64,000 nt of DNA from an uncultured candidatus Porisulfidus sp. (lineage in GTDB: Bacteria; Pseudomonadota; Gammaproteobacteria; Poriferisulfidales; Oxydemutatoraceae): assembly GCA_965215125.1 (NCBI GenBank), contig OZ244052.1:64001-128000 (forward strand), given 5' to 3'. This document shows positions 1-64,000 of the stretch, in pieces (position 1 is the stretch's first letter; each line of letters opens with the position of its first letter). The notes below the pieces were generated by a model. That model saw nothing but the letters and a program-made list of their open reading frames with translations. It did not search any database and was not told the origin of the DNA. A program made the position numbers and the translations under genes.

Positions 1-955
1 CGGTTAATTTGCGACAACTTCCGTCGGCTAATTCTAGGGCTACGTCCCAATTAAATAACTTGATGATTTCGGTGCGGCTTAATTTTTCGTACAACTGCCG
101 ATATTTCACTCGCTTTTTATCTTTGGCATACCACAATAAATAATCTGCTACTTCCGGTAGTGTCTTGGAAGGACTACTGCTCGTAGTAGCAAAAGTAATC
201 GTTGCCACACGATTCTCGGCTCCGAATATATCATCCATCACCATCCCGACACGATGTACATTTTCGTCTCCGATCTGCACAAAGCACGAACCGGAATCAT
301 TGAGTAATTCTTTTGCCAATAACAAACGATCGCGCATATACGACAGATATGAATGGATACCCAATTCCCATGTGTCCCGAAACGCCTTTATCATTTCCGG
401 CTCGGTGGTTAAATCTTCGCTTTTACCATCGGTAACCTCGCGCTTATTGACGAACGGCTGGAAGTTGCTACCGTATTTGATTCCGTAAGGCGGATCCATA
501 TAGACACATTGCACCTTCCCTGCCATATTTTCTTTTTGTAGCAACGAGTTCATTATCAGCAAGGAATCACCGGCAATCAAGCGATTGCTCCAGTTACGGG
601 CATGCTTGTAAAACTCTATCACATGCCGAAGCGGTATATTTGCCTCATTATCAAACAAACTTCCTTGCTTTTGGCCGTTGCCGTTGGTTTTTCTCACAGC
701 TTCTATGATCGTCCGTGGATCTATACGCTCATGAACATGGAGCGACACGGTCGGCACTTCAAACGAAGTATGCTCGCTCTTTCCCGACCACTGCAACTGC
801 GGATCCAAATGCGGATCGTGTTGGTAAGACTGCTTTTCGTCCGTATTCGGATCTTTCTGGAGATTGACTAAACCCACCTGAGGATTGTTTTTTCTCTCCT
901 CTTTATCGTGTGAATAAGCCTTTATTTCTCGCTTTCGTTTCTTTTTAGGAGACAA
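1..955 (-). CDS. Type III R-M Mod-like adenine DNA methyltransferase, 5' part (runs off window start)
   Basis: Not in ORF track; hand translation from TTG at 955: MSPKKKRK...DPHLDPQLQWSGK...HVHERIDP...WSNRLIAGDSLLIMNSLL...VQCVYMDPPYGIKYGSNFQP...AFRDTWELGIHSYL; DPPY catalytic motif. Confidence 0.85.
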   Translation of the reverse strand, partial: MSPKKKRKREIKAYSHDKEERKNNPQVGLVNLQKDPNTDEKQSYQHDPHLDPQLQWSGKSEHTSFEVPTVSLHVHERIDPRTIIEAVRKTNGNGQKQGSLFDNEANIPLRHVIEFYKHARNWSNRLIAGDSLLIMNSLLQKENMAGKVQCVYMDPPYGIKYGSNFQPFVNKREVTDGKSEDLTTEPEMIKAFRDTWELGIHSYLSYMRDRLLLAKELLNDSGSCFVQIGDENVHRVGMVMDDIFGAENRVATITFATTSSSPSKTLPEVADYLLWYAKDKKRVKYRQLYEKLSRTEIIKLFNWDVALELADGSCRKLT

Positions 956-1013
956 AGTGATACCCTTTTTCAAATTGAATAATGAGCATTATATACATCG
1001 GCAAGCAAAATTT

Positions 1014-1763
1014 CTATTCCTGTTTGTCAGATGGAGCAGAAACCATGCCTGCTGCATCACGCATTTCTGTACTCTCAAGCCAAGTACCGTCAAATTTGGT
1101 TCCATTCCAGAAAGAAGCAAACCTCCATTTATTTTTATCTTTGACATTATCAATAAAATTACTCAGATTAGTTCCTTGCAGATAAGAATGATATAAATTA
1201 GTTCCACTTAAATTAGTTCCACTCAGATTAGCTCCCTCTAGATGAGCCTGACGCAGACTAGCTCTAGATAAATCCAATCCACTTAAATGAGCGTCCTCCA
1301 GATATATTCTATTTAGATCAAGTCCCTGAGTAATAAGATCTATCCTTTTCTTTTCAAAACCGGTTTCTCTTCTTAAATATGCAAGTTGCTCAAGTGCTAT
1401 TTTTGTTGATAGGGAGTTCTCTTCTGTGTATTCTTCCGAGTATTTCTCAGTTAGCATTTTTACACATTCAAAAAAAGTGCTATTGTTCGTATTTTCCTCG
1501 GTTTTATCTATCTGCCTGTCCACATCGTAGGTTCTAAATAACCAAAGTGTAAAAAAGGTAGGCAAGCCTAAAGCTAGAATAGTTAGGCTACTACGCAAAA
1601 TATCATTTTTTAATAAAAAGAACACCCAATACACGACAAGTGCTAGTATCATTCCTATAAGGACCGCCCAGCCTAACGAGTATGTGCGGTTTTCTAAAAT
1701 CCATGGCTTATAATTTTTCCACCAATCAGATTTCATAGATTCAATTTTCTCTTTCAACACCAA
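1014..1763 (-). CDS. Membrane-anchored pentapeptide-repeat protein
   Basis: Two hydrophobic segments, then AHLSG/LDLSR/ASLRQ/AHLEG/ANLSG/TNLSG repeats; AT-rich. Confidence 0.8.
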   Translation of the reverse strand: MVLKEKIESMKSDWWKNYKPWILENRTYSLGWAVLIGMILALVVYWVFFLLKNDILRSSLTILALGLPTFFTLWLFRTYDVDRQIDKTEENTNNSTFFECVKMLTEKYSEEYTEENSLSTKIALEQLAYLRRETGFEKKRIDLITQGLDLNRIYLEDAHLSGLDLSRASLRQAHLEGANLSGTNLSGTNLYHSYLQGTNLSNFIDNVKDKNKWRFASFWNGTKFDGTWLESTEMRDAAGMVSAPSDKQE

Positions 1764-1930
1764 AGCCTCCTTGAGTTTAATTCCCGCTGTTGGCTGTAGT
1801 TTATGGTAAGCATGTAAAGTTATCCTAAATGTTTGATAGTATAAATCATTTGGTTTACAAAATTATAAATCGGATGGCACATGGCTTTGTAACCACCCCA
1901 TGGAAAGATTTTACATTCTGTATATATGTT

Positions 1931-2014
1931 AGGGTTCTGCACAATGTGACGCCGATTGACCTACTGGCTCAATCGGCGGTTCTATTACGCCTGCACCCCT
2001 CCGAAGGAAGGGAA
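1931..2014. repeat. Composite palindromic repeat: hairpin element B (inverted) plus right half of REP-like element A
   Basis: GCCGATTGA-9nt-TCAATCGGC stem followed by CGCCTGC-ACCCCTCCGAAGGAAGGGAA; matches 3889-4022 and 4931-4975. Confidence 0.75.
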
Positions 2015-2067
2015 TGTATCAACACGAGATTATAATAGCTAGATTTTATATGACAAGATAAACGCTA

Positions 2068-2532
2068 ATGGAAAATAAAGAATTGAGACCGGCTGGATTT
2101 TGGATTAGGCTTTTTGCTACTATTATTGATAGTGCAATATTCACTATTATTTTAACCCCATTATTGAGTCTTATATACTTTGGTAGTTTTGATGGTTATA
2201 TTGATTACTATTACACCGATTACTTTTCCGATGACATTGATTCTACAGAGAACATTGCCTTTGATACTGCAGAACTTTTAATTAGGGCTTTGGTTATTAT
2301 CGTACTTTGGGTTCTCTGGAGTGGAAAAACACCCGGTAAGGCATTACTTGGTATACAGATAATCAAACTTGATGACTCCCCTATGGGATGGAAAGAAGCC
2401 ATAATTCGTTATATTGGATATATATTAAATGTTATAACCCTTTTTATAGGTTTCCTTATGATTGCCGCAAGAAGAGATAAACGTGGTCTACACGATTTAA
2501 TAGCTAAAACAAAGGTAGTGCATAGAAATTAG
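2068..2532 (+). CDS. RDD family membrane protein
   Basis: AGFWIRLFATIID, GKTPGK.LLGI, RGLHDLIAKT motifs. Confidence 0.9.
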   Translation: MENKELRPAGFWIRLFATIIDSAIFTIILTPLLSLIYFGSFDGYIDYYYTDYFSDDIDSTENIAFDTAELLIRALVIIVLWVLWSGKTPGKALLGIQIIKLDDSPMGWKEAIIRYIGYILNVITLFIGFLMIAARRDKRGLHDLIAKTKVVHRN

Positions 2533-2560
2533 ATGAATACTTAAAAAGTTTAATGAGGCT

Positions 2561-2688
2561 GTAGAACCGCCGATTGGGGAAATGTGAGGCGGCTAAGTCG
2601 CCGTTTGTTGAACTGGTGCAGAACCTGAACATGACTGCTAGACGCATACATTGCAAAATGCATAGGCCACCCCTCCAAAGGAGGGGAA
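2561..2688. repeat. Composite palindromic repeat (partial element B plus right half of element A)
   Basis: AGAACCGCCGATTG...GCAGAACCTGAACATG...GCATACATTGCAAAATGCATAG-GCCACCCCTCCAAAGGAGGGGAA; near-identical to 3952-4022. Confidence 0.75.
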
Positions 2689-2717
2689 TGCGCGAGTATC
2701 GTACTTGTGGTTCAGTT

Positions 2718-2990
2718 CTATCTTTTCAGCTGTTTAATCTCGGCAACGGATAAACCTGTGACTTCGGAAATCAACGAAATCTCCAGACCCTTTTGCAGCA
2801 TATTTAAGGCGATTTCGTGCATGCCTTGAACTCGGCCTTCCTCCATGCCTTCAATCCGACCTTTTGCCAGACCTTCCTTTAACGCGCCGCGCCTCTCCAA
2901 CTGAATCCCTATCTCATACTTCATGCGATCTATAGTCTCCCAGTGTGATTCTTTGTCTTTTGATATCTCCTCTAAATGTTCTAGTATCAT
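2718..2990 (-). CDS. Putative nested in-frame small protein (RpnS-type C-terminal antitoxin, 90 aa)
   Basis: GGAG-8nt-ATG at 2990 inside the rpn gene, downstream of an intragenic promoter; conserved in all copies. Confidence 0.55.
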   Translation of the reverse strand: MILEHLEEISKDKESHWETIDRMKYEIGIQLERRGALKEGLAKGRIEGMEEGRVQGMHEIALNMLQKGLEISLISEVTGLSVAEIKQLKR

Positions 2991-3674
2991 TTTCGTCTCT
3001 CCGTCTTGTGATAAATACGCCACTTGCTCGGGGGTCAAGTCCGCCGAGTGCTTAATAATATAGCACCACCTATCCTTCATATCAACAAGGTTGCGGTAGC
3101 TCTTCTTGAACTTATTCAATTCCACTATGACGATCTTTGCACCAATATCAAAATGGTATTCTATCTCGTTGCGGTCTACAAATCCTATTTCAGTGATAGA
3201 GTTGTGCTTTCCTTTGAATACCGTGAACCGGGTAAATCCCAACGAGTAGGTCGGGTTGAGGTTGGCATAGTCATCGCCACGGTCTAGGTCTTGAATAAAC
3301 AGCAAAGCCCAATAGGCGAACATTCTCAGTAGGAAGTTTTTTTGGAAGGCGACTTGCATTTCTATGTGGACATTTTCTCCGCCACTTAATTTGACACTGA
3401 GGTCGAGGACGACCTGTTTGCCGTGTGGTTTAGTCGGTGGAATGGAGGTATCTTTCAGCCGTAGTTTATCGCCTGATTGCCGCTGCTGTTGTTCAGTTGC
3501 TTTTGTAGAGGTGGCAGGTTTTTTGAAGTTTAGGACGACGACATCCGAGACCTTATCGGCAATAGGCAGGAAGCTCTTAATGAGCGAGAGCAGTAATCGC
3601 TTGTTGCTGGTAAAGTATTGTTTGAAGACAATGTCTTTTGTCAGCGGTAAATATTTAGGTTGTTCTTTTGCCAT
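2718..3674 (-). CDS. Rpn family recombination-promoting nuclease / PD-(D/E)XK putative transposase
   Basis: LTKDIVFKQYF, VVLDL..KL..GENVHIEMQ nuclease motif, C-terminal EG-rich repeats and IALNML.KG...ISEVTGLS helix-turn-helix tail. Confidence 0.9.
   Translation of the reverse strand: MAKEQPKYLPLTKDIVFKQYFTSNKRLLLSLIKSFLPIADKVSDVVVLNFKKPATSTKATEQQQRQSGDKLRLKDTSIPPTKPHGKQVVLDLSVKLSGGENVHIEMQVAFQKNFLLRMFAYWALLFIQDLDRGDDYANLNPTYSLGFTRFTVFKGKHNSITEIGFVDRNEIEYHFDIGAKIVIVELNKFKKSYRNLVDMKDRWCYIIKHSADLTPEQVAYLSQDGETKMILEHLEEISKDKESHWETIDRMKYEIGIQLERRGALKEGLAKGRIEGMEEGRVQGMHEIALNMLQKGLEISLISEVTGLSVAEIKQLKR
3057..3085 (-). promoter_or_regulatory. Intragenic sigma70 promoter in rpn copy 1
   Basis: TTGATA-17nt-TATATT with TGn extended -10. 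Confidence 0.6.
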
Positions 3675-3888
3675 GAAATCTCCTGTGAGTTTTAGTTAAA
3701 ACCCATAGTTTGAACGATTATTTGAGGTGTTTTTAGACAACCGGATGAGCCGTAGTAAATATCCGATAAATGGTATGAAATGTTGGAAGGTAGTGTGTTT
3801 TGATTGGATTACTCCTCTTCTCCGGAGGGAAATGATGGCTTGCGTAATTATGGGGTGCAAGCGGTTATGGTGGTGCAGACCTTCAGCA

Positions 3889-4022
3889 ACCACCCCGTCA
3901 GGCTGAATAGAACCGCCGATTGAACCAGTAGGTCAATCGGCGTGACATTATGCAGAACCTGAACATGATTGCTAAACGCATACATTGCAAAATGCATAGG
4001 CCACCCCTCCGAAGGAGGGGAA
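3889..4022. repeat. REP-like element A interrupted by ~95-bp element B
   Basis: ACCACCCCGTCAGGCT[insert ~3905-3999]GCCACCCCTCCGAAGGAGGGGAA versus uninterrupted copy at 4931-4975. Confidence 0.8.
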
Positions 4023-4051
4023 TGTACCAGTATCGTACTTGTGGTTCAGTT

Positions 4052-4792
4052 CTATTTTTTCAGCTGTTTAATCTCGGCAACGGATAGACATGTCAATTTT
4101 GAAATCACAGAAACTTCATAACCCTTTTGCAACATGTTCAAAGCGATTTTTCGCTGCCTCTCTTCCATACCTTTTTTCGTACCTTGAATGAGACCTTCGT
4201 ATACACCTTGAGCCCGACCTTCGTGCATACCTTGCTCTCGCCCTCTTTCCATGCCTTCAACGCGCCCTTCTTCTATACCTTGAGCTAACCCTTTTTCTAT
4301 ACCTTCATCTAACCACTTTTTCTTTTTCCTTTCCCATCCATAGTCTAAATTGTATTCATCTCGGGCTAGAGATGCCATATACTCTCTAGCTTCCTCCGAT
4401 ACTTCCACTGGATATTTTAATGGCATCATCGTTTCTCCATGTTTATTTTTCAACTGTTCAATCTCGGTAGTGGATAAACCGATCACCTCGGAAATCGCAG
4501 AAATCTGATAGCCTTTTTGCAACATATTCAAAGCGATTTCTTGCTGTGCTTCTACTTGACCTTGTTCAATACTCTGATCAAGATTTTCCTCAATGCCCTT
4601 AGCGCGACCTTCGTCAATGCCTTGATCGCGGCCTTCGTCTATACCTTGAACACGACCTTCTTGTATGCCTTGAACTCGCCCTATTTCCATTCCTTCTGCT
4701 ATCATTCCTTGTTTTTCCCATTGATATTCACACTCACGTTTCTCTCGAGACATAGCTTTCCAATACTCCTTTTCTTCTTTGGATATTTCCAT
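4052..4792 (-). CDS. Nuclease-less Rpn derivative: two tandem Rpn C-terminal (RpnS-like) modules
   Basis: RBS GGAG-8nt-ATG at 4792 and again at 4426; two EG-repeat plus IALNMLQKG tail modules; upstream rpn remnant has TGG to TAG. Confidence 0.7.
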   Translation of the reverse strand: MEISKEEKEYWKAMSREKRECEYQWEKQGMIAEGMEIGRVQGIQEGRVQGIDEGRDQGIDEGRAKGIEENLDQSIEQGQVEAQQEIALNMLQKGYQISAISEVIGLSTTEIEQLKNKHGETMMPLKYPVEVSEEAREYMASLARDEYNLDYGWERKKKKWLDEGIEKGLAQGIEEGRVEGMERGREQGMHEGRAQGVYEGLIQGTKKGMEERQRKIALNMLQKGYEVSVISKLTCLSVAEIKQLKK

Positions 4793-4858
4793 CTTCGTCT
4801 CTCCATGTTGTGATAAATGCTTTACTTGCTCGGCTGTCAATTCCGCCGAGTGTTTGAT

Positions 4859-4887
4859 AATATAGCACTACCTATCTGCCATATCAA
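4859..4887 (-). promoter_or_regulatory. Retained rpn intragenic sigma70 promoter ahead of the orphan C-terminal ORF
   Basis: TTGATA-17nt-TATATT with TGn; similarity to rpn begins at the -35 box. Confidence 0.6.
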
Positions 4888-4930
4888 CATATAGTATCGC
4901 CGTTTGTTGTAGTTGTGCATACCCTTAGCA

Positions 4931-4975
4931 ACCACCCCGTCAGGCTGCGCCTGCCACCCCTCCGAAGGAGGGGAA
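4931..4975. repeat. REP-like element A, uninterrupted
   Basis: ACCACCCCGTCAGGCTGCGCCTGCCACCCCTCCGAAGGAGGGGAA; two hairpins; degenerate copy near 6303-6347. Confidence 0.75.
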
Positions 4976-5004
4976 TGCGCGAGTATCGTACTTGTGGTTC
5001 AGTT

Positions 5005-5241
5005 CTATTTTTTTAGCTGTTTAATCTCGGCAACAGATAAACCTGTGACTTCGGAAATCAACGAGACCTCTAAACCTTTTTGCAACATGTTCAAAGCGAT
5101 TTCTCGATGTCCTTTTTCTATGCCTTCTTCTATTAGTCCTTGCTTTCTCATCTCATGCTCCCACTCTCGTCTCTCTCGAGATGCAGCCTTCCAATACTCC
5201 CTCTGTTCTTTGGATACTTCCTCTAAATGTTCTAATGCCAT
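5005..5241 (-). CDS. Putative nested in-frame small protein (RpnS-type, 78 aa)
   Basis: GGAG-8nt-ATG at 5241 downstream of an intragenic promoter. Confidence 0.55.
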   Translation of the reverse strand: MALEHLEEVSKEQREYWKAASRERREWEHEMRKQGLIEEGIEKGHREIALNMLQKGLEVSLISEVTGLSVAEIKQLKK

Positions 5242-5928
5242 CTTCGTCTCTCCATGTTGTGATAAATACGCTATTTGCTCGGCTGTCAAGTCCGCCGAAT
5301 GCTTCATAATATAGCACCACCTATCTGCCATATCAACTAGTTCAAGGTGGCTCTTATTGAACCTATTCAATTCCACGAAAAACATCTTAAACCCCCAGTA
5401 AAGTTCTCTATCCTGATAGCCTTCAAAATTGATATTCGCCTTTTTGATATAGTCTTTCTCGACTTTGCTAAGCACGCTGAACTTGGTAAATATCAGTGAG
5501 TAGGTCGGTTTATTTTCTTTGGTCTTCTGTCCGCGCTTTAAGGATTGATTATGCAACCGCACCCAGTAGGCTAACATTCTAAACAAGAAGTCTTTATGAG
5601 GGTAGCTTTGCATCTCTATGTCCACATGCTCGCCGCTATTTAATTCGACATGGAGGTCTAGCACTACTTGTTTGCCATCCGGTGTGTCCGGTGGGATAGC
5701 ACTGTCTTGCAGATGTAACTTATCGTCCGATTGACCGGGTTGATTGGTGGTATCGGATGCGGTATCTAGTATGTCGGGATTGAGTATCACCATATATGGG
5801 GCACGATCGGAGATCGGCAAGAAGCTCTTAAGTAGCGAGAACAATAATTGCTTATTGCTAGAGAAGTATCGCTTAAAGGAAATGTCTTCTGTCAAATCTA
5901 AGTATTCAGGTTGAGTTTTTTTCGCCAT
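5005..5928 (-). CDS. Rpn family recombination-promoting nuclease / PD-(D/E)XK putative transposase
   Basis: LTEDISFKRYF, VVLDL.VEL..GEHVDIEMQ; paralog of 2718-3674 sharing a ~105-nt 5' leader and the 3' flank. Confidence 0.9.
   Translation of the reverse strand: MAKKTQPEYLDLTEDISFKRYFSSNKQLLFSLLKSFLPISDRAPYMVILNPDILDTASDTTNQPGQSDDKLHLQDSAIPPDTPDGKQVVLDLHVELNSGEHVDIEMQSYPHKDFLFRMLAYWVRLHNQSLKRGQKTKENKPTYSLIFTKFSVLSKVEKDYIKKANINFEGYQDRELYWGFKMFFVELNRFNKSHLELVDMADRWCYIMKHSADLTAEQIAYLSQHGETKMALEHLEEVSKEQREYWKAASRERREWEHEMRKQGLIEEGIEKGHREIALNMLQKGLEVSLISEVTGLSVAEIKQLKK
5308..5336 (-). promoter_or_regulatory. Intragenic sigma70 promoter in rpn copy 3
   Basis: TTGATA-17nt-TATATT with TGn. Confidence 0.6.
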
Positions 5929-6087
5929 GAAATCTCCTGTAAGTTTTAGTTAAAACCTGTAGTTTGAGCGAATACTTGAGGTGTTTTTAGACAAATGGAT
6001 GAACAGTAGTAAATATCCGATAAACGGTATGTTGAGGTGATGTGGGGCGGCTGAGTCGCTGCTTATTACAACTGTGCAGACCCTTAC

Positions 6088-6293
6088 GGGCTGTTGAAAA
6101 AGTGCGGCATCGTACGAATTCAATCACTTGCGCCATTTGGTTTTGGTTTCCATAAATTGGATGGATGAATGTATAAATCGTGTAGGCACAACGCGTTACG
6201 GGCGGACATGTTAGTCCGCCCCTACAGGTGGGTTGGATAATTATGCGGCGCAAGCGGTTACGGTTTTGCAGAACAGTATTTTTTCAACAGTCC
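6088..6293. mobile_element. ~206-bp MITE-like element containing a GTAG-type REP
   Basis: Terminal inverted repeats GGGCTGTTGAAAAAGTGC / GGACTGTTGAAAAAATAC; internal GTAGGGGCGGACTAACATGTCCGCCC (6200-6225, minus). Confidence 0.6.
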
Positions 6294-6395
6294 CATGCAG
6301 CGACCACCCGGTCAGGTGAAGCCTGCTACCTCTACAATAATGGGAATTGACTGGTGCAGATATGCTGCGACCACGCCTCTACACGAAATGTTGCT

Positions 6396-6851
6396 CTACG
6401 AGGGGATGCTATCTTTGGCGAGTTGGTCGGCGCGCTCGTTCTCTGCATAGCCGCTGTGGCCTCTGACCCATTGCCAGTTGATTTGCATTAGTGTGTTCAG
6501 GTGGTCTAGCTCTTTCCATAGGTCTTGGTTTTTGACTACTTTTTTGCTCATCGTTCGCCAGTTGTTTTGCTTCCAGTCGGCAATCCATATCTCTATGCCG
6601 TTTTTGAGGTAGAGCGAGTCGGTTATGAGATAGACGATATGTTTCTTACTTTTGAGTTTTTCCGGTTTGATTGCCGAGAGGCCTCGTATCGCGGCGGTGA
6701 GTTCCATGCGGTTATTCGTGGTGTGATGTTCTCCGCCGCAGAGTACTTTTTCATGTGTTCCGTAGATCAGTATCGCCGCCCAGCCGCCCGGTCCGGGGTT
6801 GCCTCGACATGCGCCGTCGGTATAAACATAGATGGGCTTCATGTCTAACAT
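6396..6851 (-). CDS. rnhA: Ribonuclease HI
   Basis: YTDGACRGNPGPGGW, TTNNRMEL, VKNQDLW, WVRGHSG..ENERAD. Confidence 0.97.
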   Translation of the reverse strand: MLDMKPIYVYTDGACRGNPGPGGWAAILIYGTHEKVLCGGEHHTTNNRMELTAAIRGLSAIKPEKLKSKKHIVYLITDSLYLKNGIEIWIADWKQNNWRTMSKKVVKNQDLWKELDHLNTLMQINWQWVRGHSGYAENERADQLAKDSIPS

Positions 6852-6861
6852 GATAGCTCCC

Positions 6862-7620
6862 TCAAGCGGTCGGTTGCGGTGCTTCGGGCTTTATTATTCG
6901 GTCTTTCCATATCGGACCTAGCGGTATCAAACGCGAGACTTGTTTTACTGCGAGTATTGCATAAAAGGAGCTACCCCATTTCATAAAACGTCTGCAACCT
7001 CGCGAGATTTTACCGGCATAACCGGGGTGGTTTTTGTATCGGACTAGCGGAGGAGCGAAGTAGCATAATTCTTTTATCTTAAAGCCCAGCACCGAGAGCC
7101 AGTCTTTTACTCGAAAAGGCGTATAGAAGTTGCCGCACCACGGTGGATTGGCTCGTCCATGTAATTGAAACAGCTTGAATAAACCTTGATAACTTATTGG
7201 ATTAAAAGAGATTATTATAAGTGACCCTTCGGAGATTAGCACTCTATCGACTTCGCGCAAAAACTCGTGCGGCTGCGAGATGAATTCGAATATATGGTGT
7301 GCGATGATCAAATCCATGCTCTCGGTATCAAACGGTAGAGATGTGAAATCGGCAAGTATACCGGTGTCGGAATACCTAGTTGCATTGACGATACATTGAG
7401 TGCGCACGCGACTACAGGATAATAGCTCGTCGCCTACTTCAAAGGATGCGATATGCGCTGCGTAATAGCCCATCGTTCTCTCTAACCAAGGCTGTAGTGC
7501 CGGTTCGGTTTCCATCCATAGCTTTCTATTGACATCGCTCTGATACCACTCGTCCAATAATAAGGAGTTTTGCGATGGTGTTCTTTCGATACGTTTTTTC
7601 TTAAAGTTAAACATCGTCAT
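6862..7620 (-). CDS. Class I SAM-dependent methyltransferase (YafS-like)
   Basis: LPFDTESMDLII, PHEFLREVDRVL, FNPIS; usual position next to rnhA. Confidence 0.85.
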   Translation of the reverse strand: MTMFNFKKKRIERTPSQNSLLLDEWYQSDVNRKLWMETEPALQPWLERTMGYYAAHIASFEVGDELLSCSRVRTQCIVNATRYSDTGILADFTSLPFDTESMDLIIAHHIFEFISQPHEFLREVDRVLISEGSLIIISFNPISYQGLFKLFQLHGRANPPWCGNFYTPFRVKDWLSVLGFKIKELCYFAPPLVRYKNHPGYAGKISRGCRRFMKWGSSFYAILAVKQVSRLIPLGPIWKDRIIKPEAPQPTA

Positions 7621-9242
7621 GCAACCGAAAGCGTAGGCACGGCTGCCAACAATTCTTGGGTGTAGGCATGCTTCGGTTTTGATAAAATTTCCAAGGTATC
7701 GCCGTATTCTATAAATTTCCCCTTATAAATAACGGCAATTTCGTGCGCCAAATAGGCAACGATAGAGATATCGTGGGTAATGAACAGGTAGCCTAGATTG
7801 AGTTGTATTTGTAGTTCTTGTAATAAATTGAGTATTTGCGCCTGCACCAGCACATCCAGCGCACTGGTGGGTTCGTCCCATATAATGAAGTCGGGCTTGG
7901 CGGCAAGTGATCTAGCGATGCAGATACGTTGGCGTTGACCGCCCGACAGCTGATGCGGGTAGCGTCTTAGATAATCATCGCTTAAACCGACTTGCTCCAG
8001 CAATCTATTCAGTTCGGCATTCAAGTCATCGCACCCTTTACATAGTAGTGCTTCGCTTAGAATCTGTGCAACGGACATCTTAGGGTTCAGCGAAAAAAAC
8101 GGATCTTGGAATACGATCTGCGTCTGTGCTTTGATATCGTCCACCGGCTCGGGGTCTCCACTCTCGGCGGCTATATGGATTTTTCCACGGCTGGGTCTAT
8201 TCAAAGCCAGCAAGGCTCTGGCAATGGTGGTTTTACCGCTCCCCGACTCACCGACTAATGCCAGTGTTTTCCCGCGGCGTAGCGTAAACGAGACACCGTC
8301 TACGGCTTTTACGGTATGTTTTATTTGCCTCAATAATCCGCTGCGCAATTGGAAATGGACGGCTAAATCGTCAACCTCTACCCTGCCCTCCGAAGTTTTA
8401 GTATTGCTATCAAATTTTTGTAGTTGCCCTTCGGGGTTTAACAGATAGCCACGCTTGGATTGGTCGGGTAGCATTTGATAAAGACTGCGGGTATATTCGT
8501 GGCGCGCTTGCTTGAAAAATATATCGGCATTCGCTTCTTCCAATATCTTGCCGTGTCGCATCACTGCGATACGCTCGGCAACATTAGCAACCACCGACAA
8601 ATCGTGAGAGATAAACAGCATTGCCATACCGCGGCGTTTTTGTATATCGCACAACAGTTCGAGCACTTGTGCTTGTATCGTAACATCCAATGCGGTGGTC
8701 GGTTCGTCGGCAATCAATAAAGCGGGGTTTGCAACCAGTGCCATCGCAATCATCGCCCGTTGTTTCATGCCGCCCGACAACTGATGCGGGTACGATTGGA
8801 ACACGCGCTCGGGATCCGGCAGTCCTACATCTTCAAACAACTTTAACGCACTCCGATGCGCCGTAGCCCCCTTCTGCTTGCGATGCAGTGCCAGTGGTTC
8901 TAAAATCTGTTTGCCTATTTTCATTACCGGATTGAAAGAGGTCATCGGCTCTTGGAAGATCATCGCCAGTTTGGCGGCGCGATAAAAGCGCATTTGGTAT
9001 GCCGGCAGTTTGAGTAAGTCGGTGCCGTTCAGTTCTACGGAACCCGAACTGATTTGCAAATTGGATGACAGCAAACGAAGCAGAGCCAATGCGGTCAAAG
9101 ATTTACCCGACCCCGACTCTCCCAACAATGCAAAGCTCTGCCCTTCGGCTATATCAAAGCTGATATGATCAACCAGCACACCGCCTTGTGCAGGATCTAG
9201 GGTCTTTATCGTTAAATCGCGAACACGCAACAAAGGTTTCAT
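7617..9242 (-). CDS. Peptide ABC transporter, fused double ATP-binding subunit
   Basis: Two GESGSGK Walker A motifs, two YPHQLSGG, DEPT. Confidence 0.95.
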   Translation of the reverse strand: MKPLLRVRDLTIKTLDPAQGGVLVDHISFDIAEGQSFALLGESGSGKSLTALALLRLLSSNLQISSGSVELNGTDLLKLPAYQMRFYRAAKLAMIFQEPMTSFNPVMKIGKQILEPLALHRKQKGATAHRSALKLFEDVGLPDPERVFQSYPHQLSGGMKQRAMIAMALVANPALLIADEPTTALDVTIQAQVLELLCDIQKRRGMAMLFISHDLSVVANVAERIAVMRHGKILEEANADIFFKQARHEYTRSLYQMLPDQSKRGYLLNPEGQLQKFDSNTKTSEGRVEVDDLAVHFQLRSGLLRQIKHTVKAVDGVSFTLRRGKTLALVGESGSGKTTIARALLALNRPSRGKIHIAAESGDPEPVDDIKAQTQIVFQDPFFSLNPKMSVAQILSEALLCKGCDDLNAELNRLLEQVGLSDDYLRRYPHQLSGGQRQRICIARSLAAKPDFIIWDEPTSALDVLVQAQILNLLQELQIQLNLGYLFITHDISIVAYLAHEIAVIYKGKFIEYGDTLEILSKPKHAYTQELLAAVPTLSVA

Positions 9243-10702
9243 TTGGCGGTCTCCGCAGAACGAGGATCAAAAGCATCTCTAACGCCGTCGGCAAAAAGAT
9301 TTGCGCACAATACCAGCCCGAATAAAAAGAGCATTGCGGCGAGCAACGGCCACCAGACTATCGGTTCGCGTGCCATCTCCAAACGCGCGCTGTTGATCAT
9401 ATTGCCCCAGCTATTCATCGTCGGGTCTACACCGATGTTGATATACGACAGCACCGTTTCGGCCAGCACCAAGCCGCTAAAATCCAACGCGATAGTGATA
9501 AACACGATGTGCATCACATTCGGCAAAATATGGCGCAGTAGCAACTGCCAATGCGGAATACCCAGCACTTGCGCAGCTTCTATATAATTCATCTCTTTAA
9601 TCTTCAGCGTCTCGGCGCGTAGCAAGCGGCATAAGCCGGTCCAGCTGGTGATGCCGAGGATGCCGCACAGAAACAGCAATCTCAAATCGGAACGTTCGGT
9701 GAGATTATTAAACTGGTCGGGGTTTTGATCCATATAAACATGGAGCATCAGAATTGCGGCAGCAACCAAAAGCACACCCGGCACCGAGTTCAGCGTTGTG
9801 TACAGATATTGAATGACATCGTCTATTCTACCCAGAAAATAGCCGGCGCAAACTCCCAACACCAATGCGAAGGGTAGCATTATCAGCGTTGTCAGCGTGC
9901 CGATTAAAAATCCGGTGCGTATGCTTTTGATCGCTTGATACAACACATCCGAGCCGATCTTATCGGTGCCTAGCACATAATAATAGTGACTCATATAGGC
10001 AACCGTAAAAATTATCACAACGAGTAGCATCAGGGTTATCATCACCGCTCGCCACGGCAACTCGTGATGATCGTGTATCAACATCGGCACAACCCGCTCT
10101 ATGGGCTTGGCACTATGCTTGGCATAGAAAAAGCAAATCAGTAAGTAAATGAAAAGGAAGCATAGCAATCCGAAAAATATCCCTTTGAAGATGCGCACAC
10201 CGATATCAAAAGCCTTTTGCTGTTCCATAGTCTGCAAACGTTTATGTATCCATGCGTGGAGCGGTTGTAGCTGTTCGAGATCATCCAAGTGTGCACCGCC
10301 GTATTGGAGGCGCGGGTAATGCTGTTGAGTCGCTCCGTCGGCAATATAAAATTCTTTGACATACGCATGCGTTGCGAAAGGTGCCGAATAGCTTTTCTCG
10401 GTGCGCTCGCGCAGCGGTAGTAAGATCTGATCTAAAACACTGACGATCTCGTTTGAATAGATAACCTCGTTGTTCGCACCTCGCTGATCCAACGCTTTAT
10501 GAAAGTGCAGCGAGTCCAAAAATGCAACCATGAAGTAGAACATCAGAAACACCGCAGAAATCATTGCGGTTTTGTTGCGCGCAAGTTTTCTCCAAATCGC
10601 TCGCAGATGGGTGCGCGTGCGCGCATAATAAAAATATACGATGAATAATGCGATCAATACGAAAAAGAACCCATCGCTCAGCAAAATAACCGGCTTGATC
10701 AT
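9239..10702 (-). CDS. Peptide ABC transporter permease (DppC/OppC-like)
   Basis: LGTDKIGSD, YIEAA...HILPN, hydrophobic helices. Confidence 0.92.
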   Translation of the reverse strand: MIKPVILLSDGFFFVLIALFIVYFYYARTRTHLRAIWRKLARNKTAMISAVFLMFYFMVAFLDSLHFHKALDQRGANNEVIYSNEIVSVLDQILLPLRERTEKSYSAPFATHAYVKEFYIADGATQQHYPRLQYGGAHLDDLEQLQPLHAWIHKRLQTMEQQKAFDIGVRIFKGIFFGLLCFLFIYLLICFFYAKHSAKPIERVVPMLIHDHHELPWRAVMITLMLLVVIIFTVAYMSHYYYVLGTDKIGSDVLYQAIKSIRTGFLIGTLTTLIMLPFALVLGVCAGYFLGRIDDVIQYLYTTLNSVPGVLLVAAAILMLHVYMDQNPDQFNNLTERSDLRLLFLCGILGITSWTGLCRLLRAETLKIKEMNYIEAAQVLGIPHWQLLLRHILPNVMHIVFITIALDFSGLVLAETVLSYINIGVDPTMNSWGNMINSARLEMAREPIVWWPLLAAMLFLFGLVLCANLFADGVRDAFDPRSAETAK

Positions 10703-11676
10703 TCTAAACGCACCCTAGGGTCAACCAGTGTATAGGAAATATCGGTGAGTAGTAAGCCGATGATGTATAGGAACGACCCCAAAAAGACCATTGCCCTGAC
10801 GATCGCAAAATCCTCTCGGGCAATCGCATCTATCGTATAGCTGCCTAGACCCGGGATGCCGAAAAAGGATTCTATAATCAAGCTCCCCAAAAACAACAAA
10901 GGCAAGATGACGACGATACCGGTGAGTATCGGGATCATCGCATTCGGCAACACATGATTGAACAAGATATAAAAATCGTTCAGTCCTTTGGCTCTTGCGG
11001 TAGTAACATAATCTTTGGAGATTTCTTCGAGGAATATCGTACGGTACCAGCGACTGCCTGCCCCGATACCGCTAACAACGCCGATCAACACCGGCAGTAT
11101 TACGAATTTGATTGCATCGACGCCGGTATCGTATCCCGATATAGGCACCAGATTGAGTAGCTTGGCAAACAGATATTGTCCGCCGATGATATAAAAAAGT
11201 GCCGAGATGGACATCAAGACGACGCACAATACGACCGAACCGAAATCAACATATGTTGCCCTGAAAAATACCATGAACAATGCAAAGCTGATATTGACCA
11301 GCAAACCGATCAACAAAGTCGGTACGGCAATCGCCAAGCTCGGCCACATGCGTTGCTTGATATCGTGGCCGATGTTGCGCCCGCTGTCCGAAGGACCGAA
11401 ATCAAATGCGAACAGACGTACCGATTTTGCGTAAAAGATAGTATCGGTTAGTGCACCCAGGCCTCGTTGTTCGCCGTTATATAACAAAGGTTTATCGTAG
11501 CCTCGCTCGCTTTTCCAAAAATCTATCTGCTCTTGTGTGACATAGCGTTCACCCAAGTGCATGCGGGCGATATCGTCGGGTGTATTAACGACGAAAAATA
11601 ACGCGAAGGTTAGCAAGTTCACTCCTATCAAAATAGGTATTGCATAAACGATACGACGAAACAGATAGTTAATCAT
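10699..11676 (-). CDS. Peptide ABC transporter permease (DppB/OppB-like)
   Basis: DYVTTARAKGL, IESFFGIPGLG. Confidence 0.95.
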   Translation of the reverse strand: MINYLFRRIVYAIPILIGVNLLTFALFFVVNTPDDIARMHLGERYVTQEQIDFWKSERGYDKPLLYNGEQRGLGALTDTIFYAKSVRLFAFDFGPSDSGRNIGHDIKQRMWPSLAIAVPTLLIGLLVNISFALFMVFFRATYVDFGSVVLCVVLMSISALFYIIGGQYLFAKLLNLVPISGYDTGVDAIKFVILPVLIGVVSGIGAGSRWYRTIFLEEISKDYVTTARAKGLNDFYILFNHVLPNAMIPILTGIVVILPLLFLGSLIIESFFGIPGLGSYTIDAIAREDFAIVRAMVFLGSFLYIIGLLLTDISYTLVDPRVRLE

Positions 11677-13856
11677 AACGCAACCGCTCGTTGTCGTTTT
11701 TTATAGATATAGACGGCAGGCAAAACAGCAATAAATAGCACCAACAAGAAAATTAAAATCGGTTCGAGTTCCGGTTGATTCCATTGTACTTGGTTTTGTG
11801 CACGCAGCTCGCTATTGATGTTGAAGTATTTTAATCTATTATGCGCCAACTGATTCGGTTTTACATTGCCCAACCAATCGTGGTAGAGTGCGAAAGACTT
11901 GGGATGGATGCCCCAAATCCACGGCGCATCGTAGCGTAGGAGCTCCAGCATTTCGTCTATCAACGCTTGTCTCTCGGCACCGTTCGGCAAACTGCGCATC
12001 CGCTCGAACATCTCGTCGAAACGCGGGTTTTGATAGTTGGAATAGTTTGCGCCTTGGTTGGAAACTTTCCCGTTGGGGCCGTAAAACAAAAAGAAAAAAT
12101 TCTCCGGGTCGGGATAATCGGCATTCCATCCCAAGCGAAACACCTGTGTGGTGCCTTTGTTCAGCTTGTCTTGAAAACGATTATAGTCGGTGTTGCGTAT
12201 CACCAACTGCACGCCTAGATTATCGAATTGCTTGCGCGTCCAATTTAGAAATGCTTTGGCGTCGGGTCCGGTTCCGACCGTATCGAAATTTATCACCAAC
12301 GGTTTTTGAGTTTGTTGATCTATGCCGTCTTTGTAACCGGCTTCCGCCAATAAACGCTTGGCTTCGGATATGGGTTTGCGCCGAGCTTGCCCGTCTACCC
12401 AATCGTAGACATAAGGGTTGATGCCTTCGGCACCCGATACATTGCCGAACATGCCGGGCGGTAGCGGACCTTGCGCCGATAAGCCACGCCCGTTTAGAAA
12501 AATAGAAATATACTCTTCCATATTGATGGCAATAGAGAGTGCTTGCCGCAACTTTCTAGCTCGCTCGTCGCTACCACCGACAATCGGATCCAGCATATTG
12601 AACCCCGTATAATAAGTAGATAGCTGGTAGGAAACCGACAATCGGATACCCTTGTCAATCATAAAATCGGTCAAATCCAGTTCGCCCTGCTTGCCTATTT
12701 GTATCGCTTGATCGAAGCTATCGGTGCTGATGCCCGAACTATCGTAATAGCCTTGTAAAAATTTATTCCAATAGGGAATACTCTCTTTCTCCAAGCTGTA
12801 GACGACTTTATCGATAAACGGCAGTTGTTTATTTGCGTCAACCAAAAGCCCTTGTTCCCGGTCTCCGATATCGCCTTCGGCAGGATAATAGTCGGCTCTA
12901 AAATTAGGGTTGCGTACCAGAGTCATCCGCAAGTTGGGGTTATTCTCGGTCATCATAAAAGCCCCCGTACCGATAGGAAACCAATCCAGCGTGATATTGC
13001 GTTCTTTGAGTGCCGGCTGATGATAAAAACGATCGGCTTCCCACGGCATCGCCGCAAAAAACGGCATCGCAAGCCAATAGATAAATTGCGGATAATCCTT
13101 GCTCACCGTTATCCTATACCGATAATCGTCGATGAGTTCTACGCCTGCCATTTGCTCGTTGCGCAAATCCAACCACGCCTCACGCGCAAGGTCTTCGCGC
13201 AAGCTCGCAATGCGCGCTCTGAACTCCGGAAAGCCGACGATGTATTGTGCCAGAATACTTGCAATCGGAGAATACCGCGCCGGGTCTGCCAGGCGTTTGA
13301 TCTGATAAACATAGTCGGCGGCTTTTAATTCACGCGTCGCTTGTTCGTTAAAGTCCGCCAAGCGTTCTATCTCGGTCAACTGTTCGTCGGACATCACATG
13401 ATATAAATAATCGTCGCCGGAAGCTACAAACGCCGGATGCGGCTGGAATAAAATACCCGGATTTATTTCTATATCGTAGACGATATATGTTGCGTTCTCC
13501 TCATCGGTGCGATACCCCTCTGCGTCTACATAAGATAGGGTCGGCATCCGGTTGGCGGTTAGCGGGATGAGTTGATAGGGTCGCTTTAGATAATGGTATT
13601 GCAACACCGGTTCGTATATCTGTCCTAGAATTGCGTATTCGTTGCTACTGTATGCACGCACCGGATCTAAATGCTTCGGACGTTCGGTGAAACTGGAATA
13701 ATAGGTATTGTCGGTCGAATCTCCGTACGGGTTATTCCACACCGCATCACTACACGCCGATAGTAGTAGCAATATCATCGGGTAAAAACACCATTGTTTA
13801 CCTCGTAGTCGCTGTGCAAAAATCACTCTATACTTTGCTATGTCTTTGTGTTTCAT
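11673..13856 (-). CDS. Peptide ABC transporter substrate-binding lipoprotein (family 5) with C-terminal TM helix
   Basis: LLLSAC lipobox, LDP, PIGTGAF, GWNADYPDPENF; true start may be further downstream. Confidence 0.92.
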   Translation of the reverse strand: MKHKDIAKYRVIFAQRLRGKQWCFYPMILLLLSACSDAVWNNPYGDSTDNTYYSSFTERPKHLDPVRAYSSNEYAILGQIYEPVLQYHYLKRPYQLIPLTANRMPTLSYVDAEGYRTDEENATYIVYDIEINPGILFQPHPAFVASGDDYLYHVMSDEQLTEIERLADFNEQATRELKAADYVYQIKRLADPARYSPIASILAQYIVGFPEFRARIASLREDLAREAWLDLRNEQMAGVELIDDYRYRITVSKDYPQFIYWLAMPFFAAMPWEADRFYHQPALKERNITLDWFPIGTGAFMMTENNPNLRMTLVRNPNFRADYYPAEGDIGDREQGLLVDANKQLPFIDKVVYSLEKESIPYWNKFLQGYYDSSGISTDSFDQAIQIGKQGELDLTDFMIDKGIRLSVSYQLSTYYTGFNMLDPIVGGSDERARKLRQALSIAINMEEYISIFLNGRGLSAQGPLPPGMFGNVSGAEGINPYVYDWVDGQARRKPISEAKRLLAEAGYKDGIDQQTQKPLVINFDTVGTGPDAKAFLNWTRKQFDNLGVQLVIRNTDYNRFQDKLNKGTTQVFRLGWNADYPDPENFFFLFYGPNGKVSNQGANYSNYQNPRFDEMFERMRSLPNGAERQALIDEMLELLRYDAPWIWGIHPKSFALYHDWLGNVKPNQLAHNRLKYFNINSELRAQNQVQWNQPELEPILIFLLVLFIAVLPAVYIYKKRQRAVAL

Positions 13857-13913
13857 TTTCCCGATTAAAAGTCAATACCGACGGCTGCGTGAATATCTTC
13901 AGATAATTCTATT

Positions 13914-13950
13914 TTTACATATTCCTGTCATATTTTCGCGTCATTATAGT
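13914..13950 (+). promoter_or_regulatory. Possible pho box plus -10 upstream of pstS
   Basis: 11-bp spaced units TTTACATATTC / CTGTCATATTT then TATAGT. Confidence 0.4.
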
Positions 13951-14004
13951 GGCATTGCAGGATTATCCCTAGCAATAATTTAATTAACTATTCAGGAGTA
14001 TAGA

Positions 14005-15051
14005 ATGAAAAAATTTCAATCTTACCTTGCCCTCGCTGGATTTTTCGTTCTGAGTATCGGCATCGCCGATGCAAGAGATCAAATCTCCATCGTCGGTTCT
14101 TCAACGGTATATCCATTCGCAACCGTAGTTGCCGAACATTTCGGCCAAACTTCTAGTTTCAAAACCCCAAAAATAGAATCAACCGGTTCGGGCGGTGGTT
14201 TGAAACTTTTTTGCGCAGGACTCGGGGTGCAAACACCGGATATCACCAACGCATCTCGCCGAATTAAACAAAGCGAGATTGATAGTTGCCGTGAAAACGG
14301 TGTCGACCAAATTATAGAGGTTAAAGTAGGCTACGACGGCATCGTGTTGGCTAATTCTAAAAAAGCCGATATGATGAAAGTCGAGCTTAAGGATATCTAC
14401 TTGGCACTCGCCAAAGACATTCCCAACCCGGACGGTTCGGAATCGTTCGTACCCAACCCGCATAAAATGTGGAGTGATGTCAATGCCGACCTACCCGAAA
14501 CCAAGATTATGGTGCTAGGTCCTCCGCCTACTTCGGGTACCCGTGATGCCTTCGTAGAACTCGGAATGGAAGGGGGTTGCAAAAATTACGAGTGGATCAA
14601 AGCAATGAAGTCTGTCGATAAAACTGTATACAAAGCACGTTGCCATAGTATTCGTGAAGATGGTGCCTATATAGAAACCGGTGAAAACGATAACCTCATC
14701 GTGCAGAAGCTCAGCGTCAATCCCGATGCTTTCGGAATCTTCGGGTTTAGTTTTCTTGAGCAGAATATGGATCTCGTCCAAGGTGCGTTGATCGGCGATG
14801 TGTCCCCGGTATTCGAGACCATCTCCGACGGTAGCTATCCCATATCCAGAGCCTTATACTTCTATGTAAAAAAACAGCATGTAGGCGTTATCCCGGGCCT
14901 TGCCGAATACGCTAAAGCGTTTATCAATCCCGAAGCAACCGGCCAAGAAGGCTATCTGATAGAAAGAGGCTTAATACCAATGGGGCCGGCCGAACACGAA
15001 TCCGTTATGGATGCGGTGAACAATCTAGAAATTCTCTCGGCAACCTTATAG
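14005..15051 (+). CDS. pstS: PstS family phosphate-binding protein
   Basis: IVGSSTVYPF, ESTGSGGG, SGTRDAF, YPISRALYFY; signal peptide; AGGAG RBS. Confidence 0.9.
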   Translation: MKKFQSYLALAGFFVLSIGIADARDQISIVGSSTVYPFATVVAEHFGQTSSFKTPKIESTGSGGGLKLFCAGLGVQTPDITNASRRIKQSEIDSCRENGVDQIIEVKVGYDGIVLANSKKADMMKVELKDIYLALAKDIPNPDGSESFVPNPHKMWSDVNADLPETKIMVLGPPPTSGTRDAFVELGMEGGCKNYEWIKAMKSVDKTVYKARCHSIREDGAYIETGENDNLIVQKLSVNPDAFGIFGFSFLEQNMDLVQGALIGDVSPVFETISDGSYPISRALYFYVKKQHVGVIPGLAEYAKAFINPEATGQEGYLIERGLIPMGPAEHESVMDAVNNLEILSATL

Positions 15052-15067
15052 CACAACAATCAATTCC

Positions 15068-15095
15068 GTCGCTTGCTCTATATAGGGCAAGCGAC
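15068..15095 (+). terminator. Hairpin after pstS, probable intrinsic terminator
   Basis: GTCGCTTGCTC-tata-AGGGCAAGCGAC inverted repeat. Confidence 0.55.
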
Positions 15096-15125
15096 ACACT
15101 TTCTTATCATCCCAATTTTATGCTA

Positions 15126-15178
15126 AGGTTCTGTACGACTTCATGCCGATTGGCCTACCGGCTCAATCGGTGGTTCTA
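15126..15178. repeat. Hairpin element B copy overlapping the FAA hydrolase stop codon
   Basis: AGGTTCTGTAC...GCCGATTGGCCTACCGGCTCAATCGGTGGTTCTA similar to 1931-1985. Confidence 0.7.
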
Positions 15179-15945
15179 CTGGTTAAACAGCCGATACCTG
15201 CAATTTCAACTTCGACAGTGCAATCTACCGGCATCGGACCCAATCCGATTGAAGTGCCGCAACAGATAATATCCCCCGGATATAGCGTCATATTGCGAGA
15301 GAGCGCGGTGACGACCTCGGGTGGATTGAAAATCATATCTTTTGCCGGGTAATGCTGGACTTCGGCACCGTTCACACGGGTTATGATTTCAAGGTCTCGC
15401 CAATCCAGTTGGGTTGCAATCGCAGGACCGAATACACCGAAGCCGTCAAAACCTTTTGCGCGGCTCCATTGATCAAAGCCTGCGTACTCTTTTAATAACC
15501 CGAAAGCGGTCACATCGTTGATGCAAGTATAACCGAATATCGCATCGTTGCCGGCTTTAGGATTTTCAAGATTACAGGCAACTTTGCCGACAACGATACC
15601 GAGTTCACCCTCATAAAAAACCTCGCCTTCGTAAAACTTGGGATATCTAATAACCGCTTCGGGTCCGGCATAAGTATTCGCAGGCTTGAATAAATACAAA
15701 GGTGTCTTGGGATAAGGTAATTTATTTTTATCGGCAAGAGCCGCATAATTATTCCACAATGCTATCATTTTGCTCGGTGTGCACGGGGTTAATAATGTAA
15801 CTTTATCCAAACGCACGGTTTGATCGGTGAGCGGCGGAGTGTTAAAAGGATGGTCATCCTCGGTATCACAAAGTCTAATTTCCTGCCCTTCCAAGCAACC
15901 TATTTTTATTCTATTTCGGTGTTCAAACCGTACCCACAAACTCAT
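15163..15945 (-). CDS. Fumarylacetoacetate hydrolase family protein
   Basis: YEGELG.V, GYTCINDVT, RAKGFD, LYPGDII..GT. Confidence 0.93.
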   Translation of the reverse strand: MSLWVRFEHRNRIKIGCLEGQEIRLCDTEDDHPFNTPPLTDQTVRLDKVTLLTPCTPSKMIALWNNYAALADKNKLPYPKTPLYLFKPANTYAGPEAVIRYPKFYEGEVFYEGELGIVVGKVACNLENPKAGNDAIFGYTCINDVTAFGLLKEYAGFDQWSRAKGFDGFGVFGPAIATQLDWRDLEIITRVNGAEVQHYPAKDMIFNPPEVVTALSRNMTLYPGDIICCGTSIGLGPMPVDCTVEVEIAGIGCLTSRTTD

Positions 15946-15961
15946 TTCGCATCCTTAAATA

Positions 15962-16960
15962 TCAGGTATTTTCAAGTAATTCTTTGTCGAATAATTCCAG
16001 TTGTTCGTCCAGCCATTCTACGAGTTTATTTTTTTCTATTCTATTCGCTTCTACGCTCAATAAATGTCGCCATTTTTTGGCGTGTCTGTGTCCCTTAAAT
16101 AAATTCTGCACGGCTTGTAACAATTTTTTATTGAATGTGTTTTTGCCGATTTGATATTCTATATAAAGCAACATCATTCTAGCAATATCTATCGGGGATT
16201 TATAATCCATATAACGATTATAAAACAATGCGTCGACCTCGTGCAGAATGAAAGGACTTTTCTGTACCGCCCGGCCCAGCATCACTCCGTCTACGAGGTC
16301 CAATTCTCGGTACGCAGTAGCTATATCCTGTATGCCACCGTTCAAGATAATCTCCAAGTCGGGACGCGCTTGCTTGAGTCTATAGACATACTCGTATTCG
16401 AGCGGCGGTATTTCTCTATTTTGTTTAGGAGATAATTTGCCTAGCAGTGCCTTGCGGGCATGGACGATGAATGTGTTGCAGCCGGCATCGGCAATACATT
16501 CTATAAAACGATAAAACCGTTCGTAGCCGTCGTAATCGTCAACACCGATTCTACACTTCACACTGACGGGTAAATCACTCGCTTGCGACATTAAGTCGAC
16601 ACAATCTGCGATGCGTTGTGGTGTCTTCATCAAGCAGGCTCCGAATTGCGCCTTACCTACTCTAGGGCTGGGGCATCCTGCATTGATGTTAATCTCGTCA
16701 TAACCGTATTGTTCGGCATATTCGGCGCAACGCGCCATATCTTCGGCACAACTCCCTCCGACCTGCAATGCCAAAGGATGTTCCCGATCGGAAAAACCCA
16801 ATAAACGACCACGATCACCGTTCAGTATTGCATGACTGCTCAGCATTTCCGTATACAGCATCGCATGACGGCTAATCAATCGTAATAAATAGCGAAAGTG
16901 ACGGTCGGTGTAAGCCATCATCGGTGCTACACAAAAACGTCTATGTACACTTAAATTCAT
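15962..16960 (-). CDS. dusA: tRNA dihydrouridine(20/20a) synthase
   Basis: VAPMM..TDRHFR, EININAGCPS, FGACLM, LSPKQNREIPPL. Confidence 0.93.
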   Translation of the reverse strand: MNLSVHRRFCVAPMMAYTDRHFRYLLRLISRHAMLYTEMLSSHAILNGDRGRLLGFSDREHPLALQVGGSCAEDMARCAEYAEQYGYDEININAGCPSPRVGKAQFGACLMKTPQRIADCVDLMSQASDLPVSVKCRIGVDDYDGYERFYRFIECIADAGCNTFIVHARKALLGKLSPKQNREIPPLEYEYVYRLKQARPDLEIILNGGIQDIATAYRELDLVDGVMLGRAVQKSPFILHEVDALFYNRYMDYKSPIDIARMMLLYIEYQIGKNTFNKKLLQAVQNLFKGHRHAKKWRHLLSVEANRIEKNKLVEWLDEQLELFDKELLENT

Positions 16961-17031
16961 CGGCTTATTATATGCAATGTTTTGCGATTAAACAAAAGCG
17001 TATCGGCATTGTATATCGTACAATAGACACT

Positions 17032-17997
17032 ATGGAACCCGCTCTTCGTATCTCAAATTTGGACAAAACCTATCCGAACGGACAAATAGCTCTACATAAA
17101 GTTGATCTGGTCGTAGAACACGGTGATTTTTTCGCCCTTCTAGGGCCTAACGGTGCAGGCAAATCTACAACCCTCGGCATCATCACTTCACTGATCAAAA
17201 AAACTGCAGGTGAAGTACATATATACGGACTCAACATAGATACACATTTCAATAAAGCCAAAAAGTACATCGGGCTGGTGCCACAAGAGTTCAGCTTTAA
17301 TCAATTCGAGCCGGTGATTGAAATTTTAGTTAACCAAGCGGGTTATTACGGCGTGCCACCTCGTAAAGCGCATAGCCGTGCAGGAGAGTACCTTAAAAAC
17401 CTAGGTTTATGGGAAAAGCGTTATCAGGAAGCACGCAATCTCTCGGGAGGGATGAAACGACGTTTGATGATTGCTCGCGCAATGCTACATCAGCCTCAAC
17501 TATTGATTTTGGACGAACCGACCGCCGGTGTCGATATAGAGATAAGACGGATGATATGGCACTTTCTGAGCGAACTCAACGAACAGGGTACGACGATCAT
17601 ACTCACCACGCATTACTTGGAGGAAGCCGAGAAATTATGCCGCAATATCGCCATCATAGATCAAGGAAAAATCATTGCAAACACAACGATGCGCAATTTA
17701 CTCAATAGCTCGGACTCCGAATCGTTCACCCTTTATCTAACCGAACCTATCACTGCAGATAATATGCCGACCATAGATTCGGTGACTTTAAAGCAGATTG
17801 ATGCGTATACCTTAGAGGTGATTACCGGCTCCAATACCGATTTGGCGCGAGTATTTACCGAGCTGTCGCGTCACAACATTCGCTTATTGAGTCTACGCAA
17901 CACCTCCAATCGCTTGGAAGAGTTATTCTTAAAATTAGTATCCGAGCACGATACTTTACCGTTGAACAACTCCGATATAGAAAGGCGCGTGCAATGA
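17032..17997 (+). CDS. ABC transporter ATP-binding protein (YadG-like)
   Basis: GPNGAGKST, LSGGMKRR, LDEPTAGVD; start moved to ATG 17032. Confidence 0.92.
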   Translation: MEPALRISNLDKTYPNGQIALHKVDLVVEHGDFFALLGPNGAGKSTTLGIITSLIKKTAGEVHIYGLNIDTHFNKAKKYIGLVPQEFSFNQFEPVIEILVNQAGYYGVPPRKAHSRAGEYLKNLGLWEKRYQEARNLSGGMKRRLMIARAMLHQPQLLILDEPTAGVDIEIRRMIWHFLSELNEQGTTIILTTHYLEEAEKLCRNIAIIDQGKIIANTTMRNLLNSSDSESFTLYLTEPITADNMPTIDSVTLKQIDAYTLEVITGSNTDLARVFTELSRHNIRLLSLRNTSNRLEELFLKLVSEHDTLPLNNSDIERRVQ

Positions 17998-18785
17998 ACA
18001 AATCTAAATCTGAGTACCCGCAATATATAGCGATAGTGCTTTATACGCTATTGAGACGAGAGATATTACGTTTTATGCGTATTTGGATACAGACTTTGCT
18101 ACCGCCGGCGATAACGACGGTGCTGTATTGCGTTATCTTCGGCGAGCTGGTCGGTCGGCAGCTCTCCGGCATGGGAGGATACACCTATATGGAATACATT
18201 ATTCCGGGATTAATCCTGATGGCGGTAATCACCAATTCCTACAGCAATGTCGTCACCTCGTTCTACAGCACCCGCTTTCATAAAAACATAGAGGAAATGC
18301 TTATCTCACCGATGCCTGCATACATATTAATGATAGGCTTTATTGCCGGCGGCATGGCAAGAGGCTTAGTCGTAGGTCTGGTCGTCTGGATAGTCTCCTT
18401 AGTATTTGCAACGCTCCCCTTCCCCGATTTCGGTTTGACAATCGTCGTGTTGCTGTTGACTTCTGCGGTATTTTCCACTGCCGGCATGATCAACGGTATA
18501 TATGCCAGAAGTTTCGATGGGATTTCAATCATTCCCACTTTTATTTTGATGCCTTTGACCTATTTGGGCGGTGTCTTTTATTCGGTAGAAATACTACCCG
18601 AGGTATGGCGCAACATCACTTTATTCAATCCGATTTTTTATATGATAGATATATTCAGACACGCCAGCATGGGATTTAGTGATGTCAATGTTTCCAGATC
18701 TCTGATTATCCTGGCCGGCTGTTTAGTCGTTTTGGTAACTATTTGCCTACAGCTGCTGGTACGAGGTGTTCGCATACGCAACTGA
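17994..18785 (+). CDS. ABC-2 transporter permease (YadH-like)
   Basis: RIWIQTLLPP, PGLILMAVITNSYSNV, PLTYLGGVFYS. Confidence 0.92.
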   Translation: MNKSKSEYPQYIAIVLYTLLRREILRFMRIWIQTLLPPAITTVLYCVIFGELVGRQLSGMGGYTYMEYIIPGLILMAVITNSYSNVVTSFYSTRFHKNIEEMLISPMPAYILMIGFIAGGMARGLVVGLVVWIVSLVFATLPFPDFGLTIVVLLLTSAVFSTAGMINGIYARSFDGISIIPTFILMPLTYLGGVFYSVEILPEVWRNITLFNPIFYMIDIFRHASMGFSDVNVSRSLIILAGCLVVLVTICLQLLVRGVRIRN

Positions 18786-18792
18786 TCTACCG

Positions 18793-21438
18793 ATGATAGA
18801 CAGCGACCCGCAAGAAACCAGAGAATGGCTCGATGCACTGGACGATCTTAGCGAAACAGCCGGCAAACAGCGCGCCGTTTATTTATTAAAGCGTATAGAA
18901 GAATACGCACAAGCACAAGGCATTTCTACGCCGAGCACTATCGCAAACACCCCTTATATCAATACCATCCCGACTGACGAACAAGCGGCAAGCCCGGGTG
19001 ATAATGCGATAGAACACCGTATTCGCTCGTTGATACGATGGAATGCCGCAGTCATGGTGATTCGTGCCAATAAAAAGTACAACGGCATCGGCGGACATAT
19101 TGCAACCTTCGCTTCTGCAGCAACACTCTACGATGTGGGGTTCAACCATTTCTTTAAGGGACCCAATCATCCCGACGGTAGCGATTTATTATTTATCCAA
19201 GGACATAGCTCACCGGGTATTTATGCACGGGCATTCCTAGAGGGGCGTCTCTCCGAGAAACAGCTTAACGGATTTCGTTTTGAAATCGGCGAACAGGGCT
19301 TGTCGTCTTATCCACACCCTAAACTGATGCCCGATTTTTGGCAATTCCCCACTGTTTCTATGGGGCTTTCGTCGATTATGGGAATTTACCAAGCGCGCTT
19401 TATGCATTATTTGGAAAACCGCAAACTTGTAACATGCAAAGGGCGACGGGTTTGGGTGTTTCTAGGGGACGGCGAGATGGACGAACCCGAAGCACTGGGG
19501 GCTATTTCTCTTGCCGGTCGTGAAAAGCTGGATAACTTGACTTTCGTTATCAACTGCAATCTGCAACGATTGGACGGACCGGTGCGCGGAAACGGCAAAA
19601 TTATTCAAGAACTTGAGGCTATTTTCAGAGGATCGGGTTGGAATGTTATCAAAGTCATTTGGGGATCTTACTGGGATCCTTTATTGAAAAAAGATAAAGA
19701 AGGTCTGTTGGTGAAGAGAATGGGAGAAGTAATAGACGGTTATTATCAAAACTACAAAGCGAAGGAAGGTTCTTATATACGCAAACATTTCTTCGGCAAA
19801 TACCCGCAGTTGTTAGATATGGTTTCCGACTTATCCGATCTGGATTTATGGAAATTGAACAGAGGCGGGCACGACCCCAATAAAGTCTATGCGGCATATC
19901 ACGCAGCGGTCAATCACAAAGAACAACCTACCGTAATTTTAGCCAAAACAGTCAAAGGTTACGGCATGGGGGAGTCGGGCGAGGGGCAGAACCGCTCGCA
20001 TCAGCAAAAGAAGATGGATATAGAGTCGTTAAAGACGATGCGCGATCGCTTTAACTTACCGCTCACCGACAAGCAAGTAGAAAATCTGGAGTATATCGCC
20101 CTGTCCAAAGATAGCGACGAATATCATTACTTATACGAACATCGTACGAAGCTCGGCGGCTTTATGCCACAAAGAAGCCATCTGCGCAGAGCCGCTCCGC
20201 TACCCTACCCGAGTCTGGATAGCCTCTCCGCCTTACTCAAACCGACGGGCAAAGCCTTCTCTACGACGATGGCTTTCGTACGCATCCTAACTTTGCTATG
20301 CAGAGATCCACAATTCGGGCGTTATGTGGTACCGATCGTTCCCGACGAGGCACGCACTTTCGGTATGGAGGGAATGTTTCGTACTCTGGGCATTTATTCG
20401 TCGGTCGGACAACTCTACGAACCGCAAGACATAGACGAAATCATGTACTATAAAGAAGATAAATCGGGTCAGATACTGGAGGAATCTATCTGTGAGGCGG
20501 GTGCATTTTCATCGTGGATTGCGGCAGCAACTTCGTACAGCGAGCATAGTTTGAACATGGTGCCCTTTTATATATTCTATTCGATATTCGGTTTCCAGCG
20601 CATCGGCGACCTCGCCTGGGCGGCGGGTGATATGGAGTCGCGCGGTTTTTTAATCGGAGCAACATCGGGGCGTACCACGCTAGCCGGCGAAGGCTTGCAA
20701 CATCAGGATGGACAAAGTCATTTACAAGCTGCGGTGATACCTAACTGCATTAGTTATGATCCTTGTTTTGCTTACGAACTTGCGGTGATTATTCATCACG
20801 GATTGAAGCGTATGGTCGGCAAACAAGAGAATATCTTCTTTTATATCACCGTGATGAACGAAAGTTACGGACATCCCGAAATGCCCGGAGATATCGCCGC
20901 ACAGATTATTCGCGGTATCTATTGCCTGAAATCATCATCTCATCCTCAAGTTCGCCTATTGGGTAGTGGTGCAATTTTGCGAGAATGTATCGCCGCACAA
21001 AAACTATTGCAGGACGACTGGGATATAGAAGCCGAAGTCTATAGTGTGACTAGCTTCACCGAATTGTCTCGCGACGGACACGATACGCTGCGCTGGAATA
21101 GATTGCATCCTTTAGGCGATAAACGCACACCTTATGTCACCCGATGTTTGACTCAAGCGGATATTCCCGTCGTCGCCGCCAGCGACTATATGCACAGCTA
21201 TGCCGAACAAATACGCGCTTATATTCCCGCACCTTACTATACTCTGGGAACCGACGGCTACGGACGCTCGGATACTCGCAAGCAACTACGACGTTTTTTT
21301 GAAGTAGATAGATACCATATCGTATTAACCGCACTGCAAGCCCTGGCGAACAACAAAAAGCTACCGCCCGATATAGCGGCTTCGGCAATAGAAAAATACC
21401 GAATTGACTCCGATACCGAAAATCCGGCAAAGTGTTAG
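18793..21438 (+). CDS. aceE: Pyruvate dehydrogenase E1, homodimeric type
   Basis: DSDPQETREW, GGHIATF, QFPTVSMG, GDGEMDE, NLQRLDGPV. Confidence 0.97.
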   Translation: MIDSDPQETREWLDALDDLSETAGKQRAVYLLKRIEEYAQAQGISTPSTIANTPYINTIPTDEQAASPGDNAIEHRIRSLIRWNAAVMVIRANKKYNGIGGHIATFASAATLYDVGFNHFFKGPNHPDGSDLLFIQGHSSPGIYARAFLEGRLSEKQLNGFRFEIGEQGLSSYPHPKLMPDFWQFPTVSMGLSSIMGIYQARFMHYLENRKLVTCKGRRVWVFLGDGEMDEPEALGAISLAGREKLDNLTFVINCNLQRLDGPVRGNGKIIQELEAIFRGSGWNVIKVIWGSYWDPLLKKDKEGLLVKRMGEVIDGYYQNYKAKEGSYIRKHFFGKYPQLLDMVSDLSDLDLWKLNRGGHDPNKVYAAYHAAVNHKEQPTVILAKTVKGYGMGESGEGQNRSHQQKKMDIESLKTMRDRFNLPLTDKQVENLEYIALSKDSDEYHYLYEHRTKLGGFMPQRSHLRRAAPLPYPSLDSLSALLKPTGKAFSTTMAFVRILTLLCRDPQFGRYVVPIVPDEARTFGMEGMFRTLGIYSSVGQLYEPQDIDEIMYYKEDKSGQILEESICEAGAFSSWIAAATSYSEHSLNMVPFYIFYSIFGFQRIGDLAWAAGDMESRGFLIGATSGRTTLAGEGLQHQDGQSHLQAAVIPNCISYDPCFAYELAVIIHHGLKRMVGKQENIFFYITVMNESYGHPEMPGDIAAQIIRGIYCLKSSSHPQVRLLGSGAILRECIAAQKLLQDDWDIEAEVYSVTSFTELSRDGHDTLRWNRLHPLGDKRTPYVTRCLTQADIPVVAASDYMHSYAEQIRAYIPAPYYTLGTDGYGRSDTRKQLRRFFEVDRYHIVLTALQALANNKKLPPDIAASAIEKYRIDSDTENPAKC

Positions 21439-21526
21439 AGAGAAATGGCAAGCACAACCGAATTCTCCGGAATTAATAAATGCTTGCGTTATAATCGGTG
21501 ACAATCAAACGATAACCGATATTACT

Positions 21527-22810
21527 ATGGAATCTCAGATAACTGTACCGAATGTAGACGACTTTGATGTTGTTGAAATCAGCGAGATATTAGTCGCACT
21601 CGGTGATACCGTAAATGCCGACGACAGCGTCGTGACTTTGGAAAGTGAAAAAGCGGCGATGGAAATCCCATCTACCAAATCGGGAGTGATCAAGGATATA
21701 CATGTAAAAGTAGGCGATGCGGTTAAAACCGATACTTTGTTGGTTACTCTGGAAACAGAGTCGGATACAAATCAAGCCGAGACTGCAGAACCTGAATCTG
21801 TAACAACGAGCGAAGATACAACGGCAATCCAAACTGCAACACGACCTCAAGAGGCACTACAAACTCAAGCTATAGATAAAGAAGAGGTGGTTACACAACA
21901 ACAAACTCCTCATGCTATCGAATCAAAAGATACAACGGCATTGCGTGCAAGCCCTTCGGTGAGACGTTTTGCGCGTGAGCTCGGTGTTAAGCTCTCGGCG
22001 GTTGCCGGCACCGGTCCTAAAGGACGGATTACCAGAGCGGATGTTGCCCAATACTTTAGTACTGCGGTTACATCGGTAGCACAAAGTAAACCGGCAGCCA
22101 AACGAGTTGACTACAAACGCTTCGGCAATACCCGAACCGAAAGTATCGGCGGAGTACAACGGATAATTGCCGAACATCTGCAAAGCACATGGCAAACCAT
22201 CCCGCATGTATGGCAGCACGGTGAAGCCGATATAAGTGAATTGGAAAACTACCGCAAGCAACACTTTAACGGAGCTAAAAAATCAAGCAAGACCACATTA
22301 TTGCCTTTTCTAATAAAAGCATTGGCACACTCGTTAAGAGAATTCCCTCGCTTTAATGCCTCTTTAGAAAACTCTAAAACCCTGTTGCTCAGGGAGTATT
22401 ATCACATCGGCTTTGCGATTGATACCGAGCATGGCTTATTCGTGCCGGTGATACGAGATGTGGATCAAAAAGATATCAAAACTATAAACAGCGAACTCAA
22501 ACAGCTTGCACGACAAGCCAAAGCAGGCAAATTAAGTGCCGACGATATGTCCGGAGGTTGCATCACCATCAGCAATCTAGGCGGTCTTGATAGTGGTGCA
22601 TTTACACCGATAATCAACGCACCCGAAGCGGCAATTCTGGGTATTAGCCGTACCCGCATCACGCCGGTCTGGGATGGCGAACAATTCGTGCCCAGACCCA
22701 TGCTACCGTTGCATCTATGCTACGACCATCGCTTGAATAACGGTGTTGCCGCAGTTAATTTTCTTAATCATTACAAAGCGTTATTATCTAAACCCGATAT
22801 TTTCAATTAG
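21527..22810 (+). CDS. aceF: Dihydrolipoamide acetyltransferase E2 (single lipoyl domain)
   Basis: LESEKAAME lipoyl site, ASPSVRRFARE, GTGPKGRI, YDHR. Confidence 0.93.
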   Translation: MESQITVPNVDDFDVVEISEILVALGDTVNADDSVVTLESEKAAMEIPSTKSGVIKDIHVKVGDAVKTDTLLVTLETESDTNQAETAEPESVTTSEDTTAIQTATRPQEALQTQAIDKEEVVTQQQTPHAIESKDTTALRASPSVRRFARELGVKLSAVAGTGPKGRITRADVAQYFSTAVTSVAQSKPAAKRVDYKRFGNTRTESIGGVQRIIAEHLQSTWQTIPHVWQHGEADISELENYRKQHFNGAKKSSKTTLLPFLIKALAHSLREFPRFNASLENSKTLLLREYYHIGFAIDTEHGLFVPVIRDVDQKDIKTINSELKQLARQAKAGKLSADDMSGGCITISNLGGLDSGAFTPIINAPEAAILGISRTRITPVWDGEQFVPRPMLPLHLCYDHRLNNGVAAVNFLNHYKALLSKPDIFN

Positions 22811-22816
22811 GAGATA

Positions 22817-24247
22817 ATGGCTGCAACTTCTACTAAACAACAGGGCAGTGAACGTCTAGTCGTCATCGGTGGCGGACCTGGCGGCTACAGTGCTGCGTTC
22901 AGAGCTGCCGACTTGGGCTTTGAGGTTACGCTCGTCGAACGTTATTCGGTATTGGGTGGCGTGTGCTTGAATGTCGGTTGTATTCCGTCTAAAACATTGC
23001 TCCATACGAGTGCCGTCATTAGAGCTGCACAAGGATTGAAAGAACAGGGCATTGTCTTCGGTTCTCCGGAAATCAAACCAAAAGAATTGATGCAATTCAA
23101 AGACTCGGTCATCGCACGCTTGAACAAAGGGCTTGCCAAACTTGCCGAACAACGACGCATTCGAGTGATACACGATACTGCTTGCTTCCATTCCGAAGAC
23201 AAATTAAAACTGACCGAATCATCAAAAACCATAGACTTTGATAAAGCAATTATTGCAACCGGCTCTCGCAATCGTCGTATAGAAAGTGCAATAGACCCTA
23301 CACAACTTATGTATTCGGGCGATGCCCTAAACATAAAGCATGTTCCTAGTCGGTTGTTGATTATCGGCGGCGGTATCATCGGCATAGAAAACGCTTTTAT
23401 CTATCAAGGCCTCGGGTCGGCGGTTGAAATTGTCGAACTTCAACCGCAATTACTCGAGATGTGCGATACCGATATCGGCAAACCGTTGCTAGACCGCTTG
23501 ACCGACATTTGTGATGCAATCTACACGCAAGCCCGAATTAGCAAAATTGAAAACGATAAAGACGGATTGCTTGCGGAAATTAAAACATCAAATACTACTA
23601 TCACGCGCCGCTTCGATGCCGTTTTAATCGGCACCGGGCGATTACCGAATAGCGATATGCTAGGACTCGATACTATAAGTTTGCTGACCGACGATAACGG
23701 TTATATCGTAGTTGACGAATGTATGCGTACTAACGTGGCCAATGTTTATGCAGTCGGTGATGTAGTCGGCAATCCGATGCTCGCCCATAAAGCGTCGCAT
23801 CAAGGTAAAATTGCAGCCGAACACGCCGCCGGGATGCGGGTTTCCTTCACCGACAAAGCTATTCCTTGGGTCATCTACAGCGATCCCGAATTGGCATGGG
23901 TCGGCATGACCGAAAAAACGGCGCGCAAAGCGGGAATAGATTATCAAAGTGCGATATTCCCGTGGCAGGCGAGTGGACGCGCACTCGGCACGAAACGAGG
24001 CGACGGTCTGAGTAAGCTAATCTATCATAGCGGAAGCAAGAGATTATTGGGCGGTGCCGTTTGCGGCGCAGGTGCCGACGAACTGATTGCAGAAATAACC
24101 TTGGCACTCGAGATGGATAGCGATCTCTACGATATCTCGTTGAGCGTACACCCCCACCCTACTTATGCGGAAACAATATCACAAACTGCAGAACTTGCAC
24201 TCGGCACGGTCACCGAACTTTATACCGGCAAACCGCGTAAACGATAA
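22817..24247 (+). CDS. lpdA: Dihydrolipoamide dehydrogenase E3
   Basis: GGGPGGY, GGVCLNVGCIPSK, HPHPT. Confidence 0.96.
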   Translation: MAATSTKQQGSERLVVIGGGPGGYSAAFRAADLGFEVTLVERYSVLGGVCLNVGCIPSKTLLHTSAVIRAAQGLKEQGIVFGSPEIKPKELMQFKDSVIARLNKGLAKLAEQRRIRVIHDTACFHSEDKLKLTESSKTIDFDKAIIATGSRNRRIESAIDPTQLMYSGDALNIKHVPSRLLIIGGGIIGIENAFIYQGLGSAVEIVELQPQLLEMCDTDIGKPLLDRLTDICDAIYTQARISKIENDKDGLLAEIKTSNTTITRRFDAVLIGTGRLPNSDMLGLDTISLLTDDNGYIVVDECMRTNVANVYAVGDVVGNPMLAHKASHQGKIAAEHAAGMRVSFTDKAIPWVIYSDPELAWVGMTEKTARKAGIDYQSAIFPWQASGRALGTKRGDGLSKLIYHSGSKRLLGGAVCGAGADELIAEITLALEMDSDLYDISLSVHPHPTYAETISQTAELALGTVTELYTGKPRKR

Positions 24248-24263
24248 TTGGCGTCCTCATAAT

Positions 24264-24340
24264 TGGCGTCCCCAAGGGGATTCGAACCCCTGTTACCGCC
24301 GTGAAAGGGCGATGTCCTAGGCCGACTAGACGATGGGGAC
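24264..24340 (-). tRNA. tRNA-Glu(TTC)
   Basis: GTCCCCATCGTCTAG...CCCTTTCACGG...GGTTCGAATCCCCTTGGGGACGCCA cloverleaf with CCA. Confidence 0.96.
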
Positions 24341-24389
24341 GCAGTGAAAGTGTAAATTGTGACGATAAGCCGCCTTTATGTCAAGTAAA

Positions 24390-24875
24390 TTATGAATCGT
24401 GCAGTGCTTTAGAGCTGACGACGACACCGTCGCTGTCTGCATAAAGCCAATCACCGGGTTTGCAACTCACACCACCTAAGTTCACCTTTACATTGCAAGT
24501 ACCCCTATCTTTCTTTTCACTTTTACACGGATGGGTAGCGAGTGCTTTCACGCCTATCTTTAAGGTTGCAATGATATCGCTGTCTCTGATACAGCCGTTG
24601 ATTACAACACCACACCAGCGATTGTCTATTGCCAGTTGTGCTAATAAATCACCCAACAACGCACAACGCTTCGAACCACCGCCGTCTACGAGTAATACCC
24701 TATTGCGCCCTGCCTCTTGCAGTGTTTTTTTGACGAATGAATTGTCTTCAAAACATTGCACGGTTGCAATCTCGCCGCAGAAAGCCGGCACACCGCCGTA
24801 ATCCTTCAGCGGCAAAGCCATATATTGTAGTTCTTGTAAATGTGCATCGCACAAATCTGCTGTTTTGATAATCAT
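24390..24875 (-). CDS. rraA: RraA / HMG aldolase family protein
   Basis: TADLCD, CFEDNS, VDGGGS..CALLGD, NGCIRD, YADSDG. Confidence 0.9.
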   Translation of the reverse strand: MIIKTADLCDAHLQELQYMALPLKDYGGVPAFCGEIATVQCFEDNSFVKKTLQEAGRNRVLLVDGGGSKRCALLGDLLAQLAIDNRWCGVVINGCIRDSDIIATLKIGVKALATHPCKSEKKDRGTCNVKVNLGGVSCKPGDWLYADSDGVVVSSKALHDS

Positions 24876-24910
24876 CTTTTATTCCTGATTGTTGGTGAAT
24901 GCTTTAATAA

Positions 24911-25360
24911 TTAGTTGAGTTTATATTTTACCGTAAATTGCTGTTTACGATAACCCTCGATAACCGCCGCTTCAATTAGCGGAGATTTTATCAATATATC
25001 GCGTAGCTGTTCGTTTTGCTTCTGATCTTGATAACTTGTTCTGAATTTTAATTCTATACCGTCGTTTTTATAGACGGCTGCAGTGCGCAACGAGCCCTGC
25101 AAATGCGGCCAGTCTGCCATCTCGTTTTGAAGTCGTGTGACTCTGTTCCGCCACGCCGTATGGTCGCCTCTCAAATAATAAACCTTTAGCTGTTCCGGTA
25201 TATAGTTCATAAGTGCTTGCTTTAAGACAACCGTCTCCGCTTCCGATATTTTATCTCCGCTATTAATGTTATATATCGCAACGCTCGCCAGTACCGCTAA
25301 AATCGTAACTGCGACTAATATCTCTATTAATGTGAAACCGTAATCGCTCTTTGTATTCAT
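24911..25360 (-). CDS. Prepilin-type N-terminal cleavage/methylation domain protein
   Basis: GFTLIEILVAVTILAVLA after ATG 25360 with AGGAG RBS. Confidence 0.85.
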   Translation of the reverse strand: MNTKSDYGFTLIEILVAVTILAVLASVAIYNINSGDKISEAETVVLKQALMNYIPEQLKVYYLRGDHTAWRNRVTRLQNEMADWPHLQGSLRTAAVYKNDGIELKFRTSYQDQKQNEQLRDILIKSPLIEAAVIEGYRKQQFTVKYKLN

Positions 25361-25455
25361 AAACAACTCTCCTATTTGTTTGCATCCACCGTGCCGATAA
25401 GCACACTGCAAATAGATTGGAAAATTAAAACCGGTGTCGTTTTAATTTAAGTCTT

Positions 25456-25830
25456 TTAGCCGGGTAAGAGTAGATGTAATATCAGACTCATAATGGAAAC
25501 ATTCAGAAGTATCGTTGTAATAGCCATTCCGAACATTTTTCGGACTAACCGTGTTTCCATCTGCGACATCTTAAGTTCTATTTCTTTGATATCGGTCTTA
25601 GTTGCCATATCTTTGATGTCGGCTTTGGTTGCCATTCTCAATTCTACATCTCTGATGTCGGCTTTGGTTGCCATATCTTTGATATCGGCTCTGGTTGCCG
25701 TATCTTTGACGGCATCCTTAACTATGGTATCGATAATGTAGACAAGATTCTCTATTGCTAAACCAATCTCTTCCTCGGTTGTGCCGGGAATCTTCGCCAG
25801 TGTTTTATGAAAAAGTGAGTTGTATACCAT
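25456..25830 (-). CDS. Small coiled-coil protein with ATKADI repeats and C-terminal TM helix (DUF1640-like)
   Basis: ATRADIKDM-ATKADIRD-ATKADIKDM-ATKTDIKE; AGGAG RBS. Confidence 0.7.
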   Translation of the reverse strand: MVYNSLFHKTLAKIPGTTEEEIGLAIENLVYIIDTIVKDAVKDTATRADIKDMATKADIRDVELRMATKADIKDMATKTDIKEIELKMSQMETRLVRKMFGMAITTILLNVSIMSLILHLLLPG

Positions 25831-25972
25831 AATATATCTCCTATTCGGTTAACGATTATAAATAAATACTTGCTTTACGGCAAGGACGAATTTGCAATAT
25901 TAACCTGCAGATACAGCTTGTAAACCGATATAAAATGAACGGTAGCAAATATCCGACGAACGGCGGATAAAA

Positions 25973-26932
25973 CTAAATTTCGGGAAATAATTTACTGATA
26001 GACTGCTCTTGGTGGATGCTTAGAATCGCTTCCGCCAGCATTGTCGATACACTAATTTGTCTAATCGTGCCACATTGCTCGGCAGCCTCGGAAAGTGGAA
26101 TTGTGTCCGTGACTACAACTTCGTCTATCACCGATTGCGCAATGCGTTCAATCGCCGGCCCCGACAATACCGGATGGGTTGCATAAGCACTCACTTTGAG
26201 GGCACCGTTCTCTTTTAGGGCTTTTGCTGCTTTGCATAGAGTTCCTGCAGTATCGACGATATCGTCGATGATAATACAGGATTTATCTTGCACGGTACCG
26301 ATTACGTTCATCACTTGGTTTTCGTTGGGTCGGGGACGTCGCTTATCTATAATCGCAAGATCCGAATCACCCAATCGTTTAGCCAAAGCACGCGCCCGCA
26401 CGACACCTCCTACGTCCGGGGATACGATCATTTTATCACCTTGATAATGTCGATTAATATCATCCAATAACACCGGCGATGCGTAGACATTATCAATCGG
26501 GAAACTGAAAAAACCTTGTATTTGATCGGCGTGTAAATCCACAATCAGTGCGCGATCCGCTTGTACACCGCTAATCATATCGGCAACGACTTTAGCCGAG
26601 ATCGGAACTCTGGCATAGCGCACGCGACGATCTTGTCGGCAATAGCCGAAATAAGGAATGACTGCGGTAATCCGTCCCGCAGAGGCGCGATGCAACGCAT
26701 CGGTCATAATCAATAATTCCATCAGATATTCGGCAGGTGCAAAAATAGGTTGCATAATAAAAATATCCTTACCTCTAACATTCTCAAGAATTTCTATATG
26801 CACTTCGCCGTCGCTGAAACGGTCGACTAAGGCCTTGCCTAGATCGACTTGCAAATGTCCGGCTACTTTTTTTGCCAGTCCGGGGTTCGCCGTGCCGCTG
26901 AATAATGCAATTTTTTTTCTGTTATTTTCCAT
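25973..26932 (-). CDS. prs: Ribose-phosphate pyrophosphokinase
   Basis: [36 protein letters not shown]. Confidence 0.97.
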
Positions 26933-26950
26933 GTTAGTAATAACCGGTAG

Positions 26951-27025
26951 TGGCTGGGCCGGCAGGATTCGAACCTGCGAATGCCGGGATCAAAACCCGG
27001 TGCCTTACCACTTGGCGACGGCCCA
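26951..27025 (-). tRNA. tRNA-Gln(TTG)
   Basis: TGGGCCGTCGCCAAGTGGTAAGGC...TTTTGAT...GGTTCGAATCCTGCCGGCCCAGCCA; canonical site between ispE and prs. Confidence 0.96.
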
Positions 27026-27076
27026 AAAGTATATCGACATCAAATGAGATACGCATATTAACATAAATTACCGATT

Positions 27077-27892
27077 TCATTCATTGACAGGCGACTGATC
27101 GATACCTCGTGCAACCAGAGATTGCAGGTGTGCAGGACAATCATAAGTCAATTCTGTTGCTTGTGCTTCGGTTTCGCAAGATGCAAAAAAAGCACCACCC
27201 GAACCGGTCAAATGCGCACTACTACGACTATTCAGCCAATCCATATCGGCGGCAATCTGCGGGTGCTCTTTTCTGACAACCGCTTCAAACACATTGGTAG
27301 TGTGGCCGGCCAGATAATCTTTCATCGAAACCTTGCCGCAGTTTCTTTTTAACTCGGAACACTCGAACATGATACCGGTATTAACTTGATGCGGAGGAAT
27401 AAACACGGCATACCAACGAGGTGGCAATTCCACCGCCTGCAGAACCTCCCCTATCCCTTCTCCCCACGCACTTTGACCGATGATGAATAACGGGATATCG
27501 GCACCTAAATCTTTACCATAAGCTATAAGTTGTGCCGCATCCAAACGGCAATCCCATAGCCGATTCAATACTTTAAGCGTGGTTGCCGCATCGGAACTTC
27601 CACCACCCAAACCCATTCCCGCAGGAATACGCTTATGCAAATAGATATCGATCCCTCGCAGTGTGTTGCAAGACTGCTGCATGAGACGGGCAGCCTTAAA
27701 CACTAAGTTATCTCGGCGCGGAATATCCACATTACAATGTAGGTTAATTGCATCGTCCGAGCGCACTTTGAAATCAAGCTCATCGTAGTAATCTATAAGT
27801 TGGAACAAAGTCTGCAATTCGTGATAGCCGTCGGGACGACGTTTTGTAATGTGCAGAAAAAGATTTAGTTTAGCAGGTGCTAGATATTTCAT
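27077..27892 (-). CDS. ispE: 4-diphosphocytidyl-2-C-methyl-D-erythritol kinase
   Basis: APAKLNLFL, DGYHELQT, GLGGGSSDAA, LTGSG. Confidence 0.96.
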   Translation of the reverse strand: MKYLAPAKLNLFLHITKRRPDGYHELQTLFQLIDYYDELDFKVRSDDAINLHCNVDIPRRDNLVFKAARLMQQSCNTLRGIDIYLHKRIPAGMGLGGGSSDAATTLKVLNRLWDCRLDAAQLIAYGKDLGADIPLFIIGQSAWGEGIGEVLQAVELPPRWYAVFIPPHQVNTGIMFECSELKRNCGKVSMKDYLAGHTTNVFEAVVRKEHPQIAADMDWLNSRSSAHLTGSGGAFFASCETEAQATELTYDCPAHLQSLVARGIDQSPVNE

Positions 27893-27901
27893 AAAAACTA
27901 T

Positions 27902-28552
27902 TTAGCATGCCGAAGTTTTAACGGTAATCGGAGGCGTCTGCCACGAGCGTATATGCAACCACAACTGAGTCTGCGCTCGGCTTAATGTCAAACTGCCGGG
28001 CGACCAATCCAGACAATCATCGTCTCTATAATCGGTATAGCTTATAGCCCATCCACCTTGTTTATAAAATTGCAATCTACCCTGCGTATCAAACTCAATA
28101 TCAAAATAAGACTCGCCGGGGGTGGGTGCACCCAACAACCAGTAGTGCAGACTCTCCACCGGCACTTCGGTACCCAACATAGATTTAATCAATGCCGAAG
28201 GATCGGATGCCTGTGTTTGCCTCCCCTTAGAATCTATCGCCGATACACTGCCGTCCGGTCGACTCTCTATAAACATCAAACGCCGACCCAAAAGATCGCT
28301 GAAAATGATAGCAAAACCGTCTTCGCGTCGTGTCCATTGCATAATCCCTCGCCAACTAAACTTATCGTGGCGCAGTGCTATCCTCATCTGCATATCCCAT
28401 TGTGTATAGCCTGCGATACGCTCCTGCATAACCGACACCGCAGTATCGACAATATGCGTTTCCAGCTTTAGAGTCTGTTGCGAACAGGCACCGAATAACA
28501 GGCAAGATGCCGTTAAAAGAAATAAAAGATATTTATGCAGAAAGAGCTTCAC
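27902..28552 (-). CDS. lolB: Outer membrane lipoprotein insertase LolB
   Basis: LFGAC lipobox, P...L.YWLLG.P, Q.GW.I.Y; position before ispE. Confidence 0.85.
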   Translation of the reverse strand: MKLFLHKYLLFLLTASCLLFGACSQQTLKLETHIVDTAVSVMQERIAGYTQWDMQMRIALRHDKFSWRGIMQWTRREDGFAIIFSDLLGRRLMFIESRPDGSVSAIDSKGRQTQASDPSALIKSMLGTEVPVESLHYWLLGAPTPGESYFDIEFDTQGRLQFYKQGGWAISYTDYRDDDCLDWSPGSLTLSRAQTQLWLHIRSWQTPPITVKTSAC

Positions 28553-29283
28553 GTCTCAAACTTGATCCAATCGTCTTTGTATGCTATAAGTTTCAAAATA
28601 TGTTCGGCTTCAATCACCGGAATTTTTACAGCTATCCTAAACTTATGCATTGTTATCGGGATTTTATAGTATATCGTAAATTGCGAACCGTGTGGTTGCC
28701 AAGTGAATTGTCGCATCTCGGTCTTTCTATCGTAGCCCTCAAAATTTCCTCTACTGTTCACAATCCATCGGTAATTATCGGGTATATAGCGGTGCGCTTC
28801 ATATTCAAATAAAACAAACTCGCAAGTGTTCATATTCCTTACTAATACGATTATTCGTAAATCATCGTATTCGTTCAATGCTTCATCTAAGCGGTTATTC
28901 CAAATCTTAAGAATCGCCTGCCCCGTCAAGTTAACATCTTTACGCGGATCAGATATGCCAAGTGAATAATCCGGTGAATTACGCCCCGATATCAGTCGCA
29001 AGGCATCGGCTTCAAAAGGTTTTTTGTGTTGTACTGTTTTAACCGACCATGCACATTTGTCGCTAACTGCATCAATCAAACCTAAGGGGCTATTTTTATA
29101 GTCTCCTTTTATGGCTTCGGCGAATATTCTACCGAAGTCGTCGCCTGTTATATTTTTGTAACCTATTGCTAATTGATGGACAATCTTTCTACCAATCACA
29201 AAAACCACCTTGCGAGGTATCTCACCGAGTGGATAAGGACTACTTCGCCGCTTTACATTTCCTCTTAGCTTAAGTTTGGGCAT
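28549..29283 (-). CDS. Putative type II restriction endonuclease
   Basis: Overlaps the end of the C5 methyltransferase gene; D...SVK nuclease-like motif; AT-rich. Confidence 0.65.
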   Translation of the reverse strand: MPKLKLRGNVKRRSSPYPLGEIPRKVVFVIGRKIVHQLAIGYKNITGDDFGRIFAEAIKGDYKNSPLGLIDAVSDKCAWSVKTVQHKKPFEADALRLISGRNSPDYSLGISDPRKDVNLTGQAILKIWNNRLDEALNEYDDLRIIVLVRNMNTCEFVLFEYEAHRYIPDNYRWIVNSRGNFEGYDRKTEMRQFTWQPHGSQFTIYYKIPITMHKFRIAVKIPVIEAEHILKLIAYKDDWIKFET

Positions 29284-30244
29284 AGACTTCCAATACCCCC
29301 TCTATTGCAGCACGAGCAAGAGGAATCGGCACTGCATTCCCTGTCTGTTTACGTATTTGACTGTCGGTGCATATAATCCTGAATTTATCAGGAAACCCCT
29401 GTAGGCGTAACATCTCACGCGGAGTCAATCGTCGTTCACCGTCAACGAGTAAGTAATTATGAGAAGCTCCGGCTCGTAGCGCACAGGAGAACGGATGACT
29501 GCTAACATTGCCTCCTTTATTTTCATGCCATATTCCGGGTTTATATCGTGATTTGTGTATTGAGTGTCTAGATTGCTTGATTCTATCCGATACAAAATGA
29601 CGAATATCAGGGTCTTTTTCTAATATCTTAGCCAGTGGTTTCATTGATACTTTGCGCATCGGCCAAGGGAAAATATCGAAATGTTTACGCGTTGCAACTA
29701 TCAAAACTCGCTCACGCTTTTGGGGTAAACCGAAATCGAGTGCATTTAATACCCGGTAATCTACAAAGTAACCGATAAGTTTCAATTCTTTAACGATACA
29801 TCGAAATATTCTTCCGTTATCAATGGTTAGTAACTGCCGAACATTCTCTAATACTACCGCTTTCGGTCGTTTAACTTCTATAATCTTCAGTAACTTAAAA
29901 AACAATCCACCTCGAGAGTCCGCTATACCTTGACGCTTCCCGATAATGCTGAATGGTTGGCACGGCGGACCCGCACATAGTAAATCAAACGAAGGTATTT
30001 TAGATAATTTTATACTATTTATATCACCCTCCGGTCTCATACCGAAATTAGCTTCATAAGTATTTCGGACTTTATCATCAATATCACAAGCATAAATACA
30101 TCTTAAGTTTAAGGTGGCAGAGGCAAAATGGAAACCACCAATACCACAAAAAAAGTCTGCAAATGTTTGTATCGGGTCGGACCGATAGTTAGGCATAGTT
30201 TTAATATCTGCCTTCATACTGTGCGCCGGAGTCTGATTTATCAT
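29270..30244 (-). CDS. DNA (cytosine-5) methyltransferase
   Basis: FCGIGG, PCQPFS, LENV, PQKRER, RLQGFP, GNAV motifs. Confidence 0.95.
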   Translation of the reverse strand: MINQTPAHSMKADIKTMPNYRSDPIQTFADFFCGIGGFHFASATLNLRCIYACDIDDKVRNTYEANFGMRPEGDINSIKLSKIPSFDLLCAGPPCQPFSIIGKRQGIADSRGGLFFKLLKIIEVKRPKAVVLENVRQLLTIDNGRIFRCIVKELKLIGYFVDYRVLNALDFGLPQKRERVLIVATRKHFDIFPWPMRKVSMKPLAKILEKDPDIRHFVSDRIKQSRHSIHKSRYKPGIWHENKGGNVSSHPFSCALRAGASHNYLLVDGERRLTPREMLRLQGFPDKFRIICTDSQIRKQTGNAVPIPLARAAIEGVLEVYAQT

Positions 30245-30309
30245 CTATTTAAGTATAAAAACGCTAGTCCGATATTTTACTCAAAGTTGCACGACTGCGC
30301 CTCGTCGCC

Positions 30310-31992
30310 TTAGGGTATTATTTTTTCATACAAGCGCATCAGATAATCACTTTCCGGGAAATCTATCAGTGCGTCTTTGAGTAACCGAGTCGCCTCCGCT
30401 TCCCTTTGCATAGACCATAAAATTTCAACCCAGTGACCCAAGATCTCGGAGTCGTGAAACATCGAAGCTGCCTTTTGTACATAGCTTTCCGCAAGTTCTA
30501 GGTTATTAAGACGAAATGCCAGCCAACCCATGCTATCTATGACCGCCGGTTCGGTTGGGTTTATCTCGTAGGCACGGTGTATATAGATGCTCGCATAATC
30601 TAAGCGACGGTTCAGGTCGACGAGCGTATAGCCCAAAGCATTCAAAGCCTGCCAGTTATCTTCGTCCAACTCGATAACACGCTCCATATCTTGCTCGAAC
30701 AAATTAAACTGCTCCATCTCCAACCACAACATGCCGCGAGAATAAAGTAAACTCAGCGAGTAGGGATAGCGTTCAATCGCTTCGTCGTATAAGCGTATCG
30801 CACGCTCCTTAAATCCACCTTCTCGCAATGCCGTCGTCTGCGCGATGTAATAACGTATCTGCTCGTCTTCGTCCTCGCTAAACTCTCGCAATGCTTCAAA
30901 CTGCTCGTCGGCTTTCTCGAACAGACCCTGCATTTGATAGATTTTAGCGATATTGAGCGTTGCTTCCGAACGCAAACCCTCTAATTTGACGGCACGGAAA
31001 TAATTTATTGCGGTCTTTAAATCGCCACGTTTCTCTGCAATCGTTGCTTTGTAATAAGTCGCTATTTCTGCATCGCCTCCCAGTTCGGAATAACGCGCCA
31101 GCAATCGCTCGGCATAATCTAGACGATTCTCGCCTATATTGAATATCGCATATTGCAATACGAATGTTAACCGATCCGGATTGAGGTCGTATGCCGCCTC
31201 GAAAAAATTCTGTGCCGGAATGATATGCCCGTAGTTTTGTAAGCTCAAAGCCGCCTTGGTTTGTAACAAAAAGCTCTGCGGATGCAGCGTTGCTTGCCGA
31301 CTCAACCACTCTAAGGCAACTTTGTCCTCGTTCAATGCAAATAATATATCCGCCTTCAATGCAATTGCGTTAACTAAATCGGGGTTATATACCAAAGCCT
31401 GATCTATCATGTTCAGTGCTTGTTGATAATTGCCGTAATAAAAGTTCAGATAGGCTTTCAGCCAATGAACGGCAGCGTGTTCGGGTACCGCTTGCTCTAG
31501 CTTTTCAAGTACTTCACGGCTTTTTTCAAATTCTATATGTCCTAATATAGGCAATACATGCCGAGTATCTAAATCCTCCTCGGAAGTAAGCAATACCTCT
31601 ATACGCCCTAAGGCTTCGGTATAGTCTTCGGTTTGCAAGTAAATCAATGCCATCACTTTGTTGAGTTCCGTATTTTCGGAATCGCCGGCATACCAATGTT
31701 CGGCTAAAGTTTTTGCTTTTTGATAATCCTCCACACTCACCGCCAATGCAATTGCCGAGCGATAAACATCCGCGTCTTGAGTTAATAATGCTGCCCGGTA
31801 ATAGTGATCCAAAGATTGTTCTTTGTCGCGATACTGTATCGCTATTTCGGCGGATAACAGCTCGTAAAATTGGTCCGATAGCAATTTGGTCTCGCGTTCC
31901 ACACTACCCATAGACGCGCACGACGTAGCAAACATCAGGATAAAAGAGGTGATGCCGTATCGGCGTAGATATATTAGAAAATTCAAAATCAT
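30310..31992 (-). CDS. TPR-repeat lipoprotein (family usually found upstream of lolB)
   Basis: Lipobox-like ATSC, LSAEIAIQ, ALNALGYTL, IDSMGW. Confidence 0.88.
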   Translation of the reverse strand: MILNFLIYLRRYGITSFILMFATSCASMGSVERETKLLSDQFYELLSAEIAIQYRDKEQSLDHYYRAALLTQDADVYRSAIALAVSVEDYQKAKTLAEHWYAGDSENTELNKVMALIYLQTEDYTEALGRIEVLLTSEEDLDTRHVLPILGHIEFEKSREVLEKLEQAVPEHAAVHWLKAYLNFYYGNYQQALNMIDQALVYNPDLVNAIALKADILFALNEDKVALEWLSRQATLHPQSFLLQTKAALSLQNYGHIIPAQNFFEAAYDLNPDRLTFVLQYAIFNIGENRLDYAERLLARYSELGGDAEIATYYKATIAEKRGDLKTAINYFRAVKLEGLRSEATLNIAKIYQMQGLFEKADEQFEALREFSEDEDEQIRYYIAQTTALREGGFKERAIRLYDEAIERYPYSLSLLYSRGMLWLEMEQFNLFEQDMERVIELDEDNWQALNALGYTLVDLNRRLDYASIYIHRAYEINPTEPAVIDSMGWLAFRLNNLELAESYVQKAASMFHDSEILGHWVEILWSMQREAEATRLLKDALIDFPESDYLMRLYEKIIP

Positions 31993-32121
31993 ATTAGTTT
32001 AGAGTCACAGAAACGAAAATCTATCGCTTATTATGCACTATTTATGCCTACAAGCCTGCGATTAATCGTTTTGTGATGCAAGTGTAGTATGATTATACTG
32101 CTTATTGGTTTTTATATTCAA

Positions 32122-33528
32122 ATGAATAAACTCAAAAAAAGGTTTTATTATCCAATGCGGTTGTGCGTATTGCTAATTTGCTTATATTGCGGATCGGCAC
32201 ACGCCGACCCTCATCGCTTGCCGGACATCGGCGATCCTTCGTATGCGACCATGAGCCTCGCCAAAGAGAAAAAACTAGGCAGAATCATACTCGCCGGAGT
32301 ACGCTCCCGGTTACCGATTATTGACGATATAGAAATACAGAGTTATCTACGCCATTTGGGAGAAAGGATACTCGCCCACAGTAAAGGTCAGGCTTTAGAT
32401 TTTCATTTCTTGGCGATTAAAAGTCCTGCCATCAATGCGTTTGCTACGCCCGGCGGTGTCCTGGCATTTAACGAAGGGCTCCTTTTGGCTGCGGAAACCG
32501 AAAGTGAACTGGGGGGTGTCGTGGCACATGAAATAGCACATGTCACACAACGCCACATCGCGAGATTACAAGCTCTGACCGAAGAGAGCTCTTTAATCAG
32601 CACGCTCACCCTCATCGGAGCACTGATTGCTGCCGCTTATAATTCCGAGTTGGCAGAATTAACTTTGTTCGGTGGAACGACACTGCCGATAGAAAGAAGG
32701 CTAAGCTATACGCGCAATTTTGAATACGAAGCAGATCGCTTCGGTATGCAACTCATGGCGGCTGCCGGACTAGACCCTGCCGGCATGCCTGCCTTCTTTG
32801 AAAAACTACAAAAACTAGAGGGAAGGAATCAACAAATAGAGTTTTTGCGCACCCATCCCCTGACGATCTCTCGCCTTTCGGAGGCGCAGACTCGCGCAGC
32901 CCGGTATCGTGGACATTTTGAGAAGGACAGCGAAGCATTTCATTATGCAAGGGCGCGCTTGCTTGCACTCCAAAAAACAACCGAAACACCCGAGCATTAC
33001 GACAACAATACCGAAAACTACTACAAAGCACTGAGTTTCATAGAAAGACAATCGCCCGGACAAGCTATTGAGTATCTAGAAAAAATCCCCCCTAATCAAC
33101 AACGCATACCGGTCAAACTCGCCTTCGCTCATGCCTATAGAACTATGGGAAATTGGGACAAAGCCATAGCCGTATTAAACAAACTGGATAGTCTGCATCC
33201 ACGACGCGCTCCCATAATCTATTACTTGGCATTGTGCTTACTCAAAGATCAACAAGCACAAAAAGCACTAGAGAAAATTAACGCTACTACATCGCTACAT
33301 GGGTATTATCCACAATTTTATCAACTCGGTGCGCAAGCGGCAGCGCAACTTGAGCGACACGACGTATACCACGAATACCTTGCCGATTACTATGCAGCCG
33401 AAGGTTATATAGAACCTGCGCTACGTCAACTTGACCTTGCCGAAAAAAGCGATACGCTACATCAATCGATACGCGCACGCATTGCGGCTAAACGCAAAGA
33501 CTTGGAAGAGTTTAGAAAAGCAATGTAG
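32122..33528 (+). CDS. bepA: M48 metalloprotease with TPRs (BepA/YfgC-like)
   Basis: LPDIG, INAFATPGG, HEIAHVTQRH, E.EAD, FLRTHPL; start uncertain (32089-32155). Confidence 0.88.
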   Translation: MNKLKKRFYYPMRLCVLLICLYCGSAHADPHRLPDIGDPSYATMSLAKEKKLGRIILAGVRSRLPIIDDIEIQSYLRHLGERILAHSKGQALDFHFLAIKSPAINAFATPGGVLAFNEGLLLAAETESELGGVVAHEIAHVTQRHIARLQALTEESSLISTLTLIGALIAAAYNSELAELTLFGGTTLPIERRLSYTRNFEYEADRFGMQLMAAAGLDPAGMPAFFEKLQKLEGRNQQIEFLRTHPLTISRLSEAQTRAARYRGHFEKDSEAFHYARARLLALQKTTETPEHYDNNTENYYKALSFIERQSPGQAIEYLEKIPPNQQRIPVKLAFAHAYRTMGNWDKAIAVLNKLDSLHPRRAPIIYYLALCLLKDQQAQKALEKINATTSLHGYYPQFYQLGAQAAAQLERHDVYHEYLADYYAAEGYIEPALRQLDLAEKSDTLHQSIRARIAAKRKDLEEFRKAM

Positions 33529-33551
33529 CGCGTTTATACTTATCTGCAGGA

Positions 33552-34160
33552 TCAAACTAGGCGACCACAACAATTCTTATATCTTTTGCCACTACCGCAA
33601 GGACACATTTGATTACGCCGCACCATCGTCGGAGAACGCGGAGATGCTCTTTGTTTATTGGATTGCTCTACATAATCGGTACCACCCAAAGACGGCACGC
33701 GAAAAGAAAAAAAAGTATTGCCGTCGCTGTGAGACACGCTACAATCTCCCATCGAAATGATATCCATTCCGATAATACATTCGATACCCGGATGAGGCAT
33801 TGCATGCTCTATCTCGGTCATCTCAACCTTAGCCATACGTACTTTGTTCGGAAGATAAACATCCAAGCCATAAAATAATTGTTGCTTATTGCTCTCTTCC
33901 TTGACGATAACTTCAAGTTCTAGTTCTTCGATTAGTTTCCTAGATAATTGCGACCGTGCTGCACCGGTGCTCCACATAGCACGGCATCTACGCCTGACAG
34001 GGTTTGAATAATTTCTCTTACCGAGTGTTGCCGGGCTTATCACTACATCGAATAAAATCACCGGCAGTTTGCCGTCCGCCCGCACCGTGAAAGAGGCACT
34101 TTTAGGCTTATCTTCGGACTTCGCCTGCTGCTTATTGTTTTTAGGCTTTTGCTTCTTCAT
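33552..34160 (-). CDS. Retropepsin-like domain plus SEC-C motif protein
   Basis: AMWSTGA and IIGMDII segments; C-terminal RNQMCPCGSGKRYKNCC. Confidence 0.8.
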   Translation of the reverse strand: MKKQKPKNNKQQAKSEDKPKSASFTVRADGKLPVILFDVVISPATLGKRNYSNPVRRRCRAMWSTGAARSQLSRKLIEELELEVIVKEESNKQQLFYGLDVYLPNKVRMAKVEMTEIEHAMPHPGIECIIGMDIISMGDCSVSHSDGNTFFSFRVPSLGGTDYVEQSNKQRASPRSPTMVRRNQMCPCGSGKRYKNCCGRLV

Positions 34161-34809
34161 AATCGCTCAGAAATTTTTTTAAGCCGGCATCGCTCAACGG
34201 ATGCTTAAACATTGCTTCGAATACGGAATACGGACAAGTTGCCACATCCGCACCGACCTGTGCGCATTGCTCTAGATGCTGCAAATTTCTGATCGATGCC
34301 GCCAAGACCTCGGTAGCAAACCCGTAATACGCAATGACATCGCAGATTCGTTCTACCAACCGCATACCGTCTCCGACTTGCCCGGCATCGTCCAACCGAC
34401 CTATAAAGGGTGAAATATAAAATGCACCCGCTTTAGCTGCAAGTATCGCCTGTGCAAGCGAAAATATCAGCGTGCAATTAGTACGTATATTCGCTTCTTT
34501 GAGCGTTTTTATCGCTTTTACACCGGCCTCGGTCATCGGCACTTTAACGACTATATGCGGGTCTATGCTTGCCAATTCGCGCCCTTCTTCCACCATCGCA
34601 TCGTGGTCAATGCTAATCACTTCCGCCGAGACATCACCGCCGACTATTTGACAAATCCGTGCATAATAATCGTGCAGAGATGCTTTATCTCGCCCGATAA
34701 CACCGGTTTTAGCAAGCAAGCTCGGATTCGTGGTCACCCCGTCTAAAACTCCGCAAGCGGCTGCCTTCTCGATCACCGCTATATCGGCACTATCTATAAA
34801 TAATTTCAT
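34141..34809 (-). CDS. Transaldolase / fructose-6-phosphate aldolase (TalC type)
   Basis: FIDSA, GVTTNPSL, VVKVP, YISPFIGRLDD, AASIR. Confidence 0.95.
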   Translation of the reverse strand: MKLFIDSADIAVIEKAAACGVLDGVTTNPSLLAKTGVIGRDKASLHDYYARICQIVGGDVSAEVISIDHDAMVEEGRELASIDPHIVVKVPMTEAGVKAIKTLKEANIRTNCTLIFSLAQAILAAKAGAFYISPFIGRLDDAGQVGDGMRLVERICDVIAYYGFATEVLAASIRNLQHLEQCAQVGADVATCPYSVFEAMFKHPLSDAGLKKFLSDYEEAKA

Positions 34810-36047
34810 AACTTGTCCTCGTTTGCTACTAAATCCAAATGCACCGGATGCGAAGCGTTCAATGCTCGCCTGCGTACGGGATTATGCCCTAACTGCTTCT
34901 GCCCAAAAGCCGAAGGCATACATTCTGCACCGTTTTGCAAATCTTCTAAAGAAGGCCCGCTAAAACGACAATACGAACTGTCGGTTTCGTAAATCAACAA
35001 CTCCGATAGATTGGGTAAATAATCTATTAATTGCTGCCAAATAAACGCACTCAATATCTCGGTGGACGACCGCCAACTCAGCGACGCATCGCTGAGATTC
35101 AGGCTTTTATGATCCAGTTTTTTGATAACTCGTTCTACTATCACGGCCTTCAAATAACCGTAATCCATTACGAAGCCATTATAAGGATCGATAACATCAC
35201 TGATCGTCACATTCAGCTTATAGCGTCCGCCGTGCAGATTAGCACAACTGCCGGGATGGTCGGTAATAAAATGTGCGGCATCAAAGACCAATTCTTTGGT
35301 GACCGATGCCCTAGGTGTCGTCGGATAAAAGCGCTCACCGGTGCATGGTAGTTCGTTCAGCATCGATTCTATCAGGTGCAACAGGGTGCGACTATCGGCA
35401 ATCGTTTTACTCCGCAACAATGCACCGCCGCCGCCGATTGCATCCAGCCTAATCAGATGAACCTTGAACGATGCTTTTAGTCTTCGGCAAACCCAATCGG
35501 CACAATGCGTATCGCGGTATCGCAAAAATAAATACTCACCGTAGAACTCCGCTTTGGTTGCAATGCTCAGCGCAACAAAATTTAAGAAATCGGCATCGTT
35601 CAGTCGTTCCAATTCCTTTGCGCCATAAATATCCAAAGGACGCTTCGGAGTCTTTAGACGATTCAAGGCGACAACTCTATGTGTATCGTCGTTGTAGATG
35701 TATTCCTGTCTAAACTCAAATCCGTAATCAAGCAATGCCTGCCGTAACCAAAACAAAAAGTCCAAACGCCTAATTTCACCGTGAATCGTATAAAAGTTAT
35801 CGTCATCGGACAACGCACCGCATGCATCCAACGCAGCGATCGTTAATTTTGCATCATCCGAAGCCGTTCCTTTAGGATAGCGATAACCGTCGGGGTCGTC
35901 ACCGGCATTGATTTGTGCGGGTGGCACGAGTATATCCAACGGCAATTTATGGCGCAGTGCGTATTCTTGTAGCGTCAAGCCACAGCATCGTGCCAAGTGC
36001 GCGTTGTCTAAAAGCGAAATCTCTTTGCCACATTCTAGGCATTGCAT
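34806..36047 (-). CDS. QueD/PTPS-domain protein with long N-terminal extension (Zn-finger-like plus unknown domain)
   Basis: C-terminal FDAAH...CANLHGG...GFVMDY...LDH..LN...E...YET; N-terminal CLEC...H...CC. Confidence 0.8.
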   Translation of the reverse strand: MQCLECGKEISLLDNAHLARCCGLTLQEYALRHKLPLDILVPPAQINAGDDPDGYRYPKGTASDDAKLTIAALDACGALSDDDNFYTIHGEIRRLDFLFWLRQALLDYGFEFRQEYIYNDDTHRVVALNRLKTPKRPLDIYGAKELERLNDADFLNFVALSIATKAEFYGEYLFLRYRDTHCADWVCRRLKASFKVHLIRLDAIGGGGALLRSKTIADSRTLLHLIESMLNELPCTGERFYPTTPRASVTKELVFDAAHFITDHPGSCANLHGGRYKLNVTISDVIDPYNGFVMDYGYLKAVIVERVIKKLDHKSLNLSDASLSWRSSTEILSAFIWQQLIDYLPNLSELLIYETDSSYCRFSGPSLEDLQNGAECMPSAFGQKQLGHNPVRRRALNASHPVHLDLVANEDKL

Positions 36048-36193
36048 AACTTTACCTCCATTTGAATCGTCCTTCGTATTGGCTAATTAGCTAATTATAT
36101 CAGCCTTTTGCTTGACAACTTTCCATGCCTTTAATTTCTCGGCTAAACTCCATGTTGCGTTCGCCGGACTACTAGAGGGCAATCTGTGATATT
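35894..36193. repeat. 300-bp direct repeat, left copy
   Basis: Aligns with 37239-37538 (offset 1345) with scattered differences. Confidence 0.93.
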
Positions 36194-36209
36194 GGTATGT
36201 GGAATTTAG

Positions 36210-36287
36210 AACTGTTAAAAAAGTATCCGATGTTTATATAACCGCAACGTAACCTACATGTGTAGGGGCGGACTAACATGTCCGCCC
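36210..36287 (+). repeat. Partial MITE end plus GTAG-type REP
   Basis: ACTGTTAAAAAAGTA resembles the 6088-6293 terminal repeat; 36262-36287 identical to reverse complement of 6200-6225. Confidence 0.7.
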
Positions 36288-36293
36288 TAAAGT

Positions 36294-37253
36294 TTAGTAA
36301 TTGCACGCATCCAATCGCTTTGCGCCACTCGATTCCGGGACTAGTCTGTTTTTACAAATGTTCACATAATTTGAATCTAACTCAAAACCTAGATACTGAC
36401 GCTCTAGTAATTTTGCTGCAATCAACGTCGATCCGCTCCCGGCAAAAGGATCAAGAACCAATTGCTCTTTTTTTGTAGTAAGTTCAATTAGTATCTGCAT
36501 TAATTTAATAGATTTTTGAGTCGGATGAAACCCGGATTCATTTTTTCCTAAACCACAACTAATGATATTATTCGGTTGATCTACGTATTTAATAAACGCT
36601 TTTTCGTTATATGCGCCGACATCATGCTTTAATACATTATCCGCTATTGTCCCTCCAATCTTATACGGTTTGGTGAACCATAATATCGGTTCATATATCG
36701 GGCGTAGATTACCGATCCGCCATCCGTCCCATGCTTGCGAAGATTTCTCATCGCCGCGTCTGGAGTAAACCACGCTTAATCTTTGCGCTCGGTGGGGTGC
36801 CTGAGTTTTTATCCATGCCAGCGCATCCTTAAAGATAAATCCGGCATCCTCCATAGCACAAACACATCTGTGTGAGAGCCTTCTGCCCGAAAATATGAAA
36901 ACGCTCGCTCCCGGTTTTATGACTCGAAACCACTCGGGAGACCATGTTGAACACCATTCTTGATATTTTCTAGGTATCTCACGATCTGCCCGACACCAAC
37001 CGTTAATCGGTTTTCTTCTTTTATGAAAAACAGTACCGGCTTTTTTTTGTGAATTGCTCGACCCTAAATAAGCCGAATTACTATTATCATGGAGAATGTC
37101 CCACTCATCCGTACCAATCCCATAAGGAATATCACTTAGAATTAAATGGACGGATTCATCTTCTATATCCTGAATTAAATCTAGAGAATTTCCCTGATAT
37201 ATAGCGTTTTTTTTCAATTTGTTAACTCTAGATGCCGAGGTCGTCGCCGGCAT
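36294..37253 (-). CDS. Orphan beta-class amino DNA methyltransferase, M.HindIII-like
   Basis: ILSDIPYG, WDILH.N.NSA, APHRAQR, NLRP.YEPILWF, HPTQK, VLDPFAGSGS; resemblance to M.HindIII is from memory. Confidence 0.88.
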   Translation of the reverse strand: MPATTSASRVNKLKKNAIYQGNSLDLIQDIEDESVHLILSDIPYGIGTDEWDILHDNSNSAYLGSSNSQKKAGTVFHKRRKPINGWCRADREIPRKYQEWCSTWSPEWFRVIKPGASVFIFSGRRLSHRCVCAMEDAGFIFKDALAWIKTQAPHRAQRLSVVYSRRGDEKSSQAWDGWRIGNLRPIYEPILWFTKPYKIGGTIADNVLKHDVGAYNEKAFIKYVDQPNNIISCGLGKNESGFHPTQKSIKLMQILIELTTKKEQLVLDPFAGSGSTLIAAKLLERQYLGFELDSNYVNICKNRLVPESSGAKRLDACNY

Positions 37254-37392
37254 TGATTTGCGACGGTGGCACGAGTATATCCAACGGCAATTTATGACGC
37301 AGTGCGTATTCTTGTAGCGTCAAGCCACAACATCGTGCCAAGTGCTCGTTGTCTAAAAGCGAAATCTCTTTGCCACATTCTAGGCATTGCAT
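37228..37392 (-). pseudogene. Duplicated 5' fragment of the QueD-fusion gene (54 aa Zn-finger-like peptide)
   Basis: MQCLECGKEISLLDNEHLARCCGLTLQEYALRHKLPLDILVPPSQINAGDDLGI*. Confidence 0.7.
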
Positions 37393-37538
37393 AACTTTAT
37401 CTCCATTTGAATCGTATTTCGTATTGGCTAATTAGCCGATTATATCAGCCTTTTGCTTGACAACTTGCCATGCCTTTAATTTCTCGGCTAAACTCCATGT
37501 TGCGTTCGCCGGACTACTAGAGGGCAATCTGTGATATT
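37239..37538. repeat. 300-bp direct repeat, right copy
   Basis: Aligns with 35894-36193. Confidence 0.93.
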
Positions 37539-37959
37539 CCAGATTAAGGTCGGCAGGTAGCGTATGCAATATGTATTTGCGATAGACTTGTTCGGCTTTG
37601 CCACCGTTGAAAAAAACCGAATGAATTGCAGTATATTTGTTGAAAAAAGTATTGAAATCATTGACTCTGATACTCTCTTCGACGATATCCGAATCGAGGC
37701 TCCCGCAACGCATGCAACCGGCAATTACATCCCACAATGCGATACGATGATCGCTTAGGTTGCGACAGCGGTCGGCGTAGCATCGCTTTGCGTCTGTGCC
37801 GAATAATGCGCCCATAATTAGCCAAAAGTGATTTCTCGGATGCGCATAGTATTGATGGTCGGCGAGCGATGCGGTACTCGGCATAGAACCGAGTATCAGT
37901 ATCTCGGCACTTGAGGTTACGATAGGTGGAAAGGCTTTTAACCTAGCTTCGGTCATCAC
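37432..37959 (-). CDS. DNA-deoxyinosine glycosylase (UDG superfamily)
   Basis: LILGSMPS..SL...QYYAHPRNHFW, GSLDS.I, FFNG, LPSSSPAN. Confidence 0.92.
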   Translation of the reverse strand: MMTEARLKAFPPIVTSSAEILILGSMPSTASLADHQYYAHPRNHFWLIMGALFGTDAKRCYADRCRNLSDHRIALWDVIAGCMRCGSLDSDIVEESIRVNDFNTFFNKYTAIHSVFFNGGKAEQVYRKYILHTLPADLNLEYHRLPSSSPANATWSLAEKLKAWQVVKQKADIIG

Positions 37960-38028
37960 GGTTCAACCCGTATCGCTCATCGTAAGCTACGGTGAGGCGT
38001 GGGTCTATATGCGATTATCCGAGGAATA

Positions 38029-38066
38029 TAAAAAACCCCGAAAACAAATAGTTATCGGGGCTTTTT
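38029..38066 (-). terminator. Probable intrinsic terminator after fae
   Basis: AAAAAACCCCGA...TCGGGGCTTTTT hairpin with A/T tracts on both sides. Confidence 0.6.
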
Positions 38067-38083
38067 AGCTTTCTTTCAAAGTT

Positions 38084-38614
38084 TTAGAAGCCTTTGAAAG
38101 GATGTTCTGCACTGTCTTTTTGAGCAGTTGCTTCGGCTGCCGTCGGCTTGCCGCTGATGGCATTTTCTATTGCCATTTTAACTGCCTTATGGTTGTTTTC
38201 ATAAATCGCCTGATCGCTTTCAGCCTGCCAGTGAATGAAAACACCTACACAGATATAGATATCGTCGGCTTCGTCTTGAGGGATAACTCCATCGGCAACA
38301 CAATCCTGAACAGCTTTGGCTACCGCCGCTTGTGCGGGTCCGAACATCTGCACGGCTTGCTTTTGACCTTTAATCGTAACCTTGTTGAACATCATCGTAT
38401 TAGGCTTACAAGGCAGATTGGGTGCAATTACCGCTAACAAAGAAGTGAAACCATCTTTATTATTAACCAAACCGTTGCAGAAGGCTGTTTCGACAGCCGA
38501 ACCGCGCGGTCCCATAATTAAGTCTATATGGGCGATTTCAGCCATTGTCCCGGACGGGTCGTTGTCGTTGACTAGGGCTTCGCCTACCATTACTTTACTA
38601 ATTTGCATTGACAT
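38084..38614 (-). CDS. fae: Formaldehyde-activating enzyme
   Basis: [46 protein letters not shown]. Confidence 0.96.
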
Positions 38615-38638
38615 TTCTCCTTATCAATTTAGGGTGTA

Positions 38639-39478
38639 TTACTCCAGACTAGTTAGAAAAACAGTTGCAACGGTCATATCGGCCGTAGTTCCCGGATTGA
38701 TATTGTTTTCCTTCAGTTTGCGATCAAACTCAAGCAATTTAGTATCAAAAGCTCCGGGTTCATCCCTGCGACAGTATTTTTCATACAATGCAGAGGCAAG
38801 CCTACGCACATAGAGTGCAGTTGCTTTCCCCCGCTTGCGTGTAATTAAACTATCTGGATACGTAGCGAGCAGTTTCATATAGACACCGCTCACAGCCGAA
38901 GGATTATAGCCCCATTTGGAATAAAATGCAAGCAGTGTCGGACATGCCTGCTCAAAGATATCGCGATAATCCGTAGCGTATTGGGCAGCGATTAGATCCC
39001 TTCGTTGCGCTAAACGCATTGCCTCCAGTAAGGAAATATCGGGATTCGTAGCAATATCGGCTTGTTCTACATACCCTAAGCCGCCGGCTCCGGAAATGCG
39101 GATCGCGTGATACGCAGAACGCGCATCCTCTACCGTAGTACTAGCCAATACCTGCTTCAGAGATTGTCTTAACGATTTTCCGTTGTCGAAATAAATCGCT
39201 TGTATCAGTGGCGCACACAATAAAACGATACCTAGATTGGTATTCATTGATACCGCTTTTCGGGTATCCTCAATTGCACACAGAATACGCTCACCCAGAC
39301 TGCACTGCGGCGCACAAATTGCAGTCGCACAAGCCTGTGCGCTTTTTATAAAGTCCTCGCTATGCATTTGGTGTCCGGCGGAATGAATACCGACATTGCC
39401 GGGCTTGATCGCTTCTACATCGGCACGACAAGCGGATAAGAAGCACTTTTCCAGTTTTTCGGTCTGTTCAACCGTCAC
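38639..39478 (-). CDS. CitG-like protein of the H4MPT cluster (Orf7)
   Basis: KPGNV, NTNLGIVLL, NPGTTAD. Confidence 0.9.
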   Translation of the reverse strand: MTVEQTEKLEKCFLSACRADVEAIKPGNVGIHSAGHQMHSEDFIKSAQACATAICAPQCSLGERILCAIEDTRKAVSMNTNLGIVLLCAPLIQAIYFDNGKSLRQSLKQVLASTTVEDARSAYHAIRISGAGGLGYVEQADIATNPDISLLEAMRLAQRRDLIAAQYATDYRDIFEQACPTLLAFYSKWGYNPSAVSGVYMKLLATYPDSLITRKRGKATALYVRRLASALYEKYCRRDEPGAFDTKLLEFDRKLKENNINPGTTADMTVATVFLTSLE

Positions 39479-40358
39479 GACAATAGCGGGTTGCCATAAA
39501 ATGATCTACCATATATTCGGCAATATTAACCGAGCTCACACCTTGCAAAGATTTCCAAGCAGGAATACTATTTATTTCAATAACTTGTATGATATTATTG
39601 ATATCACTTATTAAGTCTACACCGCCATAAAATAGCCCTACTGCACGCACCGCTTGAATCGCAAGTGCAGCGGCTTCATCGTCAATAACCGCATAACGAC
39701 ATTCGGCACCTTGTGCGGCATTGTTGACCCAATCGCACCCTTGTCTTTGCATTGCAGAGACAACTTGATCCCCGACTATGAAAACTCGCCAATCATACGG
39801 TTTATTACTTTCCACGAATTGTTGTAAATAATATACTCGAGGTTGTGTATCGTCGGGTTCGGGCAGCTCCGAAACACTATTTATAAGCTGTAAATCCTTG
39901 CCTTGAGAGCCGAAAAGCGGTTTTAGAACTGCAGCTTGGTTTTTATCGGCAAGCCTCTGAACTATCGCACAGGCTTTTTTATAATCTACGGTCACCCACG
40001 TCGGAGGTGTCGCTATACCGGCATTTTTCAATAAAAAACTGGTCATCGCCTTATCGACGCTACGTTCTATCATTTGCGCATCGTTATATACATGGACACC
40101 GAGCCTTGCCAAGCTATGTAATATATCCAAATGAAAAACTACGCTTTCCAAAGAACCTGCCGGCACGCCACGAACAAAAACACCGCCGGGCAGATAATCT
40201 TCAAAGCCGGGTAGTTGTACATTGATTTCACTTTGCGTGAAAATCGTACAGTCGTTTAATGCAACAATCTTGACCTCGCACCGGTGTGCAGCAAATGCTT
40301 CCTGTAGCTGTTCGCAATGCCAACCGGAAGCATTACTGATCAAGGCCATTTCGGTCAT
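39468..40358 (-). CDS. RimK-family ATP-grasp ligase of the H4MPT cluster (Orf5)
   Basis: SVDKAMTS, KPLFGSQG, NNAAQGA, EINSIPAW. Confidence 0.9.
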   Translation of the reverse strand: MTEMALISNASGWHCEQLQEAFAAHRCEVKIVALNDCTIFTQSEINVQLPGFEDYLPGGVFVRGVPAGSLESVVFHLDILHSLARLGVHVYNDAQMIERSVDKAMTSFLLKNAGIATPPTWVTVDYKKACAIVQRLADKNQAAVLKPLFGSQGKDLQLINSVSELPEPDDTQPRVYYLQQFVESNKPYDWRVFIVGDQVVSAMQRQGCDWVNNAAQGAECRYAVIDDEAAALAIQAVRAVGLFYGGVDLISDINNIIQVIEINSIPAWKSLQGVSSVNIAEYMVDHFMATRYCRDG

Positions 40359-40366
40359 TTTTCAAT

Positions 40367-41335
40367 TTAGCTAAAAGAGCTTTCAAGTAAATCGAGTGCG
40401 ATAACGCCGGCATGAAAAGTTTTGCCGCTCGGCAAATGGCTAATTGCGATCTGTGCAGGGCTGAACAGCATGGGATCTATCTTGAAAAAATCGTATTTGT
40501 AATCTTTGAATACTTCGGCAAAAGGTCTGCCGTAGTCATGCGAAGTGTTGCTCGGTAGCTTTTGCGCCAGGGATTGTGCAGCATCCATCTCCCCGTTGAC
40601 GAATAGGTGTACGCGTCCGGCAAATAATATCGCATCGTTAGTTCGCCCCATACCGGTGATAAAATCTTCGGCAGGCGGCGGGAAAGGTGCGCTTCCACAT
40701 CCATCTACAATATTGCCCAATTCAAACCCTAACTCATGTACCTTATGCAAAGCGACTTCCAAAACCCTTGCCACAACTTGCATAGAACCTGCCAAACTGC
40801 ATGTCGGTGTCAAAATGACCGTTAAGTTGCGCGCTTCTATGCCGCATTGTGAAGCAATTTTATCTAGCAGAGGCAACGGTGGATATTCGGCTACCTCCAG
40901 CACGATAACGCCGTACTCCGATTGATCTCGGTAGGCAAGCTCGTTAAACAGGTCCTCACGACACGCTAAGGCACGTGCCGGCCCCGATCCCAACGCCTGA
41001 AATTTTTTATCATTCTCTTCGTGCGCTAAACTCCAACCTGCATACTGCGATGCCAGACACGCCAAAACCGGATTGACCGTGCTTACATGCACGCTCAGTG
41101 GCCAATTCGCGGCAATTCCGTCGTGCGTGAGCGAGACGCGTCCGAGTCCACCCAAGCAAATCTCTGCAATCAACCGACCTGCCTCTAGGCTTCCGTGCGA
41201 CTTAATGCCGGCATCGATAATACGGGTTTGGTTTTTCGCCTCCGAGACCGACACGGCAAGCCTGTCGGCGTGCGCACAAAGTTGCTTCACCAAAGGCTGT
41301 GCGAGTTTATTAATGCCAATGTTTAAGTGCTTCAT
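40367..41335 (-). CDS. mch: Methenyltetrahydromethanopterin cyclohydrolase
   Basis: [51 protein letters not shown]. Confidence 0.96.
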
Positions 41336-41346
41336 AATATTGCGCC

Positions 41347-42477
41347 CTATTTGTTATAGAATTGGTTTGTCTTTGATATTTGTGCAATTCGTTTTTGCAA
41401 ATCACGAATTCGGTTTTGTAGACGAGTGAGTGCACTACCGATGTCATTGGCCTTTACATGCAAAGTACAAACCGGTGCATTCTTTTCAAAATAATAACCT
41501 GCAGGATTTTCCACCGGAATATCTCTGGCTTCTATCGGCCATTCAAAATCATTCGGTAATCGTATCGCTTCATCCGTATAAATAATAGCAAAAGTCCTGC
41601 ACGCCGAAGCGACTTTTGAATGCCTCGGCAAACCCTCGCCTTCGCATGCTTTGATATGTGCGTGCAATAGACCGTCGGCATAATCTTCGTCGTACAGTGT
41701 CATCGTCGCACCGGGTCTCGGGTTTAGCTCTAAAAAGTAGAGTCCGGTTCCGTCGTACAAATAATCGATATTATTCAAACCGATTAGATCGGATTTCTCG
41801 GCAATCGCCTCCGCTTGTGTGGTACACGATTGATCCAAAGAATGTGTGCCGATTGCGCCGCCGTAACAGAAAGGATGCCGCGGATCGTGCTTGGAATGCC
41901 ACTGCACACTGAAGCCTACCGTTTCAATTTGATTACCGTCGGCTAAGAATAGATGAGAAATACTCGTCAACGGTAGATAACTTTGGCGGTAATAGTCTTG
42001 CTTTATATCTCGGTAATCGTCGTCTCTATAGATGTGCACTCCGCCGCTACCGATTACCGATTTGTATAGATACGGTGGCATATTATCGGGCATCGACATC
42101 ATTTGATCCGGTAATCGCTCGAGCGTTTTGTTTTCGCTATATCGTCGATATTCGTATTGATTACCGTGTCGTTGCATACCGCTTTGCCGCATCACCTCGA
42201 GCGAGGTTTTGCAACCTTCAATACCCGAACCGACGACTAGAGTTTTGAGAGTCTCGGCATATTGTTTGCCGGTCTGCATAATCGCTTCGGCGAGTGCATC
42301 ATCGTCCAAACCGCCTTCTCTGCGTAGTGCGACGCGTGTCGCAGAAACCGCATGCTGCCTCACTTCACGATCACAGAAACCGTCTATTACCACGGCACTA
42401 TAGCCACCGCGTATAGCCGATTCAATCAGTATTCGAGCGTTCGTTGCTATCAGTAATAGCTCGGGGTCTTTTTTCAT
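41347..42477 (-). CDS. ATP-grasp protein of the H4MPT cluster (OrfY-like)
   Basis: [30 protein letters not shown]; position before mch. Confidence 0.82.
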
Positions 42478-42517
42478 CGATATGTAGTCGGGGCAATTTG
42501 TATGCGTGCGATATAGC

Positions 42518-43633
42518 CTAGACGGGCAATGTACCTCTACTTATATCGAATAAATCGAGTTGCGCCGAGTCTTTCGCCGGGGGTTGAAACTGTGAGCAGT
42601 CCAATTCAACACGAGAACTAAAACCGATACGGCGATACGCTATCTTAAAACGTTGAGCGAGCATATCGGCATACCATCCCTTCCCTTTCATGCGCGACTT
42701 GAAGGACGATTGGTATAGTTTGCCGTCATGGCAATCTTTTAGGCGGTTCAGTATACGTTGTGCGCGCTCGGGATAGTGTTGTTCCAGCCATTCCTTGAAT
42801 AGGGTTTTTAGTTCGTGCGGTAAGCGTAGCAGGATATAGCCTGCGTATATGGCACCTGCGTTGCGGGCTGATTCGAGTATGTGTTCCATTTCGTGATCGT
42901 TTAGAAACGGTATCATCGGTGCAGCAATCACCCCGGTAGGAATACCTGCCGTCGACAATGCTTCTATGGTTTTCAACCGCTCGTCGGGTATAGAAGTACG
43001 CGGTTCCATGCGCCGCGACAACGTGCGATCCAAGGTCGTAACCGAGACCCATACATCAACCAACCCTAAGTGTGACATTTCCGACAATAAATCTAGGTCG
43101 CGCCGTATCAATGTAGATTTGGTGATTAACGAAACCGGATGGCGGCTTCGGTGTAACACCTCCAGTATACCTCGGCTTAATTCGAGTTTGCGCTCGGCCG
43201 GCTGATAGGCGTCGGTATTAGCTCCCAATACGACGGGACGGCATCTATAACTTTTCTTGGATAGCTCGTGTTCTAGCACGGCAACTGCATCGGGTTTATA
43301 GAATATCTGTGTCTCAAAATCCAAACCCGCGGATAAATCCATATAACTATGGGTGGGGCGCGCAAAACAATAGATACATCCGTGCTCACAACCGCGGTAC
43401 GGATTAATCGTGCGGTCGGAGCTAATATCGGGGGAAGTATTATAGTTAATCAAACTACGGATGGGTGTAGCGTGCAGTATGGTTTGCGGTTTGCTTTCGT
43501 CTTCTGCATGCGCGCACCAGTCGTCTGCTACCGCTTCGCTATGTGTTTCGGAAAAACGAGAGCAATGCCGACTCAATGCCCCTCGCCCGCGTCGATAATG
43601 AATACGAGCGGAATGTTGTTTTATATCTCCCAT
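42518..43633 (-). CDS. PA0069 family radical SAM protein
   Basis: INPYRGCEHGCIYCFARPTH, NTDAYQP.E, LLRLPHE. Confidence 0.93.
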   Translation of the reverse strand: MGDIKQHSARIHYRRGRGALSRHCSRFSETHSEAVADDWCAHAEDESKPQTILHATPIRSLINYNTSPDISSDRTINPYRGCEHGCIYCFARPTHSYMDLSAGLDFETQIFYKPDAVAVLEHELSKKSYRCRPVVLGANTDAYQPAERKLELSRGILEVLHRSRHPVSLITKSTLIRRDLDLLSEMSHLGLVDVWVSVTTLDRTLSRRMEPRTSIPDERLKTIEALSTAGIPTGVIAAPMIPFLNDHEMEHILESARNAGAIYAGYILLRLPHELKTLFKEWLEQHYPERAQRILNRLKDCHDGKLYQSSFKSRMKGKGWYADMLAQRFKIAYRRIGFSSRVELDCSQFQPPAKDSAQLDLFDISRGTLPV

Positions 43634-43723
43634 ATTGATTTAAGGTATCATGAAAGGTTCCGCCACAATCAATGCGACGAAACCTTCAATACCATGAATA
43701 GGATTATCTATAACATGATTCTC

Positions 43724-45073
43724 TTATTGATTGTATGTGAGCTTGGTTTCGCTATCCGAAGGTGCGGCACCGTATAAGGAATAAGCACCAAAGCGCATTT
43801 GATGCGCTCTACCTAGCTTTTCTGCATAGAAATCAATCATGAACTGCTGATCCAACTCGTCGCCGTCCCAAACGAAGGCTTTGAAGAATTGTTCATCGTC
43901 CTCTCCGGTTTTATCCCACATTCCTAGTAAAGATGATGTGAAATAGGCACGCTTGCCGTCCCAACTTTGCGAAATCATATTAACTTGCGAACCGATGACA
44001 TGCTCATAGACTTGCTTGGGATTGAACGGATCGGTAATGTCAAAATACCGAGTCTTACCGTCCATAAAAGTCTGCACCCAAAGACCGCTGTCGTCCGAAG
44101 TGATAGAAATGTCTACCGGTAGAGGCACATCTGCCGGATTACCGATATCGGCAACCGCTTCGGCATTCCATTCACCACTCTCTACATCTTCGTAGATCAA
44201 CCAAATTTTAGAAGTCAGTGCGGTGGTCGTAAAGCAATAATTATGGTTCGGTTGCCAAGCACAGCGTATTTCCAGCGGTGCCCCGGGAACATCAAATACT
44301 TTTCTAGGCTTACGGCTATGCATATCCCACAACACCATCGTGTTGCCGAAACGCTTCATCGCTTCCGGATCCTTGAGCATTTTGCCGAAGTCCATCATAT
44401 AGTTAGACCAGCCGGTAAAAGACGAAGTCAACATCATATTGCGGCGAGGCAAAACGCGTAGATCGTAACCGTAGCCGTCGGCAAATTGGCCGGTCTTCTT
44501 CGCACCGCGCAAATCACTATCGGTAGGCTTCCAGTGCGTTGCAATATACTCGCCTTCGTTGGTGTATTCCGCCAAGCCGGTACGTCCGCCGTGATCTTTA
44601 TTATTGGATAAAGCGGTAATCATCATCCGTCCCGGCAATGCATAGAAAGTATGCGGTCCGACCAAACCGCCTGTTTTAGTAACGAAATTGCTAATGACTT
44701 TATGTAACCGCGGTTGGCGCGGGTTGCTATGTACATCAAAGATGAAAATCTTGTTGCTGTCCAGTCCACCGGCCCACAAATAACGTCGGTCGTCGCTCAA
44801 ACCGGAATGGTGTGCTTCGTTGCGCCCACCCACCGATAAGGTATGAACGACTTTTCCATAAGTATCGGAAGAGGGGTTGACATCTACGGTGACGAGCTTG
44901 TCTTGTTCGTCTCCTAAACCTTCAACGCCCAAAGTCCAAACATAGACATAGTCTTCCTGCCCGACTATCTTCGCCATATACGGCGACATACAGGTCTCGT
45001 CCGCTTGAGAGGCGGATACTAATCCTACAATCAAAAATAGCGCGGGAAACAATTTACTAATTATTTTAGACAT
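43724..45073 (-). CDS. mtoX: Methanethiol oxidase (SBP56 family, periplasmic)
   Basis: Signal peptide, DETC.SP, EAHH, GPHTFYALPGRM, SSFTGW.NYMMD, PLPVDISIT, WDK, LGRAH; closely resembles Hyphomicrobium MtoX as recalled. Confidence 0.88.
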   Translation of the reverse strand: MSKIISKLFPALFLIVGLVSASQADETCMSPYMAKIVGQEDYVYVWTLGVEGLGDEQDKLVTVDVNPSSDTYGKVVHTLSVGGRNEAHHSGLSDDRRYLWAGGLDSNKIFIFDVHSNPRQPRLHKVISNFVTKTGGLVGPHTFYALPGRMMITALSNNKDHGGRTGLAEYTNEGEYIATHWKPTDSDLRGAKKTGQFADGYGYDLRVLPRRNMMLTSSFTGWSNYMMDFGKMLKDPEAMKRFGNTMVLWDMHSRKPRKVFDVPGAPLEIRCAWQPNHNYCFTTTALTSKIWLIYEDVESGEWNAEAVADIGNPADVPLPVDISITSDDSGLWVQTFMDGKTRYFDITDPFNPKQVYEHVIGSQVNMISQSWDGKRAYFTSSLLGMWDKTGEDDEQFFKAFVWDGDELDQQFMIDFYAEKLGRAHQMRFGAYSLYGAAPSDSETKLTYNQ

Positions 45074-45210
45074 AATATTCTCCTATTAGTTAGATAGCAT
45101 TGATTACTGCAATAAGCTGTCGCTTTTGCTGTAAAGATAAAATTAAAGGCTATAATAACATAGATTAACAGAATTCTGCACGCATTGGAGTGGCAATATT
45201 ATCACCGGTG

Positions 45211-45395
45211 GATCACCTCGTCAGGCTCAATCGGCGGATATCGCATTTCGTAATGTATGCGTTACCAACCCGTTAAAACTCTGCACAATGTAACGCCGAT
45301 TGATTTTGATATATGTAATATTTCTAATCAACACAATATTTAGATTTTGCACAACGTGATGCCGATTGAACTACCGGCTCAATCGGCGGTTCCAT
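45211..45395. repeat. Degenerate element A left half plus two element B copies
   Basis: TCACCTCGTCAGGCT, GCATTTCGTAATGTATGCGTT, CTGCACAATGTAACGCCGATTG and GCCGATTGAACTACCGGCTCAATCGGCGGTTC. Confidence 0.65.
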
Positions 45396-45404
45396 TCGGC
45401 GATT

Positions 45405-48400
45405 CTACTGCAGAGGACCTTCCAAAAAGACTTTTGCTCTGATTAAAATAGCTCTGATGATGCGTGCGAGCGCGCTGCGTCTAGAATCCAGTTCTTCTTC
45501 CGCTTCGTCTATTTCCTCCGTCGCATTCTCGGGATTGGCATCGACCGGATCGTTATTCGCCAAGTCTCGCAAGCTCGTACCCGCACGACCCAGAGTGAAA
45601 CCAACCGTCGGATTGCTATCGTTTCGGGAAATCCGCACATCGGTATGATCGATCTCAAAGCCGCCATCGGTTATCGTATCTGTCGCCGTACTGTTCGGAA
45701 ACATCACCGAACCGTCTTCGAGTATTTGTAGTAAGGTATACGAATTTATATCATTGAGGCCTCGCACCTGTTCACCGTTGGCTACCGTTACCAGAAACTG
45801 CATATTATAGATATTACTATCCTTAGCGGTTTCGGTAGCTTTACGCCCTTTAGCGTTTACCGCAATCCTCGGTGGTTCGGTATCTCGGCGTGCTATCGCC
45901 GTGACGGTTGTGTCTATTTCTACGCCTAAGGCTATAGGTTCACCTTGTCTATCAGTAGTTGGATTGCCGTAAATATCCACCAATCCGGCATTGCGAGCCA
46001 GAGTAAACCCTGCAGTACGCTGAGTTTGATTTTCTACATCGTTAAATCTAACTCTATAGTTAAGCATCGCCTCGGTAGCCGAGGAATTAGAAGTGATGCT
46101 TTTGTTACGAATGAAAGTCGTTAAGTCCAATGCGTTACCGGCGGTCGGTTTATGGATCAACTTATACGAATCCAGTATTCCCAACCCGGTTATTGCTTCA
46201 TCGGATTCGGATTCCACTCTGAAGTTCATAGTATACTCATTGCCGTCCAATAAGTTCGGTTCGGCTATCCCCACCGCACTGACGATGAGTCTTGCAAACG
46301 TTCGCGGTATTACGGTTTTTGCCCTATCGTTGGGATCCAGCGGTTCGCCTATCATCACCATTCCGGTAGTGCCGACCACAACCGGTGCATTGGCAAAATA
46401 ATCGCATAATCTGCATCGATCTTCGTATTGGTCGGCGTTTAAGTCGTTGGGTGCACGACCCAGTGTAAAATTCTTTGTTTGCGCAATCTCTTCGGGACTT
46501 AGATATACTCCGTTATACGAAAGCATTGCGTTGATAGTCCCCGAACGATAGGATCGCGTGCCGTAATTTCTTACAACTTCAAATTCATCCGTCATAGTTT
46601 GACGCAGTAATTGGTAGGATCTGAGGTTATTGTGCAGCGGCACGTCAACCGACTCCCCGTCTACTATTTTTTTGTAGTCTAGATCGAATCCCAATCGGTA
46701 ATAACCGCCCGGCAACGCATTCCGACCTCCGTCGACGGGGATAACTTCCTGCGCCCTCACTTCAACGAACGGTGGATTTGTATCCCTCACCGCCAACGCG
46801 GAATCTCTGTCGTCAAAGGGTTGGTTGATCGTTAAACTTTGCGTGCTACCGAAAGGCACGGCGTCGTTATTCGCTAAATCGCGTATCGCAGACGCACCGC
46901 CGTAAGCCAATGTGAAACCCGAAGTCTCCTGCGCCTCGTCTTGACTTAAATGAAACGGTACCACATTGATAGAACGCATATTATTTAATTGTCTCGTGGT
47001 TGTTACTCCGATCCGAGGCTCTGCTACGGGTATATAGTTGCCGTTTTTGAGCTTGCGCAATATCGTATAGTTCCTGCTACTATTCCATCCCGGCCTGAGC
47101 GTTTCCAAAGGCAACGTGCTTGCTGCGAAAGATAGTACGAAACCGTCGATATTTGCACCGTTTACGGTTACCGCAACTTCTATTTCCGGCGGTGTCGTAT
47201 CCCGCATCGCTATGGCTGCAGTGCTCGGATCTATACGCGCATCGTCGGCTATAAGATTGCCCAATCTGTCCAACGGTTTGATCGTGGCTATTTGCAGTTT
47301 ATCGGCAGCGCGCCCCAAAGCAAAGCCTGCGGTGGCTCGGGTTATGGCGAGTGCCGTTGTGCCGATATCTTCGCCGAATGTCACCGTGTATTTAACTTTA
47401 GCTTCGGTATTACCCGAGGAAATCATCTCCACGGTATTTGATTCTATATACGGAGATAAGTCGTCTACGGCATCGGCATCGGGTGTCGGTATATGGAGCA
47501 ATACATAAGAACTTGTGCTACCGATGTCCGCTATCGCCTCGCCGGTCTCCGACCGCACTCTGAAAACCATGCTGTATTTGTTACCGTTATCAAGATCCGG
47601 GTATGCTCTGATGTTATCCGCTACGAGATTGTCTCTGACAAGCGGGTTTTGCGTATCGACTATCGCTTCGACGTTGATTTGTAGCGGTCTGTCTATCTTT
47701 GCTATCGCATCACTGCTTGCATCCAATCTATCCTCGCGAGCCCTATCGACAATCGGAGGAATATCTCCTTTCTCCAAGTTAGCACGACGCCCGAGTGTAA
47801 AACCTATAGTCTTAATTAACTGTGCCGTGCTCAGCGAGGTGTTAAAACTCACGCTTGCTAGAGCAACTTCCCCTTCGGCGAGTACCAATCCCGATGTATT
47901 CACACTGATAGATGCCGTTATCGTCGTGTGCGTGCCTTCATCGTCGATATGCAGTAGTTTATAAGAATCCGGCTGATCAAAGCCACCGACCATTTCGTCG
48001 CTCGAAACTCTAAAACTTCCTCCGTATTTAAGCCGATTATCCGAGAAAGGAACGGCTTTACCGTTTGCTCTCACCCTGATAATCGGATTTGGGGTATCGG
48101 TAGTCGGTACCGAGGCTTCTGCGTCTAAGCGTGAGTCTATGCGTTCGTTAATCTCAACCGTGCTATCGTCGGCAGGATCAACCAAAGGACTGCCCACCAA
48201 GTCGGTCAACCTTGCCTTACGACCTAAAGCAAAACTATGTTTGCTGGTGGTATCGGGATCGCTAACGGCGAAATATATCGTCGCACTTTGCAGATTGTTG
48301 AAGTTCGCACTACTAATATCGATACTTGCATCGTTTAATACGACAACCGGCGTACTCGGCATTGCAGTATCGGTTCTTTGCGGCACTCGCAATAGCACAT

Positions 48401-51400
48401 ACGACTCGGCATCCGTTATACCGTCTATACTTCTATTTCCCGACAAGCCGAAAGTGCCGCTATAATTCGTTCCCTTTTTAGTCAGGAAATTAAAATCTCG
48501 GTCGTAGGTCACAGCGATAGATGGATTGCCGACTCTTCGTATCGCAAGGTGCGCAGTAGTGCTTTCATCCAAAGGAGACGGCGGGTCAACCGTGACCGAC
48601 GCACCACCTACCGATACCACCGGATCATTGCCCGATTTATCGCGCAACCGTCCTGCTACGGCAAGACCTAGGGTAAAGGATTCGGTTTCGCTTATTTCTT
48701 CTATGGTCAAAGGCAATACATCGTTATAAATCAACTCTATATCACCACTCGGTGATATCACTTGCGACGGCACCGCCGAAACCGGGCGGTAGCTACTGTC
48801 GGTATTTAATTTGCGTAGCAGTCTGTAAGTACTCAGTGCCCTGAGTTCCGAGCCTACGGCATCCGACACATCGGATGATGCGGTTAGCCGAAATCTCATC
48901 GTATAACGATTCGGTTGGATGCCGACGAACTCGTCTATCGGTGTTACCCTAATGCGCGGCGGTTCTATATCCCTACGCACTATTGCCATCGCCGTGGTAT
49001 CCAAAGGATCCCCACCGAGTATCATCGTGCCGTCTCTATTAACCGGCAAGTTGCCGAAAGAATCGCATAAAACACAATTATTCTCGGTACTTGCACGGGC
49101 GCGGCCTAAGATAAAGCCGTAGGTACGCTGTGTTATCGCTATGCTACCGAGGTCAACTCTGAAAGTGATTCTAGACAAAGTCGTCGTAGCACTACCGCCG
49201 GACAACATTAAGGTTGCGGTCGTTTCCGTTGCCTCACCGATACCGTCGCTTCCGACGAGTGGTAGACGCAACAGGGTATAAGACCTCGCATCGCTTAAGC
49301 CTCTAACGGGGTTGCCGCTGCGTACTTCAAAACTTCCCGTATAGATATTGGTATTGCTTGAGTCGGGCACAGCCTCGTCGATTGCCGATACCGTAATCAG
49401 TTCGCCGGTTTTGTCTTCTATCTTCGCTTCTGCGGTCTCGGAGCGATCCAGCGGCATGCCTGCGGTTGCGGTTCGAGTCGTGCCGGCAACCACCGGAGCA
49501 TTGCTTGAATAATCGCATAACGGGCAATCGTTCACATCGTCGGGATTATTGGACGCACGGCTCAAAGTAAAACTCAAGGTCTGCTGTGCCTCGGGAACAC
49601 TCAATCCGACATTTTCGTATGTCATTCCGGCGCGATAATCCGAGAGGTGCTCTCCTCGGGCAACATAGGTGTCGGAAGTGACGATCTCATAATTCCCCTC
49701 CTCAATCTCACGCAATAATTGATACGACTCAGGGGAACTCAAGCCGTGTACACGCGTATTGATTTCTTGCATGTCATCATCCAATTTTTTAGAGGCAAGC
49801 TCAAAAACGATGTTATAACTTATGGTGTCTCGTTGTGCGCTACCGAGTGTGAGCGAGTTGGCATTCACTTCTATGAACGGCGGGTTCATATCTCTAATCA
49901 AAAACGCAGAGTCTCCGCTGTCAATAGGCCGATCCCGTTGCAAAGGATTTATGGTGCCGTCCTCATTTGCCTGAGATACATCGTTATTGGATAGGTCACG
50001 CAATGTAGATCTACCGTTATATCCCAATGTAAAGCCTTCGGTATCCAGAGCATCGTTTTCACTCAAACGGTAGCCGAAGATGGAGAAATGCCGCGAAAAA
50101 CCTATGTCACCGAATATAGTAATACTCCGACCATAGTCTGTCACTGCATCCCAGCTAGGCGTACTAAGTCTACGCAACAACACAAAGTCGTTCTCATCAT
50201 TCCATTGCGGTTGCAGATATTCTTCGGAGTCGGTTTGCAAGATAAAATTTATATCGATACCGCCGCTGCCTAAGCGACTACCGGCGACCGTCACCGCTAT
50301 TTTCGGTGGAGTCGTATCTCGTTTGGCTATCGCCGTATCGTTCGGGTTTATGCGGGCATCATCCGCTATTGCGATAGCGGCAACATTCAAAGGCAGTTCG
50401 GTCGGCGATCTCTGTAGTCTACCCGCCGCACGACCTAATACAAAACCGGCGGTGCGTTGGGTCAGAGCAACCGCGTCTTCATCGTCGGCGGAACCGAATT
50501 CTACCGTGTATCGGACTCTAGCTCGGGCTTGATCGGCAGAAACCATCTCCACGGTATTCGCGCTTATATATTCCGATAAGTTTATTTCGGTACCGGTCGT
50601 CGGTACGTGGAGCAATACATAAGAATCGGTGCTACCGATTTCCGGTATCGCTGCGCGGTTGAGTGAACGCACTTCAAAAATCATGTCATAGCGATTGCCG
50701 TTGACGGTATTATCGTCAAAATTAACTTCGGGGTAAGCCTTGGGTCCGTCGGATTGATTGAACGGAGGAAACTGCGCGAGTGCTTTGCTCGTATCGACAA
50801 TCGCATCGGCGGTGATCTGTAGAGAGCTATCCAGCACGGCGACTGCGGCTGCGGCTACATCCAGTCTATCGCTCCGATTTGTGTCTACCAACGGCGGCAT
50901 ACCGTCGGCTTCCAAGTTCGCACGACGACCGAGTGTAAAGCCGTAGGTCTGCCCTAGTCCGGTTGCGGTCAATGTAGTAGAAAAAACAACCGTTGCCATT
51001 CGCCTCGAAACATCGGCGGTCGTAGCGTCGTTCACGCGTATCATCGCCGTTGCCGTCGTTATCGTATGTACACCGTCTCTAGCAATCCGCAATAGGTTAT
51101 AAGAACCGGCGTGAGCTATGCCGCTTACATCTTTGTCGTTAATTACCGATACTTCAAAACTACCACCGTATACCAAAGGATTATTTGTGGGAGCCGCTTT
51201 GCCGTTTATTGCGACTACCGAAATTATAGGATTCGGGGTGTTGTCGGCAGGTATTCCGGCTTCTGCGGACACACGCGAATCTATACGGCTATTTGTCGTT
51301 ACCACCTCCCCCGTCATCGGGTCTACCAACGGATTACCCACCAAGTCGCTCAATCTATCTTTACGACCCAAGCTAAAACGATGTTTACTCGTCGCTTCGG

Positions 51401-54400
51401 AGTCGTCCACACTAAAGTATATCGCTACATCGTTCAGACTATTGAGGTCTGCACTACCGACGCTTATACTCGCATTCTGCAATACCACCACCGGCGTACT
51501 CGGTATCGTGGCATCGGTTCTTTGCGGTACCCGTAGTAGTACATAAGATTGACTACTCTCTATACCGTCTATGCCATTGACATCGGTGTCATTAAAATTG
51601 CCGGTGACATTAAAACTGCCACGATACGCGGTGCCGCTTTTGATGATTGCACCATTCGGTACTACCGTGAGCGACGGGCTTTCGCGTTCTATCGCAAATA
51701 ATGCTTGTGCGCTTGCATCCAACGGCAACGGTGGTGTTGTCGTCACTTCGGTAGGTGTCGTGCCGCCTATGCTCACGACCGGGTCGTTACTTGCAAGGTC
51801 GCGTAATCTATCGTCGGCACTGCGCCCCAGCGTAAAGCCCTCGGTGTTCAGGGCTTCGTCGATGGATAATCCCGATATATCCGTATAGCGTACTATGACC
51901 GTTCTAGTTGTTACTACCGTTATCTCTTCCGCCAGTCTGCCCGACATCGGCTCGTATGTATCGCGACCTTGAAGTTTGCGCAACAAACTATACGATCCAC
52001 TCTGCCTCAAATCCGAAAACTGCGTTGCCGGCACATCCGACGGTGCGGCCACCCTAAATGCCATCGTATAACCGCTCGCCGCTATCTCAAGATCACCCTC
52101 CCTCGCTACCGTATAGCTCGGCGACTCGGTATCTCTCACCGCAACCGCTTCATCGCGGGAATCCAAACGCTCGCCACGTTCAATCTCGTCTTCGGTATTC
52201 ACCGGGTCAACCGGATAATTGCTCACAAAATCCAGCAAATTGTCGCGCCGCGCCAGTGTGAAACCCATAGTCTCCATAACTTCGTCGCTACGCTCGAAGC
52301 GCGTGCTAAAACTAATTGTCGCCGACGCATCGGACACCGCATCCACCGCTATCCGTGCCGTTCGGGTACTCGGCGCACTACCATCACTCGGAATGTGCCA
52401 CAGCCAATACGAAGCGTCATCACCCAGTCCCAAAATACCGTTTGAACCCGATAGACCATCGTCAACTGTCGTATTCGCCGTCACCTCGAATGTTCCGCGA
52501 TACACCAACGGGTCGTTCTCGTCGGGCATTACACCCTGCGCTACAACACCGATGCTCGGGTGCGTTCGGTTGGTCTCAACAAATGCTTCGTCGCTGTCGT
52601 CAAATAGACGATCGGCACCTATGGTAATCGGGATGTTATAGGCAAGGTCGCGCACACCCCCATTATTACCCAGTGTGAAACCTACCGTCTCGCGCGCCTC
52701 GGCTTCGCTTAAACGAATATTGGTAAATACGGTATAGCTGGACGCTTCACCCGTTATACTAAACTCATTAGGATTAGGAACTATGGCATAGCCATCTCCG
52801 GCAAGTTTGCGTAACAAATTAAAAGATCGTGGGCGTATTATAGTATCGTCCAGGAGTTCATCGGCTTCTAACCGAAACCACATGCCATAGCCATTGACAA
52901 TCCCTCTATTGTTTGATGTGGTAATTGTTGGCTTAAAATTGGGATCTATAGATAGCGATATTGTCGGAGCTTGCGTATCTCTACGAGCGATTGCCTCGGC
53001 TGCAGTATCCAACTCGTCTCCGATATCAACCGCAGGCGCATTACCGTAGATATCGACAAAATTAGCGTTTGTGCCGCGAGCTAGGGTAAAGCCTCGGATG
53101 CGTCGTACTGTCTCCACGCTGTCAAGTGTGACAGTATAAGTCAGTGTCGTCGCATCTCCATTACGACTCAACTCGGTCTCGGATGTTCGTAGTATCACAT
53201 GGGTTATTGACGATGCCGACACCGGTAAATTTTCGTCTATGGGCTTCGCAATCACTCGATAAGAACTGCTATCCGCTATTCCCAAAACCTCGCGGTTTGC
53301 CCGTACCGCAAATTCCATCCCATAGCTATTAGGTGTTATTAAATCCGGAACCGCCTCGTATTCGTAGATTGATACAAAACTAGGACGGGGGTCCACATCG
53401 CTTTGCCGGTCAATCGCCCGTACCGTGAATACTAGCGGAACATTGTTACTCAGTGTTATCTCGTCTCTCAGTGCCGTCTGATAGTCTTCAACTATCTTAA
53501 AGTCCGCGCCCAGCACCGCATTACGCCTAAATTCCAGAGATATCGGTAACGATGCTTGCTCGACACGCCCCTCGTCGATCACCACGATGAGTGTTGTATT
53601 TTCATCGTTGAGGTCAACACTAACGATTGTAGGTGTGATCGCCGGTTTGTCCGCCGGTGCGCAAATGCCGTTGCTATCGGTCAAGCATAAGTTTTCTTTG
53701 TTTACGGTATCGGGGTGGAGTGCCTTGCTAAAACCGATTTCCCATGTGGATTCACCCATTTCATTTTTACCCGTATAAGCCGTGCGTCTCACTTCGGTGA
53801 CATACGGTGCATCGGCATCGTGCGCCAATGCTGCAACGAAGTTACCGTCTGCCAATTCAACATTGTCCACATCTCTGACCATACCGGTGGCGGTACTGAC
53901 CAACCTTAATATACCGTTGCTCACTGCCGATTCAAATCTAAGATTCACATAAGGTTCATTAACCCGATGCGTAGCGGTTGATATTTTGACCGCTTCGCCG
54001 ACACCGTCGATGATGAAGTTAGCTGCAGTTAGCGATGTCGGTATGGTCGCATCCTCGGAAGCGTACACAGCGACACCTTTGGAAAACTTAAGTCGCACAC
54101 CTTTGCCGTCGTCGTGGCGGGCATAATCCTCCACCCAAGTCTTGCCGTCCAATCTGAAACCGCGTAAATCGTTGTCGGCAATACCGAATACCGTGCGATT
54201 TAGCGTACTGGCGTCTCCGTCGCCGGCAATCCAAACCTGATTCTCCGCCCATAATCTGCCGGAAAACGCCAAGCCTGCATCGGCACCCGTGCTACCCTCG
54301 TTTGCATCCAGAGTTCCGTTGCCGTCGGCATCGTAGACGATTTGGCAACTGAATTCTACAAAGTCCTGCCATTCGCTATTGATCGTTGAAAAAGAACCGC

Positions 54401-54995
54401 TAGTGGCTTCCGTAGAAGTGAAATCGGTAGCCTCGGCAAATAGACTCAATAGAGAAGGCGAAGTATCCCTGAAAGTGAATACATAATCTTGGGGGTCGGA
54501 AAAAATACCACCTTTGGTATAGGTGCATTGTCCGGAATTCGTTGCGGTGTCGGTATCGTTGTTATAAAAAGCCGGTGTATTGAGGTTTGCGCCGAATGCC
54601 TCAACATTATAATCTATAGCCACACCACCGACGCTGTACGGCAACGCCACTCCGGTTTTCCGCACCTGAACCACGAATTCCAAGCGATCGTCGCCGGTAT
54701 CGCCGGGAGTACCGTTATCGTCGATGCGTAGACGTTCGGTATCAAACCGCATGTACACCACACCGTTGACATTCGGCATACAGTCGCCGGCATTATTGCC
54801 ACCGCCGATGCTACATGTTTGTGAAAAAGGCTCTGTCCCCGTTATGAAGCGACTTTGCGTTATTTGGTACTGTGCGTAAGTGTCGCTACCGACTGCCAGC
54901 ATCAATAATGTACAGACAAAGAAGTGTATCTTTGATAATGCAATTCTGTCTGTTAGCTTTCTAATAATATATTTAATGCCGGTTGCCACATACAC
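45405..54995 (-). CDS. Giant secreted repeat protein 1 (3196 aa, ~18 beta-rich modules, C-terminal KVFLEGP tag)
   Basis: AGGAGG RBS before GTG; signal-like FFVCTLLMLAVGSDTYAQ; recurring SYxLL / FTLGR / LxDxxxNxP / LD..A motifs. Confidence 0.9.
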   Translation of the reverse strand: MYVATGIKYIIRKLTDRIALSKIHFFVCTLLMLAVGSDTYAQYQITQSRFITGTEPFSQTCSIGGGNNAGDCMPNVNGVVYMRFDTERLRIDDNGTPGDTGDDRLEFVVQVRKTGVALPYSVGGVAIDYNVEAFGANLNTPAFYNNDTDTATNSGQCTYTKGGIFSDPQDYVFTFRDTSPSLLSLFAEATDFTSTEATSGSFSTINSEWQDFVEFSCQIVYDADGNGTLDANEGSTGADAGLAFSGRLWAENQVWIAGDGDASTLNRTVFGIADNDLRGFRLDGKTWVEDYARHDDGKGVRLKFSKGVAVYASEDATIPTSLTAANFIIDGVGEAVKISTATHRVNEPYVNLRFESAVSNGILRLVSTATGMVRDVDNVELADGNFVAALAHDADAPYVTEVRRTAYTGKNEMGESTWEIGFSKALHPDTVNKENLCLTDSNGICAPADKPAITPTIVSVDLNDENTTLIVVIDEGRVEQASLPISLEFRRNAVLGADFKIVEDYQTALRDEITLSNNVPLVFTVRAIDRQSDVDPRPSFVSIYEYEAVPDLITPNSYGMEFAVRANREVLGIADSSSYRVIAKPIDENLPVSASSITHVILRTSETELSRNGDATTLTYTVTLDSVETVRRIRGFTLARGTNANFVDIYGNAPAVDIGDELDTAAEAIARRDTQAPTISLSIDPNFKPTITTSNNRGIVNGYGMWFRLEADELLDDTIIRPRSFNLLRKLAGDGYAIVPNPNEFSITGEASSYTVFTNIRLSEAEARETVGFTLGNNGGVRDLAYNIPITIGADRLFDDSDEAFVETNRTHPSIGVVAQGVMPDENDPLVYRGTFEVTANTTVDDGLSGSNGILGLGDDASYWLWHIPSDGSAPSTRTARIAVDAVSDASATISFSTRFERSDEVMETMGFTLARRDNLLDFVSNYPVDPVNTEDEIERGERLDSRDEAVAVRDTESPSYTVAREGDLEIAASGYTMAFRVAAPSDVPATQFSDLRQSGSYSLLRKLQGRDTYEPMSGRLAEEITVVTTRTVIVRYTDISGLSIDEALNTEGFTLGRSADDRLRDLASNDPVVSIGGTTPTEVTTTPPLPLDASAQALFAIERESPSLTVVPNGAIIKSGTAYRGSFNVTGNFNDTDVNGIDGIESSQSYVLLRVPQRTDATIPSTPVVVLQNASISVGSADLNSLNDVAIYFSVDDSEATSKHRFSLGRKDRLSDLVGNPLVDPMTGEVVTTNSRIDSRVSAEAGIPADNTPNPIISVVAINGKAAPTNNPLVYGGSFEVSVINDKDVSGIAHAGSYNLLRIARDGVHTITTATAMIRVNDATTADVSRRMATVVFSTTLTATGLGQTYGFTLGRRANLEADGMPPLVDTNRSDRLDVAAAAVAVLDSSLQITADAIVDTSKALAQFPPFNQSDGPKAYPEVNFDDNTVNGNRYDMIFEVRSLNRAAIPEIGSTDSYVLLHVPTTGTEINLSEYISANTVEMVSADQARARVRYTVEFGSADDEDAVALTQRTAGFVLGRAAGRLQRSPTELPLNVAAIAIADDARINPNDTAIAKRDTTPPKIAVTVAGSRLGSGGIDINFILQTDSEEYLQPQWNDENDFVLLRRLSTPSWDAVTDYGRSITIFGDIGFSRHFSIFGYRLSENDALDTEGFTLGYNGRSTLRDLSNNDVSQANEDGTINPLQRDRPIDSGDSAFLIRDMNPPFIEVNANSLTLGSAQRDTISYNIVFELASKKLDDDMQEINTRVHGLSSPESYQLLREIEEGNYEIVTSDTYVARGEHLSDYRAGMTYENVGLSVPEAQQTLSFTLSRASNNPDDVNDCPLCDYSSNAPVVAGTTRTATAGMPLDRSETAEAKIEDKTGELITVSAIDEAVPDSSNTNIYTGSFEVRSGNPVRGLSDARSYTLLRLPLVGSDGIGEATETTATLMLSGGSATTTLSRITFRVDLGSIAITQRTYGFILGRARASTENNCVLCDSFGNLPVNRDGTMILGGDPLDTTAMAIVRRDIEPPRIRVTPIDEFVGIQPNRYTMRFRLTASSDVSDAVGSELRALSTYRLLRKLNTDSSYRPVSAVPSQVISPSGDIELIYNDVLPLTIEEISETESFTLGLAVAGRLRDKSGNDPVVSVGGASVTVDPPSPLDESTTAHLAIRRVGNPSIAVTYDRDFNFLTKKGTNYSGTFGLSGNRSIDGITDAESYVLLRVPQRTDTAMPSTPVVVLNDASIDISSANFNNLQSATIYFAVSDPDTTSKHSFALGRKARLTDLVGSPLVDPADDSTVEINERIDSRLDAEASVPTTDTPNPIIRVRANGKAVPFSDNRLKYGGSFRVSSDEMVGGFDQPDSYKLLHIDDEGTHTTITASISVNTSGLVLAEGEVALASVSFNTSLSTAQLIKTIGFTLGRRANLEKGDIPPIVDRAREDRLDASSDAIAKIDRPLQINVEAIVDTQNPLVRDNLVADNIRAYPDLDNGNKYSMVFRVRSETGEAIADIGSTSSYVLLHIPTPDADAVDDLSPYIESNTVEMISSGNTEAKVKYTVTFGEDIGTTALAITRATAGFALGRAADKLQIATIKPLDRLGNLIADDARIDPSTAAIAMRDTTPPEIEVAVTVNGANIDGFVLSFAASTLPLETLRPGWNSSRNYTILRKLKNGNYIPVAEPRIGVTTTRQLNNMRSINVVPFHLSQDEAQETSGFTLAYGGASAIRDLANNDAVPFGSTQSLTINQPFDDRDSALAVRDTNPPFVEVRAQEVIPVDGGRNALPGGYYRLGFDLDYKKIVDGESVDVPLHNNLRSYQLLRQTMTDEFEVVRNYGTRSYRSGTINAMLSYNGVYLSPEEIAQTKNFTLGRAPNDLNADQYEDRCRLCDYFANAPVVVGTTGMVMIGEPLDPNDRAKTVIPRTFARLIVSAVGIAEPNLLDGNEYTMNFRVESESDEAITGLGILDSYKLIHKPTAGNALDLTTFIRNKSITSNSSATEAMLNYRVRFNDVENQTQRTAGFTLARNAGLVDIYGNPTTDRQGEPIALGVEIDTTVTAIARRDTEPPRIAVNAKGRKATETAKDSNIYNMQFLVTVANGEQVRGLNDINSYTLLQILEDGSVMFPNSTATDTITDGGFEIDHTDVRISRNDSNPTVGFTLGRAGTSLRDLANNDPVDANPENATEEIDEAEEELDSRRSALARIIRAILIRAKVFLEGPLQ
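51602..53390. repeat. ~1.8-kb near-identical segment shared by the two giant genes, copy 1
   Basis: Aligns with 62212-64000 at offset 10610. Confidence 0.95.
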
Positions 54996-55092
54996 GATTA
55001 GTCCCTCCTAGAAATGCTACCGATATATGGAGCATGACATCATATATACAAATTTGACTTTGTATGAGTCGGGGTACATTGACGGATAGCCT

Positions 55093-55917
55093 TTAGGGGA
55101 CTTGGCTACTTTGAGTTAAATTATTGGCGATGATATCGCTATAATCGGCAGGTGTTACGATACTACTAAAGTTGGTATCGCCGGCGTGATACGCCGAGAT
55201 ACCGATACTGCCGGCAGCCCCGACTGTGTAGTCGGTTATGTTTATTACACCGTTGCGGTCTACATCGCCTCCGTATAACACATGAATATCGTTATCTTTA
55301 CCTTTTAGTGCCGAAGCACCGTCGGCGGCAAGTGCACTGCCGGCAGCACTAAAATCATGACTATAGATATCGGCATTTCTATTCGCATCCGCCGTTCCGG
55401 TGATATTGGTTGCCGAGATAACATCAAGATGGTTTCGGTGGCGAACTACCAAATAAATATCCTCATCGTCCGCTTCCTCCAGCTGTACAAATTCTACATC
55501 GGGGCAGTTAGCTTCGGTTGTCTCAAGTCCCACTGCCGCACAAAGCAATGTCGGATCTTGAATAATCTGCTCGGCGTATCGGGCTGCATCTACCACACGT
55601 CCGTTGCTCAATAAAAATGCCGGCTTGCGAGCAACGACAGTCGTCGCCGCACTTGCCTCATCGCCGGCAGAAGTAGACCTCAATTCAAGTAATACCCAAT
55701 CGACAACACCTTCGGGCACCGCTACCACCTCAATACTCCGACACGATATCGGGCTCTCCGAGTTAATCGTGTAATTACCGTCGCAATAAGGATCTTGTAG
55801 CGGGACCTCAATATCGGTGACCATCCTATCTATCGTTTGTGCACCGATGGCACCGGATAGTAGTACGAGTACCGTCGGTATATAACTTAATCTAATCATT
55901 TTCCTGTTTGCTTTCAT
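55093..55917 (-). CDS. Secreted protein with VDWVLLELR/HRNHL domain and paired dockerin-like Ca-binding loops
   Basis: GAGGA RBS 7 nt before ATG 55917; signal peptide MKANRKMIRLSYIPTVLVLLSGAIGA; GDVDRNGVINITDY and GDTNFSSIVTPADY; ends SQVP. Confidence 0.85.
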   Translation of the reverse strand: MKANRKMIRLSYIPTVLVLLSGAIGAQTIDRMVTDIEVPLQDPYCDGNYTINSESPISCRSIEVVAVPEGVVDWVLLELRSTSAGDEASAATTVVARKPAFLLSNGRVVDAARYAEQIIQDPTLLCAAVGLETTEANCPDVEFVQLEEADDEDIYLVVRHRNHLDVISATNITGTADANRNADIYSHDFSAAGSALAADGASALKGKDNDIHVLYGGDVDRNGVINITDYTVGAAGSIGISAYHAGDTNFSSIVTPADYSDIIANNLTQSSQVP

Positions 55918-55936
55918 CATTTCATCCTCATATAAT

Positions 55937-58900
55937 TTAACGGAACGGTCCCTCAAGGAACAACTTCACTCTCAGTAGCATGCCTCTGACAAGGCCGGCG
56001 ATTGCATCGAGTCTAGAATCCAGTTGTTCACGGTTATCGTCTATGATCTCCATGCTATTTTCGGGGTTGGCATCAACCGGATCGTTATTCGCCAAGTCTC
56101 GCAAACCGGTGCCTGCACGACCCAAAGTAAAGCCGAGCGTCGGGTTTAACGAGTTTTCGGAAATCTCTATGTTATCGTAAGCGATAGTCACACCGCTATC
56201 TATAGGTGTAAGCGTAGCCGTACTAACGATAAGTTGCGGAGAACCGGTTTCGAGTATCTGTAACAGCGTATACGAGTCCGAATTGTCAATGCCTCGCACC
56301 TGCTCGCCGCCGGCAACCGTCACCGTAAAGCGCATGCGGTAACGATTGGTATTTATATCGTCGCGTATTGCCCCGCCGTCGGCAGTGACGATAATTGCCG
56401 GCGGCACGGTATCTCTGCGCGCAATCGCCGTAGAAGTCGTGTCTATCTCTGCCCCCATACCGATCGCTTCGCCTTGCCTATTCATTGCTAGGTTGCCGAG
56501 CATATCGCTCAAACCTTCATTCGCCGCCAGTGCAAACCCTGCGGTGCGTTGGGTTTGCCTTTCCGTATTATTGAATCTTATCGTATAGCCGAGAGTCGCC
56601 TCATCGTTGTCATCGTTTATGATCAGACTACTTGCTCGGATGAAATTATTCAAAACCAAAGCCGTGCCGGTAGTCGGTTTATGGACCAGTCTATACGAGG
56701 TTAATATACCCAGATTGCCACTGATAGGCTGGTCGGATTGTACCACGAAGTTCATCGTATATTCATCACCGTTGTCGGGATTCGGTGTTGCTTCGCTCGC
56801 TGTCACCATCAGAGTCGGTGCAGAAACCGCATCTGCCATGTCTATAGTTGCTACCGCCGCATCACCACGATCGAGTGGCTTAAAGCCGTCGGTCGGCGTC
56901 GTTAGTGTGCCTACGATGGTCTCGGTGGTGCCGGCAACAAACGGGGCATTACTCGCATAATCGCATAGCGGGCAACCGTTCGGGTCATCGGGGTCGCTAA
57001 GCGCACGGGTCAGAGTAAAGCCTGTGATGTTTTCAATTTCGCTCACCGGTACCTGCACATTACCGAAGTATACGGTCGCTCGAGTCGTCGAGACGCTGGT
57101 TGCACTGGAATTTTGAACATTCTGCACCGCAACCAATCCGCCGTCTTCCAATACTCGCAATAATTGATAAGATGTAGCAGAGTCCAAGCCTCTCACATCG
57201 GTTGCATCGACTTTTAGCCCTCCGTCCCATTGCTTTGCGGCAACATCAAAAGTGATATCGTACGCTATCGTATCGGAGCGCACCGTAACGACATTGACGG
57301 GTGATGCGGTCACCTCTATGAACGGTGGGTTTTTATCTGCAATTGTCACCAAAGCGGTGGGAATGATATTTAGAGGTTGGCCTTGCGCAATAGTACTTCC
57401 GATGTCTTCAGTGTCTTGTCGTAATACGTTATTGTTGGATGGGCCGCGAAACAGTACCGACGAACCGTTATAGCCTACCGTGAAGCCTACAGTCTCTCGT
57501 GCTTCGTTTTCACTCAGACGCAAAGAAGAAATCATCACGTCTAAGTCTTCTCCTATTGGATATAGAGGATTGTAGTTCACTTCCGTAGGCTCGCTATACG
57601 AAACCGGATTCGTATTCAAGCTGCGTAATAATCCAATATCCCTTATACTGAAAACACCATTTTGCATTACCAGATTGAAGCTCATATTAAAACCATTAAC
57701 TCCTGCGAAGGCTTCGGTCGGATCAGGATATACCTCTATTTCCGGCATGACCGTATTTCGTGCAGCTATTGCCGAACTTTGCGGATTTATACGCATGCCG
57801 TCTTCTATAGAATCACCCTCACCGTTAAGCGGCAGTGCATCATTCTCTAATTTGCCGGCAGCACGACCCAACACAAAGCCTGCGGTGCGTTGAGTCAGAT
57901 TGACGGTCGCCTCCTCGTCGTCGGCAGCACCGAAGCTTACCGTGTATTTAACTCTAACATGCGTATCGGTAGTGATCGTTTCTACGGTATGCGCGGTTAT
58001 ATATTCGGATAAGTCTATTGCGTTATCCTCGGTCGTCGGTACATGGAGGAGTACATAAGAACTTGTGCTAGCGATATCCGGTACCACTTCACCGTTGAGC
58101 GAGCGCACTTCGAATATCATGCTGTATTGATTGCCATTCAAAAAGCCGGTACTGAGGTTGGCTTCGGGGTATGCTTTGGGATCGGGAACACCACTATAAA
58201 ATGGTGCCTGATTGAAAATATCTGCACTTTCGTCTATAACCGCTTCGGCAGTGATTTGCAACAATTTATCTACTTCGGCTATCGCATCGGCACTTACATC
58301 CAGTCTGCCTTCCGATCCAAGTTGCGGCGGATTGTTTGATGCGTCGGTTAAATTAGCTCGGCGGCCAAGCGTAAAGCCGATAGTTTCATTAACCTCCGCC
58401 AGTGCAGTCAGTGTGGTGGCAAAAGCGACACTTACCTGTAGCTCCGATACCGAGTTCACGGTAATTGTCACCGCCACCTCGGTCGTAGCACCGTCGGTCG
58501 TGAGGCGCAATAACTTATACGATGCTTGATCGTCCAATCCGGTAACCGATTTGTCGCTAGAAACATCAAAACCGCCTTCATACACCAGACGATCATTTAC
58601 GCGGGGGGTTGCTTTGCCGATTGCTTCCACGGTGATAATCGGATTGTCGGTATCAACATTCGGCACGGCAGACGCTGCGGATGTTCTTGAGTCTATGCGC
58701 TCATTAATATCGATCGGGTTACCGGTGTCGGCAAAATCAACCGGAGGATTACCTGCCAAGTCGGTCAACCCGGCTTTGCGCCCTAGGGTGAAACTATGGG
58801 CATTGGTGGCAACGGAATCTTCTACATTAAATTGTATCGTCGCACTTCGTAAATTATTGAAGTCGGCACTGCCGACACTGATGCTTGCATCGGACAATAC

Positions 58901-61900
58901 TACGTCCTGCTCACCGGACAGAACCCGCAACAACACATAAGAGGTACTACTTTCTATGCCGTCTATGCCTTCGAGGGCGGTGACATCGAAACTGCCGATA
59001 TAATTATTGCCATTTTTGCTTAGCGAGTTGGCTGTCACCGTGATTGCCGGACTCGTTCTTTCCACCGCAAGGTGTGCGATGACACTGTCATCCAACGGAG
59101 ACGGTGGGTCTACGGTGACCGGTGCGCCGCCTACCGACATCACCGGATCATTGCCCGAATTGTCTCGTAGCCGTCCCGCTATAGCGAGACCCAGCGTAAA
59201 GGATTCGGTCTCGCTTATCTGCTCTATAGACAACGGCGGCACCGTATAACTTAACTCTATGTTGCCGCCGGCAGAGATCGCTTGCTGCGATGCCGATACC
59301 GGAAGATAACTGTTATCGCCAAGTTTACGCAGCAGCCGGTAGCTACTAGACCGTCGCGCTTCCGAGGCCGTCGTGCTCGATACGTCCGCCGGCGGATCCA
59401 CTCTAAATTTCATCGTATAACCATCGGGGCGTATATCGAGGGAGTCTATCGGTGTTACCGTGAAATGCGGCGACACGATATCTCTGCGCACAATCGCGGT
59501 TACCGTGGTATTTAGAGGATCACCATAAGCTATTACATCGCCGTTCGGGTTGCGCGGTGGATTACTCAAAATATCGCACAAAATACAATCATCTCTAGAA
59601 GCGTTGATGATCGGGGCGCGGCCCAAGATAAAGCCGTAGGTTTGCCGTGCGACTTCCGGCGCAAGCTCTACACCGAAATCAACCGTAACCATTAATTCTC
59701 TACTCCTAAAACTTCTCGATATCGCCAAATAGACAAAAGGATTAGCATTGGGGTTATGGATCTGATAGTCCGCTGCCGGCAGTGCCGACAAGGTTGCGGT
59801 CGTCCCGCCGATTCCGTCTATCGCTACAGGCACTCCGGCACTGCCGTCTTCTTCTAACGGTACACGCAATAGAATATAAGAGGTCGGTTCGTGTAATCTA
59901 CCACCCCCATCTATATTATTGATAATAAACTCGCTACTTCTAACGTCAAATTGCCCGGTATAGATATAAGGGTTGCGTTCATCGGGGCGTGCTTCTCCTC
60001 TCGCCCGTAGTGTGATGGTCGGACTCATTTTATCCGATACTCTAATCTCTGCGCTTTCGCGAGGATCCAGTGGTTCATTGTTTGCCACCGTTTTGGTAGT
60101 GCCGACTGCCACCGGGGCATTGCCCGAATAATCGCATAACGGACAATCGTTCGGATTATTAGCATCGTGTGCACGACGACCTAAAGCGAAACCGAATGTT
60201 TCTTGTTCCTCCGCTATGGTTAGGTTTACATCTTGATATGTTATGCGTGCCTGAGTGGTCGAAATACTCTCAATTATTATACTTCTAGAAAATTCATTAT
60301 GTGGTTCAAAGCTACCGTCTTCGAGAATACGCAATAACTGATAGGGGCCTTGAAGATTTGTTGAACCATCAAGCGCAGATCTCGTACCTAAACCGTGTAC
60401 GAGTGCGTCGACTTCTTTGTCATCTACCAGTGTCTTCGCGGTCATAGTAAAAACAAGTTGAGCTCCGTCAAGCACATCACCTGCCAATCCTCCTGTCACT
60501 TCTATGAACGGCGGGTTGGTGTCTCTGAATGTTACTGCGTCATCTCTGATATCAAAAGGTTGATCTGTTGTGATCGTTTGTGTGGTGGTGCCACCTTGAT
60601 ATACGTCGTTGTTGGACAGATCGCGTAGCGTGGATGCGCCGGAATATCCCAGCGTGAAGCCGACAGTGTCTCGTGTTTCGTTTTCACTCAAACGAAAAGG
60701 ACTAGAAGTGCCTACTGACAGATTATTACTTATTAAAGTGATTAAAGATAAAAATGTATTCACTCTCGCAATAGAACTATAGGCACCCGTATTCAGCTTA
60801 CGGAATATATTATGACTTTCAAACTGTTGCCATTGCGGTTTGAGTGATTCACCGGACTCGGTGCGGGCGTTAAAGTTTACTCTGAAACCATTTTGACCTA
60901 CTACAAGATTACCATCCACCACGACCGTCGGTGATTGCGTATCTCGTGCGGCTATTGCAGCCGGGTTCGGGTTTATACGAGCATTATCGGCTATAGGATT
61001 ACCATCGCTATCCAACGGTTGCGCATCATCCTGTAGTTTGCCCGTTGCACGACCCAGCACAAAACCGGCAGTGCGTTGGGTCAGAGAGACGGCAGCGTCG
61101 GCGGTGTCGGCACCGAACTCTACCGTGTATCGGACCCTCGCTCGGGTTTGATCGAAAGAAACCATCTCTACGCTATTCGCAACGATATAATCCGCCAAGT
61201 TTATTACCTCATTATCATCTGTAGGCACATGAAGTAATACATAAGAACTTGTGCTACCGATTCCCGGTATCGCCGTACCGTTAAGCGAGCGTACTTCAAA
61301 GAGCATACTGTAGCGATTGCCGTTGACATCGGTATCGTTGGCATCGTTAACTTTGGGATAAGCCTTAGGACCGTCGGGTTGATTGAACGGGATGAGACGG
61401 GAAAGATAGTGATTTATATCAGTAATGGCTTCGGCAGTGATTTGCAACGGTCTATCCACTAAGGCAACCGCATCCCCGCTTATGTCCAGTCTGTCGCGAC
61501 GCTCGGCATCTACCACCGCCGATATGTTGCTACTGTTTTTCAAGTTGTCGCGACGACCGAGTGTGAAACCGTAGGTTTGCTCCAGACTTACCACAGTCAG
61601 TGTGGTGGAGAACATAACCGTTGCCGTTGATCCCAAAACATCGGCGGTCGTTGCTTCGTTCACTTGTATCACCGTCATCGTCGTTATTGTATGTTCACCG
61701 TCTCTGGCGATGCGCAATAGATTATAAGAATCGGCATAGCCTATGCCGAGCACATCCTCATTTGCAGTAACTGTAAATGTTCCGCGATATACCAACGGGT
61801 TACCGACATCGGCAACGGCGTTGCCGTCTGCGTCCACCGTAATAATCGGTGCGCCGGTATCGGTTGCAGGTATTGTAGCTTCTGCGGTCGCACGCGAGTC

Positions 61901-64000
61901 TATACGGCTATTTATCGTTACCGCCTCGCTCGTCACCGGATCCACCAACGGATTACCCACCAAATCGGTCAAGCTATCTATACGACCTAGGGTATATACT
62001 TGGGTAGTGGCAGCATCAACATCGGGGTCGTTCACATTAAAGCTGATCGTCGCACTTTGCAAGGTAGTGAGGTCTACGCTACCGATATCGATTTGCGCAC
62101 CCGCCAATACGACGACCGGAGTGCCGGGCGGGTCTTCGGAATTCGTCCGTTGCGGTGCTCGCAACAACACATAAGAGTCACTACTTTCTATGCCTTCTAT
62201 GCCTTCACCGGCGGTGACATTAAAACTGCCACGATACGCGGTGCCGCTTTTGATGATTGCACCATTCGGTACTACCGTGAGCGACGGGCTTTCGCGTTCT
62301 ATCGCAAATAATGCTTGTGCGTTTGCATCCAACGGCAACGGTGGCGTTGTCGTCACTTCGGTAGGTGTCGTGCCGCCTATGCTTACGACCGGGTCGTTAC
62401 TTGCAAGGTCGCGTAATCTATCGTCGGCACTGCGCCCCAGCGTAAAGCCTTCGGTGTTCAGGGCTTCGTCAATGGATAATCTCGATATATCCGTATAGCG
62501 TACTATGACCGTTCTAGTTGTTACTACCGTTATCTCTTCCGCCAGTCTGCCCGACATCGGCTCGTATGTATCGCGACCTTGAAGTTTGCGCAACAAGCTA
62601 TACGATCCACTCTGCCTCAAATCCGAAAACTGCGTTGCCGGCACATCCGACGGTGCGGCCACCCTAAATGCCATCGTATAACCGCTCACCGCTATCTCAA
62701 GATCACCCTCCCTCGCTACCGTATAGCTCGGCGACTCGGTATCTCTCACCGCAACCGCTTCATCGCGGGAATCCAAACGCTCGCCACGTTCAATCTCGTC
62801 TTCGGTATTCACCGGGTCAACCGGATAATTGCTCACAAAATCCAGCAAATTGTCGCGCCGCGCCAGTGTGAAACCCATAGTCTCCATAACTTCGTCGCTA
62901 CGCTCGAAGCGCGTGCTAAAACTAATTGTCGCCGACGCATCGGACACCGCATCCACCGCTATCCGTGCCGTTCGGGTACTCGGCGCACTACCATCACTCG
63001 GAATGTGCCACAGCCAATACGAAGCGTCATCACCCAGTCCCAAAATACCGTTTGAACCCGATAGACCATCGTCAACCGTCGTATTCGCCGTCACCTCGAA
63101 TGTTCCGCGATACACCAACGGGTCGTTCTCGTCGGGCATTACACCCTGCGCTACAACACCGATGCTCGGGTGCGTTCGGTTGGTCTCAACAAGTGCTTCG
63201 TCGCTGTCGTCAAATAGGCGATCGGCACCTATGGTAATCGGGATGTTATAGGCAAGGTCGCGCACACCCCCATTATTACCCAGTGTGAAACCTACCGTCT
63301 CGCGCGCCTCGGCTTCGCTTAAACGAATATTGGTAAATACGGTATAGCTGGACGCTTCACCCGTTATACTAAACTCATTAGGATTAGGAACTATGGCATA
63401 GCCACCTCCGGCAAGTTTGCGTAACAATCTCCAAGATTGTGGGCGTATTACAGTATTGTCCAGGAGTTCATCGGCTTCTAACCGAAACCATATGCCATAG
63501 CCATTGACAATCCCTCTATTGTTTGATGTGGTAATTGTTGGCTTAAAATTGGGATCTATAGATAGCGATATTGTCGGAGCTTGCGTATCTCTACGAGCGA
63601 TTGCCTCGGCTGCGGTATCCAACTCGTCTCCGATATCAACCGCAGGCGCATTACCGTAGATATCGACAAAATTAGCGTTTGTGCCGCGAGCTAGGGTAAA
63701 GCCTCGGATGCGTCGTACTGTCTCCACGCTGTCAAGTGTGACAGTATAAGTCAGTGTCGTCGCATCTCCATTACGACTCAACTCGGTCTCGGATGTTCGT
63801 AGTATCACATGAGTTATTGACGATGCCGACACCGGTAAATTTTCGTCTATGGGCTTCGCAATCACTCGATAAGAACTGCTATCCGCTATTCCCAAAACCT
63901 CGCGGTTTGCCCGTACCGCAAATTCCATCCCGTAGCTATTAGGTGTTATTAAATCCGGAACCGCCTCGTATTCGTAGATTGATACAAAACTAGGACGGGG
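55937..64000 (-). CDS. Giant repeat protein 2 (>2680 aa, 5' end beyond window, C-terminal KLFLEGP tag)
   Basis: Frame stays open to the window end; same 18-module order as giant protein 1. Confidence 0.9.
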   Translation of the reverse strand, partial: PRPSFVSIYEYEAVPDLITPNSYGMEFAVRANREVLGIADSSSYRVIAKPIDENLPVSASSITHVILRTSETELSRNGDATTLTYTVTLDSVETVRRIRGFTLARGTNANFVDIYGNAPAVDIGDELDTAAEAIARRDTQAPTISLSIDPNFKPTITTSNNRGIVNGYGIWFRLEADELLDNTVIRPQSWRLLRKLAGGGYAIVPNPNEFSITGEASSYTVFTNIRLSEAEARETVGFTLGNNGGVRDLAYNIPITIGADRLFDDSDEALVETNRTHPSIGVVAQGVMPDENDPLVYRGTFEVTANTTVDDGLSGSNGILGLGDDASYWLWHIPSDGSAPSTRTARIAVDAVSDASATISFSTRFERSDEVMETMGFTLARRDNLLDFVSNYPVDPVNTEDEIERGERLDSRDEAVAVRDTESPSYTVAREGDLEIAVSGYTMAFRVAAPSDVPATQFSDLRQSGSYSLLRKLQGRDTYEPMSGRLAEEITVVTTRTVIVRYTDISRLSIDEALNTEGFTLGRSADDRLRDLASNDPVVSIGGTTPTEVTTTPPLPLDANAQALFAIERESPSLTVVPNGAIIKSGTAYRGSFNVTAGEGIEGIESSDSYVLLRAPQRTNSEDPPGTPVVVLAGAQIDIGSVDLTTLQSATISFNVNDPDVDAATTQVYTLGRIDSLTDLVGNPLVDPVTSEAVTINSRIDSRATAEATIPATDTGAPIITVDADGNAVADVGNPLVYRGTFTVTANEDVLGIGYADSYNLLRIARDGEHTITTMTVIQVNEATTADVLGSTATVMFSTTLTVVSLEQTYGFTLGRRDNLKNSSNISAVVDAERRDRLDISGDAVALVDRPLQITAEAITDINHYLSRLIPFNQPDGPKAYPKVNDANDTDVNGNRYSMLFEVRSLNGTAIPGIGSTSSYVLLHVPTDDNEVINLADYIVANSVEMVSFDQTRARVRYTVEFGADTADAAVSLTQRTAGFVLGRATGKLQDDAQPLDSDGNPIADNARINPNPAAIAARDTQSPTVVVDGNLVVGQNGFRVNFNARTESGESLKPQWQQFESHNIFRKLNTGAYSSIARVNTFLSLITLISNNLSVGTSSPFRLSENETRDTVGFTLGYSGASTLRDLSNNDVYQGGTTTQTITTDQPFDIRDDAVTFRDTNPPFIEVTGGLAGDVLDGAQLVFTMTAKTLVDDKEVDALVHGLGTRSALDGSTNLQGPYQLLRILEDGSFEPHNEFSRSIIIESISTTQARITYQDVNLTIAEEQETFGFALGRRAHDANNPNDCPLCDYSGNAPVAVGTTKTVANNEPLDPRESAEIRVSDKMSPTITLRARGEARPDERNPYIYTGQFDVRSSEFIINNIDGGGRLHEPTSYILLRVPLEEDGSAGVPVAIDGIGGTTATLSALPAADYQIHNPNANPFVYLAISRSFRSRELMVTVDFGVELAPEVARQTYGFILGRAPIINASRDDCILCDILSNPPRNPNGDVIAYGDPLNTTVTAIVRRDIVSPHFTVTPIDSLDIRPDGYTMKFRVDPPADVSSTTASEARRSSSYRLLRKLGDNSYLPVSASQQAISAGGNIELSYTVPPLSIEQISETESFTLGLAIAGRLRDNSGNDPVMSVGGAPVTVDPPSPLDDSVIAHLAVERTSPAITVTANSLSKNGNNYIGSFDVTALEGIDGIESSTSYVLLRVLSGEQDVVLSDASISVGSADFNNLRSATIQFNVEDSVATNAHSFTLGRKAGLTDLAGNPPVDFADTGNPIDINERIDSRTSAASAVPNVDTDNPIITVEAIGKATPRVNDRLVYEGGFDVSSDKSVTGLDDQASYKLLRLTTDGATTEVAVTITVNSVSELQVSVAFATTLTALAEVNETIGFTLGRRANLTDASNNPPQLGSEGRLDVSADAIAEVDKLLQITAEAVIDESADIFNQAPFYSGVPDPKAYPEANLSTGFLNGNQYSMIFEVRSLNGEVVPDIASTSSYVLLHVPTTEDNAIDLSEYITAHTVETITTDTHVRVKYTVSFGAADDEEATVNLTQRTAGFVLGRAAGKLENDALPLNGEGDSIEDGMRINPQSSAIAARNTVMPEIEVYPDPTEAFAGVNGFNMSFNLVMQNGVFSIRDIGLLRSLNTNPVSYSEPTEVNYNPLYPIGEDLDVMISSLRLSENEARETVGFTVGYNGSSVLFRGPSNNNVLRQDTEDIGSTIAQGQPLNIIPTALVTIADKNPPFIEVTASPVNVVTVRSDTIAYDITFDVAAKQWDGGLKVDATDVRGLDSATSYQLLRVLEDGGLVAVQNVQNSSATSVSTTRATVYFGNVQVPVSEIENITGFTLTRALSDPDDPNGCPLCDYASNAPFVAGTTETIVGTLTTPTDGFKPLDRGDAAVATIDMADAVSAPTLMVTASEATPNPDNGDEYTMNFVVQSDQPISGNLGILTSYRLVHKPTTGTALVLNNFIRASSLIINDDNDEATLGYTIRFNNTERQTQRTAGFALAANEGLSDMLGNLAMNRQGEAIGMGAEIDTTSTAIARRDTVPPAIIVTADGGAIRDDINTNRYRMRFTVTVAGGEQVRGIDNSDSYTLLQILETGSPQLIVSTATLTPIDSGVTIAYDNIEISENSLNPTLGFTLGRAGTGLRDLANNDPVDANPENSMEIIDDNREQLDSRLDAIAGLVRGMLLRVKLFLEGPFR
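62212..64000. repeat. ~1.8-kb near-identical segment shared by the two giant genes, copy 2 (continues off window)
   Basis: Aligns with 51602-53390. Confidence 0.95.

What the first reader, a model, noticed from the sequence alone, without database searches (positions are those of the whole stretch)
45405..64000. Candidate split-domain anchoring system: giant proteins end in a beta-strand tag whose parent domain is a separate secreted protein
Seen: both giants stop immediately after the same motif (ILIRAKVFLEGPLQ*, MLLRVKLFLEGPFR*). Between them is a ~274-aa ORF with its own RBS and signal peptide reading M...PLQDPY...VVDWVLLELR...AFLL.NG.VVD...YLVVRHRNHL...GDVDRNG...QVP. Recalled knowledge: in many large Bacteroidota-type surface proteins these pieces form one contiguous C-terminal domain (KVFLEGPY...PY...VDWVLVELR...HRNHL...dockerin-like loops). 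Inference: the domain has been split so that its first strand is a portable tag and the remainder is a shared adaptor that captures tagged proteins by strand complementation, giving a plug-in surface display or scaffold. Giant 1 has no such ORF downstream, so it would need the adaptor in trans.
Basis: partly seen in the sequence, partly recalled or inferred. Interest (0 to 1): 0.9.

Follow-up and report, generated by a model that had tools for sequence, protein, structure and literature searches.

The report
Split dockerin module tags giant proteins
In a sponge-symbiont bacterium, dozens of giant secreted proteins end in a 14-residue strand that is the missing first strand of a small secreted dockerin-type adaptor, which suggests a natural tag-and-catcher system for hanging giant proteins on the cell surface.

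Summary
Both giants end in [KR]-x-F-L-E-G-P-x-x-stop. A 275-aa secreted protein lies between them.

In the whole 2.22-Mb genome, 28 ORFs end in this tag. Together they make up 17.6% of the genome.

The small protein is homologous over its whole length to a very large C-terminal domain family of Bacteroidota-type bacteria. That domain folds like a cellulosomal X-module plus type II dockerin (XDoc, Z about 10), and its first strand reads KVFLEGP.
- A profile of that strand scores at least 5 bits in 39 of 39 held-out contiguous domains.
- It reaches that score in 0 of 64 stand-alone adaptors.
- It matches the giants' C-termini.

A complex prediction places the tag in the adaptor: ipSAE 0.89, best control 0.00.

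New points:
- The adaptor gene always lies directly upstream of a giant whose N-terminus has a cohesin fold.
- One such giant ends in a GlyGly-CTERM-like anchor. It sits between a type II secretion cluster and a rhombosortase gene.
- A relative in the same family carries the domain fused to its giants.

Best reading: a cohesin-dockerin display system with a naturally split X-module. All evidence is computational and binding has not been shown. I rate it a new variant of known kinds, of high interest.

The parts
45405..54995 (-). Giant 1, 3196 aa. Sec signal peptide, cohesin-like N-terminal domain, long body with no Pfam family, C-terminal strand tag.
   Evidence: Translation. No Pfam family at E up to 0.1. 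An AGGAGG box lies upstream of the GTG start.
54870..54995 (-). Signal-peptide-like N-terminus of giant 1 (residues 1-42, ...LLMLAVGSDTYA|QY).
   Evidence: Read from the sequence. The cleavage site is inferred from the alignment with 13 homologues that start with Q after the hydrophobic stretch.
54141..54767 (-). Cohesin-fold domain of giant 1, about residues 77-285.
   Evidence: AF2 model mab5f76d5694c has mean pLDDT 68.5. In VIA-align, 37 of the top 39 rows are cohesin modules at Z 8.9-11.3, and model residues 35-243 cover whole cohesins, e.g. 6kge_A Z 11.3, rmsd 3.0, 140 of 141 aligned. Foldseek's top hit is the type II cohesin dyad 3l8q, E 3.7e-6.
45405..45449 (-). C-terminal strand tag of giant 1 (AILIRAKVFLEGPLQ plus stop).
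   Evidence: 15.5 bits to the Bacteroidota-type strand profile. These residues fall within tag residues 24-40, which touch the adaptor in the predicted complex.
55093..55920 (-). Adaptor, 275 aa: an XDoc-like protein that lacks strand 1 of its X-module.
   Evidence: (P0004, 100% identity).
55840..55920 (-). Signal peptide of the adaptor, residues 1-27, with an A-Q junction at A27/Q28.
   Evidence: A27 and Q28 are invariant in 17 of 17 aligned adaptors. Q28 is invariant and A27 nearly invariant among 64. Cleavage is inferred.
55270..55839 (-). Remainder of the X-module-like beta-sandwich, about residues 28-217. It includes DPYC, VDWVLLELR, RKPAFLL and RHRNHL, and four conserved Cys.
   Evidence: Alignments. 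By homology to the contiguous domain model, which has pLDDT 97.6.
55096..55269 (-). Dockerin-like half, about residues 218-275, with two D/N-rich loops (GDVDRNGVINITDY and GDTNFSSIVTPADY) and a terminal SQVP.
   Evidence: Pfam Dockerin_1 matches 11 of 64 adaptors (best E 3.4e-8) but not this one. XDoc fold match for the contiguous homologue.
55937..64000 (-). Giant 2. The 3' 2687 codons lie in the window; the whole gene is 3374 aa and starts at genome position 130061. It is a paralogue of giant 1 with the same cohesin-like N-terminus outside the window.
55937..55981 (-). C-terminal strand tag of giant 2 (MLLRVKLFLEGPFR plus stop).
   Evidence: 16.2 bits.

Best explanation
This is a cohesin-dockerin-type display system in which the X-module of an XDoc dyad has been split between two kinds of gene.

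The parts:
- Cargo. In this genome 28 ORFs, 24 of them 1000 aa or longer and the largest 15,128 aa, keep only strand 1 of the module as a C-terminal tag of about 14 residues. Its consensus is I-R-I-R-x-[KR]-V-F-L-E-G-P-L-Q. Most of these proteins have a Sec-type N-terminus.
- Adaptor. A separately secreted protein of about 275 aa carries everything else: the rest of the beta-sandwich plus the dockerin.
- Scaffold. Four giants have a cohesin-fold N-terminal domain.

Proposed mechanism:
1. After export, the tag inserts as the missing strand into the adaptor. This is donor-strand complementation.
2. The adaptor's dockerin sits on the cohesin-fold domain at the N-terminus of the giant encoded directly downstream of it.
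3. One cohesin-bearing giant ends in a Gly-rich, transmembrane, basic tail. It lies between a type II secretion cluster and a rhombosortase gene, and it would root the assembly on the cell.
4. The other three cohesin-bearing giants themselves end in the tag, so giants could be chained head to tail.

What is shown here: the sequence complementarity of tag and adaptor, the folds by prediction, the gene order, and the distribution across genomes.

What is inferred: tag-adaptor binding (predicted only), dockerin-cohesin binding (from fold and gene adjacency only), the anchoring route, and where in the cell the assembly forms.
For: 1. The tag is genome-wide.
- 28 ORFs end in it. They total 130,179 aa, 17.6% of the genome.
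- 24 of 51 ORFs of 1000 aa or more carry it.
- 20 distinct DNA versions encode 9 peptide versions of the 6-codon core.

2. The parent domain is contiguous elsewhere.
- All 15 longer homologues show a strand-like stretch 50-60 residues before DWV, by my reading. So do the ORFs from 69 loci of Bacteroidota, Ignavibacteriota, Calditrichota, Cloacimonadota and KSB1.
- A strand profile trained on 28 rows scores at least 5 bits in 39 of 39 held-out contiguous domains (36 of them at least 8 bits). It does so in 0 of 64 stand-alone adaptors (maximum 0.7) and in 7 of 7 fused giants of genome G005.

3. The strand-only profile (the version built from all 56 rows of A2) scores at least 10 bits on 19 of 1325 ORF C-termini and on 0 of 1325 internal controls.

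4. Fold of the contiguous domain.
- The AF2 model has pLDDT 97.6, and KVFLEGP forms strand E6-14.
- Eight XDoc chains match at Z 9.3-10.4 with rmsd 3.5-3.8 over 143-150 residues. The next entry has Z 5.4. The alignments start at model residue 3-5, so they include strand 1.

5. Complex of the adaptor (residues 28-275, 64-row alignment) with the 40-residue tail of giant 1 (22-row alignment).
- ipSAE 0.89; the best of 3 controls scored 0.00.
- The tool's mark was reached by 58 of 80 solved complexes and 2 of 110 mismatched pairs. The tool notes that these counts hold only roughly, because my own alignments were used.
- The three runs agree in at least 93% of contacts, and the partner's pLDDT is at least 72.
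- Tag residues 24-40 touch adaptor residues 141-147, 181-191, 212-217, 107-109 and 73-80.
- The adaptor's own pLDDT is 85-86 with the tag and 48 or 64 with unrelated partners.

6. Gene order. An adaptor gene lies directly upstream of a giant in 3 of 3 cases in this genome and 11 of 11 related loci. All 14 downstream giants align in their N-terminal domain, which has a cohesin fold.

7. Anchor locus: GspC, GspD, GspA, GspB, GspE, rhodanese, adaptor, cohesin giant ending GGGGG + transmembrane stretch + RRRK, then rhombosortase (TIGR03902, 135 bits against a cut-off of 84).

8. Distribution in 41 genomes.
- The adaptor profile hits 17, all in family f1 (16 of 18 relatives there) and 0 of 22 in f2-f4.
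- The tag profile hits 13, all in f1.
- 12 genomes have both.
- G005 has 27 adaptor-profile hits, most of them in giant ORFs of 1272-17,496 aa; at the seven I fetched the domain is contiguous (six at giant C-termini; L108 sits just after a signal peptide in a 687-aa frame). It has no tag-profile hits.

9. In a quick tree, the stand-alone adaptors form one side of a branch with SH-aLRT 91.
Against: - Nothing here is experimental.
- The complex score comes from a structure model that may simply complete a fold it knows from contiguous homologues or from solved XDoc structures. That shows compatibility, not binding. Its calibration was not made with user-supplied alignments.
'Incomplete without the tag' therefore rests on the missing strand and on the pLDDT drop in the controls.
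- Copy numbers are lopsided. This genome has 3 adaptors and 4 cohesin giants for 28-30 tags. G006 has 1 adaptor for 137 tag hits.
- Genomes G008, G012 and G015 have stand-alone adaptors but no tag hit at E up to 0.01. G009 has only one weak hit, at E 0.66.
- G016, which is 85% complete, has 2 tag hits and no adaptor.
- The cohesin model is only moderately confident (pLDDT 68.5, 14-row alignment). Pfam Cohesin finds nothing in giant 1 or anywhere in the genome.
- P0004 itself does not reach Pfam Dockerin_1.
- The tail of the anchor giant matches no NCBIfam model at E up to 1.
- No run listed as RNA holds the locus, so expression is untested.
Confidence: 0.6

Rival explanations
1. The tag is an autonomous C-terminal sorting or secretion signal read by other machinery, for example the type II secretion system, an outer-membrane factor or a protease. 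It descends from strand 1 of the old domain but no longer meets the adaptor. The adaptors are merely XDoc-like partners of the cohesin giants and are stable without strand 1.
For: Tags greatly outnumber adaptors: 28-30 to 3 in this genome and 137 to 1 in G006. Adaptors occur without detectable tags in G008, G012 and G015. The adaptor gene is tied to the downstream cohesin giant, not to tagged genes in general. Every giant whose N-terminus I read has a Sec-type signal and would still need to cross the outer membrane.
Against: The tag matches the strand-1 profile of the contiguous domain. The adaptors lack exactly that strand and nothing else. The complex prediction is specific: 0.89 against 0.00. 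Tags were found only in the family that has adaptors, with 0 of 22 genomes in the sister families. No NCBIfam sorting-signal model matches the 22 tails.
Confidence: 0.2
2. The tag is an evolutionary leftover. The giants lost the C-terminal domain by truncation and kept its first strand only because it packs against, or caps, their last repeat. It binds nothing in trans.
For: Fused full-length domains exist on giants of a genome in the same family, so a truncation history is plausible. Short tag-bearing ORF fragments of 63 and 72 aa, and one with an internal stop, show decay in some copies.
Against: All 28 ORFs end within 2-6 residues after the E-G (or E-S) of the motif, although their preceding domains are unrelated. 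The peptide is kept through synonymous change and across at least four genera. A cap for the last repeat would not be expected to be the same on different repeat families.
Confidence: 0.1
3. Assembly or annotation artefact. The adaptor is the frameshifted or truncated C-terminus of giant 2.
For: The adaptor ORF starts 17 bases after the stop of giant 2, and the TTG-started ORF overlaps that stop.
Against: The adaptor has its own ribosome-binding site and signal peptide. It is in a different frame, by my count from the coordinates. The same arrangement occurs in four related loci at about 80% identity (L004-L007). The two other adaptors in this genome follow housekeeping genes, not giants. The other 27 tagged ORFs have no adaptor ORF after them: the whole-genome search finds only 3 copies.
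Confidence: 0.02

Closest known systems
Cellulosomal X-module-dockerin (XDoc) with type II cohesin, as in CipA/ScaA with the SdbA/OlpB/ScaB anchoring scaffoldins of Clostridia. Function recalled from general knowledge; folds.
   Same: An Ig-like X-module packed on a dockerin with two Ca-type loops: Z 9.3-10.4 to eight XDoc chains. The partner has a cohesin fold at Z 8.9-11.3. The cohesin-bearing protein carries a cell-anchoring C-terminus. The system hangs large proteins on the surface.
   Different: The host is a Gram-negative gammaproteobacterial sponge symbiont. The X-module is split, with strand 1 on the cargo and the rest on a free adaptor. The cargo is giant repeat proteins with no recognisable enzymes (no Pfam hit). 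The anchor is GlyGly-CTERM-like with a rhombosortase and type II secretion genes, not SLH repeats. Neither the cohesin nor this adaptor's dockerin reaches the Pfam models.
Donor-strand complementation or exchange in chaperone-usher pili and Bacteroidota type V pili (recalled, not from a call).
   Same: An Ig-like acceptor fold lacks one strand, and another polypeptide supplies it. In type V pili a C-terminal strand fills a groove left by a missing N-terminal strand, which is the same topology proposed here.
   Different: The fold family is different. No chaperone, usher or processing protease was identified here. The acceptor is a shared adaptor, not the next subunit of a fibre.
Engineered split-domain tag and catcher pairs such as SpyTag/SpyCatcher (recalled).
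   Same: A short strand tag plus a 'catcher' that is the rest of a beta-sandwich. The tag is portable and sits on many cargo proteins.
   Different: This case is natural, not engineered. There is no evidence of an isopeptide bond. The only CnaB2 entry in the fold list has Z 3.6.
C-terminal sorting signals of Gram-negative bacteria (GlyGly-CTERM with rhombosortase, PEP-CTERM with exosortase, T9SS CTD).
   Same: A conserved signal at the extreme C-terminus shared by many large secreted proteins of one genome. A rhombosortase system is present in the same genome.
   Different: The tag has no transmembrane helix or basic tail, is only about 14 residues long, and matches no NCBIfam model. No exosortase was found.

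Membership tests
XDoc (X-module plus type II dockerin dyad) | Ig-like beta-sandwich packed against a dockerin (overall fold) | tested here: met
   Tested on the contiguous Bacteroidota-type homologue (model pLDDT 97.6). Eight XDoc chains match at Z 9.3-10.4, rmsd 3.5-3.8, 143-150 residues aligned; the next entry has Z 5.4. The adaptor aligns to this domain from M.T.L/QPY through to the terminal QVP.
XDoc (X-module plus type II dockerin dyad) | Dockerin sequence signature (two EF-hand-like Ca loops) | tested here: inconclusive
   Pfam Dockerin_1 matches 11 of 64 adaptors (best E 3.4e-8) and 8 of 56 contiguous domains, but not P0004 itself. Two D/N-rich loops are visible in the sequence.
XDoc (X-module plus type II dockerin dyad) | Complete X-module on one polypeptide | tested here: not met
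   The strand-1 profile scores at least 5 bits in 0 of 64 adaptors (maximum 0.7), against 39 of 39 held-out contiguous domains.
XDoc (X-module plus type II dockerin dyad) | Binds a type II cohesin | not tested
Support is indirect only: gene adjacency in 14 of 14 loci and the cohesin fold of the neighbour.
Cohesin module (N-terminus of giant 1) | Cohesin beta-sandwich fold | tested here: met
   37 of the top 39 VIA rows are cohesins at Z 8.9-11.3 and cover whole modules. Foldseek gives E 3.7e-6 to 3l8q. Caveat: model pLDDT is 68.5 from a 14-row alignment.
Cohesin module (N-terminus of giant 1) | Pfam PF00963 sequence signature | tested here: not met
   No Pfam family for P0001 at E up to 0.1. 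PF00963 finds nothing in the genome at E up to 1.
Donor-strand complementation systems | Acceptor Ig-like fold that lacks one strand | tested here: met
   by sequence. The structure of the free adaptor was not modelled.
Donor-strand complementation systems | The missing strand is supplied by another polypeptide | tested here: inconclusive
   Predicted only: ipSAE 0.89, best of 3 controls 0.00. The mark was reached by 58 of 80 solved and 2 of 110 mismatched pairs, and these counts hold only roughly here.
Donor-strand complementation systems | Dedicated chaperone and usher | not tested
   No search was made for them.
GlyGly-CTERM / rhombosortase sorting (anchor giant at genome 1505956-1519635, outside the window) | Rhombosortase gene present and adjacent | tested here: met
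   TIGR03902 scores 135.3-135.6 bits against a cut-off of 84. The gene lies 459 bases after the giant's stop.
GlyGly-CTERM / rhombosortase sorting (anchor giant at genome 1505956-1519635, outside the window) | GlyGly-CTERM profile match of the tail | tested here: not met
   No NCBIfam family for the last 44 residues at E up to 1. The pattern GGGGG + hydrophobic stretch + RRRK is visible. I therefore call it GlyGly-CTERM-like only.
Known C-terminal sorting-signal families (for the tag) | Match to any NCBIfam sorting-signal model | tested here: not met
   None of the 22 tails matches such a model at E up to 1. There were two chance-level hits to unrelated families.

The most novel reading that the evidence does not exclude
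The giants are daisy-chained. Each adaptor sits by its dockerin on the N-terminal cohesin of one giant and catches the C-terminal strand tag of the next. Megadalton proteins would then polymerise head to tail into fibres or a mesh, without ATP. The assembly would be rooted on the single rhombosortase-anchored cohesin giant and decorated with the roughly 24 cohesin-less tagged proteins. This would be a natural, genome-wide tag-and-catcher system and a new way of sorting proteins to a Gram-negative cell surface.
Probability: 0.3. Interest if true: 0.92.

Novelty: new variant of a known kind. Interest (0 to 1): 0.85.

Why it matters
If the tag does complement the adaptor, this is the first natural cohesin-dockerin system I know of in which the docking module is split into a portable tag of about 14 residues and a shared catcher. 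It would join two well-studied principles, cellulosome-type docking and donor-strand complementation, in a Gram-negative symbiont.

It would explain how a 2.2-Mb genome that spends 17.6% of its DNA on giant secreted proteins organises them on the cell. That bears on how sponge symbionts adhere to or interact with their host.

It would give protein engineers a ready-made three-part kit of tag, catcher and cohesin.

It also draws attention to a very large XDoc-like C-terminal domain family, with 16,816 cluster representatives. The beta-sandwich half of that domain matched no Pfam model in the 56 members I scanned.

Three searches of the paper library found nothing on the motif or on a split X-module.

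Tried and rejected
- translated giant 2 in the wrong frame (a slip in the end coordinate). One search corrected it.
- Pfam and NCBIfam on the three window proteins gave nothing useful.
- The genes downstream of giant 1 are an SBP56-family gene, a radical-SAM gene and C1-metabolism genes, not secretion machinery. The window offers no local clue to a reader of the tag.
- Pfam Cohesin was not found in the genome. No exosortase was found.
- Foldseek alone gave only a borderline XDoc match, E 1.2e-3. The VIA second look made it clear.
- The look-up of sequencing runs listed no RNA holder: 5 runs from 2 studies hold the DNA. I did not use read laying, so expression is untested.
- Literature:
  - 'Porisulfidus' gave 4 papers, none about these proteins by title or abstract start.
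  - The dockerin / Bacteroidetes / C-terminal domain / X module search gave cellulosome and T9SS papers only.
  - The sponge symbiont / dockerin / cohesin search gave nothing relevant.
  - For x-module / dockerin / strand complementation, none of the 10 listed papers (of 37 holding at least two of the three terms) contains the third term.
  - The peptide motifs occur in 0 papers.
  - The giant proteins / sponge / symbiont search gave nothing on this system.
  - I saw only search listings (titles and abstract starts) and read no paper. Supplements were not consulted. The library misses most subscription journals.
- The careful tree search did not finish in 288 s. The tree I cite is the quick one, with SH-aLRT support only, midpoint-rooted for drawing, built on every second row of A4 and A2 (31 of 64 and 28 of 56) plus 7 G005 domains. 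It cannot give the direction of the split-or-fusion event.
- The strict DNA pattern for the tag missed variants ending in GA or GS. I replaced it with a profile search.
- The single hit in G026 ends in TGG, not a stop, and I discount it.
- I considered stop-codon read-through from giant 2 into the adaptor and rejected it, because the frames differ and a signal peptide lies in between.
- Statements about how XDoc, rhombosortase with type II secretion, pilus strand exchange and SpyTag work are recalled, not taken from any call.


Full report
**1. What is in the window**

The genes of the finding lie on the minus strand.
- Giant 2 runs from beyond the window edge to 55937 and ends ...GMLLRVKLFLEGPFR*.
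- Seventeen bases after its stop, behind a GAGGA box, an ATG-ATG opens a 275-aa ORF at 55920..55093. Its N-terminus looks like a signal peptide.
- After a 97-base gap and an AGGAGG box, giant 1 (54995..45405, 3196 aa) follows and ends ...ILIRAKVFLEGPLQ*.
- Pfam finds nothing in any of the three proteins at E up to 0.1. NCBIfam, run on the adaptor and giant 1, gives nothing for the adaptor and only a chance-level hit for giant 1.
- Downstream of giant 1 are an SBP56-family gene, a radical-SAM gene and tetrahydromethanopterin-type C1 genes, which are unrelated.

**2. The tag is a genome-wide signal**

The window is part of a single-contig genome of 2,220,706 bases.
- A loose pattern for the tag in the last 16 residues finds 28 stop-to-stop ORFs. 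They total 130,179 aa, 17.6% of the genome, and the largest has 15,128 aa. The pattern has only 4 internal matches in ORFs of 100 aa or more.
- 24 of the 51 ORFs of 1000 aa or more end in the tag. Among the untagged ones of 2000 aa or more, two end in a Gly-rich, transmembrane, basic tail and one is an antisense shadow ORF.
- The N-termini I read look like Sec signal peptides that end in A|Q.
- The tag is an amphipathic strand of about 14 residues: I/L, R, I/V, R, x, K/R, V, F, L, E, G, P, L, Q. Twenty DNA versions encode nine peptide versions of its six-codon core.
- No NCBIfam sorting-signal model matches it.

**3. The small protein is the rest of a known type of domain**

The small protein has 76 homologues of similar length and 15 longer ones.

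In the longer proteins, and in ORFs from 69 loci of Bacteroidota, Ignavibacteriota, Calditrichota, Cloacimonadota and KSB1, the homologous region is one contiguous domain. It begins ..L-K-V-F-L-E-G-P-[FY].. and continues through M.T.L, LPL.QPY, VDWVLVELR and HRNHL, then two D/N-rich loops and a terminal QVP. The domain is usually C-terminal.

The stand-alone proteins align with all of this except the first strand. Their signal peptide ends just before the M.T.I / P.QDPYC stretch.

Quantified with a strand profile trained on 28 contiguous domains:

| Set | Score at least 5 bits |
|---|---|
| Held-out contiguous domains | 39 of 39 (36 at least 8 bits) |
| Stand-alone adaptors | 0 of 64 (maximum 0.7) |

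The strand-only profile built from all 56 rows of A2 scores at least 10 bits on 19 of 1325 ORF C-termini of this genome and on 0 of 1325 random internal segments. Tag and adaptor are therefore the two complementary pieces of one domain.

The contiguous family is very large. It has 16,816 cluster representatives at E up to 0.001 and 7,685 at E up to 1e-30. By my reading of the table, in roughly 130 of the 150 listed the match ends within about 25 residues of the protein's C-terminus.

**4. What the domain is**

- An AF2 model of a contiguous member (56-row alignment) has pLDDT 97.6. KVFLEGP forms its first strand.
- Foldseek's top hits are X-module-dockerin chains of type II cohesin-dockerin complexes.
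- VIA-align gives eight such chains at Z 9.3-10.4, rmsd 3.5-3.8 over 143-150 residues. The next entry has Z 5.4. The alignments start at model residue 3-5, so they include strand 1.
- Pfam Dockerin_1 matches 8 of 56 contiguous domains and 11 of 64 adaptors. Nothing in Pfam matches the sandwich half.

**5. Does the tag fit the adaptor?**

One complex job was available. I gave it the mature adaptor (64-row alignment) and the last 40 residues of giant 1 (22-row alignment). Results:
- The median ipSAE was 0.89. The best of three controls scored 0.00.
- The tool's mark was reached by 58 of 80 solved complexes and 2 of 110 mismatched pairs. It says these counts hold only roughly, because my own alignments were used.
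- The runs agree in at least 93% of contacts, and the partner's pLDDT is at least 72.
- Tag residues 24-40 touch adaptor residues 141-147, 181-191 and 212-217. By alignment these are strands of the contiguous model. The tag also touches inward-facing residues of VDWVLLEL.
- The adaptor's own pLDDT was 85-86 with the tag and 48 or 64 with unrelated partners.

The model may be completing a fold it knows from contiguous relatives or from solved XDoc structures. So this shows compatibility and specificity in silico, not binding.

**6. The adaptor's gene partner is the giant downstream**

- The genome has three adaptors. Each lies directly upstream of a giant.
- The same holds in 11 of 11 loci from related metagenome-assembled genomes labelled Ca. 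Porisulfidus or Ca. Oxydemutatoraceae. In one of them three adaptors stand in tandem.
- The 14 downstream giants share an N-terminal domain. In this genome exactly four giants have it.
- An AF2 model of this domain is moderately confident (pLDDT 68.5). It matches cohesins: Foldseek gives E 3.7e-6 to a type II cohesin dyad, and 37 of the top 39 VIA rows are cohesin modules at Z 8.9-11.3, aligned over their full length.
- Pfam's cohesin model does not detect it.

An XDoc-like adaptor encoded next to a cohesin-fold domain strongly suggests a dockerin-cohesin pair. I could not test that binding.

**7. An anchor**

The fourth cohesin giant (genome 1505956-1519635, outside the window) ends in GGGGG + hydrophobic stretch + RRRK instead of the tag. 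Its locus reads GspC, GspD, GspA, GspB, GspE, rhodanese, adaptor, giant, rhombosortase. The rhombosortase scores 135 bits on TIGR03902 against a cut-off of 84.

Orthologous giants in relatives end in similar tails. The tail matches no NCBIfam model at E up to 1, so I call it GlyGly-CTERM-like.

From recalled knowledge, rhombosortase substrates are secreted by the type II system and retained on the surface. That would make this giant the root of the assembly.

The other three cohesin giants, including both giants of the window, end in the tag. They could therefore be cargo and scaffold at once.

**8. Distribution**

| Feature, among 41 genomes of the order | Genomes with a hit | In family f1 | In families f2-f4 |
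|---|---|---|---|
| Adaptor profile | 17 | own genome + 16 of 18 relatives | 0 of 22 |
| Tag profile (E up to 0.01) | 13 | own genome + 12 of 18 relatives | 0 of 22 |

- Twelve genomes have both.
- Variant tags such as RFRIRVFLEGALQ*, RIRVFLEGAVIP* and RLRVRVFLQGALQ* occur in other genera.
- Exceptions, told in full:
  - G008, G012 and G015 have adaptors but no tag hit.
  - G009 has only one weak hit.
  - G016 (85% complete) has two tag hits and no adaptor.
  - G006 has 137 tag hits and one adaptor.
- G005, in the same family, has 27 adaptor-profile hits, most of them in giant ORFs of 1272-17,496 aa. At the seven places I fetched, strand 1 is contiguous with the domain: six lie at the C-terminal end of a large frame, and the seventh (L108) follows a signal peptide in a 687-aa frame. 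G005 has no tag-profile hits.
- In a quick tree the stand-alone adaptors are one side of a branch (SH-aLRT 91) and the G005 domains form a separate group (100). This is compatible with a single split event but gives no direction.
- These genomes are related, so the co-occurrence is not a statistical test.

**9. Reading**

The best explanation is a cohesin-dockerin display system with a naturally split X-module.
- The tag on the cargo complements the adaptor.
- The adaptor docks on the cohesin of a scaffold giant.
- One scaffold giant is rooted by a rhombosortase-type anchor.

I put 0.6 on the core claim that the tag binds the adaptor in trans, and less on the full chain.

The main rival (0.2) is that the tag is now read by other machinery. 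The lopsided copy numbers, and the adaptors that occur without detectable tags, speak for it. The other rivals are a vestigial strand (0.1) and an artefact (0.02).

**10. Novelty**

Cohesin-dockerin docking and donor-strand complementation are both well known. A split XDoc whose first strand serves as a portable cargo tag is, as far as my searches reach, not described (listings only, open-access library only).

I rate it a new variant of known kinds, of high interest, resting entirely on computation.

Noticed in passing
own genome G000:C1:1225419-1227770 (minus strand) and 1072373-1075291 (plus strand), outside the window: The tag motif also occurs away from a C-terminus. It appears directly after the signal peptide of a 783-aa leucine-rich-repeat-looking ORF (..QLQIRVFPEGLLTS..) and internally at residue 725 of a 972-aa ORF. 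A strand tag could in principle work from either end.
   Followed up: no
genome G006, contig C3, about 513720-514214 and the whole genome: G006 has 137 tag-profile hits but one adaptor, and many hits lie in ORFs of only 50-1000 aa. Four tag-plus-stop copies are spaced exactly 156 bases apart in mini-ORFs of about 50 aa. I have no explanation for these.
   Followed up: no
genome G005, e.g. loci L104-L110: A genome of the same family carries the complete XDoc-like domain fused to the C-terminus of giants with open frames up to 17,496 aa. One 687-aa protein has the complete domain directly after its signal peptide.
   Followed up: partly
window 45405-64000: The two giants are close paralogues. 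The first residues of giant 2 in the window are identical to giant 1 from about residue 560, and long stretches are nearly identical. Neither has any Pfam family at E up to 0.1.
   Followed up: no
window 38084-45073: Downstream of giant 1 lie an SBP56 family gene (selenium-binding protein family), a radical-SAM gene, two ATP-grasp genes, methenyl-H4MPT cyclohydrolase (MCH), a CitG-like gene and formaldehyde-activating enzyme (Fae). This is a C1 / tetrahydromethanopterin gene block.
   Followed up: no
own genome 1293308-1293499, 2081681-2081899, 1404024-1404092, 1829835-1829948: Short ORFs of 39-83 aa end in the tag, one with an internal TAA. They look like remnants of decayed tagged genes.
   Followed up: no
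own genome 1831417-1837641: A second giant (2074 aa) ends in a Gly-rich, transmembrane, basic tail but lacks the cohesin-like N-terminal domain.
   Followed up: no
public protein collections: The contiguous XDoc-like C-terminal domain has 16,816 cluster representatives at E up to 0.001. Its beta-sandwich half matched no Pfam model in the 56 members I scanned. Some proteins carry 2-5 copies.
   Followed up: partly
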